In this document: positions 1 through 64,000 of the stretch, in pieces | Layout of the letters: each line of letters opens with the position of its first letter | Position numbering within the stretch: the stretch's first letter is position 1 | From: Candidatus Cloacimonadales bacterium | Lineage (GTDB): Bacteria > Cloacimonadota > Cloacimonadia > Cloacimonadales > JAIOQZ01 | Length of the DNA stretch: 64,000 bases | Assembly (NCBI GenBank): GCA_963662655.2 | Contig: CAXXTU010000002.1 | Coordinates: 3,136,001 to 3,200,000, forward strand | Direction: 5' to 3' | The notes under the pieces: model-generated | Told to the model about the DNA's origin: nothing | The model's input: the letters and a program-made list of their open reading frames with translations, nothing else | Databases searched by the model: none | Translations under genes and position numbers: made by a program

Positions 1-376
1 GGAACACGGACGCGATGTCCTTGAAGCCTTCTTCATCCGCGATCTTGGCAAATGTGGGATAAAGGTCGGTCCACTCTTCGTTCTCGCCATTGGCTGCCCA
101 TTCCAGATTTTTCATCGTGTCGTCGAGAGCGACGGGATATCCCGCGTCGTTGATCACGACCATTTCACCGTTCAAGCCGTGCTCGATCAGCTTTTTGTAG
201 AAGAGCTTCGCGTGCTCTTTCTCGTTCTCGGCTGTTTCGAGGAAGATGTTCGCGATTTGAAGGTATCCTTCCTTCTGTGCCGCTTTCGCGTAATAGGTGT
301 AGCGCATACGGGCTTGTGATTCGCCGGCGAAAGCCTTCATTAAATTTTCAGCAGTTTTTGAATTCTTGAATTCCAT
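1..376 (-). CDS. rbr: Rubrerythrin (3' end runs off the window)
   Basis: Not in the ORF track. Manual translation from ATG at 376 gives MEFKNSKTAENLMKAFAGESQARMRY...ETAENEKEHAK...GENEEWTDLYP, the rubrerythrin diiron motifs. AGGAGG RBS upstream. Confidence 0.95.
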   Translation of the reverse strand, partial: MEFKNSKTAENLMKAFAGESQARMRYTYYAKAAQKEGYLQIANIFLETAENEKEHAKLFYKKLIEHGLNGEMVVINDAGYPVALDDTMKNLEWAANGENEEWTDLYPTFAKIADEEGFKDIASVF

Positions 377-403
377 CCAGTATCCTCCTGTATTTCTCTT
401 GAG

Positions 404-787
404 TTATTCGCTTTTCCACAGGCCGTGGACGTTGCACCATTCACGGGCTTTCACGATGTTTTCTTTCTGAACCGGGAAGAATGCTTCCGGTGCGTCGCCG
501 GGATTCAACTCGGCGATACAAACGCGATCCTTCGTCTGGATCTCGATGAACTTGATGTAGTGTTTCTCCAGCATCGGATGCGCGGTTTCCTTGCCGACTT
601 TTACCAGAACGCCGCCTTCGACTTCTTCGATGTAAGGGACGTGCTTTTCCGTACTGGCGTCTTTGCTTTGCTCTTCCAGTTTTGTCATGGGCTGTCCGCA
701 GCATACGAGCGCTTCCGCGCCTTCGTTGCGAATACCGACTACGTTACCGCATATTTCGCAGTAGTAAATATCTCTGAGTTTTGTCAT
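404..787 (-). CDS. dfx: Desulfoferrodoxin (superoxide reductase)
   Basis: N-terminal CEICGN...CCG desulforedoxin site; SOR ligands EKHVP, HPM, HYI, CNVHG. Confidence 0.95.
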   Translation of the reverse strand: MTKLRDIYYCEICGNVVGIRNEGAEALVCCGQPMTKLEEQSKDASTEKHVPYIEEVEGGVLVKVGKETAHPMLEKHYIKFIEIQTKDRVCIAELNPGDAPEAFFPVQKENIVKAREWCNVHGLWKSE

Positions 788-823
788 TGCTAACTCCTTT
801 GCTTGTATTGAATGACGATTGGG

Positions 824-1333
824 TTATGCCGTTGTCGGCGGCGTATAGACGCGGGATGCCAGCTCACGATCCAGCATGAGCATTCCGTGGCCCTTGCCTC
901 CGATTATCTGTAACTGGCTGAGAATCGATTCCATCGAATTCTCTTCTTCTACTTGCTCGTCGACATACCAGTTCAGGAAACTTCTGGTTGCGTGGTCGTT
1001 CACTTCGATCGCCACGTCCATCAGTTCGTTGATTGATTTGGTTACGAATTGCTCGTGCTTGAGAGCGATCTCGAAGATTTCCTCCGCCGACTCGAAATCA
1101 ACGGTCGGTTTTTCTATCTTGTCGAGGATTACGCGTCCACCACGTTCATTGAGGTAGTTGTAGAATTTCATGGTATGGAAGTGTTCTTCCTGCGCCTGTA
1201 CGATAAAGAAGTTTTCGAAGCCCGAAAGGTTCATGGATGCGAACCAGGCAGCCATGGAGAAGTATAAGTATTCAGAGTACAGCTCCTTGTTGATCTGTAC
1301 ATTGATTGCGTCTTGCAGTTTTTCGGAAATCAT
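824..1333 (-). CDS. ftnA: Non-heme ferritin
   Basis: QINKELYSEYLY, EEHFH and WYVDEQVEEE ferroxidase motifs; 169 aa. Confidence 0.95.
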   Translation of the reverse strand: MISEKLQDAINVQINKELYSEYLYFSMAAWFASMNLSGFENFFIVQAQEEHFHTMKFYNYLNERGGRVILDKIEKPTVDFESAEEIFEIALKHEQFVTKSINELMDVAIEVNDHATRSFLNWYVDEQVEEENSMESILSQLQIIGGKGHGMLMLDRELASRVYTPPTTA

Positions 1334-1385
1334 GGTTCCTCCTTGTGTTTCCTTCTATTGTCTTTAACACATTTCTTTGAACATG

Positions 1386-2561
1386 TTACGATCTGATTTC
1401 ATTTATTTGCTTACGGATTATTTCTTTCATCGCATCCAGGTCTTCCTGGTCGGGAATGTATTGAAGACGGTGCATGTCCATCATGTTGAATCCGCACGAT
1501 TCCAGGACGTCGTGCACCAGTCCGATGCTCTGCCCGCCCCAGCCGTAGGAGCCGAAGGCAAGTCCGTAACGGTCCTTCGGTGCGAGTCCCTTCATGTAGG
1601 TGAGGAACGCGGCGACCGTGGGCAGCATGTTGTTGTTGAGCGTGGGTGATCCGACGCAGATGTATTTCGCGGTTGTCAGGTGCGTCATGATGTCGGAGAT
1701 ATGGTTGTGCTGAAGGTTACACATGCAGATATGGATACCCATATCTGCGAACACTGCCTGAATGGCCTTCGCCATCATTTCGGTAGATTTCCACATCGTA
1801 TCGTAGATAATCAAAGCTTTTTCTTCCGTCTCGTTCGCCGACCATTTTTTGTATTTCTCGATAATCTCCGGTATGTATTTCCGCCAGATGATTCCGTGGC
1901 TTGGGCATACCGTGTCGATATCCAGGGTTCCAACCACTTCGAGCGCTTTCTGCACCTGCTTGCCGTAGGGCAGCACGATGTTAGCGTAGTACTTCATGGC
2001 TTCTTCCATGATGATGTTGAACGGGTATTCGTCGTCGAATCGTTCGGAGGACGCGATGTGCTGACCGAAAGCGTCATTAGAGAAGATGATTTTCTCCTCG
2101 GGGCAGTAGGATACCATGTTATCCGGCCAGTGTACCATCGGAGTCTGTACGAAGTTGAGGGTGCGTTTGCCGAGGTTGAGCGTGTCTCCGGTTTTAACGG
2201 TGACGAAATCCCAGTCCTGCTTGAAATGCTTCGGAATGCCTTCAACGCCCTTGGGCGATGCGTATATCTTTGCGTTGGGAGCTTTTTTCATGATCATGGG
2301 AAGGGAGCTGGAGTGATCCATCTCGATGTGGTTCTGGACGATGATATCGATCTTGGATGGGTCGATGATGCTACTGATGCGAGCAATGAGCTCGTCCGCG
2401 AGATAGTATTTCACATTGTCGATCAGGGTAATCTTTTCATCGATAATCAGATACGCGTTGTATGTGGAGCCTCGTTGCGTCAGGTAGCCGTGGAAGTTCC
2501 GCAGGTCCCAATCGACAACGCCAACCCAGTATACGCCTTCTTTAATCTGTATAGCCTTCAT
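1386..2561 (-). CDS. fprA: Flavodiiron protein, FprA family (O2/NO reductase)
   Basis: GSTYNAYLI, HIEMDHS, HWPD and DAFGQH in the metallo-beta-lactamase domain, plus a flavodoxin domain (GSPT, FGSYGW). Confidence 0.95.
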   Translation of the reverse strand: MKAIQIKEGVYWVGVVDWDLRNFHGYLTQRGSTYNAYLIIDEKITLIDNVKYYLADELIARISSIIDPSKIDIIVQNHIEMDHSSSLPMIMKKAPNAKIYASPKGVEGIPKHFKQDWDFVTVKTGDTLNLGKRTLNFVQTPMVHWPDNMVSYCPEEKIIFSNDAFGQHIASSERFDDEYPFNIIMEEAMKYYANIVLPYGKQVQKALEVVGTLDIDTVCPSHGIIWRKYIPEIIEKYKKWSANETEEKALIIYDTMWKSTEMMAKAIQAVFADMGIHICMCNLQHNHISDIMTHLTTAKYICVGSPTLNNNMLPTVAAFLTYMKGLAPKDRYGLAFGSYGWGGQSIGLVHDVLESCGFNMMDMHRLQYIPDQEDLDAMKEIIRKQINEIRS

Positions 2562-2577
2562 TCAATTATCTCCTTTA

Positions 2578-3372
2578 TCACTTTTGACAATTCGGGCAGA
2601 AATATGATGAGCGTCCCGCTTGTTTGATGCGCTCAATCGGTGTACCGCAGTGGCATTTCTTTTTCATATAAACTCGTAGAAAATCCTGGAACTCGCCTGT
2701 CTTGTCCTCTACACTTCGAAAATCCGATATGCTGGTTCCATTTTTCTCAATTGCTTCTTCAAGTATCGTACGGATCGAATCTGTCAAGTGTTCAATTTCC
2801 CTTTCGCTCAGGCTGTTTCCTGGGCGAGCAGGGTGAATCCCGCTTCGGTGAAGCGCTTCACAAGCATAGATATTACCGATTCCAGCAATGAATTTCTGGT
2901 TCATCAGCAGGTTTTTCACCGGAGCTTTCCTTGACGAAAGTACGCCATGCAAGTATATCTTGTCAAACGATTTGCTGAGAGGCTCCACGCCAAGATCGCT
3001 GATTCGGCCTATGGTGTCGCGTTTTCCATGAATCGAGACAAAGCCGAATGTCCGCGGATCGATGAAGAGCAGAAGTTTACCGCTCCCGAGATGAAAGGCT
3101 GCGCGAACATGGGTCGCGTCGGCAGGGAACTCTCCTGCGAAAACAAGCTTTCCTGTCATGCCGAGGTGAACCACGATCACCGCTCCCGTCGAGATGTGCA
3201 TCAGGATGTATTTCCCGCGACGTTCGACGGATTCAATCTTGCCCATCACCGATTCGGAAGTGAACTCCCGAACCGTTCCCGGGCGGAACTCGTCCAGCTT
3301 CACAACGTTGGATTCGACAACCGTATTGCGCAATCCACGCACGATCGTTTCGACTTCCGGCAATTCTGGCAT
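2578..3372 (-). CDS. mutM: Formamidopyrimidine-DNA glycosylase
   Basis: MPELPEVET start, RRGKY, HLGMTG, GIGNIY and a C-terminal zinc finger. Confidence 0.95.
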   Translation of the reverse strand: MPELPEVETIVRGLRNTVVESNVVKLDEFRPGTVREFTSESVMGKIESVERRGKYILMHISTGAVIVVHLGMTGKLVFAGEFPADATHVRAAFHLGSGKLLLFIDPRTFGFVSIHGKRDTIGRISDLGVEPLSKSFDKIYLHGVLSSRKAPVKNLLMNQKFIAGIGNIYACEALHRSGIHPARPGNSLSEREIEHLTDSIRTILEEAIEKNGTSISDFRSVEDKTGEFQDFLRVYMKKKCHCGTPIERIKQAGRSSYFCPNCQK

Positions 3373-3658
3373 CTATCTTAATCCCTTATCTAGCAGTATT
3401 ATTCATCTATTTTGTCTCGGAGAAATCACCGAGTCTCAATACAATATATCGAGATGAATCATTTATAACAAGTAAAATATTTCACGGTGTGAAATTATTT
3501 ATTGAATATTGTTCAAGATAAAGAATTCGTCTGTTCTATCTGGCTGATATAATACAATTTCCGCGTTGAAAAATCCTGAGTCGGGAAGATAGATTAGGCG
3601 GAAATTGTTTTAGGATGGATTTCCCGATTGGAGGAATCCGGGTTTTCCAGCCATCCAC

Positions 3659-3806
3659 GCGGCGGGGCGGCGTGTGCGCTTCGCGCACGATCGATGTACA
3701 TCGATCAGGAAGCCGGTCGGCCAGCAGGCTCAGGACTACAATCAGCGCGAAGTTATCGAGCAATATTCAGACAAGCACATGCAGGCTTCCTACGCCGCCC
3801 CGCCGC
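3659..3806. repeat. Structured intergenic element, family A (four-way junction), copy 1
   Basis: A 15-bp perfect outer stem (3659-3673/3792-3806) encloses three contiguous helices. Homologous to 26104-26226 in inverted orientation. Confidence 0.75.
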
Positions 3807-3886
3807 TGGGTGGGCAGAAAACTTCGAGATAGCTGCTCGCGAATATAGCAAGAGAGGGGAAATGTAAAGCTGCAAATTCAGGGGCG

Positions 3887-5521
3887 TTACTCCGATGCGG
3901 AAAGAGCAATAATGCGATAGAAGATTCGATCATTGGTCGTCTGCATATGATAAGATGTATCCGTCGTTTCGACAAGATCGAACCATAGAGTGTTATCCAG
4001 ACTGAACTGAAGGAGATACCTTTCCGCTCCGCTAACCTGCTCCCAATGGATATATGCGGTATTTTCAGACACTTCAACGGTGGGATGCTGTGGCGCTTGC
4101 AGATGGATGAGGAAAGATGAATACGTGAAAGGATCGTCATCTCCAGCAGTGGGAATCGTTCTTCGCTTACCAGCTTCATCAACTGCGTACAGGTAATAGG
4201 AGACCTGACCTTCGTTCTCCGTTGCTGGGATAATAGCTCGGTAATTGCGACCAGAAACATGCTCGAAAATGGATGAGACGTACGGATATTCTTCGCTAAC
4301 GCGATAGAAGACGAGGAGTGAATCCGCAATCAATCCTGCCCGACTGTTAGAAAAAATTTCCGCATGGATCACGACATCCGAAAACATGTCCTGCTGCGAA
4401 CTCACGGGATTGTGCCGGATATGAAGCATTCGTTTGTCCGGGATCTCGTGCACGCGACAGTGAAGCGCATCCGTGTTGTACCAACCCGAGTAGGGTATTC
4501 CGATGATTTCATATCCCGGCATCGCGCTCTGATAGGATGAAATCGCCTCATCGTCCCAGGGATTACCCGTTTGAGGAACAAACACCTTTTTATTCAGAAT
4601 CAAAGAATTGGTATAGGGTGTGTACGGTGTAACGGTTGCGGGAGTATGCACTCTGAAAACCTCGTAAGGCGTACCATACGGAGATACCTGTTGCCCGAAG
4701 AATGAGGCGACATCCTCGAAGTTCTGGTAACGCGGATCGGAAATCGCAACCTGCCCAATCAGTATCTTATCGACATCCAGGAATTTACCCCAGCAATCGA
4801 CGTGCTTGATGTATTCTCCGAGCGGATCCTGCATGATGTGGTAGGTCTCGATGCCGAGATAATTACAGTGATATTCCTCGATCTGGCTCCGCGTGAGTTC
4901 TTCGTTTTCCTCGAGAACCAAGTCCGTTGATACCGCGGTTCCCATCCCGTCGCACATGTAGTTTCCGCCTGTGTGAATCACATCCATTCCAAAAAGGCCC
5001 AATGTGTCGAATGCGGCGTAAGCGATAGGGATTTCGTTGTCGTACGGCCGATTGCGGTTATAGCGAAAATTGACCACTCGCATGGAATCGCTTTGGTCAA
5101 ACACGAACATAGGCCCGAAGTCCCTTGTCCAGAATGAGTTTGATGGAGCGATAAGGAACCGGCAGTTTGCCATGTTGACCTCGTTGCTCTGGTAATTTCC
5201 GTAGGCTTCGGCGTAGTATGAGCTTGAAACGATCGTTACCAGAACGTCGTCTTCGGCAAGCTCGCGAACAAGGGAATAGGGAATACCAAGCGGGTAGCGT
5301 ATCAACGAACCATACATCGGCTCGAACTCCGCGACTTGTCGGATGGGTGGATTCGGGGGATCGGTTGGGGCAAATGTCCGCTGTTCTTGTCCGTCTTCTT
5401 CCCCCGAAATGGCGTGGGGAAGAGAGTTCGGATAGCGTTGATTCCAGTCCGGAGGTACGCCGCTTTCGGCGAAAGTGATTGCTGCCAACACAAGGAATAT
5501 GATGGACAGCAGTCGTTTCAT
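3887..5521 (-). CDS. Secreted agmatine/peptidylarginine deiminase-family protein with a short C-terminal FN3-like domain
   Basis: Signal peptide; AEFEP, WTRDFGP, TGGN, HVD and DALHC (catalytic Cys) motifs of the PAD_porph family. Confidence 0.88.
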   Translation of the reverse strand: MKRLLSIIFLVLAAITFAESGVPPDWNQRYPNSLPHAISGEEDGQEQRTFAPTDPPNPPIRQVAEFEPMYGSLIRYPLGIPYSLVRELAEDDVLVTIVSSSYYAEAYGNYQSNEVNMANCRFLIAPSNSFWTRDFGPMFVFDQSDSMRVVNFRYNRNRPYDNEIPIAYAAFDTLGLFGMDVIHTGGNYMCDGMGTAVSTDLVLEENEELTRSQIEEYHCNYLGIETYHIMQDPLGEYIKHVDCWGKFLDVDKILIGQVAISDPRYQNFEDVASFFGQQVSPYGTPYEVFRVHTPATVTPYTPYTNSLILNKKVFVPQTGNPWDDEAISSYQSAMPGYEIIGIPYSGWYNTDALHCRVHEIPDKRMLHIRHNPVSSQQDMFSDVVIHAEIFSNSRAGLIADSLLVFYRVSEEYPYVSSIFEHVSGRNYRAIIPATENEGQVSYYLYAVDEAGKRRTIPTAGDDDPFTYSSFLIHLQAPQHPTVEVSENTAYIHWEQVSGAERYLLQFSLDNTLWFDLVETTDTSYHMQTTNDRIFYRIIALSASE

Positions 5522-5553
5522 GTGCTCTCCTGAAGGAATGTTATGGGATAATA

Positions 5554-7701
5554 CTACTCGAACACCGCCGTTACATAGAAGAATCTTGCTTCGTACGTTC
5601 TCGATGAACTCCAGCTTGTTTCAGCCACGCGCGCTCTCAGAAAGAAGGTCCCGTTTGGAACGTTGATCGAGTAGACGTTGTATCCGCTTGCTCCCTCAAC
5701 AGGGTTCCAGGTCAGGGCTACGCCTCCTTCACTGGCCACATCGATGCTCAGTCCGGTGACCGCCTGAACTTCGCCCACCGATATCGTCTCCTGATATGCG
5801 ATGCGATCCGGAGCGGTGACGGTCAGAAGCAGTTCTGCTGGTTGTGTCAAAGGCTCGAATGAAAGCGTGGCGCTCCCGGTTGCCCCGGCCGCGGCAGCAT
5901 CGACGATCGTTTGACCAGCCGTAAGGCATACCGTTGCCCCGGGAGTATCCGTGTTGATCGTCAAAGAGCTTGATCCCAATGGCAAAAAGGTGCTATGACT
6001 GATATTCATCGCCTGGGGCGTCATGGTGCGAATCACAAGCGACGGATCACCGAAAATATGCCATGTGTTGTACATGCGCGGACCCCAATAGGAGTATTCG
6101 TCGATCATCAGGCACGAGCCGTTGTAGCAAAGCCCGCCGACGGTGTAATTGCTCTCGCTCACAAGCAGGTCGATGATCTCGTCCTGCGCGGACATCGGGG
6201 GCGCCCACTCCTGATTGATGGAAGATGCGTATATGCCGATCGCGCCGGTAGGATTGCCGTTGGAATTGTTGGTGGCTCTCATCCAGTACTCGGCGAAACA
6301 TGTATAGCTGGTGAAATTCCCGTTCTTGCAGGCAACGGAGATAATGAAAGGCAGTTTGTTGTCGTTGGTCAGGTTATTGACATTGGAGTAACTGAAGCCA
6401 GTCGTTCCCCATGCGGTTGTGCTGCCGTGACCACAGTAATTCACGACGGTTCGTCCTTCGTTCAGGGCGTTGGAAACCATCGTGCTGGTTGCCCCCAAGG
6501 TGGCGTAAAGCTCGTCAACCTGCGTGTAATTGTAGCTCAGAAGGTCGTCGCGGATATATCCCATGTGGACGTAATCCGATTCGCCGTCGTCTCCTTGACC
6601 ATTCCCCAATTGAGAGGCAATGCCGGTACCTTTCGAAAGCCAGTCGCCGGATGTGATGTCACGTTCATAATGTATGAGGCGGTCAACTTGTGTTATAACC
6701 TGCGATTCCGATTGCGCGGAAAGGCGCCCGATGAAAAGGTCGGGGTAGCTGTCGTTTCCGTCAACCAGCGCATACATCGGATCCGCTCCACCGCCCGAGA
6801 AAATGGGCGAATCGACTTGCAGGAAATCTCCCACGAGAAGTACCCACGTCAGGTTGTCGTTCTGGTCGTACTGCTGCTGGATGAAATCCATGATTTGCGT
6901 ATACGTGTTACCGATATCCGAAACATTGTAGAGGTCGGTTTGGATACCCTTCTGGATTTTCCAGTTCACGAACGGCTCCATTTCCTCCATGAAGTAGTTA
7001 TAGGAAATGATGATCATGCGACCCTGATCTTCAAGGGGAATGTAGCGATCCGTGGGAAGATTGATGAAGTGATTGCGGTATATCTCGTCGAACTCTCGAC
7101 TGATTCCGGAACGGGTTGTTGTTTGCGGGTTGATCGTCGCCGGTCCGTTGAACTGAATCTCGATATCTATAGAAGTTTTGATGTAAAGTCGTTCTTCCAG
7201 CGGATTGTAGTAAAACGGCTGAAAAGAGACCGCTACGCCTCGGTAGTCCCTGAGAATGTAGGGATCGGAAAGCGTTGCGATTTCCTGCGGTGTGGGATTC
7301 CGGTAGAAATCGTCAAAAACGTACGGGACGGTACTCGGATCGATGTTCCTGGAAAAATGTCCCTTGGATGGCGCGACGCGAAGATCGACAAAGGTCTCCT
7401 CGCTTCCGGTAACAACGATATCCGGCCTGAGATTACCGGGAATGATGACGCTTCTCACGACTTTTGGAAGCTGGGGCATACCCTTGTCCATGATCAGGCC
7501 TTCTCCGTCGAGGTGGGGAAGCGCCCAAGTCTGGCCATCGATATCCACCTCATTGTATGAGAAGGAACCCAATTGCATGCGCAACGTGAGAGGGTTCGTA
7601 TTTAGAACCTGCACATCTAATTGATTATCATTGAGTTGCACATCAATTGCAGCAAGGCCGACAACGGCTAATAATAAGATTATTGTAAACCTTGTATACA
7701 T
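5554..7701 (-). CDS. C25 (gingipain-like) cysteine peptidase with propeptide
   Basis: Signal peptide, propeptide (APSKG, PYILRDYRG), VLLVGD, FIGRLSA, catalytic GHG and SVAC, HIFGDPS. Confidence 0.92.
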   Translation of the reverse strand: MYTRFTIILLLAVVGLAAIDVQLNDNQLDVQVLNTNPLTLRMQLGSFSYNEVDIDGQTWALPHLDGEGLIMDKGMPQLPKVVRSVIIPGNLRPDIVVTGSEETFVDLRVAPSKGHFSRNIDPSTVPYVFDDFYRNPTPQEIATLSDPYILRDYRGVAVSFQPFYYNPLEERLYIKTSIDIEIQFNGPATINPQTTTRSGISREFDEIYRNHFINLPTDRYIPLEDQGRMIIISYNYFMEEMEPFVNWKIQKGIQTDLYNVSDIGNTYTQIMDFIQQQYDQNDNLTWVLLVGDFLQVDSPIFSGGGADPMYALVDGNDSYPDLFIGRLSAQSESQVITQVDRLIHYERDITSGDWLSKGTGIASQLGNGQGDDGESDYVHMGYIRDDLLSYNYTQVDELYATLGATSTMVSNALNEGRTVVNYCGHGSTTAWGTTGFSYSNVNNLTNDNKLPFIISVACKNGNFTSYTCFAEYWMRATNNSNGNPTGAIGIYASSINQEWAPPMSAQDEIIDLLVSESNYTVGGLCYNGSCLMIDEYSYWGPRMYNTWHIFGDPSLVIRTMTPQAMNISHSTFLPLGSSSLTINTDTPGATVCLTAGQTIVDAAAAGATGSATLSFEPLTQPAELLLTVTAPDRIAYQETISVGEVQAVTGLSIDVASEGGVALTWNPVEGASGYNVYSINVPNGTFFLRARVAETSWSSSRTYEARFFYVTAVFE

Positions 7702-7812
7702 GGGAGGCTCCTTCTTTGCTATTTCATGAATTTTCCATGCAAACCGTAAACAGCATTGACAGAAACGTCAATATATTTCTGAAAAAATTTGAAAATGCAT
7801 AATTTTATGGTG

Positions 7813-9177
7813 CTATTTACCCACGCAGAAATCGCTGAAAATCCTGTTCAGAAGCTCTTCGGAGGTGATTTTCCCAATGATTTCTTCCAGAGCCAGGCTG
7901 GCCTCCTTGAGATCGAAGGCGACGAACTCCGCGCCCAATTGATCCTGCATGGCAATGTGAGCCTTCCCCAGGGAATCGAAAGCGCGAGATGCCGCGGCAA
8001 TCTGGCGTGCGTTGGTGAGAATACCGGAGTGGAGATCGTTCTGAGAGATGCGGATATCCTCAAGGAGCTTGTTTTTTAGCTCGTCGAGGCCATCCGGTTC
8101 GGTTGCTGAGCATACGACATAGCCCTTCTCGCGGAAGTTGGCAATCTGTGAATCGGTGAGGAGGTCGGCCTTGTTGATCACCTTGATGACATTGTTTTGC
8201 TGCGAAATTTCCTCGAGATGGTGCAATTCATCGGGGGAGATATCCGCTTCGGAAATGAGCAGAATGCGATCCGCCTGGCCGATCATCCGCTGGGAGCGAT
8301 CGATACCGATTTTCTCGATCTCGTCCGGCGTTTCCCGGATACCTGCGGTGTCGAACAATCTGAGGAGGTAGCCCTCGATCGCGACCGCTTCTTCGAGGTA
8401 GTCGCGGGTGGTTCCCGGGTGCGGTGTGACGATCGCGCGTTCGGTCTGCAGGAACGCGTTGAAAATGCTCGATTTTCCTACGTTTGGCGCGCCGACGAGC
8501 GCGATCTTGAGTCCTTCCCGGAGGATAACGCCTTCCTGCCCGGTGAGGATCAGCTCGTCGAGCGCTTGAAGAAGCGATTCGGTCTCATCTTTGACAACGC
8601 TCCAGTCCGTATCGGCGAGATCCTGATCGCTCAGATCGATTTCGATTTCCATTTGCATCCTGATTTGCGTGATACGATGTAGCAGTCCTTCAATGCGATG
8701 CTGCAAGCTGCCTTCCATCTGCTCCAGAGCGACGGCCTGCGATTGCCTGGTCTGCGCTTGAATGAGATCGTTGACGGCTTCCGCTCCGGTGAGATCGATC
8801 CGGCCGTTCAGGAAGGCGCGCTGGGTGAATTCACCCGCTTCCGCCTGCCGAGCGTGGCGCAGAACGATGGTCATGATCTGGGAAACGAGGAATGGATTGC
8901 CGTGACAGGATATCTCGGCGACATCCTCTCCCGTGTAGGTGTGCGGAGCCCTGAAGATCGTGACAAGCGCCTGATCGATCCGGCGTTCGTTATCGTAGAT
9001 GTCCCCCAGATGGGCGCTATGAGACGGGCAATCCTGAAGCTGCTTGCGTGTTTTAACGATGCGAGAGGCAATATCGATCGCTTCTGGTCCGCTGATACGT
9101 ATTACGGAAATACCGCCGCTACCCTTGGGGGTCGTTTCGGCAGCTATGGTATCGAATAGGTTCTGGTTATTGCTCAT
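7813..9177 (-). CDS. mnmE: tRNA modification GTPase MnmE
   Basis: TYTGED, GEFTQRAFLNG, GAPNVGKSS, GTTRD, DTAG and C-terminal FCVGK. Confidence 0.97.
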   Translation of the reverse strand: MSNNQNLFDTIAAETTPKGSGGISVIRISGPEAIDIASRIVKTRKQLQDCPSHSAHLGDIYDNERRIDQALVTIFRAPHTYTGEDVAEISCHGNPFLVSQIMTIVLRHARQAEAGEFTQRAFLNGRIDLTGAEAVNDLIQAQTRQSQAVALEQMEGSLQHRIEGLLHRITQIRMQMEIEIDLSDQDLADTDWSVVKDETESLLQALDELILTGQEGVILREGLKIALVGAPNVGKSSIFNAFLQTERAIVTPHPGTTRDYLEEAVAIEGYLLRLFDTAGIRETPDEIEKIGIDRSQRMIGQADRILLISEADISPDELHHLEEISQQNNVIKVINKADLLTDSQIANFREKGYVVCSATEPDGLDELKNKLLEDIRISQNDLHSGILTNARQIAAASRAFDSLGKAHIAMQDQLGAEFVAFDLKEASLALEEIIGKITSEELLNRIFSDFCVGK

Positions 9178-9179
9178 GG

Positions 9180-11033
9180 CTAGAGGAACGTCTTGATTTT
9201 ATCGAATATCTGCCGGGGCATGATTCCCAGCATGTCTTTGAGTTGCTCCACTTTTCCGTGCGTGACAAACTCGTCGGGGATGCCGAACGAATGTACCGTA
9301 ACACCGGTTCCGCCCATAAACGTTGATACTGCCTCGCCAAATCCGCCTGTGAGAGCATTGTCCTCGATGGTGACGATGTGCTTGACTCTGGTTGCCAGAT
9401 CGTTCAGGAGGCCGGTGTCGAGCGGTTTGACGAATCTAGCATTGATGAGCCAGGGCGTGCTATTCTCGTTTTCAGTGAAAAGCTTCGCGACTTCCTCGCC
9501 GTCTAGGACGCCTTTGCCCGTACCGATGATGGCTATATTACTACCTTCCTGCAGAACTTCCCATTTCCCCATCTTGATTACGGGATGTTCCGATTTGCAA
9601 TATCGTGCGCTTCCGCGTGGATAGCGGATTGCGATGGGCCCATCGTTGTAAGAAATGGCGTAGTCCATCATCGCTTCCATCTCTTCAGCACAGCATGGGG
9701 CGAGAATTTGGAGGTTGGGTATCAAGCGTAGGAACGAAAGATCGAAGACGCCGTGGTGGGTTGCGCCGTCGTCTCCAACGAGTCCCGCGCGGTCGAGACA
9801 GAACACGACCGGGAGTTTCTGGAGCGCGATGTCATGGATCACCTGGTCGATCGCACGTTGCAGGAACGTGGAGTAGATCGCCACAAACGGTTTGATTCCG
9901 CGAACGGCGAGTCCGCCGGCAAATGTGACGGCGTGCTGTTCGGCGATACCGACATCGAAGAAGCGATCGGGGTATTGCTTGGCGAAATCGGTGAGTCCTG
10001 TTCCGTCCGTCATTGCCGCTGTGATGGCAGCGACGTTGCTGTTTTCGGAAGCGAGCTTGCACAGTTTATCGCCAAAGACGTTGGAATAGGATTTCGACTT
10101 GGTGGAAAGGCTTGCGCCGGTTTTCTCTTCGTATGGGCCAACTCCGTGGAAAACACGAGCGTTGTTCTCTGCAAAATCGCAGCCTTTTCCCTTCTGGGTA
10201 ACAACGTGGATCAGAACCGGGCCAACGATGTTGTGCCGGGCTTTATTGAAGATATGAACCAGTCTGGGAAGATCGTGCCCATCGATGGGGCCGACATACT
10301 TGAAGCCGAGATCCTCAAATATAATGTTCGGGACGAGGATGTTGATGAGGCTCTCCTCCAGCTTTTGCGCACCGGTGATGAATTTTCGCCGGATGCTTGT
10401 GGGAAGGGTGTGCGAGAGGTCCCAAACGCGTTCTTTCAGAGTGTTGTAGGTTTTACTGACCAGGATATTGGTCATGTAGCTTTGTAGTGCGCCAACGTTC
10501 TTGGAGATGGACATGGCGTTGTCGTTGAGGATAACGATGAGGTTTTTCTGGAGATGGCCGCAGTGATTGATCGCCTCCAGCGCCATTCCACCGGTGAGAG
10601 CGCCGTCGCCTATAACGGCGATGGTTCTGCTCTTTCGTCCGAGCATTTCGTCGGCCACGTTGATGCCGAGTCCCGCCGAAATGGATGTGCTCGAGTGCCC
10701 CACGCCAAAGGCGTCGTACTCGCTCTCGAAGATGTTATTGAATCCGCTGATTCCCCCGAATTGGCGCAGGGTATCGAAGCGGTCGTTGCGTTCGGTGAGG
10801 ATTTTCCAGGCGTACGATTGGTGACCGACGTCCCACACCACGCGGTCGCGCTTGGGATTGAATACCCTAAGAAGGGCGATCGCGATGTCGACAGCGCCGA
10901 GGCTGGGAGCCAGGTGACCGCCGTTTTTCGCGGTGACCTCAATGATTCGGTTTCGTACGTCCTCTGCCAAGACTTTCAGTTGCGCAAGTGAAAGCTTGCG
11001 TATATCTTCCGGTTTATTGATTTTTTCGAGCAT
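9180..11033 (-). CDS. dxs: 1-deoxy-D-xylulose-5-phosphate synthase
   Basis: GGHLAPSLG, WDVGHQ, GDGALTGG, GIAEQHA, DRAGLVGDDGATH, IRYPRG. Confidence 0.97.
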   Translation of the reverse strand: MLEKINKPEDIRKLSLAQLKVLAEDVRNRIIEVTAKNGGHLAPSLGAVDIAIALLRVFNPKRDRVVWDVGHQSYAWKILTERNDRFDTLRQFGGISGFNNIFESEYDAFGVGHSSTSISAGLGINVADEMLGRKSRTIAVIGDGALTGGMALEAINHCGHLQKNLIVILNDNAMSISKNVGALQSYMTNILVSKTYNTLKERVWDLSHTLPTSIRRKFITGAQKLEESLINILVPNIIFEDLGFKYVGPIDGHDLPRLVHIFNKARHNIVGPVLIHVVTQKGKGCDFAENNARVFHGVGPYEEKTGASLSTKSKSYSNVFGDKLCKLASENSNVAAITAAMTDGTGLTDFAKQYPDRFFDVGIAEQHAVTFAGGLAVRGIKPFVAIYSTFLQRAIDQVIHDIALQKLPVVFCLDRAGLVGDDGATHHGVFDLSFLRLIPNLQILAPCCAEEMEAMMDYAISYNDGPIAIRYPRGSARYCKSEHPVIKMGKWEVLQEGSNIAIIGTGKGVLDGEEVAKLFTENENSTPWLINARFVKPLDTGLLNDLATRVKHIVTIEDNALTGGFGEAVSTFMGGTGVTVHSFGIPDEFVTHGKVEQLKDMLGIMPRQIFDKIKTFL

Positions 11034-11199
11034 ATCTCTATCCTTTCTACTTTACACCAGTGAAATAGTATATTTAAAACGGAATAACTGTCAACCTGTT
11101 TCGGGGGAAATCGGCGAGTGAGCTTGTGGCATCGCTTGATAACGTTGTTTGCGATATGGCTCCGAGGTTATTCGGTGATGGTGTGTGATGGACACACGT

Positions 11200-11387
11200 C
11201 CGGCACGGCATCTTCGCCCAGTCTCCCACGAAAATGTGGATATACCACAGCCGATTATCCACTAACATGATTTCGAGGAACGAAATCACAGCGTTCATGA
11301 TTTCGTTTTCGTTGCACGAAAGCCGAAAATTGGCTGTGAAACACCACAATTTCGTGGGAGATTGAACCAATCTGCTCGCGCCTCGTT
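11200..11387. repeat. 188-bp structured intergenic repeat, family B, copy 1
   Basis: Direct repeat of 14706-14893, same length. Folds as a long imperfect hairpin with compensatory changes between the copies. Confidence 0.85.
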
Positions 11388-11405
11388 GGCGAAGCTTAAT
11401 GATTG

Positions 11406-13922
11406 TTATAGTTTCTTGAGCAGGTAGCGCAGGATTTCCATCGTCTCCTGCTTGCCGGAGGAGCCTTTGAGTGGAGCCGGACCGACGCAGGATGGGCATC
11501 CTTCGTCGCAGGTACAGTTTTCGATCAGGTCGAGGGCATTCGCGAGAAGGTCGCGGTGGATATCGTAGAGCTTGCGACTCAGGCCGATGCCTCCCCCTGC
11601 CGCATCGTAAACGATGATGGCGGGTTTTCCGCCGGTCAGGGGAGAGCGGATTTGAGAGAGCACGCCGAGGTCGGTGTAATCGCACATGAGATAGAGTGGA
11701 GAGAGGTGTCTCAGGACGTGCGTGAGACCGTTCAGTCCGCTCTGGATGTATACGTTGAATTCCGCGATCCGGTGGCATGATGGGCAAAGTGTGACGAGGT
11801 TCTCGGGAAGGTTGGCGATATCCGGATTGGGGCATGCACGGAAGGGGATGATATGATGAACGTCGAGCGCTCTTTCACCTTCCTCTTTACCGCAGTGCTG
11901 GCACTTGTAGCCGTCTCTTTTGCGAATCGTTTTTTTAATGCTTTCCCAGAAGGGGCCGTATTGATTGGGATCGCTGCCCCAGATACCGGTTTCCCGGAAA
12001 TGATCCACCGTTTCGTCGGGAAGTCCGAACCAGAAGCCGCAGGTGTGCAGGTCGGTCGGGGGGAGCTTGACTTCTCCGTAGCCCAGCACCTCATTCGTCT
12101 GGAATTTCAGCTTGCGGAATCCGGTCACGGTTCTTGTAACCTGGAGGTTGCCGTAATAGATCAGGTATTTGCCGGCGTTGTTCTCGAGTTCGATGCCTTC
12201 CGGTTGAACCTCGGTGTCGCTCATGGCGTCCGTGTAGTAATCGGTTTCCATCTCGCGAAGCTTGACGATGGCGCTGTCCAAATCCAGCTTTCCGACCAGG
12301 TAACTTTGGCCTTCGTGGAAGTATACCGCCTGAGGATGGGTGAGCCAGAACGCGCTGTTGTAATCGATCTTGCCGATCACTTTAACAGTGTCGTCCTCCG
12401 TATCGAGCTGGAGGGTAAACGTTTGCGGAGAACTGCTTCGCAATGAGACGCCTTCGGAAGGATAACGCTCGTCCATCCAGAACCAGCGCTCTCCCGACTG
12501 GTGGAGGACTCCCTGTTCCTGCAAAATCTGGAGGATATCGTTGACTTCGTCGTGCGGCACGCTTCCAAAGCTTTCTCCACTCCGGAAGGGAAGTTCGAAC
12601 GCTGCGCACTGGATGTGCTGGAACAGGATGAACAGGTGGTTTGCGTTGATCAGGCAGCTCTCGGGCGATCTGCCGAAGAAGTACTCGGGATGGGAGGCGA
12701 GAAACTGGTCGATGGGACGCGCTGCAAGGACGAGGACTGCCAGAGAAACACGATCGCGCCTTCCCGCTCTTCCCGCCTGCTGCCATGTGGAGGCGATCGA
12801 GCCCGGGTATCCGTTGATGAGCGCGACGTCAAGGTGCCCGATATCGATGCCTGCTTCCAGCGCGCTTGTCGCGACCACGCTTCGAATGAATCCGCTCTGC
12901 AAGTCCTCCTCGATTTTGCGCCGCTGGCGGGGGAGGTAGCCGCTTCGGTATCCGCGAATTCTGTCCGAAGATACGATGCCGGAATCGCGTAAGTATCGCA
13001 GGATCAGCTCGACAGATTTTCTGGAGATGGTGAACACAATACTCTGGAGGCCGTTTTCGATCACATCCAGATTCAAGCGGATGGCTTCCTGCATGCTGCT
13101 GCGCCGGATACCGAGCTGTTTATTGACGATGGGGGGATTGTACAGGATGAAGTATTTCGCGCCCCTTCCCGCGCCGTCCTCCAGGATGGTGTGAACCGGC
13201 TCCTCGATGAGGTTTTTCGCGTGCTCTTCGGGGTTGGAGATGGTCGCGGATGTCATGATGAAGATGGGTTTCGCGCCGTAAAATGCGGCAATTCGTTTCA
13301 GGCGGCGTATCACGTTGGCAACGTGGCTCCCGAAGATTCCCCGGTAGCTGTGGATTTCATCGATAACGATGTACCGGAGAGATCGCATGAGGTGCTTCCA
13401 GCGTGTGTGGTGGGGCAAAACGCCTGTATGGAGCATGTCGGGATTGGTTATCACGACTCGCGCGTTCTCGCGGATGGGCTTCCGGTGATCCTTGGGTGTA
13501 TCGCCATCGTAGATGCCTATGGAGAGGTCCGTCATTTGCGGAATGATCTGCTCGAACTGCTTCCGTTGATCCTGCGCAAGGGCTTTGGTGGGGAAGAGGT
13601 AGAGCGCTCTGGCTTGTTGGTCTTTCAGGAGGGTGTTGGCCACCGGAAGATTATAGCACAGCGTCTTGCCGCTGGCAACACCGGTCACGATAACGGTGTG
13701 GTTGCCCTGATGGATGCTGTCGAAGGCCTGGCGCTGATGAGAGTACAATTTGCGAATACCCTGGTAATCGAGCAAGGCTGAGAGGCGGGGATCGAGCGCT
13801 TCGGGGAAGTCCGTCCACTGGGCATTTCGTTCCGGGGTGAAATGGAAGTAGGTGTTCTGCTTATGCAGTTTGCGTACAAGCGTTGCGATTCGTTTATCGA
13901 CGGAGCCGTTTGGGTTCTTCAT
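11406..13922 (-). CDS. DEAD/DEAH-box helicase with DUF1998 (MrfA/YprA/Hrq-like) and an inserted HNH domain
   Basis: LYSHQ, ASGKT, DEIH, SAT, QQAGRAGR and C-terminal C-x-C-xx-GCPSC. HNH-type insert RDGYKCQHCG...DVHHIIP...NLVTLCPSCH. Start chosen at ATG 13922 rather than the track's 13964. Confidence 0.9.
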   Translation of the reverse strand: MKNPNGSVDKRIATLVRKLHKQNTYFHFTPERNAQWTDFPEALDPRLSALLDYQGIRKLYSHQRQAFDSIHQGNHTVIVTGVASGKTLCYNLPVANTLLKDQQARALYLFPTKALAQDQRKQFEQIIPQMTDLSIGIYDGDTPKDHRKPIRENARVVITNPDMLHTGVLPHHTRWKHLMRSLRYIVIDEIHSYRGIFGSHVANVIRRLKRIAAFYGAKPIFIMTSATISNPEEHAKNLIEEPVHTILEDGAGRGAKYFILYNPPIVNKQLGIRRSSMQEAIRLNLDVIENGLQSIVFTISRKSVELILRYLRDSGIVSSDRIRGYRSGYLPRQRRKIEEDLQSGFIRSVVATSALEAGIDIGHLDVALINGYPGSIASTWQQAGRAGRRDRVSLAVLVLAARPIDQFLASHPEYFFGRSPESCLINANHLFILFQHIQCAAFELPFRSGESFGSVPHDEVNDILQILQEQGVLHQSGERWFWMDERYPSEGVSLRSSSPQTFTLQLDTEDDTVKVIGKIDYNSAFWLTHPQAVYFHEGQSYLVGKLDLDSAIVKLREMETDYYTDAMSDTEVQPEGIELENNAGKYLIYYGNLQVTRTVTGFRKLKFQTNEVLGYGEVKLPPTDLHTCGFWFGLPDETVDHFRETGIWGSDPNQYGPFWESIKKTIRKRDGYKCQHCGKEEGERALDVHHIIPFRACPNPDIANLPENLVTLCPSCHRIAEFNVYIQSGLNGLTHVLRHLSPLYLMCDYTDLGVLSQIRSPLTGGKPAIIVYDAAGGGIGLSRKLYDIHRDLLANALDLIENCTCDEGCPSCVGPAPLKGSSGKQETMEILRYLLKKL

Positions 13923-13964
13923 TTTTATTGACTTCCAACCTCTCTGTGCATTTTGGTTTCCCAC

Positions 13965-14684
13965 ATGAGAACATTTGTAATACCTGAATTCACCGAAGAG
14001 ATTGTCAAAGTAAAAATCGAGATTATCCGGCAGGAACTGCTCGAAAAAGCGGCAGAACTCGATCGGGAGAATTTTACGCGAATCAGCGTTGGCGATCTTG
14101 TGCTGCTCTTCGATTTGTATAATCGGGAGTTCTTTTTGGGAGAATTTCCGTCGAGTTGGAAGATCGATTACAGCTTTTCAAATCGTATGACACGCACGGC
14201 AGGAAAAGTCATCTATCATCGAATAAAAAAGACGTGCGAGATTGTTATCGCCACGCGCTTGCTTCTGCGACTCGATTTCGGCGACGCGGGAAGGTTCTAC
14301 GTCGTGAATGGTGTCAGGTGCCACACACGTCTGGAGTGCCTGATGCGTGTCTTCGAGCACGAACTGATTCATGTGCTCGAGTTTGTGCTGTTCGGTTTTT
14401 CAAGCTGCTCGAAGCCGCGCTTTCGCATGATGGCTTATGGGCTTTTCGGGCATACGAAGACCAAGCATGAGCTTTTCGGAAAACCTCAAGAACCTGTGAT
14501 AAAGGATGTTTTCAGGGCGGGTGACCGGGTTTACTTCAAATACGATGGCGAGACCATCGAGGGTGTGATAAAAGGGATTCGTAAACGGGCGACAGTGATC
14601 TGCGAAGAGGGGAAGAGCAGCAAAAGGGGGCGGGTTGTCCGCAAATTCTACGTACCGCTTTCAAGGTTGGAGAAGGTGGAGTGA
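13965..14684 (+). CDS. SprT-like zinc metalloprotease-domain protein with a C-terminal SH3-like domain
   Basis: SNRMTRTAGK and HELIH motifs typical of SprT. C-terminal FRAGDRVYF...GVIKGIRKRATV. Start at ATG 13965 is inferred. Confidence 0.75.
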   Translation: MRTFVIPEFTEEIVKVKIEIIRQELLEKAAELDRENFTRISVGDLVLLFDLYNREFFLGEFPSSWKIDYSFSNRMTRTAGKVIYHRIKKTCEIVIATRLLLRLDFGDAGRFYVVNGVRCHTRLECLMRVFEHELIHVLEFVLFGFSSCSKPRFRMMAYGLFGHTKTKHELFGKPQEPVIKDVFRAGDRVYFKYDGETIEGVIKGIRKRATVICEEGKSSKRGRVVRKFYVPLSRLEKVE

Positions 14685-14705
14685 GTTTTGTGCTGCGATG
14701 TGCGA

Positions 14706-14893
14706 CCGGCGCGGCATCTTCGCCCGTTCCGACGCGAAATGTGGATATACCACAGCCGATTATCCACTCTCGTTATTTCGCTCCGCGAAAGACTTTCGTT
14801 CGAAGATTTCGTTTTCGTTGCACGAAAGCCGAAAATTGGCTGTGAAACACCACGATTTCGCGTCGGATCGAACGAATCTGCTCGCGCCTCGTT
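14706..14893. repeat. 188-bp structured intergenic repeat, family B, copy 2
   Basis: Same length and ends (ccggc...cctcgtt) as 11200-11387, with a covarying stem. Confidence 0.85.
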
Positions 14894-14995
14894 TAGTTTG
14901 TCTGGATGATGTCACTAAAGGGAATCACGATAGAACTGGACAAGCGCAACCGGTAAAAGAAAATGGTATGTGAAAATGATCAGATTGGAGTAAGC

Positions 14996-16153
14996 ATGAT
15001 AATACCCGATTACGAAGGCAATTCGATCGTCAACCTCGTTTCAACCGTTATCGCCGCCGAGGGGCAGGATCCGCAACATTCAGTACTGAGAGACTTCGAC
15101 GCGTCCCATTGGGGGGATTACCGGAATATTCTTCTTGTGGTTCTGGATGGGATGGGTGACGAATTCTTGCAGAAGCAGTTCCCCGATTCGTTTTTAAACC
15201 GTCATCGTGTACGGCGAATGACCTCCGTTTTTCCGACAACGACAGCGACGGCGATCACGAGTTTCCTGAGCGCTCAGACGCCTCTGGAGCATGCGATAAC
15301 CGGCTGGTATATGTATCTTCGGGAGGTCGGTGCGGCATCGGTTTTACTGCCGTTCAAGCCGCGTTATGCCAGGAAAACCGGTTTTGACTTCGAGGGGATC
15401 ACCGGGGAGCAGATTCTCGATTTCGACCGGGCGTTTGCGCATATTCACCGGAAGAAGTGCTATGTCACGCCATCGTATCTGATCGGATCTCCCTACAACG
15501 CCTACGCGAGTCCCGATAGCCAGAAGTTTGGCTATAACACGTTCGGCGGATTTTTTAAGCAGATACGCAAGGCCGTTCGTCAGGGAGACGAGAAGAAGTA
15601 TATCTATGCTTACTGGTCCAAAGTGGATGCACTGATGCATCGCTACGGCACGACGAGCGAGGAGGTGGCGAGCCACTTCAACGAGCTCGACCAGCGCATG
15701 GAGTATTTGGTGAAGTCAATTCAAGATGAGGACACGCTCGTGATAATCACCGCCGATCATGGATTGATCGACACGACGCCGACGCGCGCCCTTAGCGTGG
15801 ACGATTATCCCAAGCTGAAGGATTACCTGATTCTCCCGCTTTGCGGTGAGCCGAGAGTGGGGTACGCGTATGTGCGGAACGGAAAGACCAACGAGTTCCT
15901 TCAGTACATGAACGATAACCTGAGCAATGTATGCGATATCATCACGCAGGAAGAGGCGATCCGGAGCGGGGTTTTCGGCAGCGGTGTTCCGGGTATGAAA
16001 TTCCGTGACCGCATTGGTGACTATATCCTCCTGATGAAAGAGAATTATGTGCTCAAGGATCATGTGATCAACGAAACGCCTCCTGATTTCATCGGGTATC
16101 ACGGGGGCCTTTCGGAGAAGGAACTGTTTGTTCCGTTGATTGTTGTTGAATAG
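14996..16153 (+). CDS. Alkaline phosphatase-superfamily / nucleotide pyrophosphatase-phosphodiesterase protein
   Basis: LVVLDGMG, SVFPTTT, DALMH, TADHG and GYHGG motifs. GGAG RBS before ATG 14996. Confidence 0.85.
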   Translation: MIIPDYEGNSIVNLVSTVIAAEGQDPQHSVLRDFDASHWGDYRNILLVVLDGMGDEFLQKQFPDSFLNRHRVRRMTSVFPTTTATAITSFLSAQTPLEHAITGWYMYLREVGAASVLLPFKPRYARKTGFDFEGITGEQILDFDRAFAHIHRKKCYVTPSYLIGSPYNAYASPDSQKFGYNTFGGFFKQIRKAVRQGDEKKYIYAYWSKVDALMHRYGTTSEEVASHFNELDQRMEYLVKSIQDEDTLVIITADHGLIDTTPTRALSVDDYPKLKDYLILPLCGEPRVGYAYVRNGKTNEFLQYMNDNLSNVCDIITQEEAIRSGVFGSGVPGMKFRDRIGDYILLMKENYVLKDHVINETPPDFIGYHGGLSEKELFVPLIVVE

Positions 16154-16245
16154 GATCGTGGGTCGGTGGTCATTTTGTGAAAACCATTGACACGATTGTA
16201 TATAGTAAGAAAATTCAAAAAATAAAATAATAAGGTGGGGTAAAA

Positions 16246-17370
16246 ATGGAAGTCAAAGGAGTCGTGGAGTATTTTGTGGAGCTGATCCAGATCGACAGCG
16301 AATCGAAGAACGAGAAGAACGTAGCCGTTCGCATCGCGGATGACCTGATCGCCATGGGGGCGGAGGTTCACTTCGATAGCGCTCATGAGAAGACCGGCGG
16401 TAACGTGGGTAATCTCTATGCTCGCTTCAAGGGGGACATCGACAAGGATCCAATCCTTTTCAGCGCTCACATGGATACTGTCAAGCCGGGCAACGGTATC
16501 AAGCCGGTCCTCGGCGCGGGAATGATCCGTTCGGATGGAACGACCATTCTCGGTTCGGACGATAAATCCGGCATCGCACAGATTGTGTGCGCGATCCATG
16601 AGCTACAGGCGTCCGGCGAAAAACTGCCTCCCATCGAAATATTGTTCACCATCTCGGAAGAGATAGGCCTCTTGGGCGCGAAATACGCGGATTACGACTG
16701 GTTCAAATCGAAACTCGGCTTCGCGCTCGATTCGCACGACGTTGGTGGCTTCATGATTGCCGCGCCGTCACAGAATTCGGTGCAGTACATCATCTACGGC
16801 AAGGAGTCTCACGCGGGCGCCGAGCCGGAGAATGGCGTTAACGCCATCAAGATTGCGGCGGATGCAATCTCGAAGATGAAGCTTGGGCGCATCGATGAAG
16901 AGACGACATGCAATATCGGAATCATCGAGGGCGGACTGGCAACGAACATCGTTCCTAACAAGGTTGTGATCAAGGGCGAGGCGAGAAGCCACGACCCGGC
17001 GAAGCTGGAAGCGACCACCAACGCGATGACGGAAGCTGTCGAAGAAGCCGTGAAAGCGGCCAAGACAGATTTCTTCACACCCAAAGCCGATGCCAGGATT
17101 CACAAGGAATATTCGTCGTTCACGACTCCCGCGGATGCGGAAGTCACCAAGCTCGCGATCAAGGCAACAGAGAGAATCGGCCTCACCCCGAGAACCTACC
17201 GTGGCGGCGGCGGAAGCGATGCGAACATCATTTGCAAGCACGGGATTTCCATGATCGTGGGCGGAACGGGTATGGACAACGTTCACACGGTGAACGAGTG
17301 CATCAAGATCAAGGATCTCGAAGACGGCTGCCACTGGGTGAAAGAAGTCATACGCCTCTACGGAGAATAA
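16246..17370 (+). CDS. M20 family peptidase (peptidase T-like)
   Basis: SAHMDTV, GSDDKSG, EEIG, HAG, GGGSDAN, NVHT. Confidence 0.9.
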   Translation: MEVKGVVEYFVELIQIDSESKNEKNVAVRIADDLIAMGAEVHFDSAHEKTGGNVGNLYARFKGDIDKDPILFSAHMDTVKPGNGIKPVLGAGMIRSDGTTILGSDDKSGIAQIVCAIHELQASGEKLPPIEILFTISEEIGLLGAKYADYDWFKSKLGFALDSHDVGGFMIAAPSQNSVQYIIYGKESHAGAEPENGVNAIKIAADAISKMKLGRIDEETTCNIGIIEGGLATNIVPNKVVIKGEARSHDPAKLEATTNAMTEAVEEAVKAAKTDFFTPKADARIHKEYSSFTTPADAEVTKLAIKATERIGLTPRTYRGGGGSDANIICKHGISMIVGGTGMDNVHTVNECIKIKDLEDGCHWVKEVIRLYGE

Positions 17371-17372
17371 TC

Positions 17373-18113
17373 GTGCAAAAACTCAAGATTGCCCTCGTCG
17401 GATACGGCCAGATGGGTAAGATTCTGGAGCGAATGGCTCCGGAGCATGGGTGCGAGGTTGTGGCGATCATCGACCCGTATCAGGAAGGATATCCATCCGA
17501 AATAACGCCGGAGACGCTCAAAGACGCCGAGGTCTGCATCGAATTCACCCAGCCAGATGCGGTGATCGGCAATATGAAGGCGATCGCTGCCTGCGGAAGA
17601 AACATGGTGGTGGGTACAACGGGCTGGAAACCGGAAGATGTGCGTATCGACGGTACAAAGATCGGCATGGTGTATGGCTCGAATTTCTCGGTGGGGATGA
17701 ATGCGATGTACTTGATCGTCGAGGCGGCGGCCAACGTAATGAATGCCCTGCCGGAGTACGATCCCTACGGCTACGAACTGCACCACAAGCTGAAAAAGGA
17801 CAGCCCGTCCGGCACGGCCAGGACGCTTGCGGGGATTCTGCTGGAGAATATCGATCGGAAAGACCGTGCGCTCTACGACTGCATCGAGCGGAAGATCGAA
17901 CCGGAAGAATTGCATTTTTCCAGCACGCGAGCTGGGAACATCCCCGGCGAGCATGTGATCGGATTCGACTCGGCTGCCGATTCGATACAGATTGTTCACA
18001 CGGCCCGAAATCGCGAGGGTTTAGCGCTCGGAGCGATCAAGGCAGCCAAATGGATTGCAGGAAAAAAGGGCGTTCACGATTTCCGAGCTATTTTCCGGGA
18101 GCTGGTAAAATGA
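17373..18113 (+). CDS. dapB: 4-hydroxy-tetrahydrodipicolinate reductase
   Basis: GYGQMG, VGTTGW, NFSVG, ELHHKLKKDSPSGTA. GTG start at 17373, just after the upstream stop. Confidence 0.93.
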   Translation: MQKLKIALVGYGQMGKILERMAPEHGCEVVAIIDPYQEGYPSEITPETLKDAEVCIEFTQPDAVIGNMKAIAACGRNMVVGTTGWKPEDVRIDGTKIGMVYGSNFSVGMNAMYLIVEAAANVMNALPEYDPYGYELHHKLKKDSPSGTARTLAGILLENIDRKDRALYDCIERKIEPEELHFSSTRAGNIPGEHVIGFDSAADSIQIVHTARNREGLALGAIKAAKWIAGKKGVHDFRAIFRELVK

Positions 18114-18904
18114 GATTACCCTTCTTCAAGATGCACGCCCAGGGCAACGACTACATCTACTTCGATTTCCACGATCGCGAGATTCCAGACATTTCCTTCA
18201 GAGAGCTCTCGCAGAGGCTTTCCACGCGCAGATTCGGGATTGGCGCGGACGGCGTCGTTCTCATTCTGCCGCCTTCGAACGACGAGCATGACGCCCGGAT
18301 GCGCATATTCAACGCGGACGGAGGCGAGGCCGAGCTTTGCGGCTCAGCGTTGCGATGCATCACCGCGTATCTGGCGGGAAAGAAGGGGAGGGATTCCATC
18401 CTGATCGAGACACTGGCCGGCTTCAAGAAGGGCACCGTGCTTCAGCGGGAACCGTATTGGATCACGCAGGTTAAAATGGGCAAGCCGTCCCTCGTTGCCG
18501 AGCGTAAAGTGCAGGGGCTGGTCGGGCTGGAAATCGACATGGGGAATCCTCATTTTGTCATCTACGACGACAAGGGTCCCATTACGGACATCATGCGCAT
18601 TGGGCCTATGCTCGAAAAGGACGGACAATTTCCCGGAGGCGTCAATGTTCATTACGTTGTACCGGAGAATCCAACCACGATCCACATGGGGATTTGGGAG
18701 CGTGGCAGCGGTCCGACACTCGCGTGCGGGACAGGAGCTTGCGCTGCGGCATACGCGGGGATCCGACTGGGGATATTGACGGGCGCTGTCATCGATGTGC
18801 ACCAGCCGGGAGGGATCACCCGGGTTCATTTCGATGCCGAAACGCAGGATGTGCGATTGTCCGGAGAAGTGACCTTCGTGTTCGATGGTTTCGTGGAGAG
18901 CTAG
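18110..18904 (+). CDS. dapF: Diaminopimelate epimerase
   Basis: KMHAQGNDY, GIGADG, FNADG, ELCG, MGNPH, WERGSGPTLACGTG. ATGA overlap with the dapB stop. Confidence 0.93.
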   Translation: MRLPFFKMHAQGNDYIYFDFHDREIPDISFRELSQRLSTRRFGIGADGVVLILPPSNDEHDARMRIFNADGGEAELCGSALRCITAYLAGKKGRDSILIETLAGFKKGTVLQREPYWITQVKMGKPSLVAERKVQGLVGLEIDMGNPHFVIYDDKGPITDIMRIGPMLEKDGQFPGGVNVHYVVPENPTTIHMGIWERGSGPTLACGTGACAAAYAGIRLGILTGAVIDVHQPGGITRVHFDAETQDVRLSGEVTFVFDGFVES

Positions 18905-19241
18905 TCTTCTTCAAGTATCTCGTTAATAAAAATGAATAGCAGCCATTTTTCAGAAGCTAATTACAAAACGATTATTTGTTTGTAGTACATCTTCATGTAA
19001 TGCTTTCCCGTGAAATGAGTTAGACTTGAGTTCCGTTTACGCTATTACCCTTGGGATCGACAATTAATGCAAGATACTTTGGTCTTAATGGTGAAACGAA
19101 CTATATTAATAACGAAAGGTTTATAAAATACCTGTAAATTCTCATTGCCTAATTTGATAGCAGATGAAAAAGGTGGTTTGCGGACAATGAGATATCAAAA
19201 ACACGTCGTAAAAAGCACTGTCTGCCTTAAAGGATTCTTCT

Positions 19242-20387
19242 ATGAAGATTAAAAAATTCGTTGCGCCTTCCATGCAGGCCGCAATCGAGCAGGTGAAGAA
19301 GGAATTCGGTGAGGATGCCATCATCCTCAACACCCGTCAATTGAAGGACAAGGAGAAGATTGACGGGAAAGCCGTGGTGGAAATTACGGCGGCTATCGAC
19401 AAGAAAGAAACGGGTGAAGCCGCGCCGACTCCTTTCCTGGAATCCATGAAGAAGCAAGCCGCGCGACCCATGACGAAGCAAAGCCTTTCCGGCACGCAAT
19501 TCGGGATTCTTCAGAAAGAAATCGATTTTATCAGCGAGCGCCTGGACACCCTGATTGCGCACATCAAATACGAAAACCTCCCGCACATCCCAAAATTGCT
19601 TCAGCAGCGCACGCGAACGTTGATAAAAAACGGCATGCTTCCCTCGCTGGCCAACGAGATGGTGGAGGAAATCCTCCTGAACCTCAAGGGAGAGGAGTTG
19701 ATGGAGGCGGACCGGATCGACGAGAAACTGCTGATAAAAATCAAGAATCGTCTGATGGTCACGGGGCCGGTTCGTTTTCGCGAGGGGACGCCCAGTGTTA
19801 TCGTTGTCGCCGGTCCAACTGGGTGCGGAAAAACAACGACGATCGCCAAGCTGGCTGCGCTCTACAGCTACCAGTACGGGAAGAAAGTCGCGCTTGTCTC
19901 CGTGGACAGCTACCGCATCGCGGCGATGGAGCAGCTCAAGGCCTTCGCGGGGATCGCCCGTATCAAGTTCGTCGAGGCCTACGACCACGACGATCTCCTG
20001 GAGAAGATGAAGAAGCTTGCCCAGTTCGACCTCATCATCGTCGATACGGCTGGAATCAACCCGCGCGACATGAAGAAGATGGTCAACCTGAAGGACACCA
20101 TTCGCATCGCCAAGGCGGATGAGGTTCACCTGGTTCTCAACCTGACCACGAGATTCGAGGATCTGCGCGAGATCGTGAAAAGCTTCAGCATCATCAATTT
20201 CACAGGTATGCTGTTCACGCGGATGGATGAGACGACGATTTTCGGGGATATATACAATCTGGCACTGGAATTCAACAAGCCCATCTCGTACCTGTGCTAC
20301 GGACAGGAAATTCCGGAGGACATCGCCCTGGCGGACCGAAAGGAACTGGCAATGAATATCTTGAGAGGAAAATATGGAGTTCTTTAA
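19242..20387 (+). CDS. flhF: Flagellar biosynthesis SRP-family GTPase FlhF
   Basis: N-terminal MKIKKFVAPSMQAAIEQVKKEFGEDAIIL; GPTGCGKTTT, DSYRIAA, DTAG, TRMDE, GQEIPEDI. Confidence 0.92.
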   Translation: MKIKKFVAPSMQAAIEQVKKEFGEDAIILNTRQLKDKEKIDGKAVVEITAAIDKKETGEAAPTPFLESMKKQAARPMTKQSLSGTQFGILQKEIDFISERLDTLIAHIKYENLPHIPKLLQQRTRTLIKNGMLPSLANEMVEEILLNLKGEELMEADRIDEKLLIKIKNRLMVTGPVRFREGTPSVIVVAGPTGCGKTTTIAKLAALYSYQYGKKVALVSVDSYRIAAMEQLKAFAGIARIKFVEAYDHDDLLEKMKKLAQFDLIIVDTAGINPRDMKKMVNLKDTIRIAKADEVHLVLNLTTRFEDLREIVKSFSIINFTGMLFTRMDETTIFGDIYNLALEFNKPISYLCYGQEIPEDIALADRKELAMNILRGKYGVL

Positions 20388-21186
20388 CGAAGCGAAGAAG
20401 TTGCAGCAACTATCGAAACGTAAACCGGGACAACAAGATGCGCGTCTGATCTGCATCACCAGTGGCAAGGGCGGTGTTGGAAAAAGCAATTTTATCCTAA
20501 ACATGGCGATCGCAATGTCGATAAGAAACAAAAAGGTGTTGCTGATCGATGCGGACATGAACCTGTCCAACCTGGACATTCTGCTGGGCATCTACCCGCA
20601 ATATTCGGTAAGGAATCTGCTGGACGACGTTGTCGATATCGAAAAGATTCTGGTGGAAGGACCGAAGGGTATAAAAATTCTTCCGGCTTCATCCGGCGAT
20701 ATCAACGTGGCAAGGAACGCCAAGCTGATCCAGCAAACGCTGATTCAGGCTTTCAACGAGCTTCGGCCTAAGTTCGATTACATCCTGATCGATACGGGGG
20801 CCGGCGTCAGCGAATATACGATGGATTTCGTGTATAGCTCGGATAAGGTGATCGTGATCTCGACACCGGAACCGACATCGATCACGGACGCGTACGCCAT
20901 GATCAAGATGTTGTTCTACCATAGCCGGAATCCCGATATCTCGGTGGTCATCAACATGACCCAGAGCGAGAAGGAAGGGCAGGTGATCTACGACAAGATC
21001 AGCCAGATCCTGAGCCATTTTCTCAATAAACAGGTAAGGTTCCTGGGCAGCATTATGGTGGATAAAAACCTGCCGGATGCCGTGAAAGACCAGACGCCGG
21101 TGATCCTCAAACACCCGCGCGCCTCGTCCTCGGCAGCCATCCACAATATCGCTGTGCAGATACTGAAAGAGGACAAAAGGGAATGA
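20374..21186 (+). CDS. flhG: MinD/ParA-family ATPase FlhG (FleN)
   Basis: SGKGGVGKS, DADMNLSN, IDTGAG, TPEPTSITDAY. Overlaps the end of flhF. Confidence 0.9.
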   Translation: MEFFNEAKKLQQLSKRKPGQQDARLICITSGKGGVGKSNFILNMAIAMSIRNKKVLLIDADMNLSNLDILLGIYPQYSVRNLLDDVVDIEKILVEGPKGIKILPASSGDINVARNAKLIQQTLIQAFNELRPKFDYILIDTGAGVSEYTMDFVYSSDKVIVISTPEPTSITDAYAMIKMLFYHSRNPDISVVINMTQSEKEGQVIYDKISQILSHFLNKQVRFLGSIMVDKNLPDAVKDQTPVILKHPRASSSAAIHNIAVQILKEDKRE

Positions 21187-21461
21187 TAGCAAAAATCAAG
21201 CTGAGAGCTTTCATACGAGGGATCTCTCTCATTATGCTTTTCATTACCTTTTTCAACAACTACCTCTTCTTCCACGCCCAACTACTCGAGGCTCTCCTGC
21301 GGGGCCTTATCACGTATGTCGTCACCTCTCTTGTTCTCCACGCAATCATTTTCGTCTGGCGTTTCGCCTTCAGCCCCTCCGAGTGGAAACTGATCATCGA
21401 AGGCGAGAAGTCCAATACCCGTCAGGAGATATTTGGAGCGGAAGAAAGCGCCTCCAAATAA
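21183..21461 (+). CDS. Small hypothetical membrane protein (2 predicted TM segments)
   Basis: ATGA overlap with flhG; two hydrophobic stretches. Confidence 0.7.
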   Translation: MIAKIKLRAFIRGISLIMLFITFFNNYLFFHAQLLEALLRGLITYVVTSLVLHAIIFVWRFAFSPSEWKLIIEGEKSNTRQEIFGAEESASK

Positions 21462-21831
21462 TTGAATACCCCTCACTGTTATTATAAATTCATAATATTG
21501 GCATTCGTTTTTATCAATTCTAATAATTTGCTTTTCTGAAGAAAATACTTCCGATTCAATTAAGAAATGTTTTGACAACTTATTGATGAAATCTCTTCTT
21601 TGCCATACATAATATGGCAGTCTTTACGGTTAGTCTGTCGATGTATGTTCGGTTAGAGTATTTGATTTACTTGCGTTTATGGCGATATGCCTGACAACGC
21701 TTCAGTAAATCTGCCCCAAGCCGGTGATATCGGCTCATGCTCTTCTGTAGCGATGTGGAGCGGGTGTCTCGTATTGGGGTTTTCACGTCATTAGGTCTTT
21801 TACTCGGTTAGTTAGTATCATGGAGGAATTA

Positions 21832-24078
21832 ATGAAAAGAATTTCTTTCACAGCAGTTGCCCTGCTGATTTTCAGCACTCTCTTCTGTTCAATTCTCGAA
21901 GTCGGCGACACGTATTCCTTTCTCAACATCTCCGATGCGCTTCGCGTAGCACAATCGGGCGATATCATACGTGTTCACGATGGAATCTATCAGGAGGCAT
22001 TGACAATTGACAAGAGCGTCACGATACTCAGCGATTTTTATTATGACAGCGATCCTTCTCATATCGAGGATACCGTCATCAATAACACGACTGAGGATCA
22101 GGCGATTCTGTTCGATACCAATGATCTCGATGTGAACGTTTTCATCGCCGGTTTTTCGGTTACGGGAAAGAACAGTGCGATTAAGATCGGCCAAAACAGT
22201 GGAATCGACGCAAAGATTTATTACTGTAATCTTTATGCGCAAGCCACCAGCGGAGCTGAAGTAGTCAGCGCGAAATATTCAACGTCACTTGATATCAGAA
22301 ACACACGGATTATTGGCGCAGACGGCTTTGGAATCAATGCGAACGGCGCGGATGTGACCATCCAGAAATGCGAAATTACTGGAATTTCAAGCTCCGCCGT
22401 ATGGTTCAACGGTCAGGATGTTGCAAGCCTTGTTGTCAAGAAAACCGTACTTGCCAACAACGGTTCCGGTATCGATCTCCGCCTTTCGGAAGAGCCGGTT
22501 GTCCTGGATCATTGTACCATCGCCAACAACTCAACGGGTATTCGTCTCTTCTCGGGCGATCTCACGGTTAACAATTCCATTATTTACGGAAACAACACAC
22601 AGATTCATCATGTTGACGGTAACTATACGGTCACGTATTCCGATGTGCAGGATGGTTGTAGCGGTGAAGGCAACATTAATGCGAATCCGCTCTTCGACCC
22701 GGATGGAAACGGAACCTTCGATCTCCGCTGGAACGCAGACGGGAAGAGCCCTTGTATCGACGCAGGCGACTGGTCGACAACCGCTGATCAGGATGGAACG
22801 CCTCCTGATATGGGCGCATATCCGGCGGTTTCTCATCGCTACGACGTTTGGGGCTTCCCACGCAAGGATCAAAACAACGGCTGGCGCTGGTTCTGTGTTC
22901 CCGCCGTCGATAACGTTCTGACCAATCCTGCATTGAATAGCGCTGACGCGCTTTTCGGCGGCATGATCGAAGCAAACATTCTGGACCATGTTTCATGGTC
23001 GACCAGCGACACTGAAGGTAACATCAGCCTGCTGAACAACGAATGGACAAACCTCGATCACGTTGTTTCCCCTGTTCAGGGCTACAAGATCAAGATGAAC
23101 GAGAATGCCGCTCTGAATTACTATATTGAAGTTGCTGGATTCAATCCGGCCTTCGATACCGTTATTCCGCTAAGCGCAAACGAAGATAATTGGGTAGGTT
23201 ACTTCCTCCCGGAAACGCGTCTGGCGATTGACCTTTTCGATAGCATCAAGGACAATATTAAGTACATCAAGGCGCAGCGCTGGGCGCTAAGCCGCGTTAA
23301 TGGCGACTGGATTGGCGATAAGGACGTTTCGCTGGACTACGGCGACATGGTCATCATATCGGTCAATCAATCGTGCAATTTCCAATGGGATACGAGCGCT
23401 CAGATTACCGAGCCTGAAAACTACCCGTTCCCGGAATTCTTTACGTATGAAGAAAAAGCAGAATACATTCCCTTCTTCGTTGAATACACTCCGGAATTCC
23501 AGAACGAAGAGATCGCTGTAGTCATCGACGGCGAGGTAAAGGGAGCTTCCGTTGTTTTCGGAAGTATCACCCAGATCAATGGGTATTTAGATGACGATGA
23601 AGATGGATATGAGGGAGGTTCACACATGGGAGAAGTTGATTTCATTATCTGGTGTCCACCGGTTCGTGGAACAAAAGCCGTAAACGATTACTATGTTTAC
23701 GATGAATCATTGAGCCGTGTAGTACCTGGCAAGGTTAACATGGATTTAAATCGCGATTACTACTATGTTTCCTTCGATAAGGAATCCGTGATCGACGCAC
23801 CGCCTGCCATGGATCTATCGCATTATCCCAATCCCTTCAATCCTGAAACGACGATCCGCTACACGATCGATCATCAAGATCACGTGACCGTGGACGTATA
23901 CAACGTTAAAGGCCAGAAAGTGCGTTCACTCGTCAGTGGAACACAGTCTGAAGGCTATCATCAGGTTACCTGGCGCGGAAACGATGAAAACGGCAAGCCC
24001 GTATCGTCCGGTATCTATTTCTGCCGCCTGAAATCAGGCAACCAGACAATGATTCGCAAAATGATGCTGATGAAATAA
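21832..24078 (+). CDS. Secreted right-handed beta-helix protein with a FlgD-type (T9SS type A-like) C-terminal domain
   Basis: Signal peptide; beta-helix repeats, YSDVQ...NINANPLF...SPCIDAG; CTD YPNPFNPETTI...YNVKGQKV...SGIYFCRL...KMMLMK. GGAGG RBS before 21832. Confidence 0.85.
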   Translation: MKRISFTAVALLIFSTLFCSILEVGDTYSFLNISDALRVAQSGDIIRVHDGIYQEALTIDKSVTILSDFYYDSDPSHIEDTVINNTTEDQAILFDTNDLDVNVFIAGFSVTGKNSAIKIGQNSGIDAKIYYCNLYAQATSGAEVVSAKYSTSLDIRNTRIIGADGFGINANGADVTIQKCEITGISSSAVWFNGQDVASLVVKKTVLANNGSGIDLRLSEEPVVLDHCTIANNSTGIRLFSGDLTVNNSIIYGNNTQIHHVDGNYTVTYSDVQDGCSGEGNINANPLFDPDGNGTFDLRWNADGKSPCIDAGDWSTTADQDGTPPDMGAYPAVSHRYDVWGFPRKDQNNGWRWFCVPAVDNVLTNPALNSADALFGGMIEANILDHVSWSTSDTEGNISLLNNEWTNLDHVVSPVQGYKIKMNENAALNYYIEVAGFNPAFDTVIPLSANEDNWVGYFLPETRLAIDLFDSIKDNIKYIKAQRWALSRVNGDWIGDKDVSLDYGDMVIISVNQSCNFQWDTSAQITEPENYPFPEFFTYEEKAEYIPFFVEYTPEFQNEEIAVVIDGEVKGASVVFGSITQINGYLDDDEDGYEGGSHMGEVDFIIWCPPVRGTKAVNDYYVYDESLSRVVPGKVNMDLNRDYYYVSFDKESVIDAPPAMDLSHYPNPFNPETTIRYTIDHQDHVTVDVYNVKGQKVRSLVSGTQSEGYHQVTWRGNDENGKPVSSGIYFCRLKSGNQTMIRKMMLMK

Positions 24079-24082
24079 CAAC

Positions 24083-24273
24083 TTTCGGCTTTCGCGGAGC
24101 GAAAACGAAAGCTTCGAACGTAAGCCTTTCGCAGAGCGAAATGCGTAAGTGGATAATTTTCCGGCAGTCAGGAATGGCTGCCGGATTCTTCTTTCGGCTT
24201 TCGCGGAGCGAAAACGAAAGTTTGCCGTAAGCACGTAAGTGCTGGAGTCGGCTTTCGCGGAGCGAAAACGAAA
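24083..24273. repeat. Three copies of the family B core motif TCGGCTTTCGCGGAGCGAAAACGAAA (REP-like cluster)
   Basis: Copies at 24083-24110, 24192-24219 and 24248-24273. The first ~75 bp match the reverse complement of the centre of 14706-14893. Confidence 0.85.
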
Positions 24274-24281
24274 ATATAATG

Positions 24282-24318
24282 AAACCCCTTTGCGAAATCC
24301 GCGAAGGGGTTTTTTGTT
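24282..24318 (+). terminator. Rho-independent terminator
   Basis: AAACCCCTTTGCG-aaatc-CGCGAAGGGGTTT stem followed by a T-rich tract. Confidence 0.75.
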
Positions 24319-24477
24319 GAACTGTTTGAAATTTATTGACATAAGATTTCCGGATTGATAAATTATAATTGTAGGATATGTCTTGTGAGGGTAATGTGGA
24401 ACAATTTGCGATATGCCTGTATTGCCCTCTATTTTTTGGATACTGGAGAAGGCTTTGTACGAGAGTGAGGAGGGTTT

Positions 24478-26013
24478 ATGAAGCTGAGAATGTATGTCGA
24501 GATATGTCTTGTGGCGATTCTTTTCCTGATGCCGGCGCTTCTGTTTTCTGAAATCCAATATGAACTGAGTCATCTAGAAACAACGATTCTTGACGAGCCG
24601 TATCAATTCGTACACCGGATTGGAGACAGCGCGCTGCGATTCTACACACTGGAAGTCACTTCCGATTCGATTTTCGTGAGGAGCTTCACGTTTGACGAGG
24701 ACGGGATTGTGGGCACAACGCAGACGATGTTGCAGGTGGAAAATCGATACGGTTATTCACTGTACTACGACAATTATCACTATTTCCAGATGGGTGAGAT
24801 CGTGCATGTTTGCTGCGCTTGTGACAATGTCCTGCTGATCTTCTCGTTCGATGAGAATGAATACCTGCAAACATACGAGCTCAATCTTACGGCCTATAAT
24901 AATTTATCGATCTGGTATGGCGGACTCACACTGTGGGACGAGTTCACCTTTTTGTATATTGCCGATTACTCCATCTACAGTGTCGACATTCAAAACGATG
25001 TAACCGAGACGATCGACACGTTCACGGAGTGGGACGAGATCACGATCTATCCGCTGGGACAGGAGTACCTCCTTGCCGGCAGGTCCGGTTTTATCTGGAT
25101 GCTCTACGATTCCGATTTCAACCTGCTTCAGGAGATAACCGAAGAGGACATCCCGGATATTAATGGAGCTATGTTCACTCGGGGGTTACCGGCGTTTGCA
25201 ATCGGAGGAGGCTATATAATCTCCTTGCAGAACATGATCATGTACGATCACACCGATTACGTGTGGGTCGAGAATGGGAACGAATTGCATTTTGATTCAG
25301 CTTTCTTCGACGACCCCGATGGGTACAACTATCGAAACAATTTCGTTGCGGTCGATGATCGGAAATTTCTCTATCTCGAGTCGTTGTGGGGCTCGAATGT
25401 CATTACCAGCAGGACGATTGACAACCATGAGATGGAATATGCCGGGTATCATGTTGACGGCGGCTACACGCTCACCGCGATGATGAACATGTGCATCGCG
25501 TCGCTTATATGCACGGATGCCGGCAACGAGGTGCATGTATACGATTTCGTGAGCGAGCGTGATTTCACGTTTGCGTGCCCGGAAATTCCGGTGCCGTCCG
25601 ACGTGTGTTGGAACAGCTACGCGTTCGACCATGTTCTGATGCTCGAACGCGTTCCTACCAGCGGGAGTTCGAGAACGATTTATCGTTATGAGCTCGATTA
25701 CTACTATCCAACGGATGATGGGGAGGTTACTCCGGTCGAATTAGCGCTAAGCTGCTATCCTAATCCGTTCAACCCGACGACGACGTTTCGCTTCACGTTA
25801 CCGATGGATGGTCATGTCGAGATAACCGTTTACAATGCGAAGGGGCAGCTTGTACGGAGGCTGGCGAACGATCGCTTCGAGAGCGGCGAGAGCCAGGTCG
25901 TGTGGTCGGGAGACGACAGTACAGGTATAACCGTGGCTTCGGGCGTTTACTTCTACCGCATGAAGCTTGACGGCAAGCCGTTCGGAACCGGCAAGATGCT
26001 GTTGATGAAATAG
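24478..26013 (+). CDS. Secreted protein with a FlgD-type C-terminal domain; N-terminal function unknown
   Basis: Signal peptide; CTD YPNPFNPTTTF...YNAKGQLV...SGVYFYRM...KMLLMK. Confidence 0.85.
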   Translation: MKLRMYVEICLVAILFLMPALLFSEIQYELSHLETTILDEPYQFVHRIGDSALRFYTLEVTSDSIFVRSFTFDEDGIVGTTQTMLQVENRYGYSLYYDNYHYFQMGEIVHVCCACDNVLLIFSFDENEYLQTYELNLTAYNNLSIWYGGLTLWDEFTFLYIADYSIYSVDIQNDVTETIDTFTEWDEITIYPLGQEYLLAGRSGFIWMLYDSDFNLLQEITEEDIPDINGAMFTRGLPAFAIGGGYIISLQNMIMYDHTDYVWVENGNELHFDSAFFDDPDGYNYRNNFVAVDDRKFLYLESLWGSNVITSRTIDNHEMEYAGYHVDGGYTLTAMMNMCIASLICTDAGNEVHVYDFVSERDFTFACPEIPVPSDVCWNSYAFDHVLMLERVPTSGSSRTIYRYELDYYYPTDDGEVTPVELALSCYPNPFNPTTTFRFTLPMDGHVEITVYNAKGQLVRRLANDRFESGESQVVWSGDDSTGITVASGVYFYRMKLDGKPFGTGKMLLMK

Positions 26014-26033
26014 GTTTTCTCAATTTTCATGCG

Positions 26034-26067
26034 AAAATCCTCCAGGAACCTGGAGGATTTTTTCTTT
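26034..26067 (+). terminator. Rho-independent terminator
   Basis: AAAATCCTCCAGG-aa-CCTGGAGGATTTT followed by TTCTTT. Confidence 0.8.
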
Positions 26068-26103
26068 GAGGCGGTTGTGCGACTTTCGTTGTTCGCGATC
26101 CCC

Positions 26104-26226
26104 GCGCGGCGGCGGCGTGGTAATCCGGATGTTTCACACCCGACTTACCGGCCCCTCCCTGTTTTTTCTCTGCCGCAGAAAAAACAGGGAGGGGCTGTGC
26201 GCGGAGCGCACACGCCGCCGCCGCGC
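26104..26226. repeat. Structured intergenic element, family A (four-way junction), copy 2 (inverted)
   Basis: Outer stem GCGCGGCGGCGGCGT/ACGCCGCCGCCGCGC encloses three helices, including GTGCGC-gga-GCGCAC. Confidence 0.75.
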
Positions 26227-26426
26227 TGAGCCGGGCAACACCCCTAAGAATCCCATTTTCCCCGTTTAAAATGAACTGTGTCTCGTTCATGTAGTGTGTA
26301 ATGCAGAAACTATTTGACAGTATTCACTTTTTTCGGAATGAGTTTTGCCTTATAATATGTACGAGAGAAGAGAGATTTAAATTAAGATATGCAATAAAAT
26401 CATTGAGTTGAGAGTGAGGAGGATCC

Positions 26427-29400
26427 ATGAGACGATTTATCGTCCTGGCGCTGTTACTTGCGCCAATACTTGTACTTGCGAATGTTCAGCTTGAACTTCA
26501 GTTTGACCGTCCATTATTGAGGGGAGCGCATTTTGAGGATGTAACCGCTCGCATGAAAGAAGCGGGGAGTCCGGAATTACCGTACGAAACTGTTCGTATA
26601 TTGTTACCATTCGGACACCGGGTCGAGACCGTCGATGTTACATTCGGCACCGAAAACACGATTGATAACGCGAATATCGACTACGCTCCGCTGCAACAGC
26701 CGACTTCCGCAACGAATCCGCAGTACGCGACGAAGAACGTCAACGTCTACAGTGCGGACGCTGATTTCCCGGGATATACGTATAAGAACCTGGGTGTCCA
26801 GAGGATGAATGGACACGACATTCTGCTGTTGAACATCTACCCCTACCAATACAATCCGGTGCGGAAAACCCTGACATGGTTTTCCGGTGCTGATATCGAT
26901 GTCGAGACAACCGAAGACAATACACTTCGTGAAGAGCAAAATCGTTTTCTCGTGCAGTCGAATAGGGTTGAAGCGAATGTCAGCAGAGTTGTAAACAACC
27001 CTCAGGAACTTAACAGCTACACCAAGACGCATTCGAGCCGCATGGCCGGATCGCGAGATCCCGAAGGCCCGTTCACCATGATCATCATTACGGACTCCGC
27101 TCGTGAGCCGTTCTGGGGAGATTTCATGGCGTGGAAGACCGGTCACGGTATCTCGAACGGCCTGTTTCTGGTCGAAGATATCTACGCCGAGTACGATGGT
27201 GTGGATAACGCGGAGAAGGTCAGGAATTTCATTATCGACGCCTATACGACCTACGCGGAAACCGATACGCCTCTCGAATACGTGCTTCTTGGCGGCGACG
27301 ACGAGATTTGCCCTGAGCGTGGTTGCTACGGGCAGGTCGGCGGAACGATCGATCTGCGAATTCCGACCGACATGTATTTCGGAAGCCTCGATGGCGGGTG
27401 GAACGACAACGGCAACTCGGTGTGGGGCGAATTGGCGGATAATCCGGACCTCCTTCCCGATGTGGCTGTGGGACGTATCTCCGCAGAATCCGAGACCGAG
27501 TTCAATAACGTTTTCAACAAGACCTACTACTACACGGATCAATCCACATACAGCAACGATAAAGCCCTGATGCTGGGCGAGAATCTCAATACCAATCCCA
27601 TGACCTGGGGCGGTGATTACAAAGACGAAGTCTCACCGATATTGCCGGATGCGTTTTACATCGAAACACGCTACGAACGGGATGGGACTTTTTCGACCCA
27701 ATCGGTCATTCAGGCAATCAATGAAGGCGTTGGCATCATCAACCACATGGGCCACTCTAACGAATCTTACAACATGGGGCTTTCGAATAGCAACGTTCCA
27801 TCGCTCGTGAACACAGAGTATGGTTTCGCCTACTCGCAAGGGTGCTATCCGGCAGCGTTCGATCAACGGACCAGCCAGGACGGAGAATGTATCGCGGAGA
27901 ATCTGACGAACTCGGCGCACGGTCTTTTTGCCTACGTTGGCAATACCCGTTACGGCTGGTACGCTCCAGGAAGCGTATGGGGTGCATCCGAATTCTTTGA
28001 TATCTCATTCTTCGAGGGCCTGTTCGAACAGAATATCCGTTCTCTCGGGCAAGCGCTCGATTACTCCAAGATCGAACTGGTGAACGAAGCCGCTCAGGGC
28101 GGCGTCATGCTCTGGATATACTACGAAATGATCGTCATGGGCGATCCCAGCGTGCAAGTGAAAGACGCGACAGGCCTTTTCCCGTACGTGACGGTTGGCG
28201 AGGTCTCCGTTGAAGAGATCGAAGGCGATGGCGACGGTTTCATCAACCCGGGCGAAACCGTGTACATTTACGTCGAGCTTACAAACAACGTTGGATGGGC
28301 CGATGCGAGTCAGGTAAATGCAACGATCTCGTTCGAGGACGAAACGATTATCATTGATCATGGCACTTCCGATTATGGCGCGATTGCCAGCGGCGTATCG
28401 GTAACCAACCTGATTGATCCGTTCCAGATATCCGTTCCGGCAGAGAATGGATTTGCCGACATCAACTACACGGTTGAAGTGACCGCGTCGTCAGGATCAC
28501 AGACATACGTGAACAGCTTCGACAGGAGCTTCTCGGTCAGCATGTTCCAAAGCAACTGGCCGTGGGCCGGCGGTTTCGATTTCAAATCGGCTCCGATTCC
28601 CTATGATCTGAACGACGACGGCGTGAAGGAGATCATTGCACTTTCCGACGAAGCGGAAATCATCGCGCTTGGAATCGATGCGTCGATGGTCGATGGCTAT
28701 CCGGTAATCAACAACGAACGTATCTGGAGAAGCGCCGCGTTTGAAGATATGAACGACGATGGAGTTCCGGATATCGTTTATGTAAGCCGTCTAGGTAAGA
28801 TCGGAGCCTACAATCTGGATGGCTCAACGATATTCTCCATCGACAATGTTGCTGAGCAGCTTCAGACGCCGGTTGTCGCGGACATCGACGGTGACGATCG
28901 GTGGGAAGTCGTATCTTTGGGTATAGACGGTTATCTGCATGCAATCGACACCACTGGAGAAGAGAAAACCGGATTCCCCATCGAACTGGAACCCACCCTC
29001 GCCGAAATCGCCGCCGCAGATATGGATGGCGATGGTTTGGACGAGGTCATTGTCGGCACTACGTACGGAAATCTCTTTGTTTTACGCAGTGACGGCTCGA
29101 ATTTCTCATCCTATCCGATCTCTTTGGGTGCCGCAATTGTGGGAGCGCCAATTGTATTGCCCGACATGAGCATCATTGTCGGAACACAGGATAACAAATT
29201 GTTCAGGCTTTCTCCTTCCGGCACAACCATACTGGAAATGGAACTTAACGGAAGGGTCGCCAATTCCGCGATCGTTGCGGATTTCGACAACGATCTGGTT
29301 TTGGAGTTGGCCTTTACGACTCACAATGGTTACATCTACATCATCGAGATGGACGGGACGATTCTGGACGGTTTCCCGATCGATACTGGCAGTACGTTCC

Positions 29401-30020
29401 TCAATCCACCGCTTGCCGTTGATTTCGATAATGACGACGAGGTGGAGATCGTTGCGTTTACAAGCTTGAGCAATCTCTATGCCTTCAATCCCGACGGTAC
29501 CTCGGCAGGATTTTCTCCAGTGCCGGTTCAGCTTGGTGGCAACACGCCGGGAACCATCATGGACCTCGATGACGACGGCGACGTCGAATTCATCTGTGGA
29601 AACGCGAGCGGTGTTGTGATCCTTGACTGCAAGATGCAATCGGGAACGAAAATGCCGTGGTACACATACCGTGGAAACCTGCGACGCACTGGCTACTATC
29701 GGGATAGTCCAACCGCTACGGAAGGCGGTTCCGCTCCTGAACTGACGACAGCGCTGATGAACAATTACCCGAATCCGTTCAACCCGACCACGACCATCAA
29801 GTTCAGCCTGGCGAAGAAAGCGCAGGTAAGGCTTGATGTGTACAATATTCGTGGTCAGAAGGTGAAGACACTCGTCAATGACAGTATGGACGCCGGAGCG
29901 CATCAAATCGTGTGGAACGGCGACGACGATGCCGGTAAGACCGCAGCTTCGGGAGTTTATTTCTATCGCTTGAAAACCGGTGGCTACAACAGTGTGCGGA
30001 AAATGCTCCTAATCAAGTAA
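26427..30020 (+). CDS. C25 (gingipain-like) peptidase fused to FG-GAP/VCBS-like repeats and a FlgD-type CTD
   Basis: YVLLGGD, VGRIS, NHMGHS, SQGC, MGDPS; repeated DxNxDG motifs; NYPNPFNPTT...KMLLIK. Confidence 0.9.
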   Translation: MRRFIVLALLLAPILVLANVQLELQFDRPLLRGAHFEDVTARMKEAGSPELPYETVRILLPFGHRVETVDVTFGTENTIDNANIDYAPLQQPTSATNPQYATKNVNVYSADADFPGYTYKNLGVQRMNGHDILLLNIYPYQYNPVRKTLTWFSGADIDVETTEDNTLREEQNRFLVQSNRVEANVSRVVNNPQELNSYTKTHSSRMAGSRDPEGPFTMIIITDSAREPFWGDFMAWKTGHGISNGLFLVEDIYAEYDGVDNAEKVRNFIIDAYTTYAETDTPLEYVLLGGDDEICPERGCYGQVGGTIDLRIPTDMYFGSLDGGWNDNGNSVWGELADNPDLLPDVAVGRISAESETEFNNVFNKTYYYTDQSTYSNDKALMLGENLNTNPMTWGGDYKDEVSPILPDAFYIETRYERDGTFSTQSVIQAINEGVGIINHMGHSNESYNMGLSNSNVPSLVNTEYGFAYSQGCYPAAFDQRTSQDGECIAENLTNSAHGLFAYVGNTRYGWYAPGSVWGASEFFDISFFEGLFEQNIRSLGQALDYSKIELVNEAAQGGVMLWIYYEMIVMGDPSVQVKDATGLFPYVTVGEVSVEEIEGDGDGFINPGETVYIYVELTNNVGWADASQVNATISFEDETIIIDHGTSDYGAIASGVSVTNLIDPFQISVPAENGFADINYTVEVTASSGSQTYVNSFDRSFSVSMFQSNWPWAGGFDFKSAPIPYDLNDDGVKEIIALSDEAEIIALGIDASMVDGYPVINNERIWRSAAFEDMNDDGVPDIVYVSRLGKIGAYNLDGSTIFSIDNVAEQLQTPVVADIDGDDRWEVVSLGIDGYLHAIDTTGEEKTGFPIELEPTLAEIAAADMDGDGLDEVIVGTTYGNLFVLRSDGSNFSSYPISLGAAIVGAPIVLPDMSIIVGTQDNKLFRLSPSGTTILEMELNGRVANSAIVADFDNDLVLELAFTTHNGYIYIIEMDGTILDGFPIDTGSTFLNPPLAVDFDNDDEVEIVAFTSLSNLYAFNPDGTSAGFSPVPVQLGGNTPGTIMDLDDDGDVEFICGNASGVVILDCKMQSGTKMPWYTYRGNLRRTGYYRDSPTATEGGSAPELTTALMNNYPNPFNPTTTIKFSLAKKAQVRLDVYNIRGQKVKTLVNDSMDAGAHQIVWNGDDDAGKTAASGVYFYRLKTGGYNSVRKMLLIK

Positions 30021-30044
30021 TCAATCGACAATTGAAATCATTTT

Positions 30045-30081
30045 GCCGTCCGTATGATTTTCATGCGGACGGCTTTCTTTT
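30045..30081 (+). terminator. Rho-independent terminator
   Basis: GCCGTCCGTATGA-ttt-TCATGCGGACGGC followed by TTTCTTTT. Confidence 0.85.
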
Positions 30082-30341
30082 AGGCTTTTTTGCTTATCGA
30101 GTGGGAAAATATCCTCCGCATGCTTGTGTGGTCAACGGATGAACTGGTCGTGCAGCTCGGGAGAGGAAACAGTCGTGCTGTTCAAGATCGTAAGTAGTAC
30201 ATCATTGGAATAGGGCTTATGCGCATTTCTTGCTACCTGGTATATGGATTGGTAATGAATCTTCTTGACAGAATTACGATTTGTATGTGATTAAATGGAA
30301 TGAAAATTGTATGAAATCACAGAAAAAATACGGAGAAAGAG

Positions 30342-30755
30342 ATGGATAGAGTTCCAATTTTCTATTTAAGTCATGGAATCGCAGTGATTGCATCTGTGTT
30401 AATCGTTCCCTGGGTGGCGTATGGTTTGGCGATCGTATTCGGTTTTCCGGTAACGGGAATGATGCGTAAAGTGACGGCGTCCGAGGACAGCCGAACGCTC
30501 GACGTGAATTTCATCATGCTGGGCGGTTGCTTGCTGGACGGCTTTGTGAGTGTGCTACTGACGATCGGTATTTTCATGGTTTTCCGATTCTACACACCGA
30601 TGCACATGATGTTCATCCTTGCGGCGGCAAAGACCATCTACACGGTTTGGCGTCATGATATTCTCGGTATGAAGTCGGATGAAATGTTCCAGGAGATCGC
30701 GCACCTGATGCTTTATTTTGGCGGGTTGTTCCTTGGCGCGCAGTTGTTGCTGTAA
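30342..30755 (+). CDS. Hypothetical membrane protein (about 4 TM segments)
   Basis: GGAG RBS; hydrophobic ORF; TTGACA upstream. Confidence 0.7.
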   Translation: MDRVPIFYLSHGIAVIASVLIVPWVAYGLAIVFGFPVTGMMRKVTASEDSRTLDVNFIMLGGCLLDGFVSVLLTIGIFMVFRFYTPMHMMFILAAAKTIYTVWRHDILGMKSDEMFQEIAHLMLYFGGLFLGAQLLL

Positions 30756-30766
30756 AGAACGGTTGA

Positions 30767-31207
30767 TTATTCGGTGTTGTTGAGAATCAGGTGGTGAATC
30801 CCCTTCTCGTTCAGGATTTTCATCGCTTCCTTGCTACCAAATAACGCTGACTTTTTCAGGCACTCGATTTCTTCGGGATTCCTGACACGCTGGTAGCACT
30901 TGGCAAGATTGATATATAGCTTAGCGATTGTACTCTTTGGGTATTGTTTATCGAGCCCGAGGTCAATCGCTTTTTTTATTGCCGCGATGGCGTGCTTGAA
31001 GTCCCGCAGCATCCAGTAGGCGGTTCCCAAGTTTCCCCATACGGTAACTTTTTCATACTCCATGGAAGGGAGTATATCGGTAGCGTTCTGAAGGCCCGCC
31101 AGTATTTTACGGTATTGCAGAACCGCATTTCTGAAATCCCCGTTTTTCAAGAATGCATTGGCGGATTTGTTGAGTGCGCTGTATTGGTCCGGATCGAAAG
31201 CAGCCAT
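30767..31207 (-). CDS. Tetratricopeptide-repeat protein
   Basis: NLGTAYWMLRDFKHAIAAIKKA and LYINLAKCYQ TPR patterns. Start at 31207 is inferred; the track gives 31303. Confidence 0.75.
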   Translation of the reverse strand: MAAFDPDQYSALNKSANAFLKNGDFRNAVLQYRKILAGLQNATDILPSMEYEKVTVWGNLGTAYWMLRDFKHAIAAIKKAIDLGLDKQYPKSTIAKLYINLAKCYQRVRNPEEIECLKKSALFGSKEAMKILNEKGIHHLILNNTE

Positions 31208-31589
31208 GTAATCCCCATTCCGTCGTAATACGATTTCCCGATCGAAGAATCCAAATGAAAATCGGTTATACGGGAAATCGGTTCCAGATAACCATTTCCG
31301 CATTCCCTATCACTCTGATATATGAATCATCAAAGCGGAAATGGCATTTATGATCATGCTAACCTGATTTTGACGTTGTCATAACAAGATAATTTATATT
31401 TGCATGGTGTGCAAACAATTAAACAATTTCCACTTCGAAATTTTACAGATTCATATTCCAGGGATTGTGGAAATCGCTCTCCTAGACGATATTCCGATGG
31501 ATCATTTTACAGACTACGGCCATTCATCCGGAAGATCGTAAAAAATCTTCGCCAGGTTCGTAACGCTGCCGACTTGCGAACAGTGTTGC

Positions 31590-32033
31590 CTACTCCTCGG
31601 TATCCTCCTGAGCAGCCTTGATGTGGATCGTCATCTTTTCCTTATCAAGAACGAAGCTGGCGGCATCGTACTTCGGCGGGCCGAACCCGGGCCGAGCGTT
31701 GTTGGAGAAGTAAACGGGTTCCTGGGGAACCCCCATGAAGTTGGCGTCCAGTTCACCGTTTCCGTTCACATCGTGAATGATTGCCACCGCGTAAGTGCCG
31801 AAGGGTATCTCGCCGAAGCAGACCATCATGGAATCCTGCGTCACAGGCTTGATGATCCCGCTGTAACGCGTTTCATCGTTTCCAGGGAAGCCTTCCGGGC
31901 CGTTGTGCAGCGACAGCATGAGTTTACCTTCTACGGGGTAGAGCCCCGTAATTTCGACGCTCAGAGCGCCCATTTGTGCGTTCATACATGATATGCACAA
32001 GAGAACGAATCCAAAGAGTATCACTTTTATCAT
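31590..32033 (-). CDS. DUF2141 domain protein
   Basis: YAVAIIHDVNGNGELDANFMGVPQEPVYFSNNARPGFGPPKY signature. Confidence 0.88.
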   Translation of the reverse strand: MIKVILFGFVLLCISCMNAQMGALSVEITGLYPVEGKLMLSLHNGPEGFPGNDETRYSGIIKPVTQDSMMVCFGEIPFGTYAVAIIHDVNGNGELDANFMGVPQEPVYFSNNARPGFGPPKYDAASFVLDKEKMTIHIKAAQEDTEE

Positions 32034-32046
32034 TGATTACCTCATT

Positions 32047-32074
32047 AAAACAGAAGCCCCATTGCTGGGGCTTC
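32047..32074 (-). terminator. Probable terminator after the PorP-like gene
   Basis: Minus strand GAAGCCCCA-gcaa-TGGGGCTTC followed by TGTTTT. Confidence 0.65.
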
Positions 32075-32111
32075 CGCATATTATTCTTCTATTCCCATGT
32101 TACCGGGATGA

Positions 32112-33803
32112 TTATTCGTTATCCTTTTTCTGACGCTTCGCTGCGATGATGAACATGATGATCACGCCAACAATCGCCAGCGCGATGAGCAGATACCACC
32201 ACCACGCCATGCCCGGTTCTTCTTCTACCTGTACCGGCTCAACGATTTCCACGATCTCTTCAGGTTCTTCGACGACCGGTTCTTCGACCACCACGGGTTC
32301 CTCGACCACCTTCTTCACAACAGGTCTTGGCCTTGGTTTCGGCTTGACGGGCTCAGGTTCGGGTTCAGGTTCCACAACCACTTCCGGTTCGTAAACCGCG
32401 CCCTTGAAGAGCGAGCTCGTTCCCTCGATGTTCCTTCCGGCGTCTACGATGCGAAGCTGATATTCATACTGGTTCTCTTCGTCGTCCGGCATCAGCTCCA
32501 TGACGTCCCACGTGTATTCGTAGGATTTATCCAGGCCTTCCTGCGCAATCGCGCCCGTGATCGGCTGGGTGTTCAGGCTGGCCTTTTCGATGCCGTTTTC
32601 GTAGAGATAGATGCTGAATTCAGGTTCTTCGATCGTGGATGTCCATGCGAGCGTCACCTTGTCCTCGTTCCATACCGTGTCCGGTAGAGCCGCGATCCGG
32701 ATTTCACGGAGGCGTCTGAGGATGTTGACCTGATCTTTCACCGGTTCACCCATCGCGCCGGCAACTTCCAGCGTTACCAGGTTGTCGCCAGGATTAAGAT
32801 CGAAGTTCTCCACGAAATGCTTGCCGTCGTACTCGCGAACGTTGTTGCGAATCAGGATTGGGCTTCCGTTCACGAACACGCGCACGTAGTCGTAACGCTT
32901 CTGGCCTTCCACGTGGAAATCGACCCGTTCCTTCTCCGCGAGCGTCTCGAAGTGACCTTCCTCCCAGCGGTTATCCGTGAAGATGATGCTGGGGGTCTCG
33001 GACGACTGCGGAGCGTAAGTCACGAACACACCGTAGTTGGTGCTGTTGATCTCGTCCTCGTAGTAGTAGTCGTAGTTGAACATTACATCCCAGTAGTTCA
33101 GCGTGTTGATCTCCGGAGCGATGGACACCTTTTCCGCCGTGCTGGTGATGTTGGTGGTGAAGAACGGAGTCGGGAGGCTCACGCCAACCGAGATACCGTA
33201 GTAGTCTTCGTCATCCTCACGCATGTAGAACGCGCCAAGGTTGATATACTTCTTCACCTGCCAATCGACCTTCGCAAGCACCTTCATCGGGAGCTTCTCT
33301 TCGTAATCGGTGTTCGCCATGGATACGTCGGGGCGGTTCAGGTGGAACAGGCCCACGCCCACGTTGAGGCGATCGTCGAAGAAGTTGCCGTGCAGCGAGG
33401 CTCCGAATGTCGGAACCGTGATGCTGTAGTCTTCCAGGGTTTCCGCCTGACCGAAATCCAGTCCGCTCTGGCTGATATCGCGGTAGATGATACCTGCTGA
33501 GACAGCCGCGGTGAGGAAAGAGGTTACGCGGTACCCAGGACTGATGCTGAATACGTAGTTCTTGTATACGTCATCCTGAAGTCCCATCACGTCCGCTTCG
33601 ATAGTGAAGCGCTGATAGACGGGGACGTTGATCATCATACCCATCTCATCGAATCCGTCTTCGAAGTTCGAGAACGTCTTCTGATAATATGAGCTTAGCT
33701 TGAAATAATTTCCACTCATTTCAGAGGCTGGGATGAAACCGTCAAATGCAAGCAATGCTGCCAGGATCGCGACGAATGTAAGGGCTATAATCGTTCGTTT
33801 CAT
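32112..33803 (-). CDS. PorP/SprF-like beta-barrel protein extended by Ig-like domains, a Pro/Glu spacer and a C-terminal TM helix
   Basis: Signal peptide; amphipathic strands with GVGLFHLNRPDVS (PorP/SprF-like motif); EPEPEPEPVKPKPRP spacer; WWWYLLIALAIVGVIIMFIIAA followed by KRQKK. Lies directly downstream of a type-B CTD gene. Confidence 0.7.
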   Translation of the reverse strand: MKRTIIALTFVAILAALLAFDGFIPASEMSGNYFKLSSYYQKTFSNFEDGFDEMGMMINVPVYQRFTIEADVMGLQDDVYKNYVFSISPGYRVTSFLTAAVSAGIIYRDISQSGLDFGQAETLEDYSITVPTFGASLHGNFFDDRLNVGVGLFHLNRPDVSMANTDYEEKLPMKVLAKVDWQVKKYINLGAFYMREDDEDYYGISVGVSLPTPFFTTNITSTAEKVSIAPEINTLNYWDVMFNYDYYYEDEINSTNYGVFVTYAPQSSETPSIIFTDNRWEEGHFETLAEKERVDFHVEGQKRYDYVRVFVNGSPILIRNNVREYDGKHFVENFDLNPGDNLVTLEVAGAMGEPVKDQVNILRRLREIRIAALPDTVWNEDKVTLAWTSTIEEPEFSIYLYENGIEKASLNTQPITGAIAQEGLDKSYEYTWDVMELMPDDEENQYEYQLRIVDAGRNIEGTSSLFKGAVYEPEVVVEPEPEPEPVKPKPRPRPVVKKVVEEPVVVEEPVVEEPEEIVEIVEPVQVEEEPGMAWWWYLLIALAIVGVIIMFIIAAKRQKKDNE

Positions 33804-33814
33804 CTTGCACCTCC

Positions 33815-36800
33815 TTACCGTACTAAGTAAATTTTGCCACGTTTATCGATACTGCCATTCTTACGTAGTACGTAGATGTACGGGCCACTGCCGCACTTAC
33901 GTCCTCCGTCATCCTTACCGTCCCAGCTGAGGGTCATTCCGGTACCATCGTAGGTTCCGTTCACCTCGCGAACGCGTTTTCCGTGCAGATCGTAAATATT
34001 CATCTTCGCTTCGACATTACCGCTGTTCACCAGCCTTACCGTGTAGATATCGTTCAGACCGTCGCCGTTCGGTGTGAAGGCGTTGGGCTGCGGCTCGATG
34101 GAGTTACCGCGAACCGATATATTCACGTCGGTCTCATCCACGCCGTTGTGGACAATCTCGATCTCTCCAGTGTATACCTTGCGGGTACTCGGCGAGAACC
34201 TGGCATAGATGTCCTCGCTGCCCTGGTATGGGATGGTCATGCTCAGGGTCTCGACCCAGCCTCCATCCGTTCCGTGTCTTATCTGGAACCCGGGCGGGGC
34301 TCCAATCTCGGTCACCTCGAGCTCGTAGTTTCCAGTGTTTGTTATGGTGAACATCTGCGGTGCGGAATCCTCTCCTGCATATACGTCGCCGAAGTTCATC
34401 GAGGTCATATCCACCGCGATGTTCGGCAGCGGCGTCGCCACGATGGCGCGGATCAGAAGATCGCCATTCGGAATGACGCCCCAGCCGGATCCGGCTTCCA
34501 CGTAGCTGTGTCCGCTAACGGGATCGCTTGTATCGAAACCGACCTGATACGGATGCGAGGCATCCACCACAATGTGGAATCTCTCGCCGACGAATTCCAG
34601 GTCAGCGCCGGACGGAATATCCAGAATGTTCCAACCCAGATGTAAGTCGTTCACATCGTAGTTGAAGGTCTGGATGAAGTTGTCCGCGCTAGGTGTGTCG
34701 CCGTTACCGTAGATGTTGATCAACAGATCCTGCACATCGAGCGTATACAGATAGATCGCGAAACGAATCAGCGTGCTGGTCGGCGTGTAACGCTGGATCG
34801 GAGACAGATCGAACTGAACGCCGAACTCGTTGCCGAAGAGGTAGCCTTGTTCAGGAATACCATCGTCGTAGTACAGCGCGAATTCGGTCGGAGGCAGCGG
34901 ATAGACCGTTGCGACTTCCGAGGCGTACGATTCGCCCTGCCAGTCGATATGATCCGCTTCCAGAACTGCGGTTACCCGGTAGCAGTTCTGTACGCCGACA
35001 TTCGGTTCATCGTCGGTGAAATGGGTGACGTTTCCATCAACCTCGCCGATGAGCTCGTAATTGTCATCGTAATCGCCGGAGCGATACACGTTGTAACCCG
35101 TGAGCCACTTGGCGCTGACCGGAGCGCTCCAGGTCAGTTCCGAGGTTCCGTCGTTGAAAAGCGTCGGTATCAGGTTCTGCGGCGCGTCGTTCCGGTTGAT
35201 CACGGTAAAGGTGAATTCTTCATCGTCCATACCGGTATTGTTCTCCAGGTGCACCGTGATGTTATATACGTCTGTTTGTGTCGCGGAAGGCGTCCAGCTC
35301 ATCAGTCCGGTTGCCGGATCGATGGTCATGCCTTCCGGGGCATTCATCAGCGAGAAGGTTGCCGTCGGATAGATATACGCCGTCACCTGATATTCCCATG
35401 CGGTATCGATCAGGTAGACGACCTGGTCGTCGATCGGATCGATAACCGGCACATCGATGATATTTTCAACGGTAATCACTACAGATTGCTGTGCGACCTC
35501 GCCGTCGTTGTCTTCCGCGTAGAAGGTGATGGTCTCGACGCCGTACCAGTCGGTTTCAGGATCCAGCGAAACAACGCCGTCCTGGATTCCGACCATGATG
35601 TGCGAGTTACCGCTGTAGCTGAAGGTCAGTGCGTCGCCGTGGATCAGATCGTCGTCACCGAACATCGCGTTCATGTCGAGCGAAGTATCGATAGCATTCT
35701 CCGGAATCGTGAGGCTATCGACAACCACCGCCACGTATGGTGCGTCGTTGACATTGGCAACTACGATGGTGAACGGCTGCTGCGCCGTATCGCGCAGGTT
35801 CATCGTTTTCTTGATAGTCTTGCGGTCGATTCCGTCGTCCACAACCAGCACGACTTCGTTGTCTCCTACGTTATCGTTGGTCGGCGTACCTTCCAGCGTT
35901 GCGTTGAAGTTGTCGGTTTGGGTCAGCGTCAGCCATTCCGGGCCGCTCTGCATCGTGATGGTCAGAACAGGATTCGGATCGTCGTCATTGCAGATGACGC
36001 TGTAGCTATACTGCTCGTCTTCGTTCACCGCGAGAATCGGATCCGAGGTGAAGTACGGAGCGTCGTTGGTGTTGAGCACTTCGATTTCGAAGATATCGTT
36101 CACGCTGGCCCCGTCCTCGTCTGTTGCCGTCACCATGATCATGTAGGTGCCGATATCGTCGTTCGTCGGCGTACCCGAGAATGTACGGGTCGCGCCATCG
36201 AAGCTCAACCACGCTGGAAGACCATCCTCGTCTACCTCGCCGGCAGTATAGGTCAGTACATCACCGTGGATGAGATCGTCGTCGTCGAACGTGTTTTCCG
36301 GGAAGGCATAGCTGTAAGCCTCATCTTCGTCGGTCGTCTGATCAGGGATCGGATTCAGGACAACCGGTGCGTCGTTGACGTTCGCAACGACAATGGTGAA
36401 CGACTGGATATCGAGCGTCGTCCCATCGTGCACTTCCAGCACGACCGCGTTGTCACCGACGTTCTCGTTGAGCGGTGTTCCGGTGATGTTGCCGGTACCG
36501 TCTCCGTTGTCGGTGAGCGTCAGCCAGAGCGGAAGTGTTGTGGCGATGATACTCAGGTCGTCGTTCGGATCGTCGTCCGTCGCCGTGATGTCATAGGTGT
36601 ATTCCACATCTTCTGTCGCGGTTGTGACCGGCGTGGATGTGAATTCCGGTGCGTCGTTGGTGTTGTCCACCGTCAGGACGAAGATATCCGATACGGACTC
36701 GCTCAGGTTATCGGTTGCGGTAACCTCGATGCTGTACTGTCCCAGATCGTCGTTCGTCGGTGTTCCACTGAACGTTCTCGAGACGTCGTTGAAGGTCAGC

Positions 36801-39800
36801 CATGCGGGAAGTGGATTGCCACCTTCGAGCAACGCGCTGTAGGTGAGTTCGTCACCGTGGATCAGATCGTCGTCGTCGAACGTGTTTTCCGGGAACGTAT
36901 AGCTGTAAGCCTCATCTTCGTCGGTCGTCTGATCCGCGATGGGGTTCATCACGTACGGAGCGTCGTTGGTGTTGGTCACCTCGATGTCGAACGTCTGGTA
37001 AGCCACCACTCGTACGCCGTCGCTTACGGTCAGGGTGACCGCGTTGGTTCCGACGTGCTCGTTGAGCGGGGTACCGGCGATGTTGCCGGTGCCGTCGCCG
37101 TTATCGGTGAGCGTCAGCCATGCGGGAAGCACGTCCGCGCCGAGAACCAGCGTTGCGCCCGGATCGTCGTCCGTCGCCGTGATGTTATAGGTGTATTCCA
37201 CATCCTCCGTCGCGGTCGTAACCGGCGTGGATGTGAAGTATGGGTCGTCCTGAGTATTGCTTACGACAATCTCGAAGTCGTCGAAGGCTGTCAGGTCGCC
37301 ATTGTCGGTTGCTGTCAGGCGGATGAACCAGGTTCCGTTGTCCTCGTTGGCAGGCGTTCCGCTGTAGGTGCGGGTCGCGCTATCGAAGGTCAACCACGCG
37401 GGAAGCGGCGAACCGTCTTGCAGTGCGGAGGTGTAGCTCAGCATGTCGCCGTAGACGATGTCGTCGTCACCGAAGGTATCGTCGGCAAACGTGAAGCTGA
37501 ACGGGGTATCCTCTGTCGCAGCCTGATCCGCGATGGGGTTCATCACGTACGGAGCGTCGTTGGTGTTGGTCACCTCGATGTCGAACGTCTGGTAAGCCAC
37601 CACTCGTACGCCGTCGCTTACGGTCAGGGTGACCGCGTTGGTTCCGACGTGCTCGTTGAGCGGGGTACCGGCGATGTTGCCGGTGCCGTCGCCGTTATCG
37701 GTGAGCGTCAGCCATGCGGGAAGTACATCCGCGCCGAGAACCAGCGTTGCGCCCGGATCGTTGTCCGTCGCCGTGATGTTATAGGTGTATTCCACATCCT
37801 CTGTGGCGGTCGTAACCGGCGTGGAAGTGAAGTATGGATCGTCCTGAGTATTGCTTACGACAATCTCGAAGTCGTCGAAGGCTGTCAGGTCGCCATTGTC
37901 GGTTGCTGTCAGGCGGATGAACCAGGTTCCGTTGTCCTCGTTGGCAGGCGTACCGCTGTAGGTGCGGGTCGCGCTATCGAAGGCAAGCCATGCGGGAAGC
38001 GGCGAACCGTCTTGCAGTGCGGAGGTGTAGCTCAGCATGTCGCCGTAGACGATGTCGTCGTCACCGAAGGTATCGTTGGCAAACGTGAAGCTGAACGGGG
38101 TATCCTCGGTCGCAGCCTGATCTGGGATGGGGTTCATCACGTACGGAGCGTCGTTGGTGTTCGCTACTTCAATATCGAACGTCTGGTAAGCCACCACTCG
38201 TACGCCGTCGCTTACGGTCAGGGTGACCGCGTTGGTTCCGACGTGCTCGTTGAGCGGGGTACCGGCGATGTTGCCGGTGCCGTCGCCGTTATCGGTGAGC
38301 GTCAGCCATGCAGGAAGCACGTCCGCGCCGAGAACCAGCGTTGCGCCCGGATCGTCGTCCGTCGCCGTGATGTTATAGGTGTATTCCACATCCTCTGTGG
38401 CGGTCGTAACCGGCGTGGATGTGAAGTATGGATCGTCCTGAGCGTTGCTTACGACAATCTCGAAGTCGTCGAAGGCTGTCAGGTCGCCATTGTCGGTTGC
38501 TGTCAGGCGGATGAACCAGGTTCCGTTGTCCTCGTTGGCAGGCGTTCCGCTGTAGGTGCGGGTCGCGCTATCGAAGGTCAACCACGCGGGAAGCGGCGAA
38601 CCATCTTGCAGTGCGGAGGTGTAGCTCAGCATGTCGCCGTAGACGATGTCGTCGTCACCGAAGGTATCGTCGGCAAACGTGAAGCTGAACGGGGTATCCT
38701 CTGTCGCAGCCTGATCTGGGATGGGGTTTATCACGTACGGAGCGTCGTTGGTGTTCGCTACTTCAATATCGAACGTCTGGTAAGCCACCACTCGTACGCC
38801 GTCGCTTACGGTCAGGGTGACCGCGTTGGTTCCGACGTGCTCGTTGAGCGGGGTACCGGCGATGTTGCCGGTGCCGTCGCCGTTATCGGTGAGCGTCAGC
38901 CATGCAGGAAGCACGTCCGCGCCGAGAACCAGCGTTGCGCCCGGATCGTCGTCCGTCGCCGTGATGTTATAGGTGTATTCCACATCCTCTGTGGCGGTCG
39001 TAACCGGCGTGGATGTGAAGTATGGATCGTCCTGAGCGTTGCTTACGACAATCTCGAAGTCGTCGAAGGCTGTCAGGTCGCCATTGTCGGTTGCTGTCAG
39101 GCGGATGAACCAGGTTCCGTTGTCCTCGTTGGCAGGCGTTCCGCTGTAGGTGCGGGTCGCGCTATCGAAGGTCAACCACGCGGGAAGCGGCGAACCATCT
39201 TGCAGTGCGGAGGTGTAGCTCAGCATGTCGCCGTAGACGATGTCGTCGTCACCGAAGGTATCGTCGGCAAACGTGAAGCTGAACGGGGTATCCTCTGTCG
39301 CAGCCTGATCCGCGATGGGGTTCATCACGTACGGAGCGTCGTTGGTGTTCGTGATCTCGATCTGGAAGACTCCTTCCGCAGTCTCCATTGCGATGTCTGT
39401 CGCCACGATCTTCACGTTGATAATGCCGATATCTTCGCTGAGCGGTGTCCCACTGTAGGTCCGAGTGACCGGATCGAACGCCAGCCACGCAGGAAGCGGT
39501 GTTCCGTCTTCAAGTGTCGATGAATAGGTCAGCACGTCGCCGTAGATCAGGTCATCGTCCTCGAAGGTGTTCTCCGGTACGATGTACTCGAAGAGGGCGT
39601 CTTCCGGCGCGATTTGATTCGGAACAGCGTTGGTGTAAACCGGCGCGTCGTTGGTGTTGGCCACCGTGATGGTGAAGCTCTGGATAACCGGATCGTTGTT
39701 GTTGTCCGTAACCGAGATTTCCACCGGGTTTTCGCCGACATTCGCGTTGAGAGGCGTTCCGCTAAGAGTGGCCGTACTATCGCCGTTATCGGTGAGGGCC

Positions 39801-42800
39801 AGCCACGATGGAACGTTCACTTCTGCGAATACAAGTGATTCACCGTTGATATCGCTCGCTGTAATATTATAGGTATAGATGGCGTCTTCAATGGCATCCG
39901 TTACCGGCGTGGATGTGAATGCCGGCGGTAGCTGGATGAATACCACATCGAGCGTGTATTCATCCGAGACGCTCTGCATATCCATGTCGGTCGCTGTCAC
40001 CTTGATTTGATAGGTTCCAAGGTCCGAAGGCGTACCGCTGAAGTTGCGTGTGACCGCGTCGAACGCGAGCCATGCAGGCAGAGGACTGTCGTCGGACAGC
40101 GTGGCGGTGTAGGTCAGCGCATCCCCAGGCGTTGGTTCGGTGAACGTGTTCGCCGGGAATGTGTAATCGTAGAGTATATTGATGTAGGTTTCCTGATCGG
40201 GTATCGGATTGGAAACCACCGGCGGCTCAACGACATTCTGAACGTAGATGGTGAATATCTGATCGACGGGGATATTTGTCGAATCGACCACGGTTATCAC
40301 GACAGGGTTGTCACCGATGTTTGCCTGATACGGCATACCTGAAAGCGAGCCCGTGCCGTCGCCGTTATCCGTGAGGGTAAGCCAGCTCGGAAGAGTCGGG
40401 GCCGTAAGCGTCCAGGAGTCCATCGCATCGACGTCTTCTGTGACGATGTTGTATAAGTATGGTGAGGCTTCCTGTGCTATTGTATCCGGTACTGATGTGA
40501 AGTACGGCAGATCGTTCGCGTTGTATACCGTGATAATGAATATGTCGGAAGCGCTCAGGAGATAGATATCTGTTGCCGTAACCTTGATGGAATAGCTGCC
40601 AACATCTTCCTGGGCAGGCATTCCGTTGAAGGTACGGGCGAAGTCGTCGAAGCTCAACCATTCCGGTAAGGCGTCGCCGTTGGAGAGGGTTGCTTCATAA
40701 TACAAGGTGTTGTCGTAGTCCGCATCGCCGAAGGTATTCTCCGGGAATGTGTAGCTGAATGCAACTTCTTCCCAAGCGGATTGATCCGGGATCGGATTTA
40801 CTACAAACGGTGCATCCGGATCGTCGAGAACCTGAAGGATGAAGTCGTCGAACACGGCCAGGCCCTCGGAATCGGTCGCAGTCACCCGGATCGAATAGTG
40901 GCCAACATCTTCGTGCGTCGGGATACCGTTGAACGAACGGGTTTCCGGAGTGAACTCCAGCCATTCCGGCAGCGGAGAACCGTCTGTCAGTTTTGCCGTG
41001 TAGGTCAGGAAGTCACCCCACTGGATATCCGGATCGCTGAACGTGTCCGCGCGGAAGGTGAAGGAGTAGGATGTCAATTCGACAATCTCGTGATCGGGGA
41101 TCAGGTGCGTGACATAAGGCGCGTCGTTCACATTGACGACAAACAGCGTGAATGTGCTGATCGCCGTTTGTCCCGCCATATCCATAGCCGTCACATCAAC
41201 CATCATTGAACCTACGTTATCGTTGGTCGGCGTGCCGCTGAATGCTCTGGTTTCTTCGTCGAATGAAAGCCATTCCGGAAGCGGTCCGTTTCCACTGATG
41301 ATCGCGCTGTAGGTGAGGATGTCGTCGGCATCGAGATCACCGAATGTATCTTCTGGGATCGTGTAGAAGAATGCGGCATCCTGCACTGCGTTCTGATCCG
41401 GGATCGGATTTTGAACATAGGGTGGCGTATTCACATCGCGAACTTCGATCGAGAAGCTCTGCTCTGTCGGAATAGGCTCGATGCCGTCTTCGGCGTTGAG
41501 TGTAACGGGGTTGGCTCCGATGTATTGCCATGTTGGAATACCGGAAAGCGTCGCCGTTCCATCGCCGTTGTCGACCAGGCTCAACCAATCCGGAAGAACT
41601 GGTGCCGAGATATTGATGCCGAGGTTGGTGCCGTCATCCGTAACGGTGATGGAATACGAGTACAGTGTTCCTTCGTCCGCGGTGAGCTCCGGCATCGAGG
41701 TGAATACCGGCCCGTCGTTTTCATGGACGACTCTGATGATGAAGATATCGCTGGCGGTTCTGAATGAAGTATCCATTACCGTAACGCGGATGTTGTAAAT
41801 ACCGATATCGCTCAGAGAAGCGGTACCGCTGAAGGTTTTTGTTACCGGATTGAATGCGAGCCAGGCCGGAAGGGCGCTACCGTCAGCCTGATCTGCGCTG
41901 TATGTGAGAACGTCGCCATGAATGATGTCGTCGTCCGCGAACGTATTTTCAGGAACAGCGTACTCGAACAGCATCTCGATCACCGCACCGCGATCCGGTA
42001 TCTGATTTGCCACGTATGGCGCATCGTTCACGTTGATCACGGTAAGTGTGAAGGCCTGATCCGTCGATTGACGAATGCCGTCGTCCACACGGAGGATAAT
42101 CTCGCTCGATCCAACCGCATCGTTCGTCGGGGTTCCTGCGAGGAGACCTGTCCCGTCGCCGTTATCGGTGAGGGTAAGCCAGCCGGGAATCTGAACGGCG
42201 GTAATGTTGATGAACTCATTGTATCCGTCATCCTGCGTCTCGATTTCGTAGGAGTAATGCACGTCCTCTGTTGCGGTTGTGTCCGGTACGGAGACGAAGA
42301 CCGGCGGTACGTTGTTTCCGTAAACGGTAAGCACGAAGTCGTCGAACGCACTTGCGTTCATCAGGTCTGTCACCGTTACGCGCATGTCGTAAATACCGAC
42401 ATCCATGATATCCGGCGTTCCGGAGAATGTGTGTGTGTCGATATCGAAATCGAGCCATGCCGGAAGGAAGGACCCGTCGGCAAGTTTTGCGCTCCAAACG
42501 ATCTCGTCTCCCCAAATCAGGTCGTCGTCGCCAAAGGTTCCGGATGGGATCTCGTAGTTCAGGGCAATTCCCTGACGGATTCCGACGTCCGAAATCGGTT
42601 CGATCAAGTATGGTGCGTCGTTGGTATTGTATACGGTGATCGTAAAGGATTGCTCTTCGATCACGCGAACGTTGTCGTTAGCTTGCAGCACAATCTCATG
42701 CTCGCCAACATCGCCGTTTTTGGGAACTCCCGCAAGGACGGCAGTCCCATCGCCGTTGTCGGTGAGTGTCAGCCAGCCGGGAAGCGCTGTTGCGGTGATG

Positions 42801-45800
42801 TGGACACCGAATCCGACGCCATCGTCCATGGTTGTGATATTATATAGGTACGTTGCATCCTCGTTCACTTCCGTCACAGGCGTTGATGTGAACTGAGGAG
42901 GAAGGTTACCGTAGTACACTTCCAGGACAAACACATCGGAGACGCTGGCGAGAGAATCGTCGGTAACCGTAACCTTGATCGAGTAATTTCCGCTGTTACC
43001 GATTTGTGGCGTACCGCTGAATGCCAATGTTTCTGCATTGAAGGTCAGCCATTCGGGAAGCGGACTGCCCGTCTCGAGAGTTGCGTCATACGCCAGGTGA
43101 TCGCCATACATAATGTCCGGATCGGCAAACGTACCGCCCGGAATCGTGTAGTCGTACAATTCGCCGGCCGTCGTGGTCATATCCGGTATCGGATTGGCGA
43201 TGTACGGAGCGTCGTTCATGTTGTGAACCGTAATGGTAAATTGCTGGCTGGTCGCATCGCGGATGATTCCGTCGCTGACATAGAGAACCACCTCGTGAGC
43301 GCCGACATTATCGTTGCCCGGTACGCCGGACAGAACGCCCGTTCCGTCGCCGTTATCGACAAGTGCGAGCCACTCGGGAACAACGCCGCCGATAATGGTC
43401 AGTCCGGCGTTATTGTTGTCATCCGTCGTGACGATATCGTACGAATAGGTCTCACCCTGAAGTATTTCAGTCGGCGGTACGCTTGCGAACTCGGGCGCTT
43501 CGTTCCCGGCCCTCACAACGATATCGAACTGGTCGACCGCCGTTGCAAGAGAATCGTCGGTTGCGATCAGAAGAATCGAGAAAAGCCTTGCATCGAGAAT
43601 GGATGGCGATCCGCGATAGAGCATCGAGACGGGATCAAACACCAGCCATCTCGGCAGGTTCGAACCGTCGATGAGCTTCGACGTGTATGTCAGGTGGTCG
43701 CCGTAAGGTATATCCGGATCATCAAATGTATCCAGATTTGCCTGATACTGATAGAATTGTCCAATCACCGCGCGTTGGTCGGGATTCGGATTCACCACGA
43801 TCGGCGCATCGTTGATGTTGTGGACCGTTAGCTGGAACGTTTGCTCGACTTGCGAAGCAAGCCCATCGCTGACAAGGATCGTGATTTCGCTTTGACCGAC
43901 ATCAGCGTTGGATGGAATACCGGCCAGCACGGCCATGCCGTTTCCGAGATCGTTGAATGTCAACCATTCGGGAAGCGCGTTTGTCGAGAAGACCAGGCCG
44001 TCAAGACTGTACGCGTCGTCCGTTGCTGATATCTCATAGGTGTAGCGAGAATCTTGCGTTGCATTCGTAACCGGTGTGCTTGTGAATTCCGGAGCGTCGT
44101 TGCTGCCAATCACGCGCAGGTTGAATTCGTCGTTTGCTTCTTCTCCCTGAATATCGGTAGCCTTGACTCGAATTGGTATGATGCCCGTGTCGACAAGCTG
44201 AGGAGTACCGCTGAGGGTTCTACCCGCTTCGTCGATGAGCAGCCATACAGGCATCGGTGAGTCGTCTACCGTGGTGATTTCGTAAGAAAGAACATCACCC
44301 TGATCCGGGTCTACGAATGTGTCATCTGCGAATGTATAGCTGAAGAACGAGCCGGCGACAGCAACCTGGTCGATCAACGGATTTGCCACGTATGGCGGGT
44401 GGTTGATCGCGCTAACGTTGATATCGAACGCTTGCTCGACAGGAGCCGAGATTCCGTCGCTGACGCTGAGGACAACGCCGTTCGATCCGACAAATTCGTC
44501 GGTTGGCGTTCCGGTCAGCGTGGCGGTACCGTCCTCGTTATCGTAAAGAGCGAGCCATGACGGTACGGTTTCGGCCGTGATTACGAGACCGCCGAAGTTA
44601 TTTACGTCGTCGCTTGTGGTGATGTTGTACAGGTACAGCTCATCCACATTGATTTCCGTTACAGGTGAAGAGGTGAATACCGGCGGTTGATTCTCGGCGA
44701 ATATGCGCAAGAGGTAATCGTCGTCGGCCATCATGCCGCCATCGTCTGTAACGATAATCATGATGTTGTGCGTTCCGGCGTCGGCTACAGCCGGAGTTCC
44801 CTGGATTACCCGGGTTTCCGGATTGAACGTAAGCCATTCCGGAAGCGGCTCGCCATTGGCAAGCATGGCATTCCAGGTAAGAACGGAGGCTTCGTCCGGA
44901 TCCTCGAAGGTATTCTCGGGAACCGTGTATTGATACAGTTGCTCCGCGACCGTTGTCTGGTTCGGAATCGGATTGACGAGCACGGGCGGCTGATTGACGT
45001 CGAGAACTTCAATGCTGAAGGACTGGTCGATCGAAGGCAGGATGTTGTCCGTAACCGTCAAAACGACATCGTGAGTTCCAATGTCCGATGTCGTTGGCGT
45101 GCCCCTCAACAAGCCTGTTCCGTCTTCGTTATCCGTGAAGGTCAGCCACGATGGCAGTGTCGGGGCTTCGATCGTGATCCCCAGATCGATGCCATCGTCG
45201 GTCGTCGTCACATTGTAGGTGTATTCTATATTTTCGTAGGCCTGCGTTATTGGTAGCGATGTAAACACCGGAGGAACATCCTCGGCATAAACAGACAGCG
45301 TGAAGATATCAAATGCGGACTCCATGCCGGTATCCGTTACCGTTACCCGAATGGTGTAGGAGCCGATATCGACCGCGCTGGGCAGTCCGTAGAACCGTCT
45401 TTGCGCCGGATAGAAGATAAGCCAGGTATGCGTCCATGATCCACCGGATGTGATGATCGCTTCGTAGGTGAGAACATCGTCGGCGTCGAAGTCGGCAAAC
45501 GTGTTTTCCGGAATGGAGTAGTTGAACGCCTGGCCTACCAGGGCAGCCTGGTCGGGAATCGAGTTCACCAGCACTGGCGGAGTATTTACATTCTCCACAA
45601 CAATACTGAATAGCTGTGCCACCGGAGCTGCGATACCGTCAGAGACATTCAGAACGACATTGTGGGTTCCCACGTCTTCGTTGGCCGGCGTTCCGAACAG
45701 GGTGGCCGTTCCGTCTCCGTTGTCCGTGATGGCAAGCCATGCCGGGACTTGCGGAGCCGATATCGTTATGCCCATGTTCACGCCATCGTCGGCTGTGGTC

Positions 45801-48800
45801 ACGTTGTACTGATACAATACATCTTCGGTGGCCGTGGTAACCGGCAAAGACGTGAAGGACGGTGCAACGTTCGTTTCGATGACCTGAAGGATGAAATCAT
45901 CCCAAACGGTTCCGGCTTGCTGGTCGTTGGCAACGACTCTGATCGAGTAAGAGCCGACTTCCGTCAAGCCAGGCAGGCCGTTGAAGTATCTTGCGTTCGG
46001 ATTGAAGCTCAACCAAGCTGGAAGCGGATTCCCGTCGGTCAGCATTGCTGCATATACCAGGGCGTCTCCGTAGATTGTATCGTCGTCGGCAAACGTATTC
46101 TCCGGGAATACATAGGCGAACTCTTCATTGATCAGGATAGCTTGATCCGGTATTGGCTGATTCACATACGGCAAATCGTTGGTGTTCGTCACATTGATTG
46201 TGAATGCCTGTGTTCCCAGAACGCGGGTTCCGTCATTCACGGTGAGAACCACATTGTGGGCGCCGACGTTTTCATTCAGAGGCGTTCCTTCGAGCAGGGC
46301 GGTGCCGTCTCCATGATCTGTCAGCGTGAGCCAGGATGGAGCTTGAGGCGCTGAAATGACAAGAAGCGCTCCAGGATCGGTATCCTCGGTTACAATGTTG
46401 TACTGATAGAGGAAATCTTCCGTCGCGTTTGTGACGGGAGAAGATGTAAAGTATGGGCTGTCGCCGTTATTGATGACTTCCAGATGGAAGGTGTCTTCGG
46501 CAAATGCTGATTCGATGTCTGTCGCGATAACGACGATATCGAGGTCGACAACGTCGAGGTCGCCCGGAGTACCGCTGAAGGTGCGGGTAACATCGTTGAA
46601 TGACAGCCAGGCCGGAAGCGGAGAATTATCGGAGAGCTTCGTGCTGTAACTCAGTTCGTCACCCCAAACGAGGTCTTCGTCGTCGAAGGTGTTGTCGGCA
46701 AATGTATAGGTGAAGAACTCGTCTTCGGTTGCCGTCTGGTCGGGAATCGGGTTCGCGACGTACGGCGCACCGTTCACGTTGGTGACAGATATGGAGAATA
46801 TCTGATGGACCGGATCGGCGATACCATCCGAGACCACGATGTCCAGGTTGTTCGATCCAACGTTTTCGTTATCGGGCGTTCCGCTCAATGTCGCGGTTCC
46901 GTCTCCGTGGTTGACCAGCGAAAGCCATTCGGGAATCTCCACGGCGAGGAATGCCAGGCCGAAGTTTTGTCCGTCGTCGCTGGCTGTTACCAGGTATGAG
47001 TAAAGGACATCCTCCGTTGCGGTAGTGACTGGTGTCGATGTGAAAACGGGCGGGTCGTTCGATTCGATAACCGCGAGAGAGAAGTCGTCGGAAACGCTCT
47101 CGAGCTGCGTGTCACGAACGAATACCCGGATGTCGTAGGTTGTGCCGATCAGTTCCAGAGGAGCAACGCCGTTGAAGGTATGCGTCTCGGGATCGAATGT
47201 GAGCCATGTCGGAAGCGCGTCGCCATTTGTCTGGCGTGCGGCGTATGTCAGAATATCGCCAAACGGAAGGTCGTCATCCCCGAAAGTCGTTTCCGGGATG
47301 GTGAAGTTGTACAGCGTATTGGCGATTGCCGCCTGATCCATGAGAGGATTCTCCACGTATGGCGGTGTATTGACGTTGAGTACCTGCAACTGGAATTCGT
47401 CCGTCGCGGTCAGTCCGGCAATGTCGGATGCGATTACGCGAATGGTGTAGGTACCAACGTGGTTGTTCATCGGGATACCGCTGAAGGTTCTTTGTGACGG
47501 AATGAAGCTGAGCCAGCCCGGCAGCGGGTCTCCGTTCGAGAGTTCCGCGACGTATGTCAGCTGGTCGCCGTAGATGATGTCGTCGTCGGTGAAAGTGTCT
47601 TCATCGAAGGTGAACGAATAGGCTGCGCTTTCGTAGGTGACGTGATTCGGGATCGGGTTCACCACAACGGGACCGTCGTTTGTGTTCACTACGGTGACAG
47701 CGAAACTCTGCTCGACAGCCGGTGAGATTCCGTCGCTGAGCGTGAGGGTCACGTCCCATACACCGATCATCGAGTTGTCCGGCGTTCCGGTAAGATCGGC
47801 TGTCCCGTCCCCGTTGTCGTTCAACGTAAGCCATTCAGGGATTACCGGAGCCTGAAGGACGATTCCGCCTTCATTCACGCCGTCGTCGGATGTTTTGACG
47901 TTGTACAAGTACAGCGCATCTTCGAAGGTGGAAAGTAACGGACTGGATGTAAACTCCGGCGGGTAGTTCGAGGGAACGATTTCGAGAACGAACTCGTCTG
48001 TTGCGAACGCGCCTTCGATGTCCGTGGCCTTCACAACGATATCGTATTGTCCGATATCCTCGACTGCTGGCGTTCCGCTGAATGTAACGGTCGGAGCGTC
48101 GAAGCTCAGCCATCCCGGCAATGGAAGTTCGCCTGTGAGGCTCGCGCTGTATGTGAGTGCGTCACCCGTATCGATGTCGTTGAAGGTTCCTTCCGGGATT
48201 GTGTAACTGTACGCGATATCAACCCGAGATATCTGATCCGCGATCGGATTCACCAGAACCGGTGCATCGTTCACGTTCTGAACCTCGATGGTAAAGCTTT
48301 GCTCAACCGGATCTGCGATGTGATCCCACGCGGTGAGCCTTACATCGAATGTGCCGATCTCGTCGTTGGTTGGCGTTCCGGTAAGCGAGGCGTTTCCGTT
48401 GCCCAGGTTCGAGAACGTCAGCCATTCTGGAAGTTCGGGCGCTTCGAGCGTCAGGCCGAAATTCACGCCGTCGTCCTCAACCGTGATGTTGTATATATAA
48501 GGTATATCCTGTGTCGCGTCCGTGACGGGAGTGGATGTAAACTCCGGTGCGAAGTTGGATGCGAAAACAACAATATTGAAATGATCTTCTGCTGACTCCA
48601 GCGCAGCATCGGATGCTGTGAGAAGAATCGGATAGCTTGTTCCCGATTCGATGCCTGCTGGTGTTCCGTAGAAGCGCCGGTCGGATCCATCGAAGGACAT
48701 CCAGGCCGGAAGCGGAGAACCGCCTTCGAGGGTGGCCGTGTAGTTCATGAAGTCGCCGGGGTCCGGATCGTTGAAGGTATCTTCTGGGAAGATGTATTCG

Positions 48801-51800
48801 AACGGTGTATCCGTGAATGCGGCCTGATCCGGGATCGGATTAACCAGTTCGGGCGAGTCGTTGAAGTTGTTGATAACCAGGTTGAAGTCGTTATATACCG
48901 ATTCCCCTGCGATATCCGTGGCTGTCAGCCGGATGGAGTATGTCCCGGTGTCGTAGTCCGAAGGCAATCCGGAGAAGAGTCTCTGGCTTGAAGTGAAGGT
49001 CAGCCATTCGGGAAGTGGATTCCCGTCGCTAAGCGTTGCAGAGTATGTAAGGATGTCTCCGTAAGGGATATCCGGGTCTGTGAATGTGTTGGATGGGAAC
49101 GTGTAGTTGAACAAAACGTCTTCCCAACCGATGACCATTGAAATCGGATGAAGAAGGTAAGGTCCGTCGTTCACGTTCTCGACCGTGAGCGTGAAGATGT
49201 CCGTTCCGGTCGCTCCTTCGATGTCCGTGGCGATCACGGCAATACTGTACTCGCCGACATTAGAGTTCGCCGGCGTACCGGTGAATGTTCTCGTTCCCGG
49301 CTCGAAGCTCAACCATGCCGGAAGGGGAGAGGCGTCCGCGAGCTTGGCGCTGTAAGTAAGAGCGTCCACGGCGTCGATATCCTCGAACACGTCTTCGGTG
49401 AACGAGAACTGGAAGTAAACGTCCTGCGTCGCCGTCTGATCGGCAATCGGATTAACCACCTGCGGTGCGTTGTTCACGTTGGCCACGAGGATGGAGAATT
49501 CCTGCGAAACTTCCTGCGCGATGTTATCGCTGAGTGTAAGGATCACGGGATTCTCACCGACGTTGTCGTTTCCGGGCGTACCCTCGAGGAGAGCGGTACC
49601 GTCGCCGTTGTCCGTCAGCGTAAGCCACTCGGGAACGGTCGTTCCGGCAATGGTGAAACCATCGTCGATTCCGTCGTCGCTCGAGGTGATATTGTAGGTG
49701 TAAAGCACATCTTCCGTTGCGTCTTCCGATGGGGTGGAAGTAAACTGCGGCTGCTGATTCGTGGGAATCACGGTCAGGATGAAGTCGTCGAACGCTTCTT
49801 CGTTCGAGTTGTCCCGAACCGTCACGCGGATTTCGTACGTATCCACATCGTCGAGCGCGGGTTGGAAGGTGAAGTATTTCGATTCGGCGTTGAACGCGAT
49901 CCATGCCGCGAGCGGATTGCCGTCACTGAGTGCGGCAGAGTAGGTCAACTCGTCGCCCCAGATGATGTCGTCGTCGACAAACGCGTCGTCCGCGAGGTAG
50001 TAATCGATGGTGGTGTTTGCCGCGACGGTTCTGTTCGGGATTGGATTCGCGACAACCGGCGCATCGTTAACGTTCGCCACCTGAATCGTGAATTCCTGAG
50101 TTGAGATAACGCGAACGCCGTCGCTGACCGTGAGGGCAACCTGGTTTTCTCCGACGTTTGCATTCAGCGGAGTTCCTTGCAGGACTCCCGTGTTGTCGCC
50201 ATTGTCGTCGAGCGTCAACCACCCGGGCAGCACGGTGGCGTCAATCGCGAGGATTGCGTCGGGATCGTCGTCCGCCACGGTGATATTATATGTGTAAGGT
50301 GAATCTTCCGTACCCTGAAGAACCGGAGAGGATATGAAGTACGGATCGTCCTGCGTATTCTGTATCTCGATAGTGAATACCGAAGAGACGCTTTCCGATT
50401 GATTGTCGGTGGCGGTCACCTTGACCTGGATATTCTCGGGAACGGTCGGCGTTCCGGAGAAGGTCTCGGTCTCATCGTCGAAAGCTAGCCACGCCGGAAG
50501 CGGTGAATCGTCTTCAAGGGAAGCTGAAAGGATGAGCGCGTCTCCCCAGATGATGTCGTCGTCTTCAAACGTGTTCGCGGGAATCGTATAACTGAATGCC
50601 TGATCCTCGGTGGCGATCTGATTCGGAATCGGATTCGCGATATAAGGCGCATCGTTGGTGTTTGCGATCACGATTGCGAACTCGTCGGAAACGGATTCGT
50701 CCGAACGGTCCCTTGCCGTAACCCGGATGTCGTAGGTTCCCACCTCCGCGTTGGTCGCGGTACCGCTGAAATTGCGCGATGCAGGCGTGAATGTCAGCCA
50801 CCCTGGAAGGGGGGCGTCCGAAACGAGCGTCGCACTGTAGAACAGTGTGTCTCCCACGCCCACGTTCGCATCGAAGAAGGTGTCGCTGTTGAAGGTGAAC
50901 GTGAATGGCGTGTCCTCAAGACCGTTCTGGTTCGGAATCGGATTGGCCAGCACAGGTGGTTGATTGAGATAGCGCACCTCGAACTGGAACAAGTCTGTGG
51001 CGGAGGTGTTCGAGCTGTCGGTGGCTGTTACCTGTATCTCGAATATCTCGATATCCGATGCTTGCGGAGTACCCGAGAACGTACGAGTGGCCTGGTTGAA
51101 GGAGAGCCACGTCGGCAAGTTCTGCAGGTCGCCATCGACGTATTTCCGGGCAGTGTATGTCAGGTAATCGCCGTGGATGATGTCGTCATCGGTGAAAGTA
51201 TTTTCCGGGAACGTGAAGCTGTAGGCATCTGCTTCAGTAGTAACCTGATCTTCAATCGGGTTTGCCAGAACCGGAATGTCGTTCACGTTCTCGACTTCCA
51301 GCCTGAAGGTATCTACGGCGGTAGCAAAGGCCGTATCGGTCGCGGTTACCGCGATTTGATAGATACCAACGTCTTCGTTGAGCGGGATGCCATTGAACGT
51401 TCTGAGCTCGGGCGTGAAGTTCATCCAGGAAGGAAGGTCGACGATCGTATCGGTGGAATCGACCATTCCGGCGCTGTACAGGAGGATATCCCGAACAGGC
51501 TGGTTGTCCGGATCGCTGAATACGTTCGCGCTGAATGTAAATGTGTAGGGTAAATCTTCTGTGGCATGGTGATCGAGAATGGGGTTCAGAACGACGGGGC
51601 CGTCGTTCGAGTTCAGCACTTCGATCTGGAACACGACGGAAGCCGTGAGACCTGCCGCATCCTCGATGATGACCTTGATGCGGTGGATACCCCGATCGTC
51701 ATTCGTGGGTGTGCCCGAGAAGGTTCTTGTGTTGCTGTCGAATGACAACCATAGCGGGAGCGGTATTTCCCTTCCGCTGCTGTCCTGCACGGCGCTGTAC

Positions 51801-54800
51801 GTGAACGTATCGCCATAAGGCGTGTCCGGGTCACCGAATACGGAATCGGAGAAGGTGAATTCGAAGAGCTGATCCTCGTTAGCCAACTGGTTTGGTATCG
51901 GATTCAAGACGTAGGGAGGATCGTTCGTGTTCGCGATATTGATATCGAAGACATCCTCCGCGGTCAATCCCGGAACGTCCGTAACGATCGCCTTCACTGA
52001 AAGCGTACCGACGTTCTCGTTGCGTGGAATACCCGTGAATGTTTTCGTGTTCGGATCGAAATTCAGCCAATTCGGCAGGGGGGAATCGTTCGCCTGACGA
52101 GCGCTGTAGGTGAGAATATCGCCTTCGGCAATGTTTTCGTCGTCGAATGTTCCGTCAGGGATCGCGAAGCTGAATCCGCTGTCTTCGGTGGCGTTCTGAT
52201 CGTCAAGCGGCGTTGCTACGAATGGAGCGATGTTGATCCATGTAACCCAAAGCCTGAATACATCCGACGCAGCTTGCCCCGAGATGTCCTCGGCCTCGAC
52301 GCGGATAAAAATCTGGCCAATGTTCACATGAACCGGTGTTCCTGAGAAAGTCCGGGTTCCCGGATCGAAGCTCAGCCACGCGGGAAGCGGTGACAAATCG
52401 GAAAGGGTTGCGCTATAGGTGAGGTTATCGCCCGGGTCGTCGTCCGCAAAGATGGTGTCCGGCACCGTGTATTGGTACAGGTCCTGTTCCTGCGTGATCT
52501 GATCAGGAATCTCGTTGAGGACGTACGGAGCGTCATTCGTGTTGATAACCGTTATTGTGAACGTATCGATTACCGTCTCGGCGCTGAGGTCGGTTGCTGT
52601 CAGTGCGATGCTGTAAACAGCGATGTCCTCATTCGCTGGAGTTCCGGTGAATCTTCTGCTGAGGGGCACGAAGTTCAACCAGGCGGGGAGTTCCGATCCA
52701 TCCGATTGCTCGGCAGAGTAGCTGAGCGACTCATTCGGGTCCGGATCGAAGAATGTGTTTTCTGGGAATACGTAGTCGAGCAGGGTGTCCTCGTTGACAT
52801 TCACATTGCCAATCGGGTTGAGAACCTCCGGAGGATCGTTTACATTGATAACCTCGATGTTGAATGTTTGCGGTACCGGGTCGGCAATGTCGTCGCGAAT
52901 GGTGATCGCCACTTCGTTGAGGCCGATGTACTCGTTGGTAGGATAACCCGAAAGCGTGGCGGTGCCATCGCCATGGTCTGTCAGCGACAGCCATGCTGGA
53001 AGAGTTGGGCTTGCGTAATGAAGGCCGCAGACACTGATGGTGTCGTCGATTGCGGTAACATTGTATTGATAGAGTTCGTCCTCGTTCACCGTTAGGGGCG
53101 GCTCAGATGTGAAAACCGGGGGATCGTTCGTCAACGCGAAATAGAGTTTTCTCTCGATATTCACTCCGGTACCCTGTCCGGTGAAGCCCTGGTCGTTCAT
53201 GATCACGGTCATCGTTTCCATGCCTTCCACATCAGGGTCGGAGTAGTAATAGAAGTCTTTGAGATAGTTGTTCATGTTAGTTTGGCTAACAACGATAACA
53301 ACGTTGTTCGTGCCATCGCCGGAGATGAATCTCGAACCACCGTCAACGCTGAGAATACCCTTTGTCACGCTGATGTTCAAGATGAGCTGGTTCGATGCAA
53401 TATCGGGATCCCAAACTCTGATCGAATCGGCGGCGGTGAAATGGTAATTCAGGTTTTCATCGACATCGAGCGGAACATAAAGGCAGCTATCGACCTTTGT
53501 CGATCCGTGGAAAAGCTCTGGGGTGTCGTTGATGTCCTGTACTTTGATCTGAGCAATGTCGCTTGCCACGCTAAACGCCGTGGTATCGCCTACAGCGACG
53601 ACATTGTAGGTTTGACCGGCGTTACCAGCGCTTCTGTCCCAGGCGCGGAAACGTAAGTTGGCGTAACCGTTGTAGTTGACCATCGGAACGAAACGGATTC
53701 GATGTGTGCCCAGCGTACCATCAAGCAAAGGAGCAGCGCTTGAAATATCTACCAGGTCATTATCGATCGCGGTGAAATCGTCCCAGGTTATACCGTTGTT
53801 CGTGGAATATTGCCAATTACCGTAGGTGTTGTCCACTTCGATAACGGCGATGGCCTTTACCGTATTGCCATCCGGATCGTAAATCGCGCCGTTTTCGACG
53901 ATGTTTTCAATGAGGTTTCCGGGGTTGTCGTAGTCATCTTCAGGGATGCTTGTCAACACGGCGTTGTAGCTTGGATAAAGGATCGGAGCATCGTTAACGG
54001 GTTCTATATAGAAACTCAGGTTTCGATAAACATCATTACCGCCACCCTGACCGGTATTACCCTGGTCGTTGATTCTGATAACCAGTGTGTCGGGTCCCGA
54101 AACGTTCTGGTTGGGGTGAAGGGTAAAGCTGTCGAGGTAATCGTTGATCTGGTTGATCGTCGAAACGATGGTCACGTTGCTCGTGCCATTACCCGAGATA
54201 AAGCGGCTCATCCCCCGGTCAATGGTTAACGTGCAGTAGCTCGTCATCATGTTCAGGATAACTGGAGTATCAATATCATCTTTGTTTAGAATATCAACAT
54301 CGTCAATTCTGATTGAATCTGCGGGAGTAAAGGTGTAGAATCCATCTTCAAACACTGTAATATTAAGATCGATGGTTCCGGTTATCTCCGTTCCGTCCAT
54401 GAATAACTGAGGGTCGTCGTTCACGGCGGTAACATTGAAAGTGAACTGATATTCGCCGCTGAACTCGGTTGCGGAATCCATAACCTGGAAGTTGAATGAA
54501 GAGTATGCAGTGCCGTTTCCGTTGATTTCAGGAGTGTATTTCAATAAATTCAGCGCTGGAACGTCAACGGGATAGGGAACAGAGCCGGCCCCAATGGTAA
54601 ATCCCATGTAAGTAATCGTTCCGTGGTCCGGAATCGATGTGAGCCTGACGGCAAGAAATTCGTTCCCATCCGAGTCGTTGAAGGGAAAGTCTGATTCCGA
54701 GAAGGTCCAGACCGAATCTTCCAGAATTGTCTTCGTTACATTCGCACTTGTTGGTGCACTACGGTGCAAAGTGTCTCTCGATTGAGCCGCAATCGAGGTG

Positions 54801-54859
54801 CTTAACGCCGTAAAGATGATCAAGAGTGTGATCACAAATAAAACCCTTGAGTTTCTCAT
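33815..54859 (-). CDS. Giant (7014 aa) cadherin-like/He_PIG Ig-repeat adhesin with a gliding-motility-type (CHU_C, type B) CTD
   Basis: Signal peptide; roughly 55-60 ~100-aa repeats of two types (LPxWLxF...RTFSGTP and PxWLTLTDNGDGT) with NxND linkers; FN3- and ASH-like domains; C-terminal PNAFTPNGDGLND...WDGKD...GPYIYVL...IYLVR. Confidence 0.92.
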   Translation of the reverse strand: MRNSRVLFVITLLIIFTALSTSIAAQSRDTLHRSAPTSANVTKTILEDSVWTFSESDFPFNDSDGNEFLAVRLTSIPDHGTITYMGFTIGAGSVPYPVDVPALNLLKYTPEINGNGTAYSSFNFQVMDSATEFSGEYQFTFNVTAVNDDPQLFMDGTEITGTIDLNITVFEDGFYTFTPADSIRIDDVDILNKDDIDTPVILNMMTSYCTLTIDRGMSRFISGNGTSNVTIVSTINQINDYLDSFTLHPNQNVSGPDTLVIRINDQGNTGQGGGNDVYRNLSFYIEPVNDAPILYPSYNAVLTSIPEDDYDNPGNLIENIVENGAIYDPDGNTVKAIAVIEVDNTYGNWQYSTNNGITWDDFTAIDNDLVDISSAAPLLDGTLGTHRIRFVPMVNYNGYANLRFRAWDRSAGNAGQTYNVVAVGDTTAFSVASDIAQIKVQDINDTPELFHGSTKVDSCLYVPLDVDENLNYHFTAADSIRVWDPDIASNQLILNISVTKGILSVDGGSRFISGDGTNNVVIVVSQTNMNNYLKDFYYYSDPDVEGMETMTVIMNDQGFTGQGTGVNIERKLYFALTNDPPVFTSEPPLTVNEDELYQYNVTAIDDTISVCGLHYASPTLPAWLSLTDHGDGTATLSGYPTNEYIGLNEVAITIRDDIADPVPQTFNIEVINVNDPPEVLNPIGNVNVNEDTLLDYVFPENTFFDPDPNESLSYSAEQSDGSELPAWLNFVPLSRRFTGTPANEDIAVYSIALTATDLSAETVIDTFTITVINTNDAPYVLNEIPDQITQEQDLYQYTVPDTIFADDDPGDNLTYSATLSDLSPLPAWLSFDPGTRTFSGTPVHVNIGQIFIRVEAEDISGQAASDVFRLWVTWINIAPFVATPLDDQNATEDSGFSFAIPDGTFDDENIAEGDILTYSARQANDSPLPNWLNFDPNTKTFTGIPRNENVGTLSVKAIVTDVPGLTAEDVFDINIANTNDPPYVLNPIPNQLANEDQLFEFTFSDSVFGDPDTPYGDTFTYSAVQDSSGREIPLPLWLSFDSNTRTFSGTPTNDDRGIHRIKVIIEDAAGLTASVVFQIEVLNSNDGPVVLNPILDHHATEDLPYTFTFSANVFSDPDNQPVRDILLYSAGMVDSTDTIVDLPSWMNFTPELRTFNGIPLNEDVGIYQIAVTATDTAFATAVDTFRLEVENVNDIPVLANPIEDQVTTEADAYSFTFPENTFTDDDIIHGDYLTYTARKYVDGDLQNLPTWLSFNQATRTFSGTPQASDIEIFEIQVTATDSSNTSATDLFQFEVRYLNQPPVLANPIPNQNGLEDTPFTFTFNSDTFFDANVGVGDTLFYSATLVSDAPLPGWLTFTPASRNFSGTATNAEVGTYDIRVTARDRSDESVSDEFAIVIANTNDAPYIANPIPNQIATEDQAFSYTIPANTFEDDDIIWGDALILSASLEDDSPLPAWLAFDDETETFSGTPTVPENIQVKVTATDNQSESVSSVFTIEIQNTQDDPYFISSPVLQGTEDSPYTYNITVADDDPDAILAIDATVLPGWLTLDDNGDNTGVLQGTPLNANVGENQVALTVSDGVRVISTQEFTIQVANVNDAPVVANPIPNRTVAANTTIDYYLADDAFVDDDIIWGDELTYSAALSDGNPLAAWIAFNAESKYFTFQPALDDVDTYEIRVTVRDNSNEEAFDDFILTVIPTNQQPQFTSTPSEDATEDVLYTYNITSSDDGIDDGFTIAGTTVPEWLTLTDNGDGTALLEGTPGNDNVGENPVILTLSDNIAQEVSQEFSILVANVNNAPQVVNPIADQTATQDVYFQFSFTEDVFEDIDAVDALTYSAKLADASPLPAWLSFEPGTRTFTGTPANSNVGEYSIAVIATDIEGATGTDIFTLTVENVNDGPYLLHPISMVIGWEDVLFNYTFPSNTFTDPDIPYGDILTYSATLSDGNPLPEWLTFTSSQRLFSGLPSDYDTGTYSIRLTATDIAGESVYNDFNLVINNFNDSPELVNPIPDQAAFTDTPFEYIFPEDTFNDPDPGDFMNYTATLEGGSPLPAWMSFDGSDRRFYGTPAGIESGTSYPILLTASDAALESAEDHFNIVVFASNFAPEFTSTPVTDATQDIPYIYNITVEDDGVNFGLTLEAPELPEWLTFSNLGNGNASLTGTPTNDEIGTFDVRLTAWDHIADPVEQSFTIEVQNVNDAPVLVNPIADQISRVDIAYSYTIPEGTFNDIDTGDALTYSASLTGELPLPGWLSFDAPTVTFSGTPAVEDIGQYDIVVKATDIEGAFATDEFVLEIVPSNYPPEFTSSPLLSTFEDALYLYNVKTSDDGVNEGGIVLQAPVIPEWLTLNDNGDGTADLTGTPDNSMIGVWDVTLTLSDGISPAVEQSFAVTVVNTNDGPVVVNPIPNHVTYESAAYSFTFDEDTFTDDDIIYGDQLTYVAELSNGDPLPGWLSFIPSQRTFSGIPMNNHVGTYTIRVIASDIAGLTATDEFQLQVLNVNTPPYVENPLMDQAAIANTLYNFTIPETTFGDDDLPFGDILTYAARQTNGDALPTWLTFDPETHTFNGVAPLELIGTTYDIRVFVRDTQLESVSDDFSLAVIESNDPPVFTSTPVTTATEDVLYSYLVTASDDGQNFGLAFLAVEIPEWLSLVNHGDGTATLSGTPDNENVGSNNLDIVVSDGIADPVHQIFSISVTNVNGAPYVANPIPDQTATEDEFFTYTFADNTFDDEDLVWGDELSYSTKLSDNSPLPAWLSFNDVTRTFSGTPGDLDVVDLDIVVIATDIESAFAEDTFHLEVINNGDSPYFTSSPVTNATEDFLYQYNIVTEDTDPGALLVISAPQAPSWLTLTDHGDGTALLEGTPLNENVGAHNVVLTVNDGTRVLGTQAFTINVTNTNDLPYVNQPIPDQAILINEEFAYVFPENTFADDDTIYGDALVYAAMLTDGNPLPAWLSFNPNARYFNGLPGLTEVGSYSIRVVANDQQAGTVWDDFILQVIETNVAPSFTSLPVTTATEDVLYQYNVTTADDGVNMGITISAPQVPAWLAITDNGDGTATLFGTPANEDVGTHNVVLNVSDGIAAPVAQLFSIVVENVNTPPVLVNSIPDQAALVGQAFNYSIPENTFADFDADDVLTYEAIITSGGSWTHTWLIFYPAQRRFYGLPSAVDIGSYTIRVTVTDTGMESAFDIFTLSVYAEDVPPVFTSLPITQAYENIEYTYNVTTTDDGIDLGITIEAPTLPSWLTFTDNEDGTGLLRGTPTTSDIGTHDVVLTVTDNILPSIDQSFSIEVLDVNQPPVLVNPIPNQTTVAEQLYQYTVPENTFEDPDEASVLTWNAMLANGEPLPEWLTFNPETRVIQGTPAVADAGTHNIMIIVTDDGGMMADDDYLLRIFAENQPPVFTSSPVTEINVDELYLYNITTSDDVNNFGGLVITAETVPSWLALYDNEDGTATLTGTPTDEFVGSNGVVLSVSDGISAPVEQAFDINVSAINHPPYVANPLIDQVAVAGSFFSYTFADDTFVDPDQGDVLSYEITTVDDSPMPVWLLIDEAGRTLSGTPQLVDTGIIPIRVKATDIQGEEANDEFNLRVIGSNDAPEFTSTPVTNATQDSRYTYEISATDDAYSLDGLVFSTNALPEWLTFNDLGNGMAVLAGIPSNADVGQSEITILVSDGLASQVEQTFQLTVHNINDAPIVVNPNPDQRAVIGQFYQYQANLDTFDDPDIPYGDHLTYTSKLIDGSNLPRWLVFDPVSMLYRGSPSILDARLFSILLIATDDSLATAVDQFDIVVRAGNEAPEFASVPPTEILQGETYSYDIVTTDDNNNAGLTIIGGVVPEWLALVDNGDGTGVLSGVPGNDNVGAHEVVLYVSDGIIRDATSQQFTITVHNMNDAPYIANPIPDMTTTAGELYDYTIPGGTFADPDIMYGDHLAYDATLETGSPLPEWLTFNAETLAFSGTPQIGNSGNYSIKVTVTDDSLASVSDVFVLEVYYGNLPPQFTSTPVTEVNEDATYLYNITTMDDGVGFGVHITATALPGWLTLTDNGDGTAVLAGVPKNGDVGEHEIVLQANDNVRVIEEQSFTITVYNTNDAPYLIEPISDVGIRQGIALNYEIPSGTFGDDDLIWGDEIVWSAKLADGSFLPAWLDFDIDTHTFSGTPDIMDVGIYDMRVTVTDLMNASAFDDFVLTVYGNNVPPVFVSVPDTTATEDVHYSYEIETQDDGYNEFINITAVQIPGWLTLTDNGDGTGLLAGTPTNDAVGSSEIILRVDDGIRQSTDQAFTLTVINVNDAPYVANQIPDRGAVIEMLFEYAVPENTFADDDIIHGDVLTYSADQADGSALPAWLAFNPVTKTFSGTASLSDIGIYNIRVTVMDTSFRTASDIFIIRVVHENDGPVFTSMPELTADEGTLYSYSITVTDDGTNLGINISAPVLPDWLSLVDNGDGTATLSGIPTWQYIGANPVTLNAEDGIEPIPTEQSFSIEVRDVNTPPYVQNPIPDQNAVQDAAFFYTIPEDTFGDLDADDILTYSAIISGNGPLPEWLSFDEETRAFSGTPTNDNVGSMMVDVTAMDMAGQTAISTFTLFVVNVNDAPYVTHLIPDHEIVELTSYSFTFRADTFSDPDIQWGDFLTYTAKLTDGSPLPEWLEFTPETRSFNGIPTHEDVGHYSIRVTATDSEGLAVFDDFILQVLDDPDAPFVVNPIPDQSAWEEVAFSYTFPENTFGDADYDNTLYYEATLSNGDALPEWLSFDDFARTFNGMPAQEDVGSYSIKVTATDIYLLSASDIFIITVYNANDLPYFTSVPDTIAQEASPYLYNIVTEDVDAMDSWTLTAPTLPSWLTLTDNGDGTGSLSGMPYQANIGDNPVVITVVDSTNIPVDQIFTIYVQNVVEPPVVSNPIPDQETYINILYDYTFPANTFTEPTPGDALTYTATLSDDSPLPAWLAFDAVTRNFSGTPSDLGTYQIKVTATDMDMQSVSDEYTLDVVFIQLPPAFTSTPVTDAIEDAIYTYNITASDINGESLVFAEVNVPSWLALTDNGDSTATLSGTPLNANVGENPVEISVTDNNNDPVIQSFTITVANTNDAPVYTNAVPNQIAPEDALFEYIVPENTFEDDDLIYGDVLTYSSTLEDGTPLPAWLAFDPVTRTYSGTPLSEDIGIINVKIVATDIAMETAEGVFQIEITNTNDAPYVMNPIADQAATEDTPFSFTFADDTFGDDDIVYGDMLSYTSALQDGSPLPAWLTFDSATRTYSGTPANEDNGTWFIRLTATDNGDLTAFDDFEIVVSNAQDDPYFTSTPVTTATEDVEYTYNITATDDDPGATLVLGADVLPAWLTLTDNGDGTGNIAGTPLNEHVGTNAVTLTVSDGVRVVAYQTFDIEVANTNDAPYVINPIPDQAATEDTPFSFTFADDTFGDDDIVYGDMLSYTSALQDGSPLPAWLTFDSATRTYSGTPANEDNGTWFIRLTATDNGDLTAFDDFEIVVSNAQDDPYFTSTPVTTATEDVEYTYNITATDDDPGATLVLGADVLPAWLTLTDNGDGTGNIAGTPLNEHVGTNAVTLTVSDGVRVVAYQTFDIEVANTNDAPYVMNPIPDQAATEDTPFSFTFANDTFGDDDIVYGDMLSYTSALQDGSPLPAWLAFDSATRTYSGTPANEDNGTWFIRLTATDNGDLTAFDDFEIVVSNTQDDPYFTSTPVTTATEDVEYTYNITATDNDPGATLVLGADVLPAWLTLTDNGDGTGNIAGTPLNEHVGTNAVTLTVSDGVRVVAYQTFDIEVTNTNDAPYVMNPIADQAATEDTPFSFTFADDTFGDDDIVYGDMLSYTSALQDGSPLPAWLTFDSATRTYSGTPANEDNGTWFIRLTATDNGDLTAFDDFEIVVSNTQDDPYFTSTPVTTATEDVEYTYNITATDDDPGATLVLGADVLPAWLTLTDNGDGTGNIAGTPLNEHVGTNAVTLTVSDGVRVVAYQTFDIEVTNTNDAPYVMNPIADQTTDEDEAYSYTFPENTFDDDDLIHGDELTYSALLEGGNPLPAWLTFNDVSRTFSGTPTNDDLGQYSIEVTATDNLSESVSDIFVLTVDNTNDAPEFTSTPVTTATEDVEYTYDITATDDDPNDDLSIIATTLPLWLTLTDNGDGTGNITGTPLNENVGDNAVVLEVHDGTTLDIQSFTIVVANVNDAPVVLNPIPDQTTDEDEAYSYAFPENTFDDDDLIHGDVLTYTAGEVDEDGLPAWLSFDGATRTFSGTPTNDDIGTYMIMVTATDEDGASVNDIFEIEVLNTNDAPYFTSDPILAVNEDEQYSYSVICNDDDPNPVLTITMQSGPEWLTLTQTDNFNATLEGTPTNDNVGDNEVVLVVDDGIDRKTIKKTMNLRDTAQQPFTIVVANVNDAPYVAVVVDSLTIPENAIDTSLDMNAMFGDDDLIHGDALTFSYSGNSHIMVGIQDGVVSLDPETDWYGVETITFYAEDNDGEVAQQSVVITVENIIDVPVIDPIDDQVVYLIDTAWEYQVTAYIYPTATFSLMNAPEGMTIDPATGLMSWTPSATQTDVYNITVHLENNTGMDDEEFTFTVINRNDAPQNLIPTLFNDGTSELTWSAPVSAKWLTGYNVYRSGDYDDNYELIGEVDGNVTHFTDDEPNVGVQNCYRVTAVLEADHIDWQGESYASEVATVYPLPPTEFALYYDDGIPEQGYLFGNEFGVQFDLSPIQRYTPTSTLIRFAIYLYTLDVQDLLINIYGNGDTPSADNFIQTFNYDVNDLHLGWNILDIPSGADLEFVGERFHIVVDASHPYQVGFDTSDPVSGHSYVEAGSGWGVIPNGDLLIRAIVATPLPNIAVDMTSMNFGDVYAGEDSAPQMFTITNTGNYELEVTEIGAPPGFQIRHGTDGGWVETLSMTIPYQGSEDIYARFSPSTRKVYTGEIEIVHNGVDETDVNISVRGNSIEPQPNAFTPNGDGLNDIYTVRLVNSGNVEAKMNIYDLHGKRVREVNGTYDGTGMTLSWDGKDDGGRKCGSGPYIYVLRKNGSIDKRGKIYLVR
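36931..39349. repeat. Four near-identical 594-bp tandem repeats within the adhesin
   Basis: Anchor ggggtt(c/t)atcacgtacggagcgtcgttggtgtt recurs at 36941, 37535, 38129, 38723 and 39317 (period 594 bp = 198 aa). Confidence 0.95.
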
Positions 54860-55510
54860 TTTCTATGCTCCTTATGTTGTAAATTCATAATCTATATATC
54901 CTGAAACCATGTAATAGAACATCCCCTTCACCATATAGCTATCCGGGACGTCATTGTCAATTTTATTATTCCTTATATAAAAAGAAAATTTCACGCCCAA
55001 CGTTAAAGCGTTCATTATCGATACGGCGCAACGCTCTGTAAAACAAAGTGTTGGAAGAAATTCTGGGCGATTTCCGGCAAAAAAATGAATGATGAACAGA
55101 ATCTTTCGTTTTTCGCTCCAAGCGCTATGGATGGCAGGCTGCAAAAGGTTGTTTCTATTCATAGTATGACTTTTTCTCATTATAATTCCCCAGAATTTCA
55201 AGAGCATGAAACTTGAGCTCTTCTTCTTCAGAATCGAGCGTCCTGATCGTGAATCTCGTGCAGGCATTCATGCCCCGGAAAAGCATTCAGGCAAGATATA
55301 AAATATTAAAAAAACGCGCTCTGGGCGAATTTTTTCTCTTGCAGGGGGGTGTTTTAATGTGGGTTAATTTTATGCGGTAAATCAGACGTGTGGGAAAGCC
55401 TCATGCCTTCGTGTGAGAGAATATTTAATTTCGGGAAGCATAGGAACTCATGTTTGATGCAAAGTGACACCAATAATGTCAAATTAGGTCACGATGTCCA
55501 AGTTTCCTCA

Positions 55511-56044
55511 TCATTTATGTCCTGCCTTTTGTATTACCATGTTGTATATACAGTGTGAAATGTAGTCAGAACGAGCCTTTTCACCAAGAGCATCGAGGAT
55601 GATTTCGCCGATTAAGAAATGCTTCTCCATTTTCTCGTCTTCTTTAATTAGCTTCCCGATATTATCAATAAAGCTTTGAACAAGCGATTCCGAAGGCAGT
55701 CTTTCACGAAGATATGCAACAACAGCGTCTTTGTCAGAGAAATCATTAATTTTGTCGTTGATTGATTGTCGTTTATTTAATGTAAACATGAAATCAAAAT
55801 CATTGTGAAAAGGATATGCTGATTTTAGAAGCTTGGTGGGAGCAAGTTGGTAATAATCAATATCATCCTGATGGAATTCCATTGCAAGCGTTGAAGCAAT
55901 TGAAACAAATCGATTTTGTAATGTTCTACTTATTCCTTTCCATCGAGGATGCAAGTTCTCCCAGTAAAATCCGTACTGTATTCCAAAGAGAATCATCAAA
56001 ATGACAACAAAGATAATCCTATAGGCTGGAAGAATTACAGACAA
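55511..56044 (-). CDS. Hypothetical protein with an N-terminal TM segment
   Basis: AT-rich 177-aa ORF; no recognised motif. Confidence 0.55.
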   Translation of the reverse strand: MSVILPAYRIIFVVILMILFGIQYGFYWENLHPRWKGISRTLQNRFVSIASTLAMEFHQDDIDYYQLAPTKLLKSAYPFHNDFDFMFTLNKRQSINDKINDFSDKDAVVAYLRERLPSESLVQSFIDNIGKLIKEDEKMEKHFLIGEIILDALGEKARSDYISHCIYNMVIQKAGHK

Positions 56045-56086
56045 TATAATGATAAGACACTCAGAGAGAACAAGATATGCGTAAAT

Positions 56087-56674
56087 TCATTGTCCATCAA
56101 ATGGATTTATGCACACTTTCGAGGACATCGTCATTTTCTTCAGATTTCTTCTGATTAATTCGTTATTGAAAAATCCGAGAAGCACCAATAATGTTATCGC
56201 TGCTAAACAAAACCAGGATTTGATTACATAGAAGTAAACAATAAAACCAATCGATACCAACAGAGAACCCGGTAGAAATTGAAGAATAAAATAAATCCCA
56301 AGTGGGATATACTGATGCTGGGAAAACATGATGGTGCCCACAAATACTCTTGCTGGCAAAATGAAATGTTCCAATATACTACAAAATCCGCATATTCTTT
56401 CTCGACTCTTCATCGTGTAAATATATTCGGTGTAAAAACTTGAGCGAAAAACTCTTTGTGGCAGAGTAATAGAGGAACAGGGTTTATCATTCACATGTTT
56501 TGATTTCTTATCTTTCCGTATATCTCTATGCATCATAACCATAACAAACAATAGCAGCCCCACGCTGCCTGCAATACCGATCCATGTCCAAAGGCCTTTG
56601 GGTGCGCCTGAAACAGCAAAAACGAAAACTGGGGACAGTAAAAACAGGATTATGCACGATTCTACTTTTCTCAT
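56087..56674 (-). CDS. Hypothetical membrane protein
   Basis: GGGAG RBS upstream; several hydrophobic segments. Confidence 0.55.
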   Translation of the reverse strand: MRKVESCIILFLLSPVFVFAVSGAPKGLWTWIGIAGSVGLLLFVMVMMHRDIRKDKKSKHVNDKPCSSITLPQRVFRSSFYTEYIYTMKSRERICGFCSILEHFILPARVFVGTIMFSQHQYIPLGIYFILQFLPGSLLVSIGFIVYFYVIKSWFCLAAITLLVLLGFFNNELIRRNLKKMTMSSKVCINPFDGQ

Positions 56675-56739
56675 GGCTACTCCCTATCAACACCATGCAA
56701 TGAAGTCAATTATCTGGCAATATAATTAATACCACATAC

Positions 56740-57040
56740 GACGAGCGGACGGAGCAGTTCGAGCGCTTCGTGAGCACCTTTCGCGGCGCGAACGTCGCCG
56801 ACAAACCGTCCACGCTGATGCGCAACGAGGACTGGATGCAGAAGATGTTCGAGGGGAAGGCCCCAACGGTCGGGGAAGCCATGAGCATGAAGGGCTTCTA
56901 CTTCCGGCACGTCTATGGCAACTACCCGCACGCCGGAATCGGCAGCCGCAAGCCCTACGAGGTCTTCTCCTCCGCTCCGGTTCCCGACGACCGCCGGGTG
57001 AAACCGACCCGCCTGCACTACCTGATGCTGGCGGTGATGA
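56740..57040 (+). pseudogene. Probable Mu-type/DDE transposase fragment
   Basis: GC-rich patch with no proper start. It translates EQFERFVSTFRGANVADKPSTLMRNEDWMQKMF...YGNYPHAGIGSRKPYEVF, resembling the post-catalytic region of Mu-like transposases (recalled similarity, not searched). Confidence 0.5.
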
Positions 57041-57708
57041 ACCGATTGGCGTATCGGGCGCACACACGCCCTTCCCGCCCTTTCACTGGCGGTGCAGAAC
57101 GGCGACGGAGATTGTGGGATAAGGAGATTGAGGGGTAGTGGAGTCCAGCGAGGTAAGCTAACAACGTTTCCGGTACGGAAACGGCCCTCAGAAGCGCGCA
57201 AGAGCCATGCTGGTCGCCAGTTTTCACTGTTTTAGGAGGAGCTCTTTTTTATCTGGATCAGTGAAGTGCTGGGTATTGTCCTCGTCGTTCATGAATTCGG
57301 TTATAGCCTGCTTGGTGGCGTCCCAGTTCAGAATCCGCCCGTCTTCAGATCGATATCGAGGCAAACATGGTCGGCCAGCGGTCGCTTCGCGAGCCGCAAA
57401 GGCCGTTTTGCTTAGCAAAACGCAGGTAGTGTTCATCCGGCATGAAATTCGGTACCGGCCGTCGTAGGACTTGATCACCTTGCCGTCCTTGTTTCTGAAC
57501 GAGGCCTGGCATCCGCTCATAACCCTCGCGTTGGGATACGTCTTGCTCGGTTCTTCCTAAATCTACGGAGATCATCTACGCTAAGGAAAATTGGAACAGG
57601 ATGGGAACGAAGAATGGAATCGAAAAATTGAACTTGACATTGAAAAAGTATAACGACTTTATTTATATAGTAATTGTCACGACCATTGGGCGAGGCACAG
57701 GAGATAGA

Positions 57709-58279
57709 ATGACAATTCTTTCAAGATCGTCAGTAAGAGATATAGAATCGCTTGTTCGTTATTTCGTGAATCAAGTTATCGGAAAGAGTAAAAATTGCCT
57801 GGTCTTTAACAAGAATAGACAATCTGAATCGATGATATTCTATGATTTTTTTAATTTATTACCGATTGAGTATTCAAATGAATTTGGGTCCAATTTTTTA
57901 TATTGAAAAGATAAAGATCAACAAAGAAACTAATGGATTTCGAATTCCTTTTACATATGAGTGGGAGTTTGTATTAAACCATGATTTCAATGAAAAGGAA
58001 AATTCTTCAAAGATAGATCGGATTAATGAATTAGATAGGGTTTTCTTCTCAAACTATGTATCTGATTGGGTATTCGAACCAGAAACTTTCCTTAGCTTTG
58101 ATGCCTCGCCCTGCGAAGCAGTTTTTGGAGGAAATCATTATTTTGTACCAACTGCCTACAATGGTCTATCCTTTCTAATATATTTAGACCCAGATTCAAG
58201 AAATGGCCTCGGGCCGTTTCCAATTTCAATACCTCAATTTTCTAAACGCATTAGACAGGGGAGATATGCAACAATCTGA
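57709..58279 (+). pseudogene. AT-rich hypothetical gene, possibly frameshifted at a T-run
   Basis: AGGAG RBS and ATG at 57709. The frame ends at 57906; an overlapping frame continues to 58279, with the switch possible at TTTTTT ~57894-57899. Confidence 0.35.
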
Positions 58280-60497
58280 AGATCTTGCTACAATAATTAG
58301 TGAGGCTGTAGATACATTTAGGCTGGGTAAAGTCAGCCAGGCTTTGGAGTCTTTTACAAAGGCATTAGATTTGGCTCAGCAGCAAAACGATCCGGTCAAA
58401 ATTGCCAGTTGCAACAATAAAATCGGCGTGTGCCACTTGCAGCTGAATCAGTATAAGCTGGCTATTGACTACCTGCAAAAAGCCCTGGAACTGCACCTGT
58501 TGCAGAATAACGAAGAAGAAGTTACAAGAGAGAAGACCTATCTGGGCTTATCCCACTTCTGGTTGGGGCAATACACTACAGCCCTGGTTTTTTATGAAGA
58601 TGCCGGACAGGCTTACACGGATAAAACCGATTCGGTTGCCTATGCCAGCCTTAGGAACATGATGGGCATGGCTCGCCAGCAGATGGGAGATTACCCCGGG
58701 GCATTAAACGACCTTCTAGCCGCTCTTAAGATACTGCAGACCGGTGGTGATGTATCTGCCCTGTCAACCGCAACGCTTAATATTGGTATGCTTTATATCA
58801 GCCTTAAGAACTATGAGCAGGCTGCCGAGTTTACCTCCCAGGCCCTTGAGCTTGGCCGACAAGTAAACAACACCTCTACCATTGCCTCCGCTTTGGCCAA
58901 CCTGGGCAGTATTAGTTCGAACCAAGAACAATATCAGCTGGCTTTGGACTATTACCAGCAGGCCTTGGCACTAGCTTTGGCCCATAATAACAAATACGTG
59001 GAAGCCAACATGATGCTTAATATTGGCCTGGCTTATAAACATCTGCAACAGCATTCCCTTAGCAGAGAGCACCTGACCCTCGCTCTGGAGCAGCAACGCC
59101 GACAGGGATCTTTGGACGGCATTGTTAAGTGTTTGCTAAGCCTAAGCGATTTGGAGCAAGACTCTGGTGACCTGTCCAAAGCCTTGGAATATGCCATCGA
59201 TAGCGAGGAACTGGCCCGGCAAAACGAAAACCTGGCTAACCTGCCTGGATGTTATAAGCACTTGGCTAAAATTTATGAACGCTTACACCGTTACAAAAAG
59301 ACTATCGATTACTGGAAAAAGGTGCTGGAAGCCGAAAAGCAGCTGTGGAACCAGCAAAGCCAAAAGCAACTGGCGGAACTACAGGCTCGTTACGAGGTAG
59401 AGCAAAAGCAGAAGGAGGCAGAATTTTTCCGCCAGAAAGCTCAGGTACTGGAAACACAAAATGCCCTGATTGAACAACAGAAGAATGAGCTTTCCGCCGC
59501 CTTGGATAAACTCAGAGCCAGCGAGATCAAGTACGAAACCATAGACACTGAGCTGCATCGTAAAATTGGGAGAGACCTAATAGGCCAAAGCCAGGCTATA
59601 ACAAACATTATGCATTTAATTGCCATTGTGGCCCAAAGCGACAGTACGAACGTACTTATTATTGGTGAAAGCGGTACCGGCAAAGAGATTGTAGCCCGGC
59701 AGATTCACAACTTAAGTAACCGCAGCAAGCACAATTTCTTCGGGGTTAACACCGCGGCTATCCCTGAAAGTCTGTTTGAAAGTGAGTTTTTTGGATACGA
59801 AAAAAACGCTTTTACCAATGCCGACCAACAACACATCGGCTGGTTCGAGATAGCCAACCAAGGCACTCTGTTTCTGGATGAGATTGGCTCTATGCCACTT
59901 GATCATCAGGTTAAATTGCTGCGGGTGCTGGAAGAGCGGAAGATAGTGCGCCTGGGCTCTCATAAGGAGATACCAGTAAGCGCTCGTCTGGTAAGTGCTA
60001 CCAATTTAAACTTGAATAATCAGGTGCAAAAGGGGCAATTCAGGGAAGATCTTTATCACAGGATATCCACCTTTGTTATCCAGATCCCACCTCTGCGCGA
60101 ACGCCTCGAAGACATCCCGGTGCTGCTAAAGCACTTTGTGAAGATGTTCAGCACCCAGCTAAACAAGCGGATCACCCGTATTGACCCTGCAGTTATAACC
60201 GCTCTTAGGCAATACAACTTCCCCGGAAACGTGCGTGAGCTAAAAAACCTGGTGGAACGCGCGGTGATTGTTGCCCAGTCTTCCACCCTGAAACCCGGGC
60301 ATTTTTTGATACCGGGATGTCAACAAATGGACATTCCCGCGGCTGGGATTGTACCCTTGCACGAGATGGAGAAAAAAGCTATTGTGCGAGCCTTGCAGGC
60401 CACTAATAACCACATATCTGATGCGGCAGAACTACTACAGATAGAACGCCGTGCCTTGTCCCGGCGCATGAGCAAGTATGGCATTACCAAAATTTAG
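58266..60497 (+). CDS. TPR-sensor sigma-54-dependent transcriptional activator (bEBP)
   Basis: N-terminal TPR array and coiled coil; GESGTGKE, NAFTNA (GAFTGA variant), LFLDEIG, FREDLYHR, PGNVREL; C-terminal Fis-type HTH. GGGGAG RBS before ATG 58266. Confidence 0.92.
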   Translation: MQQSEDLATIISEAVDTFRLGKVSQALESFTKALDLAQQQNDPVKIASCNNKIGVCHLQLNQYKLAIDYLQKALELHLLQNNEEEVTREKTYLGLSHFWLGQYTTALVFYEDAGQAYTDKTDSVAYASLRNMMGMARQQMGDYPGALNDLLAALKILQTGGDVSALSTATLNIGMLYISLKNYEQAAEFTSQALELGRQVNNTSTIASALANLGSISSNQEQYQLALDYYQQALALALAHNNKYVEANMMLNIGLAYKHLQQHSLSREHLTLALEQQRRQGSLDGIVKCLLSLSDLEQDSGDLSKALEYAIDSEELARQNENLANLPGCYKHLAKIYERLHRYKKTIDYWKKVLEAEKQLWNQQSQKQLAELQARYEVEQKQKEAEFFRQKAQVLETQNALIEQQKNELSAALDKLRASEIKYETIDTELHRKIGRDLIGQSQAITNIMHLIAIVAQSDSTNVLIIGESGTGKEIVARQIHNLSNRSKHNFFGVNTAAIPESLFESEFFGYEKNAFTNADQQHIGWFEIANQGTLFLDEIGSMPLDHQVKLLRVLEERKIVRLGSHKEIPVSARLVSATNLNLNNQVQKGQFREDLYHRISTFVIQIPPLRERLEDIPVLLKHFVKMFSTQLNKRITRIDPAVITALRQYNFPGNVRELKNLVERAVIVAQSSTLKPGHFLIPGCQQMDIPAAGIVPLHEMEKKAIVRALQATNNHISDAAELLQIERRALSRRMSKYGITKI

Positions 60498-60637
60498 TGT
60501 CCGGAATTGGACATTGCATCTTGGAGCCAGGCCTTTTATGATAACTACACTATTCGAAACCCTTTAGCCCATGTATAGATCAGGCAGGTCCTTTTCAGGA
60601 CTTGTGTCTATCAGGTAAAAAAAGTCCATTTATGGAC
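60498..60637. promoter_or_regulatory. Three GTCC-N6-GGAC palindromes, candidate enhancer (UAS) sites
   Basis: GTCC-ggaatt-GGAC at 60499-60512, GTCC-ttttca-GGAC at 60588-60601, GTCC-atttat-GGAC at 60624-60637. Confidence 0.7.
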
Positions 60638-60723
60638 AATATTTCACCTATCTTGTACCCGGTTTTCTCCCCTCCTGGCCACGCTCTATGCGTAACTCAT
60701 TGCCATTTATATAAATATGTTAC

Positions 60724-60739
60724 TGGCACTCTTGCTGCT
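60724..60739 (+). promoter_or_regulatory. Sigma-54 (-24/-12) promoter
   Basis: TGGCACTCTTGCTGCT has GG-N10-GC with a TGGCAC -24 box and lies just upstream of a GGAGGAG RBS. Confidence 0.8.
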
Positions 60740-60761
60740 ATAGTAAACTGGAGGAGTGAAT

Positions 60762-61052
60762 ATGAACGTTTTATTGTACAAGGTTGGATCAAATCTGGAA
60801 TCATTAGTAAAGATACTGCAAGAAGTGGAGCGAATAAGCCTATTTTTTGGCTACAGCCTAACGGAGGGGCAATTGATTATTAGAGACTACCATCCTCAAG
60901 TGGTTATAACTAACAATCCAGACCAGATAGCACAACTAAATCCGTCAAACATTCAAACAAGGTTCCTATTTGTATCGCAGCAAAGCGGGAAAGAGATACT
61001 AGCTGCTGTAAAAGCGGTGAAAGAACAAGCATACAAGGAGATGAAGAGATGA
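60762..61052 (+). CDS. Small hypothetical protein, possibly a degenerate receiver-like fold
   Basis: Strong RBS; ATGA coupling to the next gene; alternating beta/alpha pattern but no clear phosphoacceptor motif. Confidence 0.65.
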   Translation: MNVLLYKVGSNLESLVKILQEVERISLFFGYSLTEGQLIIRDYHPQVVITNNPDQIAQLNPSNIQTRFLFVSQQSGKEILAAVKAVKEQAYKEMKR

Positions 61053-64000
61053 GATTTGTCATAATATTCTTAGTTATTGCCCTGTTTGGGGTAACCCTGG
61101 CACCCGCCTTATGGGCTAATTCTCTACCGAAACACGCTGATGCTATAGATGGCATTACCAGCCAGATCATCCAACGCCCAGCCCAGCGAAACGCAGGTTA
61201 TGCCCTGCACTTCAACGGTACGAACCAGTACATGTATGTTTTTCACGATGATATTGGCAACCCGGCTGGCAACTTCACCATTGAAGTTTGGGCCAAACTT
61301 ACTGCTTACCCAAGCGGTAATGCTGATATAATTTCCAAGCACACGTTTCTCGAGGGATTCAGAAGTGGCTACTTTATTGAGTACAACCCCGAACTTGGAA
61401 TAACAGCCGGAATAGGTAAAGGTTCTGGTTGGACTACTACAGAGGGAACTACTTGGGAATTAAACGAATGGCATCATGTAGTAATGACATTTCTGGCTTC
61501 AAACAGGCGAATAGAGTTATGGGACAACGGCAATAAAGTTGATACTAAGTATGCTCCAAGTGTACAATTTTGCGATGAACAATTTGTGATTGGAGGATCA
61601 AGACACTATGGCAACTTCTGGCCTGGTGTAGTTGACGAAGTGCGGTACTGGAGCAGTGTTCGCACTACAGACCAGATCAGGGAAAACAGGTTTATTCCTG
61701 TTTCCAGCACAGAGGCGTACTTGGAATGTTACTGGAAGTTTGATGAGAATACAAGTAACTGGAGTTATGATGAGGTTAATGGTTACCCCGCTACAATGTT
61801 TAATGGCAATGTTAATGAATGGGTAACCTCCGATATTATTTTCGGTGAAGGCGTGTCTGATACATACAACAGCAACAACGGTAATTTGGTGTTAGAAGGG
61901 ATAGATATGACATTCCAATCGGTACAGGGTAGCAGCATTGTAGTATACAAAATGGATGGTGCGCCCAACGTAGAACCGCAGGGCGAAATTATACTGTTTG
62001 ACAGCAATTACTGGATAACTGAGCCTTTTGGAAATGTGAACGCAGTTTATGACATAGTTTTTTACCCAACTGAACAACTAACCCAGATTGATCATTCCCA
62101 CCCTGAATTAATCTGGTTGTATCACAGAGATACGTTATCCAATGGAGAATGGGAGTTTTTAAGTGCAGCAAGTTCTGTTGATGAAGATTTGAGCCATATA
62201 ACTTTTAATGATCTGCCGGCTGGAGGCCAGTTCATTATTGCCAGGGCAATTCCGCAGGATATTGACGTACAGAGCAGCCTGGATTTTGGGGAAGTGTATT
62301 TGAACAACACTTACAATCAGACATTTTATATCCGCAACCAGGGACCGCATCTGCTTGTTGTAAGCGAAATCAGCGTAGCGAACTCTGATTTTGTAATACA
62401 ACCTACCCAATGCTCTATTGCCGCACAAGACAGTTGTGAGATACATGTTACTTTGACAGTATCCGATTATACCACCTATAATGAGCAAATAATAATCACC
62501 TCGGACGATCCGGACGAGGAAACAGTGCAGGTAGCTCTACAGGCAAACACCGTTCCTGCCAGGATTAAGTTGGCAGACGGTCAGGAGTTCAGTCTTGCAC
62601 AACAGAACTTCTGCGGAATCGACGTTAGCGGGAGTTATGCCTCGCCCGTTGTTATTGATTTTAATCACGACGGTTTGTTAGAACTGTTCATCGGTGCCAG
62701 CAGTGGGTGTATAAACATGTATGAACAACGTTCATTTGGCTCAATGCGGTTTGATTTCGTTACTGGCGAGTTCAATAATATAAACTACTCACAGTGCAAC
62801 GACCTGGCTACGATGGATTTCAATAACAACAATCATCCGGAGCTTTTGTTTTCCACATCTGAAGACGGTATCAAACGCTGGGAACAAACAGTGGGGCTAG
62901 ACACTATCCAGTTAAGCGACCTTATAACAGGCTACGTCAATTATACAGAACCGCATATCTGCGCGGCAGATATCAACGATGATGATTACTGGGATATGTT
63001 TTTAGGTACAACCAACAACCAACTACTTTACTTTCGGCAAAATGCATTGGCATCCCCCAGTTTTTTCCCACATTCATCACATGATTTACCCTCAATTTTC
63101 GACCACTTAAAACCAGCAATAGGTGACCTGGATAATGATGGCCTGTATGATCTTGTTGTCGGTACTAATAACGGGCATATAGAACATTGGGAACAAAGCT
63201 CGTACCATAGCTTAAACTTTACATATATGGGTTATGACCTGATTAGTTATTGCCATCCCTACAGCAACCCTTATATATGTGACCTGGATGGCGACGGCCT
63301 AAAAGAAGTTCTGGTTGGTTACGGTAATGGTAGCTTAAACCTGTTCACCATGCCTGGCCTACACTCGGTTGATTTTAGAACCATGCAGGTGGGCCAACCA
63401 AGGGTTAAAAAATACCTGTTGGGATTTACCCAAACCAGTGCCGACGTTAGTTTAACCTGCCCTGCTGGAGTTATGGCAGCGACTAACCCGGATGGGCCCT
63501 TCGCCCAAACCATTACTTTTAGCAATCCCCAATCTAACTACGGCGTAGATTTGTACTTACAAGCACTTTTGGAGGTGGAAGGCGATCTCGAAGGTGATCT
63601 TGTAATAAGTACAAACGGATGCGCACCTTACACGGTGAGCATCAATGGAGGTGCTTACTATATTGACCAGGATCCGGGTACTGCCTTAGAGTTCAACAGC
63701 ATTGACCAAACTGTATTTATCTCGAATGATTTGATTGGTCCCCCCCAGGGTGATTTTAGCTATGAGTGTTGGGCTAAGTTGGATGAACTACCTACAAACA
63801 ACAGATTCCTGATTTCTACTCACTTTAACGCTGGTGGCTCGAAAAGGGGTGGTTATGTGCTGCAATACACTCCCGGTAACGGCGTAACGGCTATTATTGG
63901 TACCAATTCCGGTTGGTTTTCAGTACCTGATGGGACTGACTGGAATGTAGGCCAGTGGTATTATGTAGCGTTTACATATAATAGTGCGGCCAACCAAATG
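61049..64000 (+). CDS. Large secreted LamG + ASH/Ig + FG-GAP repeat protein (truncated by the window end)
   Basis: Not in the ORF track. Manual translation MRFVIIFLVIALFG...ALHFNG...FTIEVW...WHHVV...VDEVRYW...YWKFDE; LDFGEV; DFNHDG, DLDNDG, DLDGDG; second LamG (ALEFNS...FSYECW...WYYVAFTY). Open to 64000. Confidence 0.9.
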   Translation, partial: MRFVIIFLVIALFGVTLAPALWANSLPKHADAIDGITSQIIQRPAQRNAGYALHFNGTNQYMYVFHDDIGNPAGNFTIEVWAKLTAYPSGNADIISKHTFLEGFRSGYFIEYNPELGITAGIGKGSGWTTTEGTTWELNEWHHVVMTFLASNRRIELWDNGNKVDTKYAPSVQFCDEQFVIGGSRHYGNFWPGVVDEVRYWSSVRTTDQIRENRFIPVSSTEAYLECYWKFDENTSNWSYDEVNGYPATMFNGNVNEWVTSDIIFGEGVSDTYNSNNGNLVLEGIDMTFQSVQGSSIVVYKMDGAPNVEPQGEIILFDSNYWITEPFGNVNAVYDIVFYPTEQLTQIDHSHPELIWLYHRDTLSNGEWEFLSAASSVDEDLSHITFNDLPAGGQFIIARAIPQDIDVQSSLDFGEVYLNNTYNQTFYIRNQGPHLLVVSEISVANSDFVIQPTQCSIAAQDSCEIHVTLTVSDYTTYNEQIIITSDDPDEETVQVALQANTVPARIKLADGQEFSLAQQNFCGIDVSGSYASPVVIDFNHDGLLELFIGASSGCINMYEQRSFGSMRFDFVTGEFNNINYSQCNDLATMDFNNNNHPELLFSTSEDGIKRWEQTVGLDTIQLSDLITGYVNYTEPHICAADINDDDYWDMFLGTTNNQLLYFRQNALASPSFFPHSSHDLPSIFDHLKPAIGDLDNDGLYDLVVGTNNGHIEHWEQSSYHSLNFTYMGYDLISYCHPYSNPYICDLDGDGLKEVLVGYGNGSLNLFTMPGLHSVDFRTMQVGQPRVKKYLLGFTQTSADVSLTCPAGVMAATNPDGPFAQTITFSNPQSNYGVDLYLQALLEVEGDLEGDLVISTNGCAPYTVSINGGAYYIDQDPGTALEFNSIDQTVFISNDLIGPPQGDFSYECWAKLDELPTNNRFLISTHFNAGGSKRGGYVLQYTPGNGVTAIIGTNSGWFSVPDGTDWNVGQWYYVAFTYNSAANQM

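Follow-up and report, generated by a model that had tools for sequence, protein, structure and literature searches.

The window analysed here is a 64,000-nucleotide stretch of a 3.8 Mb genome (98.95% complete) of a Candidatus Cloacimonadales bacterium. Two ORFs on its minus strand are of concern: positions 33815-54859 encode a protein of 7014 aa and, after a gap of 11 bp, positions 32112-33803 encode one of 563 aa. The original prediction, which paired a giant adhesin with a barrel protein bearing its own membrane anchor, started from this arrangement, and both ORFs and the gap were found. The features of the locus are listed below.

33815..54859, minus strand: adhesin-like cargo of 7014 aa, with signal peptide, repeats and type-B CTD
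36929..39361, minus strand: recent tandem expansion in the adhesin gene, 594-bp unit, copies 97-98% identical (self-BLAST)
33818..34099, minus strand: type-B T9SS C-terminal sorting domain (CTD), CHU_C and TIGR04131 above cut-offs
33747..33803, minus strand: carrier residues 1-19, a predicted Sec signal peptide without a lipobox cysteine (read from the sequence)
33003..33746, minus strand: outer-membrane barrel, 14-strand, with N-terminal plug (aa 20-267; AlphaFold2, structure search, TIGR03519 in relatives)
32712..33002, minus strand: Ig-like domain 1 (aa 268-364; model; all 26 full-length family members tested have it)
32394..32705, minus strand: Ig-like domain 2 (aa 367-470; model)
32205..32393, minus strand: Pro/Glu/Val-rich spacer (aa 471-533; composition; pLDDT below 50)
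32139..32204, minus strand: predicted single transmembrane helix (aa 534-555; best 19-aa hydropathy 3.0; helical in the model)
32112..32138, minus strand: basic tail KRQKKDNE and stop codon (sequence)
32050..32077, minus strand: terminator-like hairpin 3' of the carrier gene (-22.4 kcal/mol, z -4.85, 0 of 200 shuffles)

The hairpin is absent from the calls of the terminator scan, and the promoter and terminator scan of the region remained at chance level. Elsewhere in the window, three type-A CTD proteins lie in a row on the plus strand (21820-30020), one of them a gingipain-like C25 peptidase, and two further plus-strand genes (19242-21186) read like what we take to be flagellar FlhF and FlhG.

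The N-terminal part of the 7014-aa protein contains a signal peptide, as read from its sequence, and cadherin-like repeats. We counted 57 repeat motifs and about 55 He_PIG (dystroglycan-type cadherin-like) repeats, the latter in stretches of 28 and 25 in the middle of the protein with one more at each end. FN3-like and ASH/choice-of-anchor-D-like domains are also present, the FN3 and choice-of-anchor D matches lying under their cut-offs. It is the repeats that suggest a role as an adhesin. The predicted type-B CTD was borne out, with CHU_C (PF13585) scoring 45.2 bits against a cut-off of 27, and TIGR04131 scoring 35.6 in the whole protein and 40.6 in the isolated domain against a cut-off of 35. 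The motif PNAFTPNGDGLND had been taken for the end of the adhesin; it is present, but it opens the CTD about 90 aa earlier, and the real end reads ...RGKIYLVR. A motif scan of all ORFs of the genome returned one tail of this type versus 170 PNPFN-type tails. A search for sprA and porV, proposed as a check, found SprA (513.8 bits, cut-off 200), four PorV-family genes above the cut-off and PorU; SprA is likewise encoded in 11 of 11 related genomes. By its CTD, its signal peptide and the translocon encoded in the genome, the 7014-aa protein is, as far as sequence can tell, a true type-B T9SS cargo. Among relatives, cargo frames of 7026 and 6818 aa occur.

All elements originally noticed in the 563-aa protein, namely GVGLFHLNRPDVS, EPEPEPEPVKPKPRPRP, the VVEEP repeats, a helix of about 22 aa and the KRQKK tail, were found. 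The mature protein starts with F-[DE]-x-F-I-P-A, which is conserved in relatives. When the full-length protein was modelled by AlphaFold2 with 5 sequences, the barrel had a pLDDT below 50; this was resolved by modelling the barrel alone with a 28-sequence alignment, in which residues 20-267 take the form of a barrel of 14 strands, with a short plug at the N-terminus (pLDDT 88.4, pTM 0.81). The N-terminal region thus does model as a barrel. The Ig-like domains expected behind it were also recovered, as two beta-sandwich domains at residues 272-469 of the model. The spacer contains 19 E, 18 V and 14 P in 65 aa; the low pLDDT lends no backing to its description as rigid.

Members of the barrel family were found in 11 of 232 genomes of the phylum, in six families, with no second member in the genome of the window. 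Among 12 loci, the twelfth starts at a contig edge; in all 11 with upstream DNA, 9-12 bp separate the end of a type-B CTD (TIGR04131) gene from the barrel gene that follows, and the cargo bodies vary from 752 aa (G222) to about 7000 aa. A profile of the CTD subtype, built from those 11 barrel-paired genomes and scored on 22 candidates per genome, reached at least 114 bits in 12 of the 232 genomes (next best 60.5), and a barrel adjoins in 11 of them. The remaining genome, G225, has a type-B CTD gene with no barrel gene behind it; a non-coding stretch of about 750 bp, which contains a repeated block, follows instead. When barrel-only relatives of 135-438 aa were sought, a full scan yielded a single protein, of 239 aa and lacking a signal peptide, and an indexed search gave a LysM fragment only.

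What follows the barrel differs between relatives. Over 29 distinct sequences from the phylum genomes and from searches of protein databases, through which other phyla were covered, the tail is a membrane helix with a basic end in 9, LysM in 14, caspase-like in 5 (including P0016, assigned by Pfam) and absent in 1; P0018 (a 95-aa piece), P0019 (a piece of the G102 protein) and P0020 (an unrelated weak match) were left out of these counts. The fusion to a helix next to type-B CTD genes therefore recurs, as had been asked of the relatives, with the helix as one of three exchangeable tails, and helix and basic tail are kept in homologs at 34-82% identity. A tree of 28 barrels places the LysM forms in one well-supported group and the caspase forms in one weaker group; helix forms fall on both sides, and 2 changes are needed. 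This grouping implies few events, not 29.

Ig-like domain 2 occurs in all 9 helix forms (1-3 copies), in 0 of 13 LysM forms tested and in 2 of 4 caspase forms. The distance from barrel to anchor is 269-438 aa in the 9 helix forms versus 146-173 aa in the LysM forms. This contrast is suggestive only, since fully stretched LysM spacers could reach as far, and since the LysM forms are one clade it rests on about one event. Within the helix forms, more Ig domains go together with a shorter end spacer: two Ig with about 65 aa, three Ig with a charged helix and about 18 aa, or four Ig with about 22 aa. With 4-4.5 nm per Ig domain, 0.3 nm per extended residue and 0.15 nm per helical residue, all three layouts would span roughly 23-28 nm, near the width of the periplasm.

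LysM behind the same barrel shows that this position can take a wall anchor, which would put the C-terminus in the periplasm and marks a slot for an anchor. The slot is not always filled by an anchor, as the five caspase-like tails and the one sequence that ends at the barrel demonstrate. The caspase-tailed barrels (L103:2455-4962, L104:124-2355 and P0014-P0016) match Peptidase_C14 above the cut-off and have visible His-Gly and Cys motifs; their tail is possibly a periplasmic protease on a T9SS carrier. Right behind one LysM form, at L100:14133-19359 in G114, a CRISPR-like array with Cas9/Cas1/Cas2-like genes was noted by eye. There is also a second carrier-like clade, which consists of a barrel, a short stalk and TPR (L072 in G170, L073 in G174, L085 in G163, L096 in G118 and L098 in G113) and immediately follows a cadherin/Ig-repeat gene whose CTD is atypical. 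At 4 of its 5 loci a gene for a membrane protein comes next; the product, without a Pfam match in the two scanned, looks by eye like pieces of FliF/FliG. G113 holds both this clade and a LysM form.

We propose, with a probability of roughly 0.6, that the 563-aa protein serves the 7014-aa adhesin as its dedicated carrier and surface anchor, and that a C-terminal helix fixes it in the inner membrane, a single chain thereby joining both membranes. According to this model, adhesin and carrier would both be exported via Sec, as their signal peptides suggest. The carrier helix would stop in the inner membrane with KRQKK on the cytoplasmic side, and BAM would insert the predicted 14-strand barrel in the outer membrane while it is tethered; the strand count being even, both ends of the barrel would be periplasmic. 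The adhesin would then leave through SprA, for which the genome has a gene, and its uncut CTD would stay on the outer loops of the barrel in the way of PorP-PG1035 and SprF-SprB. The Ig domains and the spacer would cross the periplasm and hand the load to the inner membrane, and the outcome would be a static adhesin, not a gliding one. LysM forms of the same barrel would end at the wall, and the helix form would do the same job one layer deeper. The original claim that barrel, stalk and anchor form a single polypeptide across both membranes is supported by the barrel model and by the helix tail kept in relatives. The genes and their linkage, the exchange of tails, the lengths and the T9SS genes were observed directly, and fold and helix are predicted; we infer that the CTD would bind the barrel, that the chain would have this topology and that it would act as an anchor. 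It counts against a bridge of this kind that the tether would need to thread through the peptidoglycan, and in the literature we found no paper in which BAM folds a barrel whose own C-terminal helix ties it to the inner membrane.

The built-in inner-membrane anchor would replace PorE, the separate wall-binding lipoprotein of Bacteroidota. No PorE-like protein was found in the genome, where the sole OmpA-domain frame has 318 aa and matches neither propeller nor TPR models. In the five helix-form genomes all OmpA-domain frames measure at most 370 aa and are therefore too short for PorE, given as about 78 kDa in the accessible part of PMC9143113. Fused anchors do not exclude PorE, since G140 has a LysM form plus a PorE-like gene beside another barrel. 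There, at L108:238-3272, a PorV-like barrel gene is followed by the gene for a 663-aa PD40 and OmpA protein, as a PorE-like pair.

Several alternatives to a permanent inner-membrane anchor have to be weighed. First, the helix and basic tail could be a temporary hold or a sorting signal that is cut off, for instance by a rhomboid, leaving the cognate carrier in the outer membrane only. Helix-plus-basic ends are a common form of C-terminal sorting signals, which the tail resembles, and cleavage would remove the difficulty of folding a tethered barrel. The genome also encodes one rhomboid, whose identity as a rhombosortase is not implied. However, the tail could not be matched to any of the kinds compared (PEP-CTERM, GlyGly-CTERM, MYXO-CTERM and LPXTG): no CTERM model scored above its cut-off, the nearest being LPXTG with 14.6 against 15.9 in P0008, a protein that itself has no LPXTG motif. 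No motif before the helix is common to the 9 helix forms, and no common tag was seen by eye among the 15 C-terminal-helix ORFs of a hydropathy screen. No exosortase was found in the genome by a search that was positive in 3 of 14 control genomes. A stalk of kept length would, moreover, be needless if the tail were removed. The cleaved TM-plus-basic signal, which the original prediction had named as its own alternative, is thereby weakened, the rhomboid being what still speaks for it, and we consider it unlikely.

Secondly, the chain could span both membranes as an active coupling rod, resembling an inverted TonB, that engages an inner-membrane motor or sensor. Such a rod would pull the carrier-cargo pair off SprA or report load, in place of the GldKLMN energy chain. 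The EPEPEP...KPKP spacer resembles a TonB linker, and by eye ExbBD/TonB-like genes adjoin a PorV-family gene at another place in the genome. GldM was detected in 0 of 232 phylum genomes and GldN not in this genome, in both cases without a positive control, and GldK reaches at most 82.9 against a cut-off of 350. In Flavobacterium, release from SprA needs energy, according to the accessible part of PMC10994853. On the other hand, the 22-residue helix is free of charged or conserved polar residues, and the predicted cytoplasmic tail has 8 aa; no motor gene adjoins any of the 7 extended loci viewed. The LysM forms work without a helix, and about 170 type-A cargoes also need release and have no such rod. 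An active role is accordingly rather improbable.

Thirdly, the barrel may be a FadL-like channel or an envelope strut in the operon of the adhesin, and not its carrier. The barrel model matches FadL (3dwo_X) with a Z of 22.7, as high as PorV (6h3i_F; Z 21.1, rmsd 2.7 Å over 232 residues). For PDB 6h3i_F, 8gl6_F, 3dwo_X and 1t16_A together, Z is 21-23 and rmsd 2.7-2.8 Å over 232-241 residues, at 11-12% identity. Structure matches of this kind do not tell PorP from PorV or FadL. Solved PorP/SprF chains were absent from the lists, so PorV served for comparison. The window's own barrel gave 0 matches to Pfam or NCBIfam barrel models and is not among the 11 PorV (NF033709) matches in the genome, and the barrel profile gave 0 matches to PDB sequences. 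In the ESM Atlas, scores of 0.94-0.95 linked the barrel piece to unnamed clusters and to others with 12% PorP_SprF or 15% TraF_2, and the whole 563-aa protein scored at most 0.83, both being leads only.

The relatives argue against such a channel. TIGR03519 (PorP/SprF) matches the barrel pieces of 6 of 11 relatives over the whole barrel, with a best E of 1.6e-7, but no relative reaches its cut-off of 90.55 (best 37.0). One of 13 scanned, P0010 at full length, passes Pfam PorP_SprF (PF11751) with 23.4 against 22.3, whereas the 11 barrel pieces had no PorP match in Pfam. The barrel, furthermore, always stands directly behind a type-B CTD gene with a varying cargo body, and at 248 aa it lacks the large loops of FadL. 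A FadL-like channel or envelope strut in place of a carrier is thus a distinctly improbable reading. By sequence, fold and gene position the 563-aa protein is a remote PorP/SprF relative, and it is not a member by score. Of the PorP/SprF-like barrel first described, a modelled PorV/FadL-type barrel stands; the protein's own match to PF11751 or TIGR03519 does not, and kinship is remote and comes via relatives only. Finally, the uncultured source of the genome and the repeats in the adhesin gene might suggest an artefact of assembly or annotation, but this is hardly credible: the two-gene layout is the same in four other genomes and three further database proteins (identity down to about 34%), and positions 31500-36000 are covered without differences or joints by contigs from two runs on a single sample (possibly the source sample and hence not independent), contradicting an assembly join.

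The preferred reading, a carrier with its own inner-membrane anchor, can be compared with known systems. An OmpA-type barrel is also tied inward by a C-terminal domain of its own, but this binds and ends at the wall; a TonB-type protein spans the periplasm with a similar proline-rich, EP/KP-rich spacer, but has no barrel. PorV and FadL barrels share the predicted fold, and only the carrier described here adds a periplasmic stalk and an anchor. For P. gingivalis, the accessible part of PMC9143113 describes type-B PG1035 as remaining uncut at the surface, attached to PorP; PorP in turn binds PorE, a lipoprotein that binds the wall. For F. johnsoniae, PMC12618676 (likewise in part) proposes that cargo-carrier pairs whose genes accompany a PorE homologue are static; one such cargo was observed not to move. 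As far as these sources describe them, PorP-PorE-PG1035 and Fjoh_3952/3951/3950 resemble our locus in that a type-B cargo is found beside a PorP-like barrel thought to be held from the periplasm. They differ in that a barrel of about 33 kDa is combined with a separate PorE, whereas here barrel, stalk and anchor are one predicted chain; the anchor is a predicted membrane helix (LysM or caspase-like in relatives), in a genome with no PorE-like gene.

The SprB-SprF pair, as described in the accessible part of PMC12635249, likewise combines a cognate barrel with an adhesin that is several thousand residues long and carries a type-B CTD. SprF is, however, disulfide-bonded to the moving GldK track, while the mature carrier studied here contains 0 cysteines and therefore forms no SprF-type disulfide to a gliding track, and GldM and GldN were undetected (again without a positive control). 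Compared with SprB-SprF, a static anchor is more likely here than a gliding adhesin.

In the main texts within reach, which left out most subscription papers, we found no description of a fusion between a PorP/SprF-like barrel and a membrane helix or LysM, and the accessible part of PMC13721041 contains nothing on such a fusion. Nor did the literature yield a barrel and its own inner-membrane helix in one chain. A T9SS in Cloacimonadota has been suggested as possible (PMC11285876), and a CTD-bearing scaffold has been noted in one genus of the phylum (PMC8542988), both as judged from the accessible parts. The original prediction had announced a T9SS-like anchoring variant outside Bacteroidota; the anchor itself holds up, but in view of PMC11285876 its position outside Bacteroidota is less new.

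In conclusion, the conserved two-gene module is real and is probably a new form of type-B anchoring. That it amounts to a natural single-chain bridge between two membranes, which would hold an adhesin of about 0.75 MDa as one setting of a modular carrier family, in a phylum whose T9SS apparently lacks the GldKLMN motor, is a view to which we give an even chance. Type-B anchoring has only lately been worked out in two Bacteroidota, where it needs either a gliding track or a distinct lipoprotein that binds the wall. In this family the anchor sits on the carrier itself and is swapped among relatives; such gene fusions lend support to the static-anchor model, and the tail variants are ready-made chimeras with which that model may be probed. 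If the helix is kept, the carrier would be a natural test of whether BAM folds a barrel tied to the inner membrane. With SprA, PorV and PorU encoded in this genome and no GldM match in the phylum, the locus also bears on how type IX secretion is energised when GldM goes undetected.
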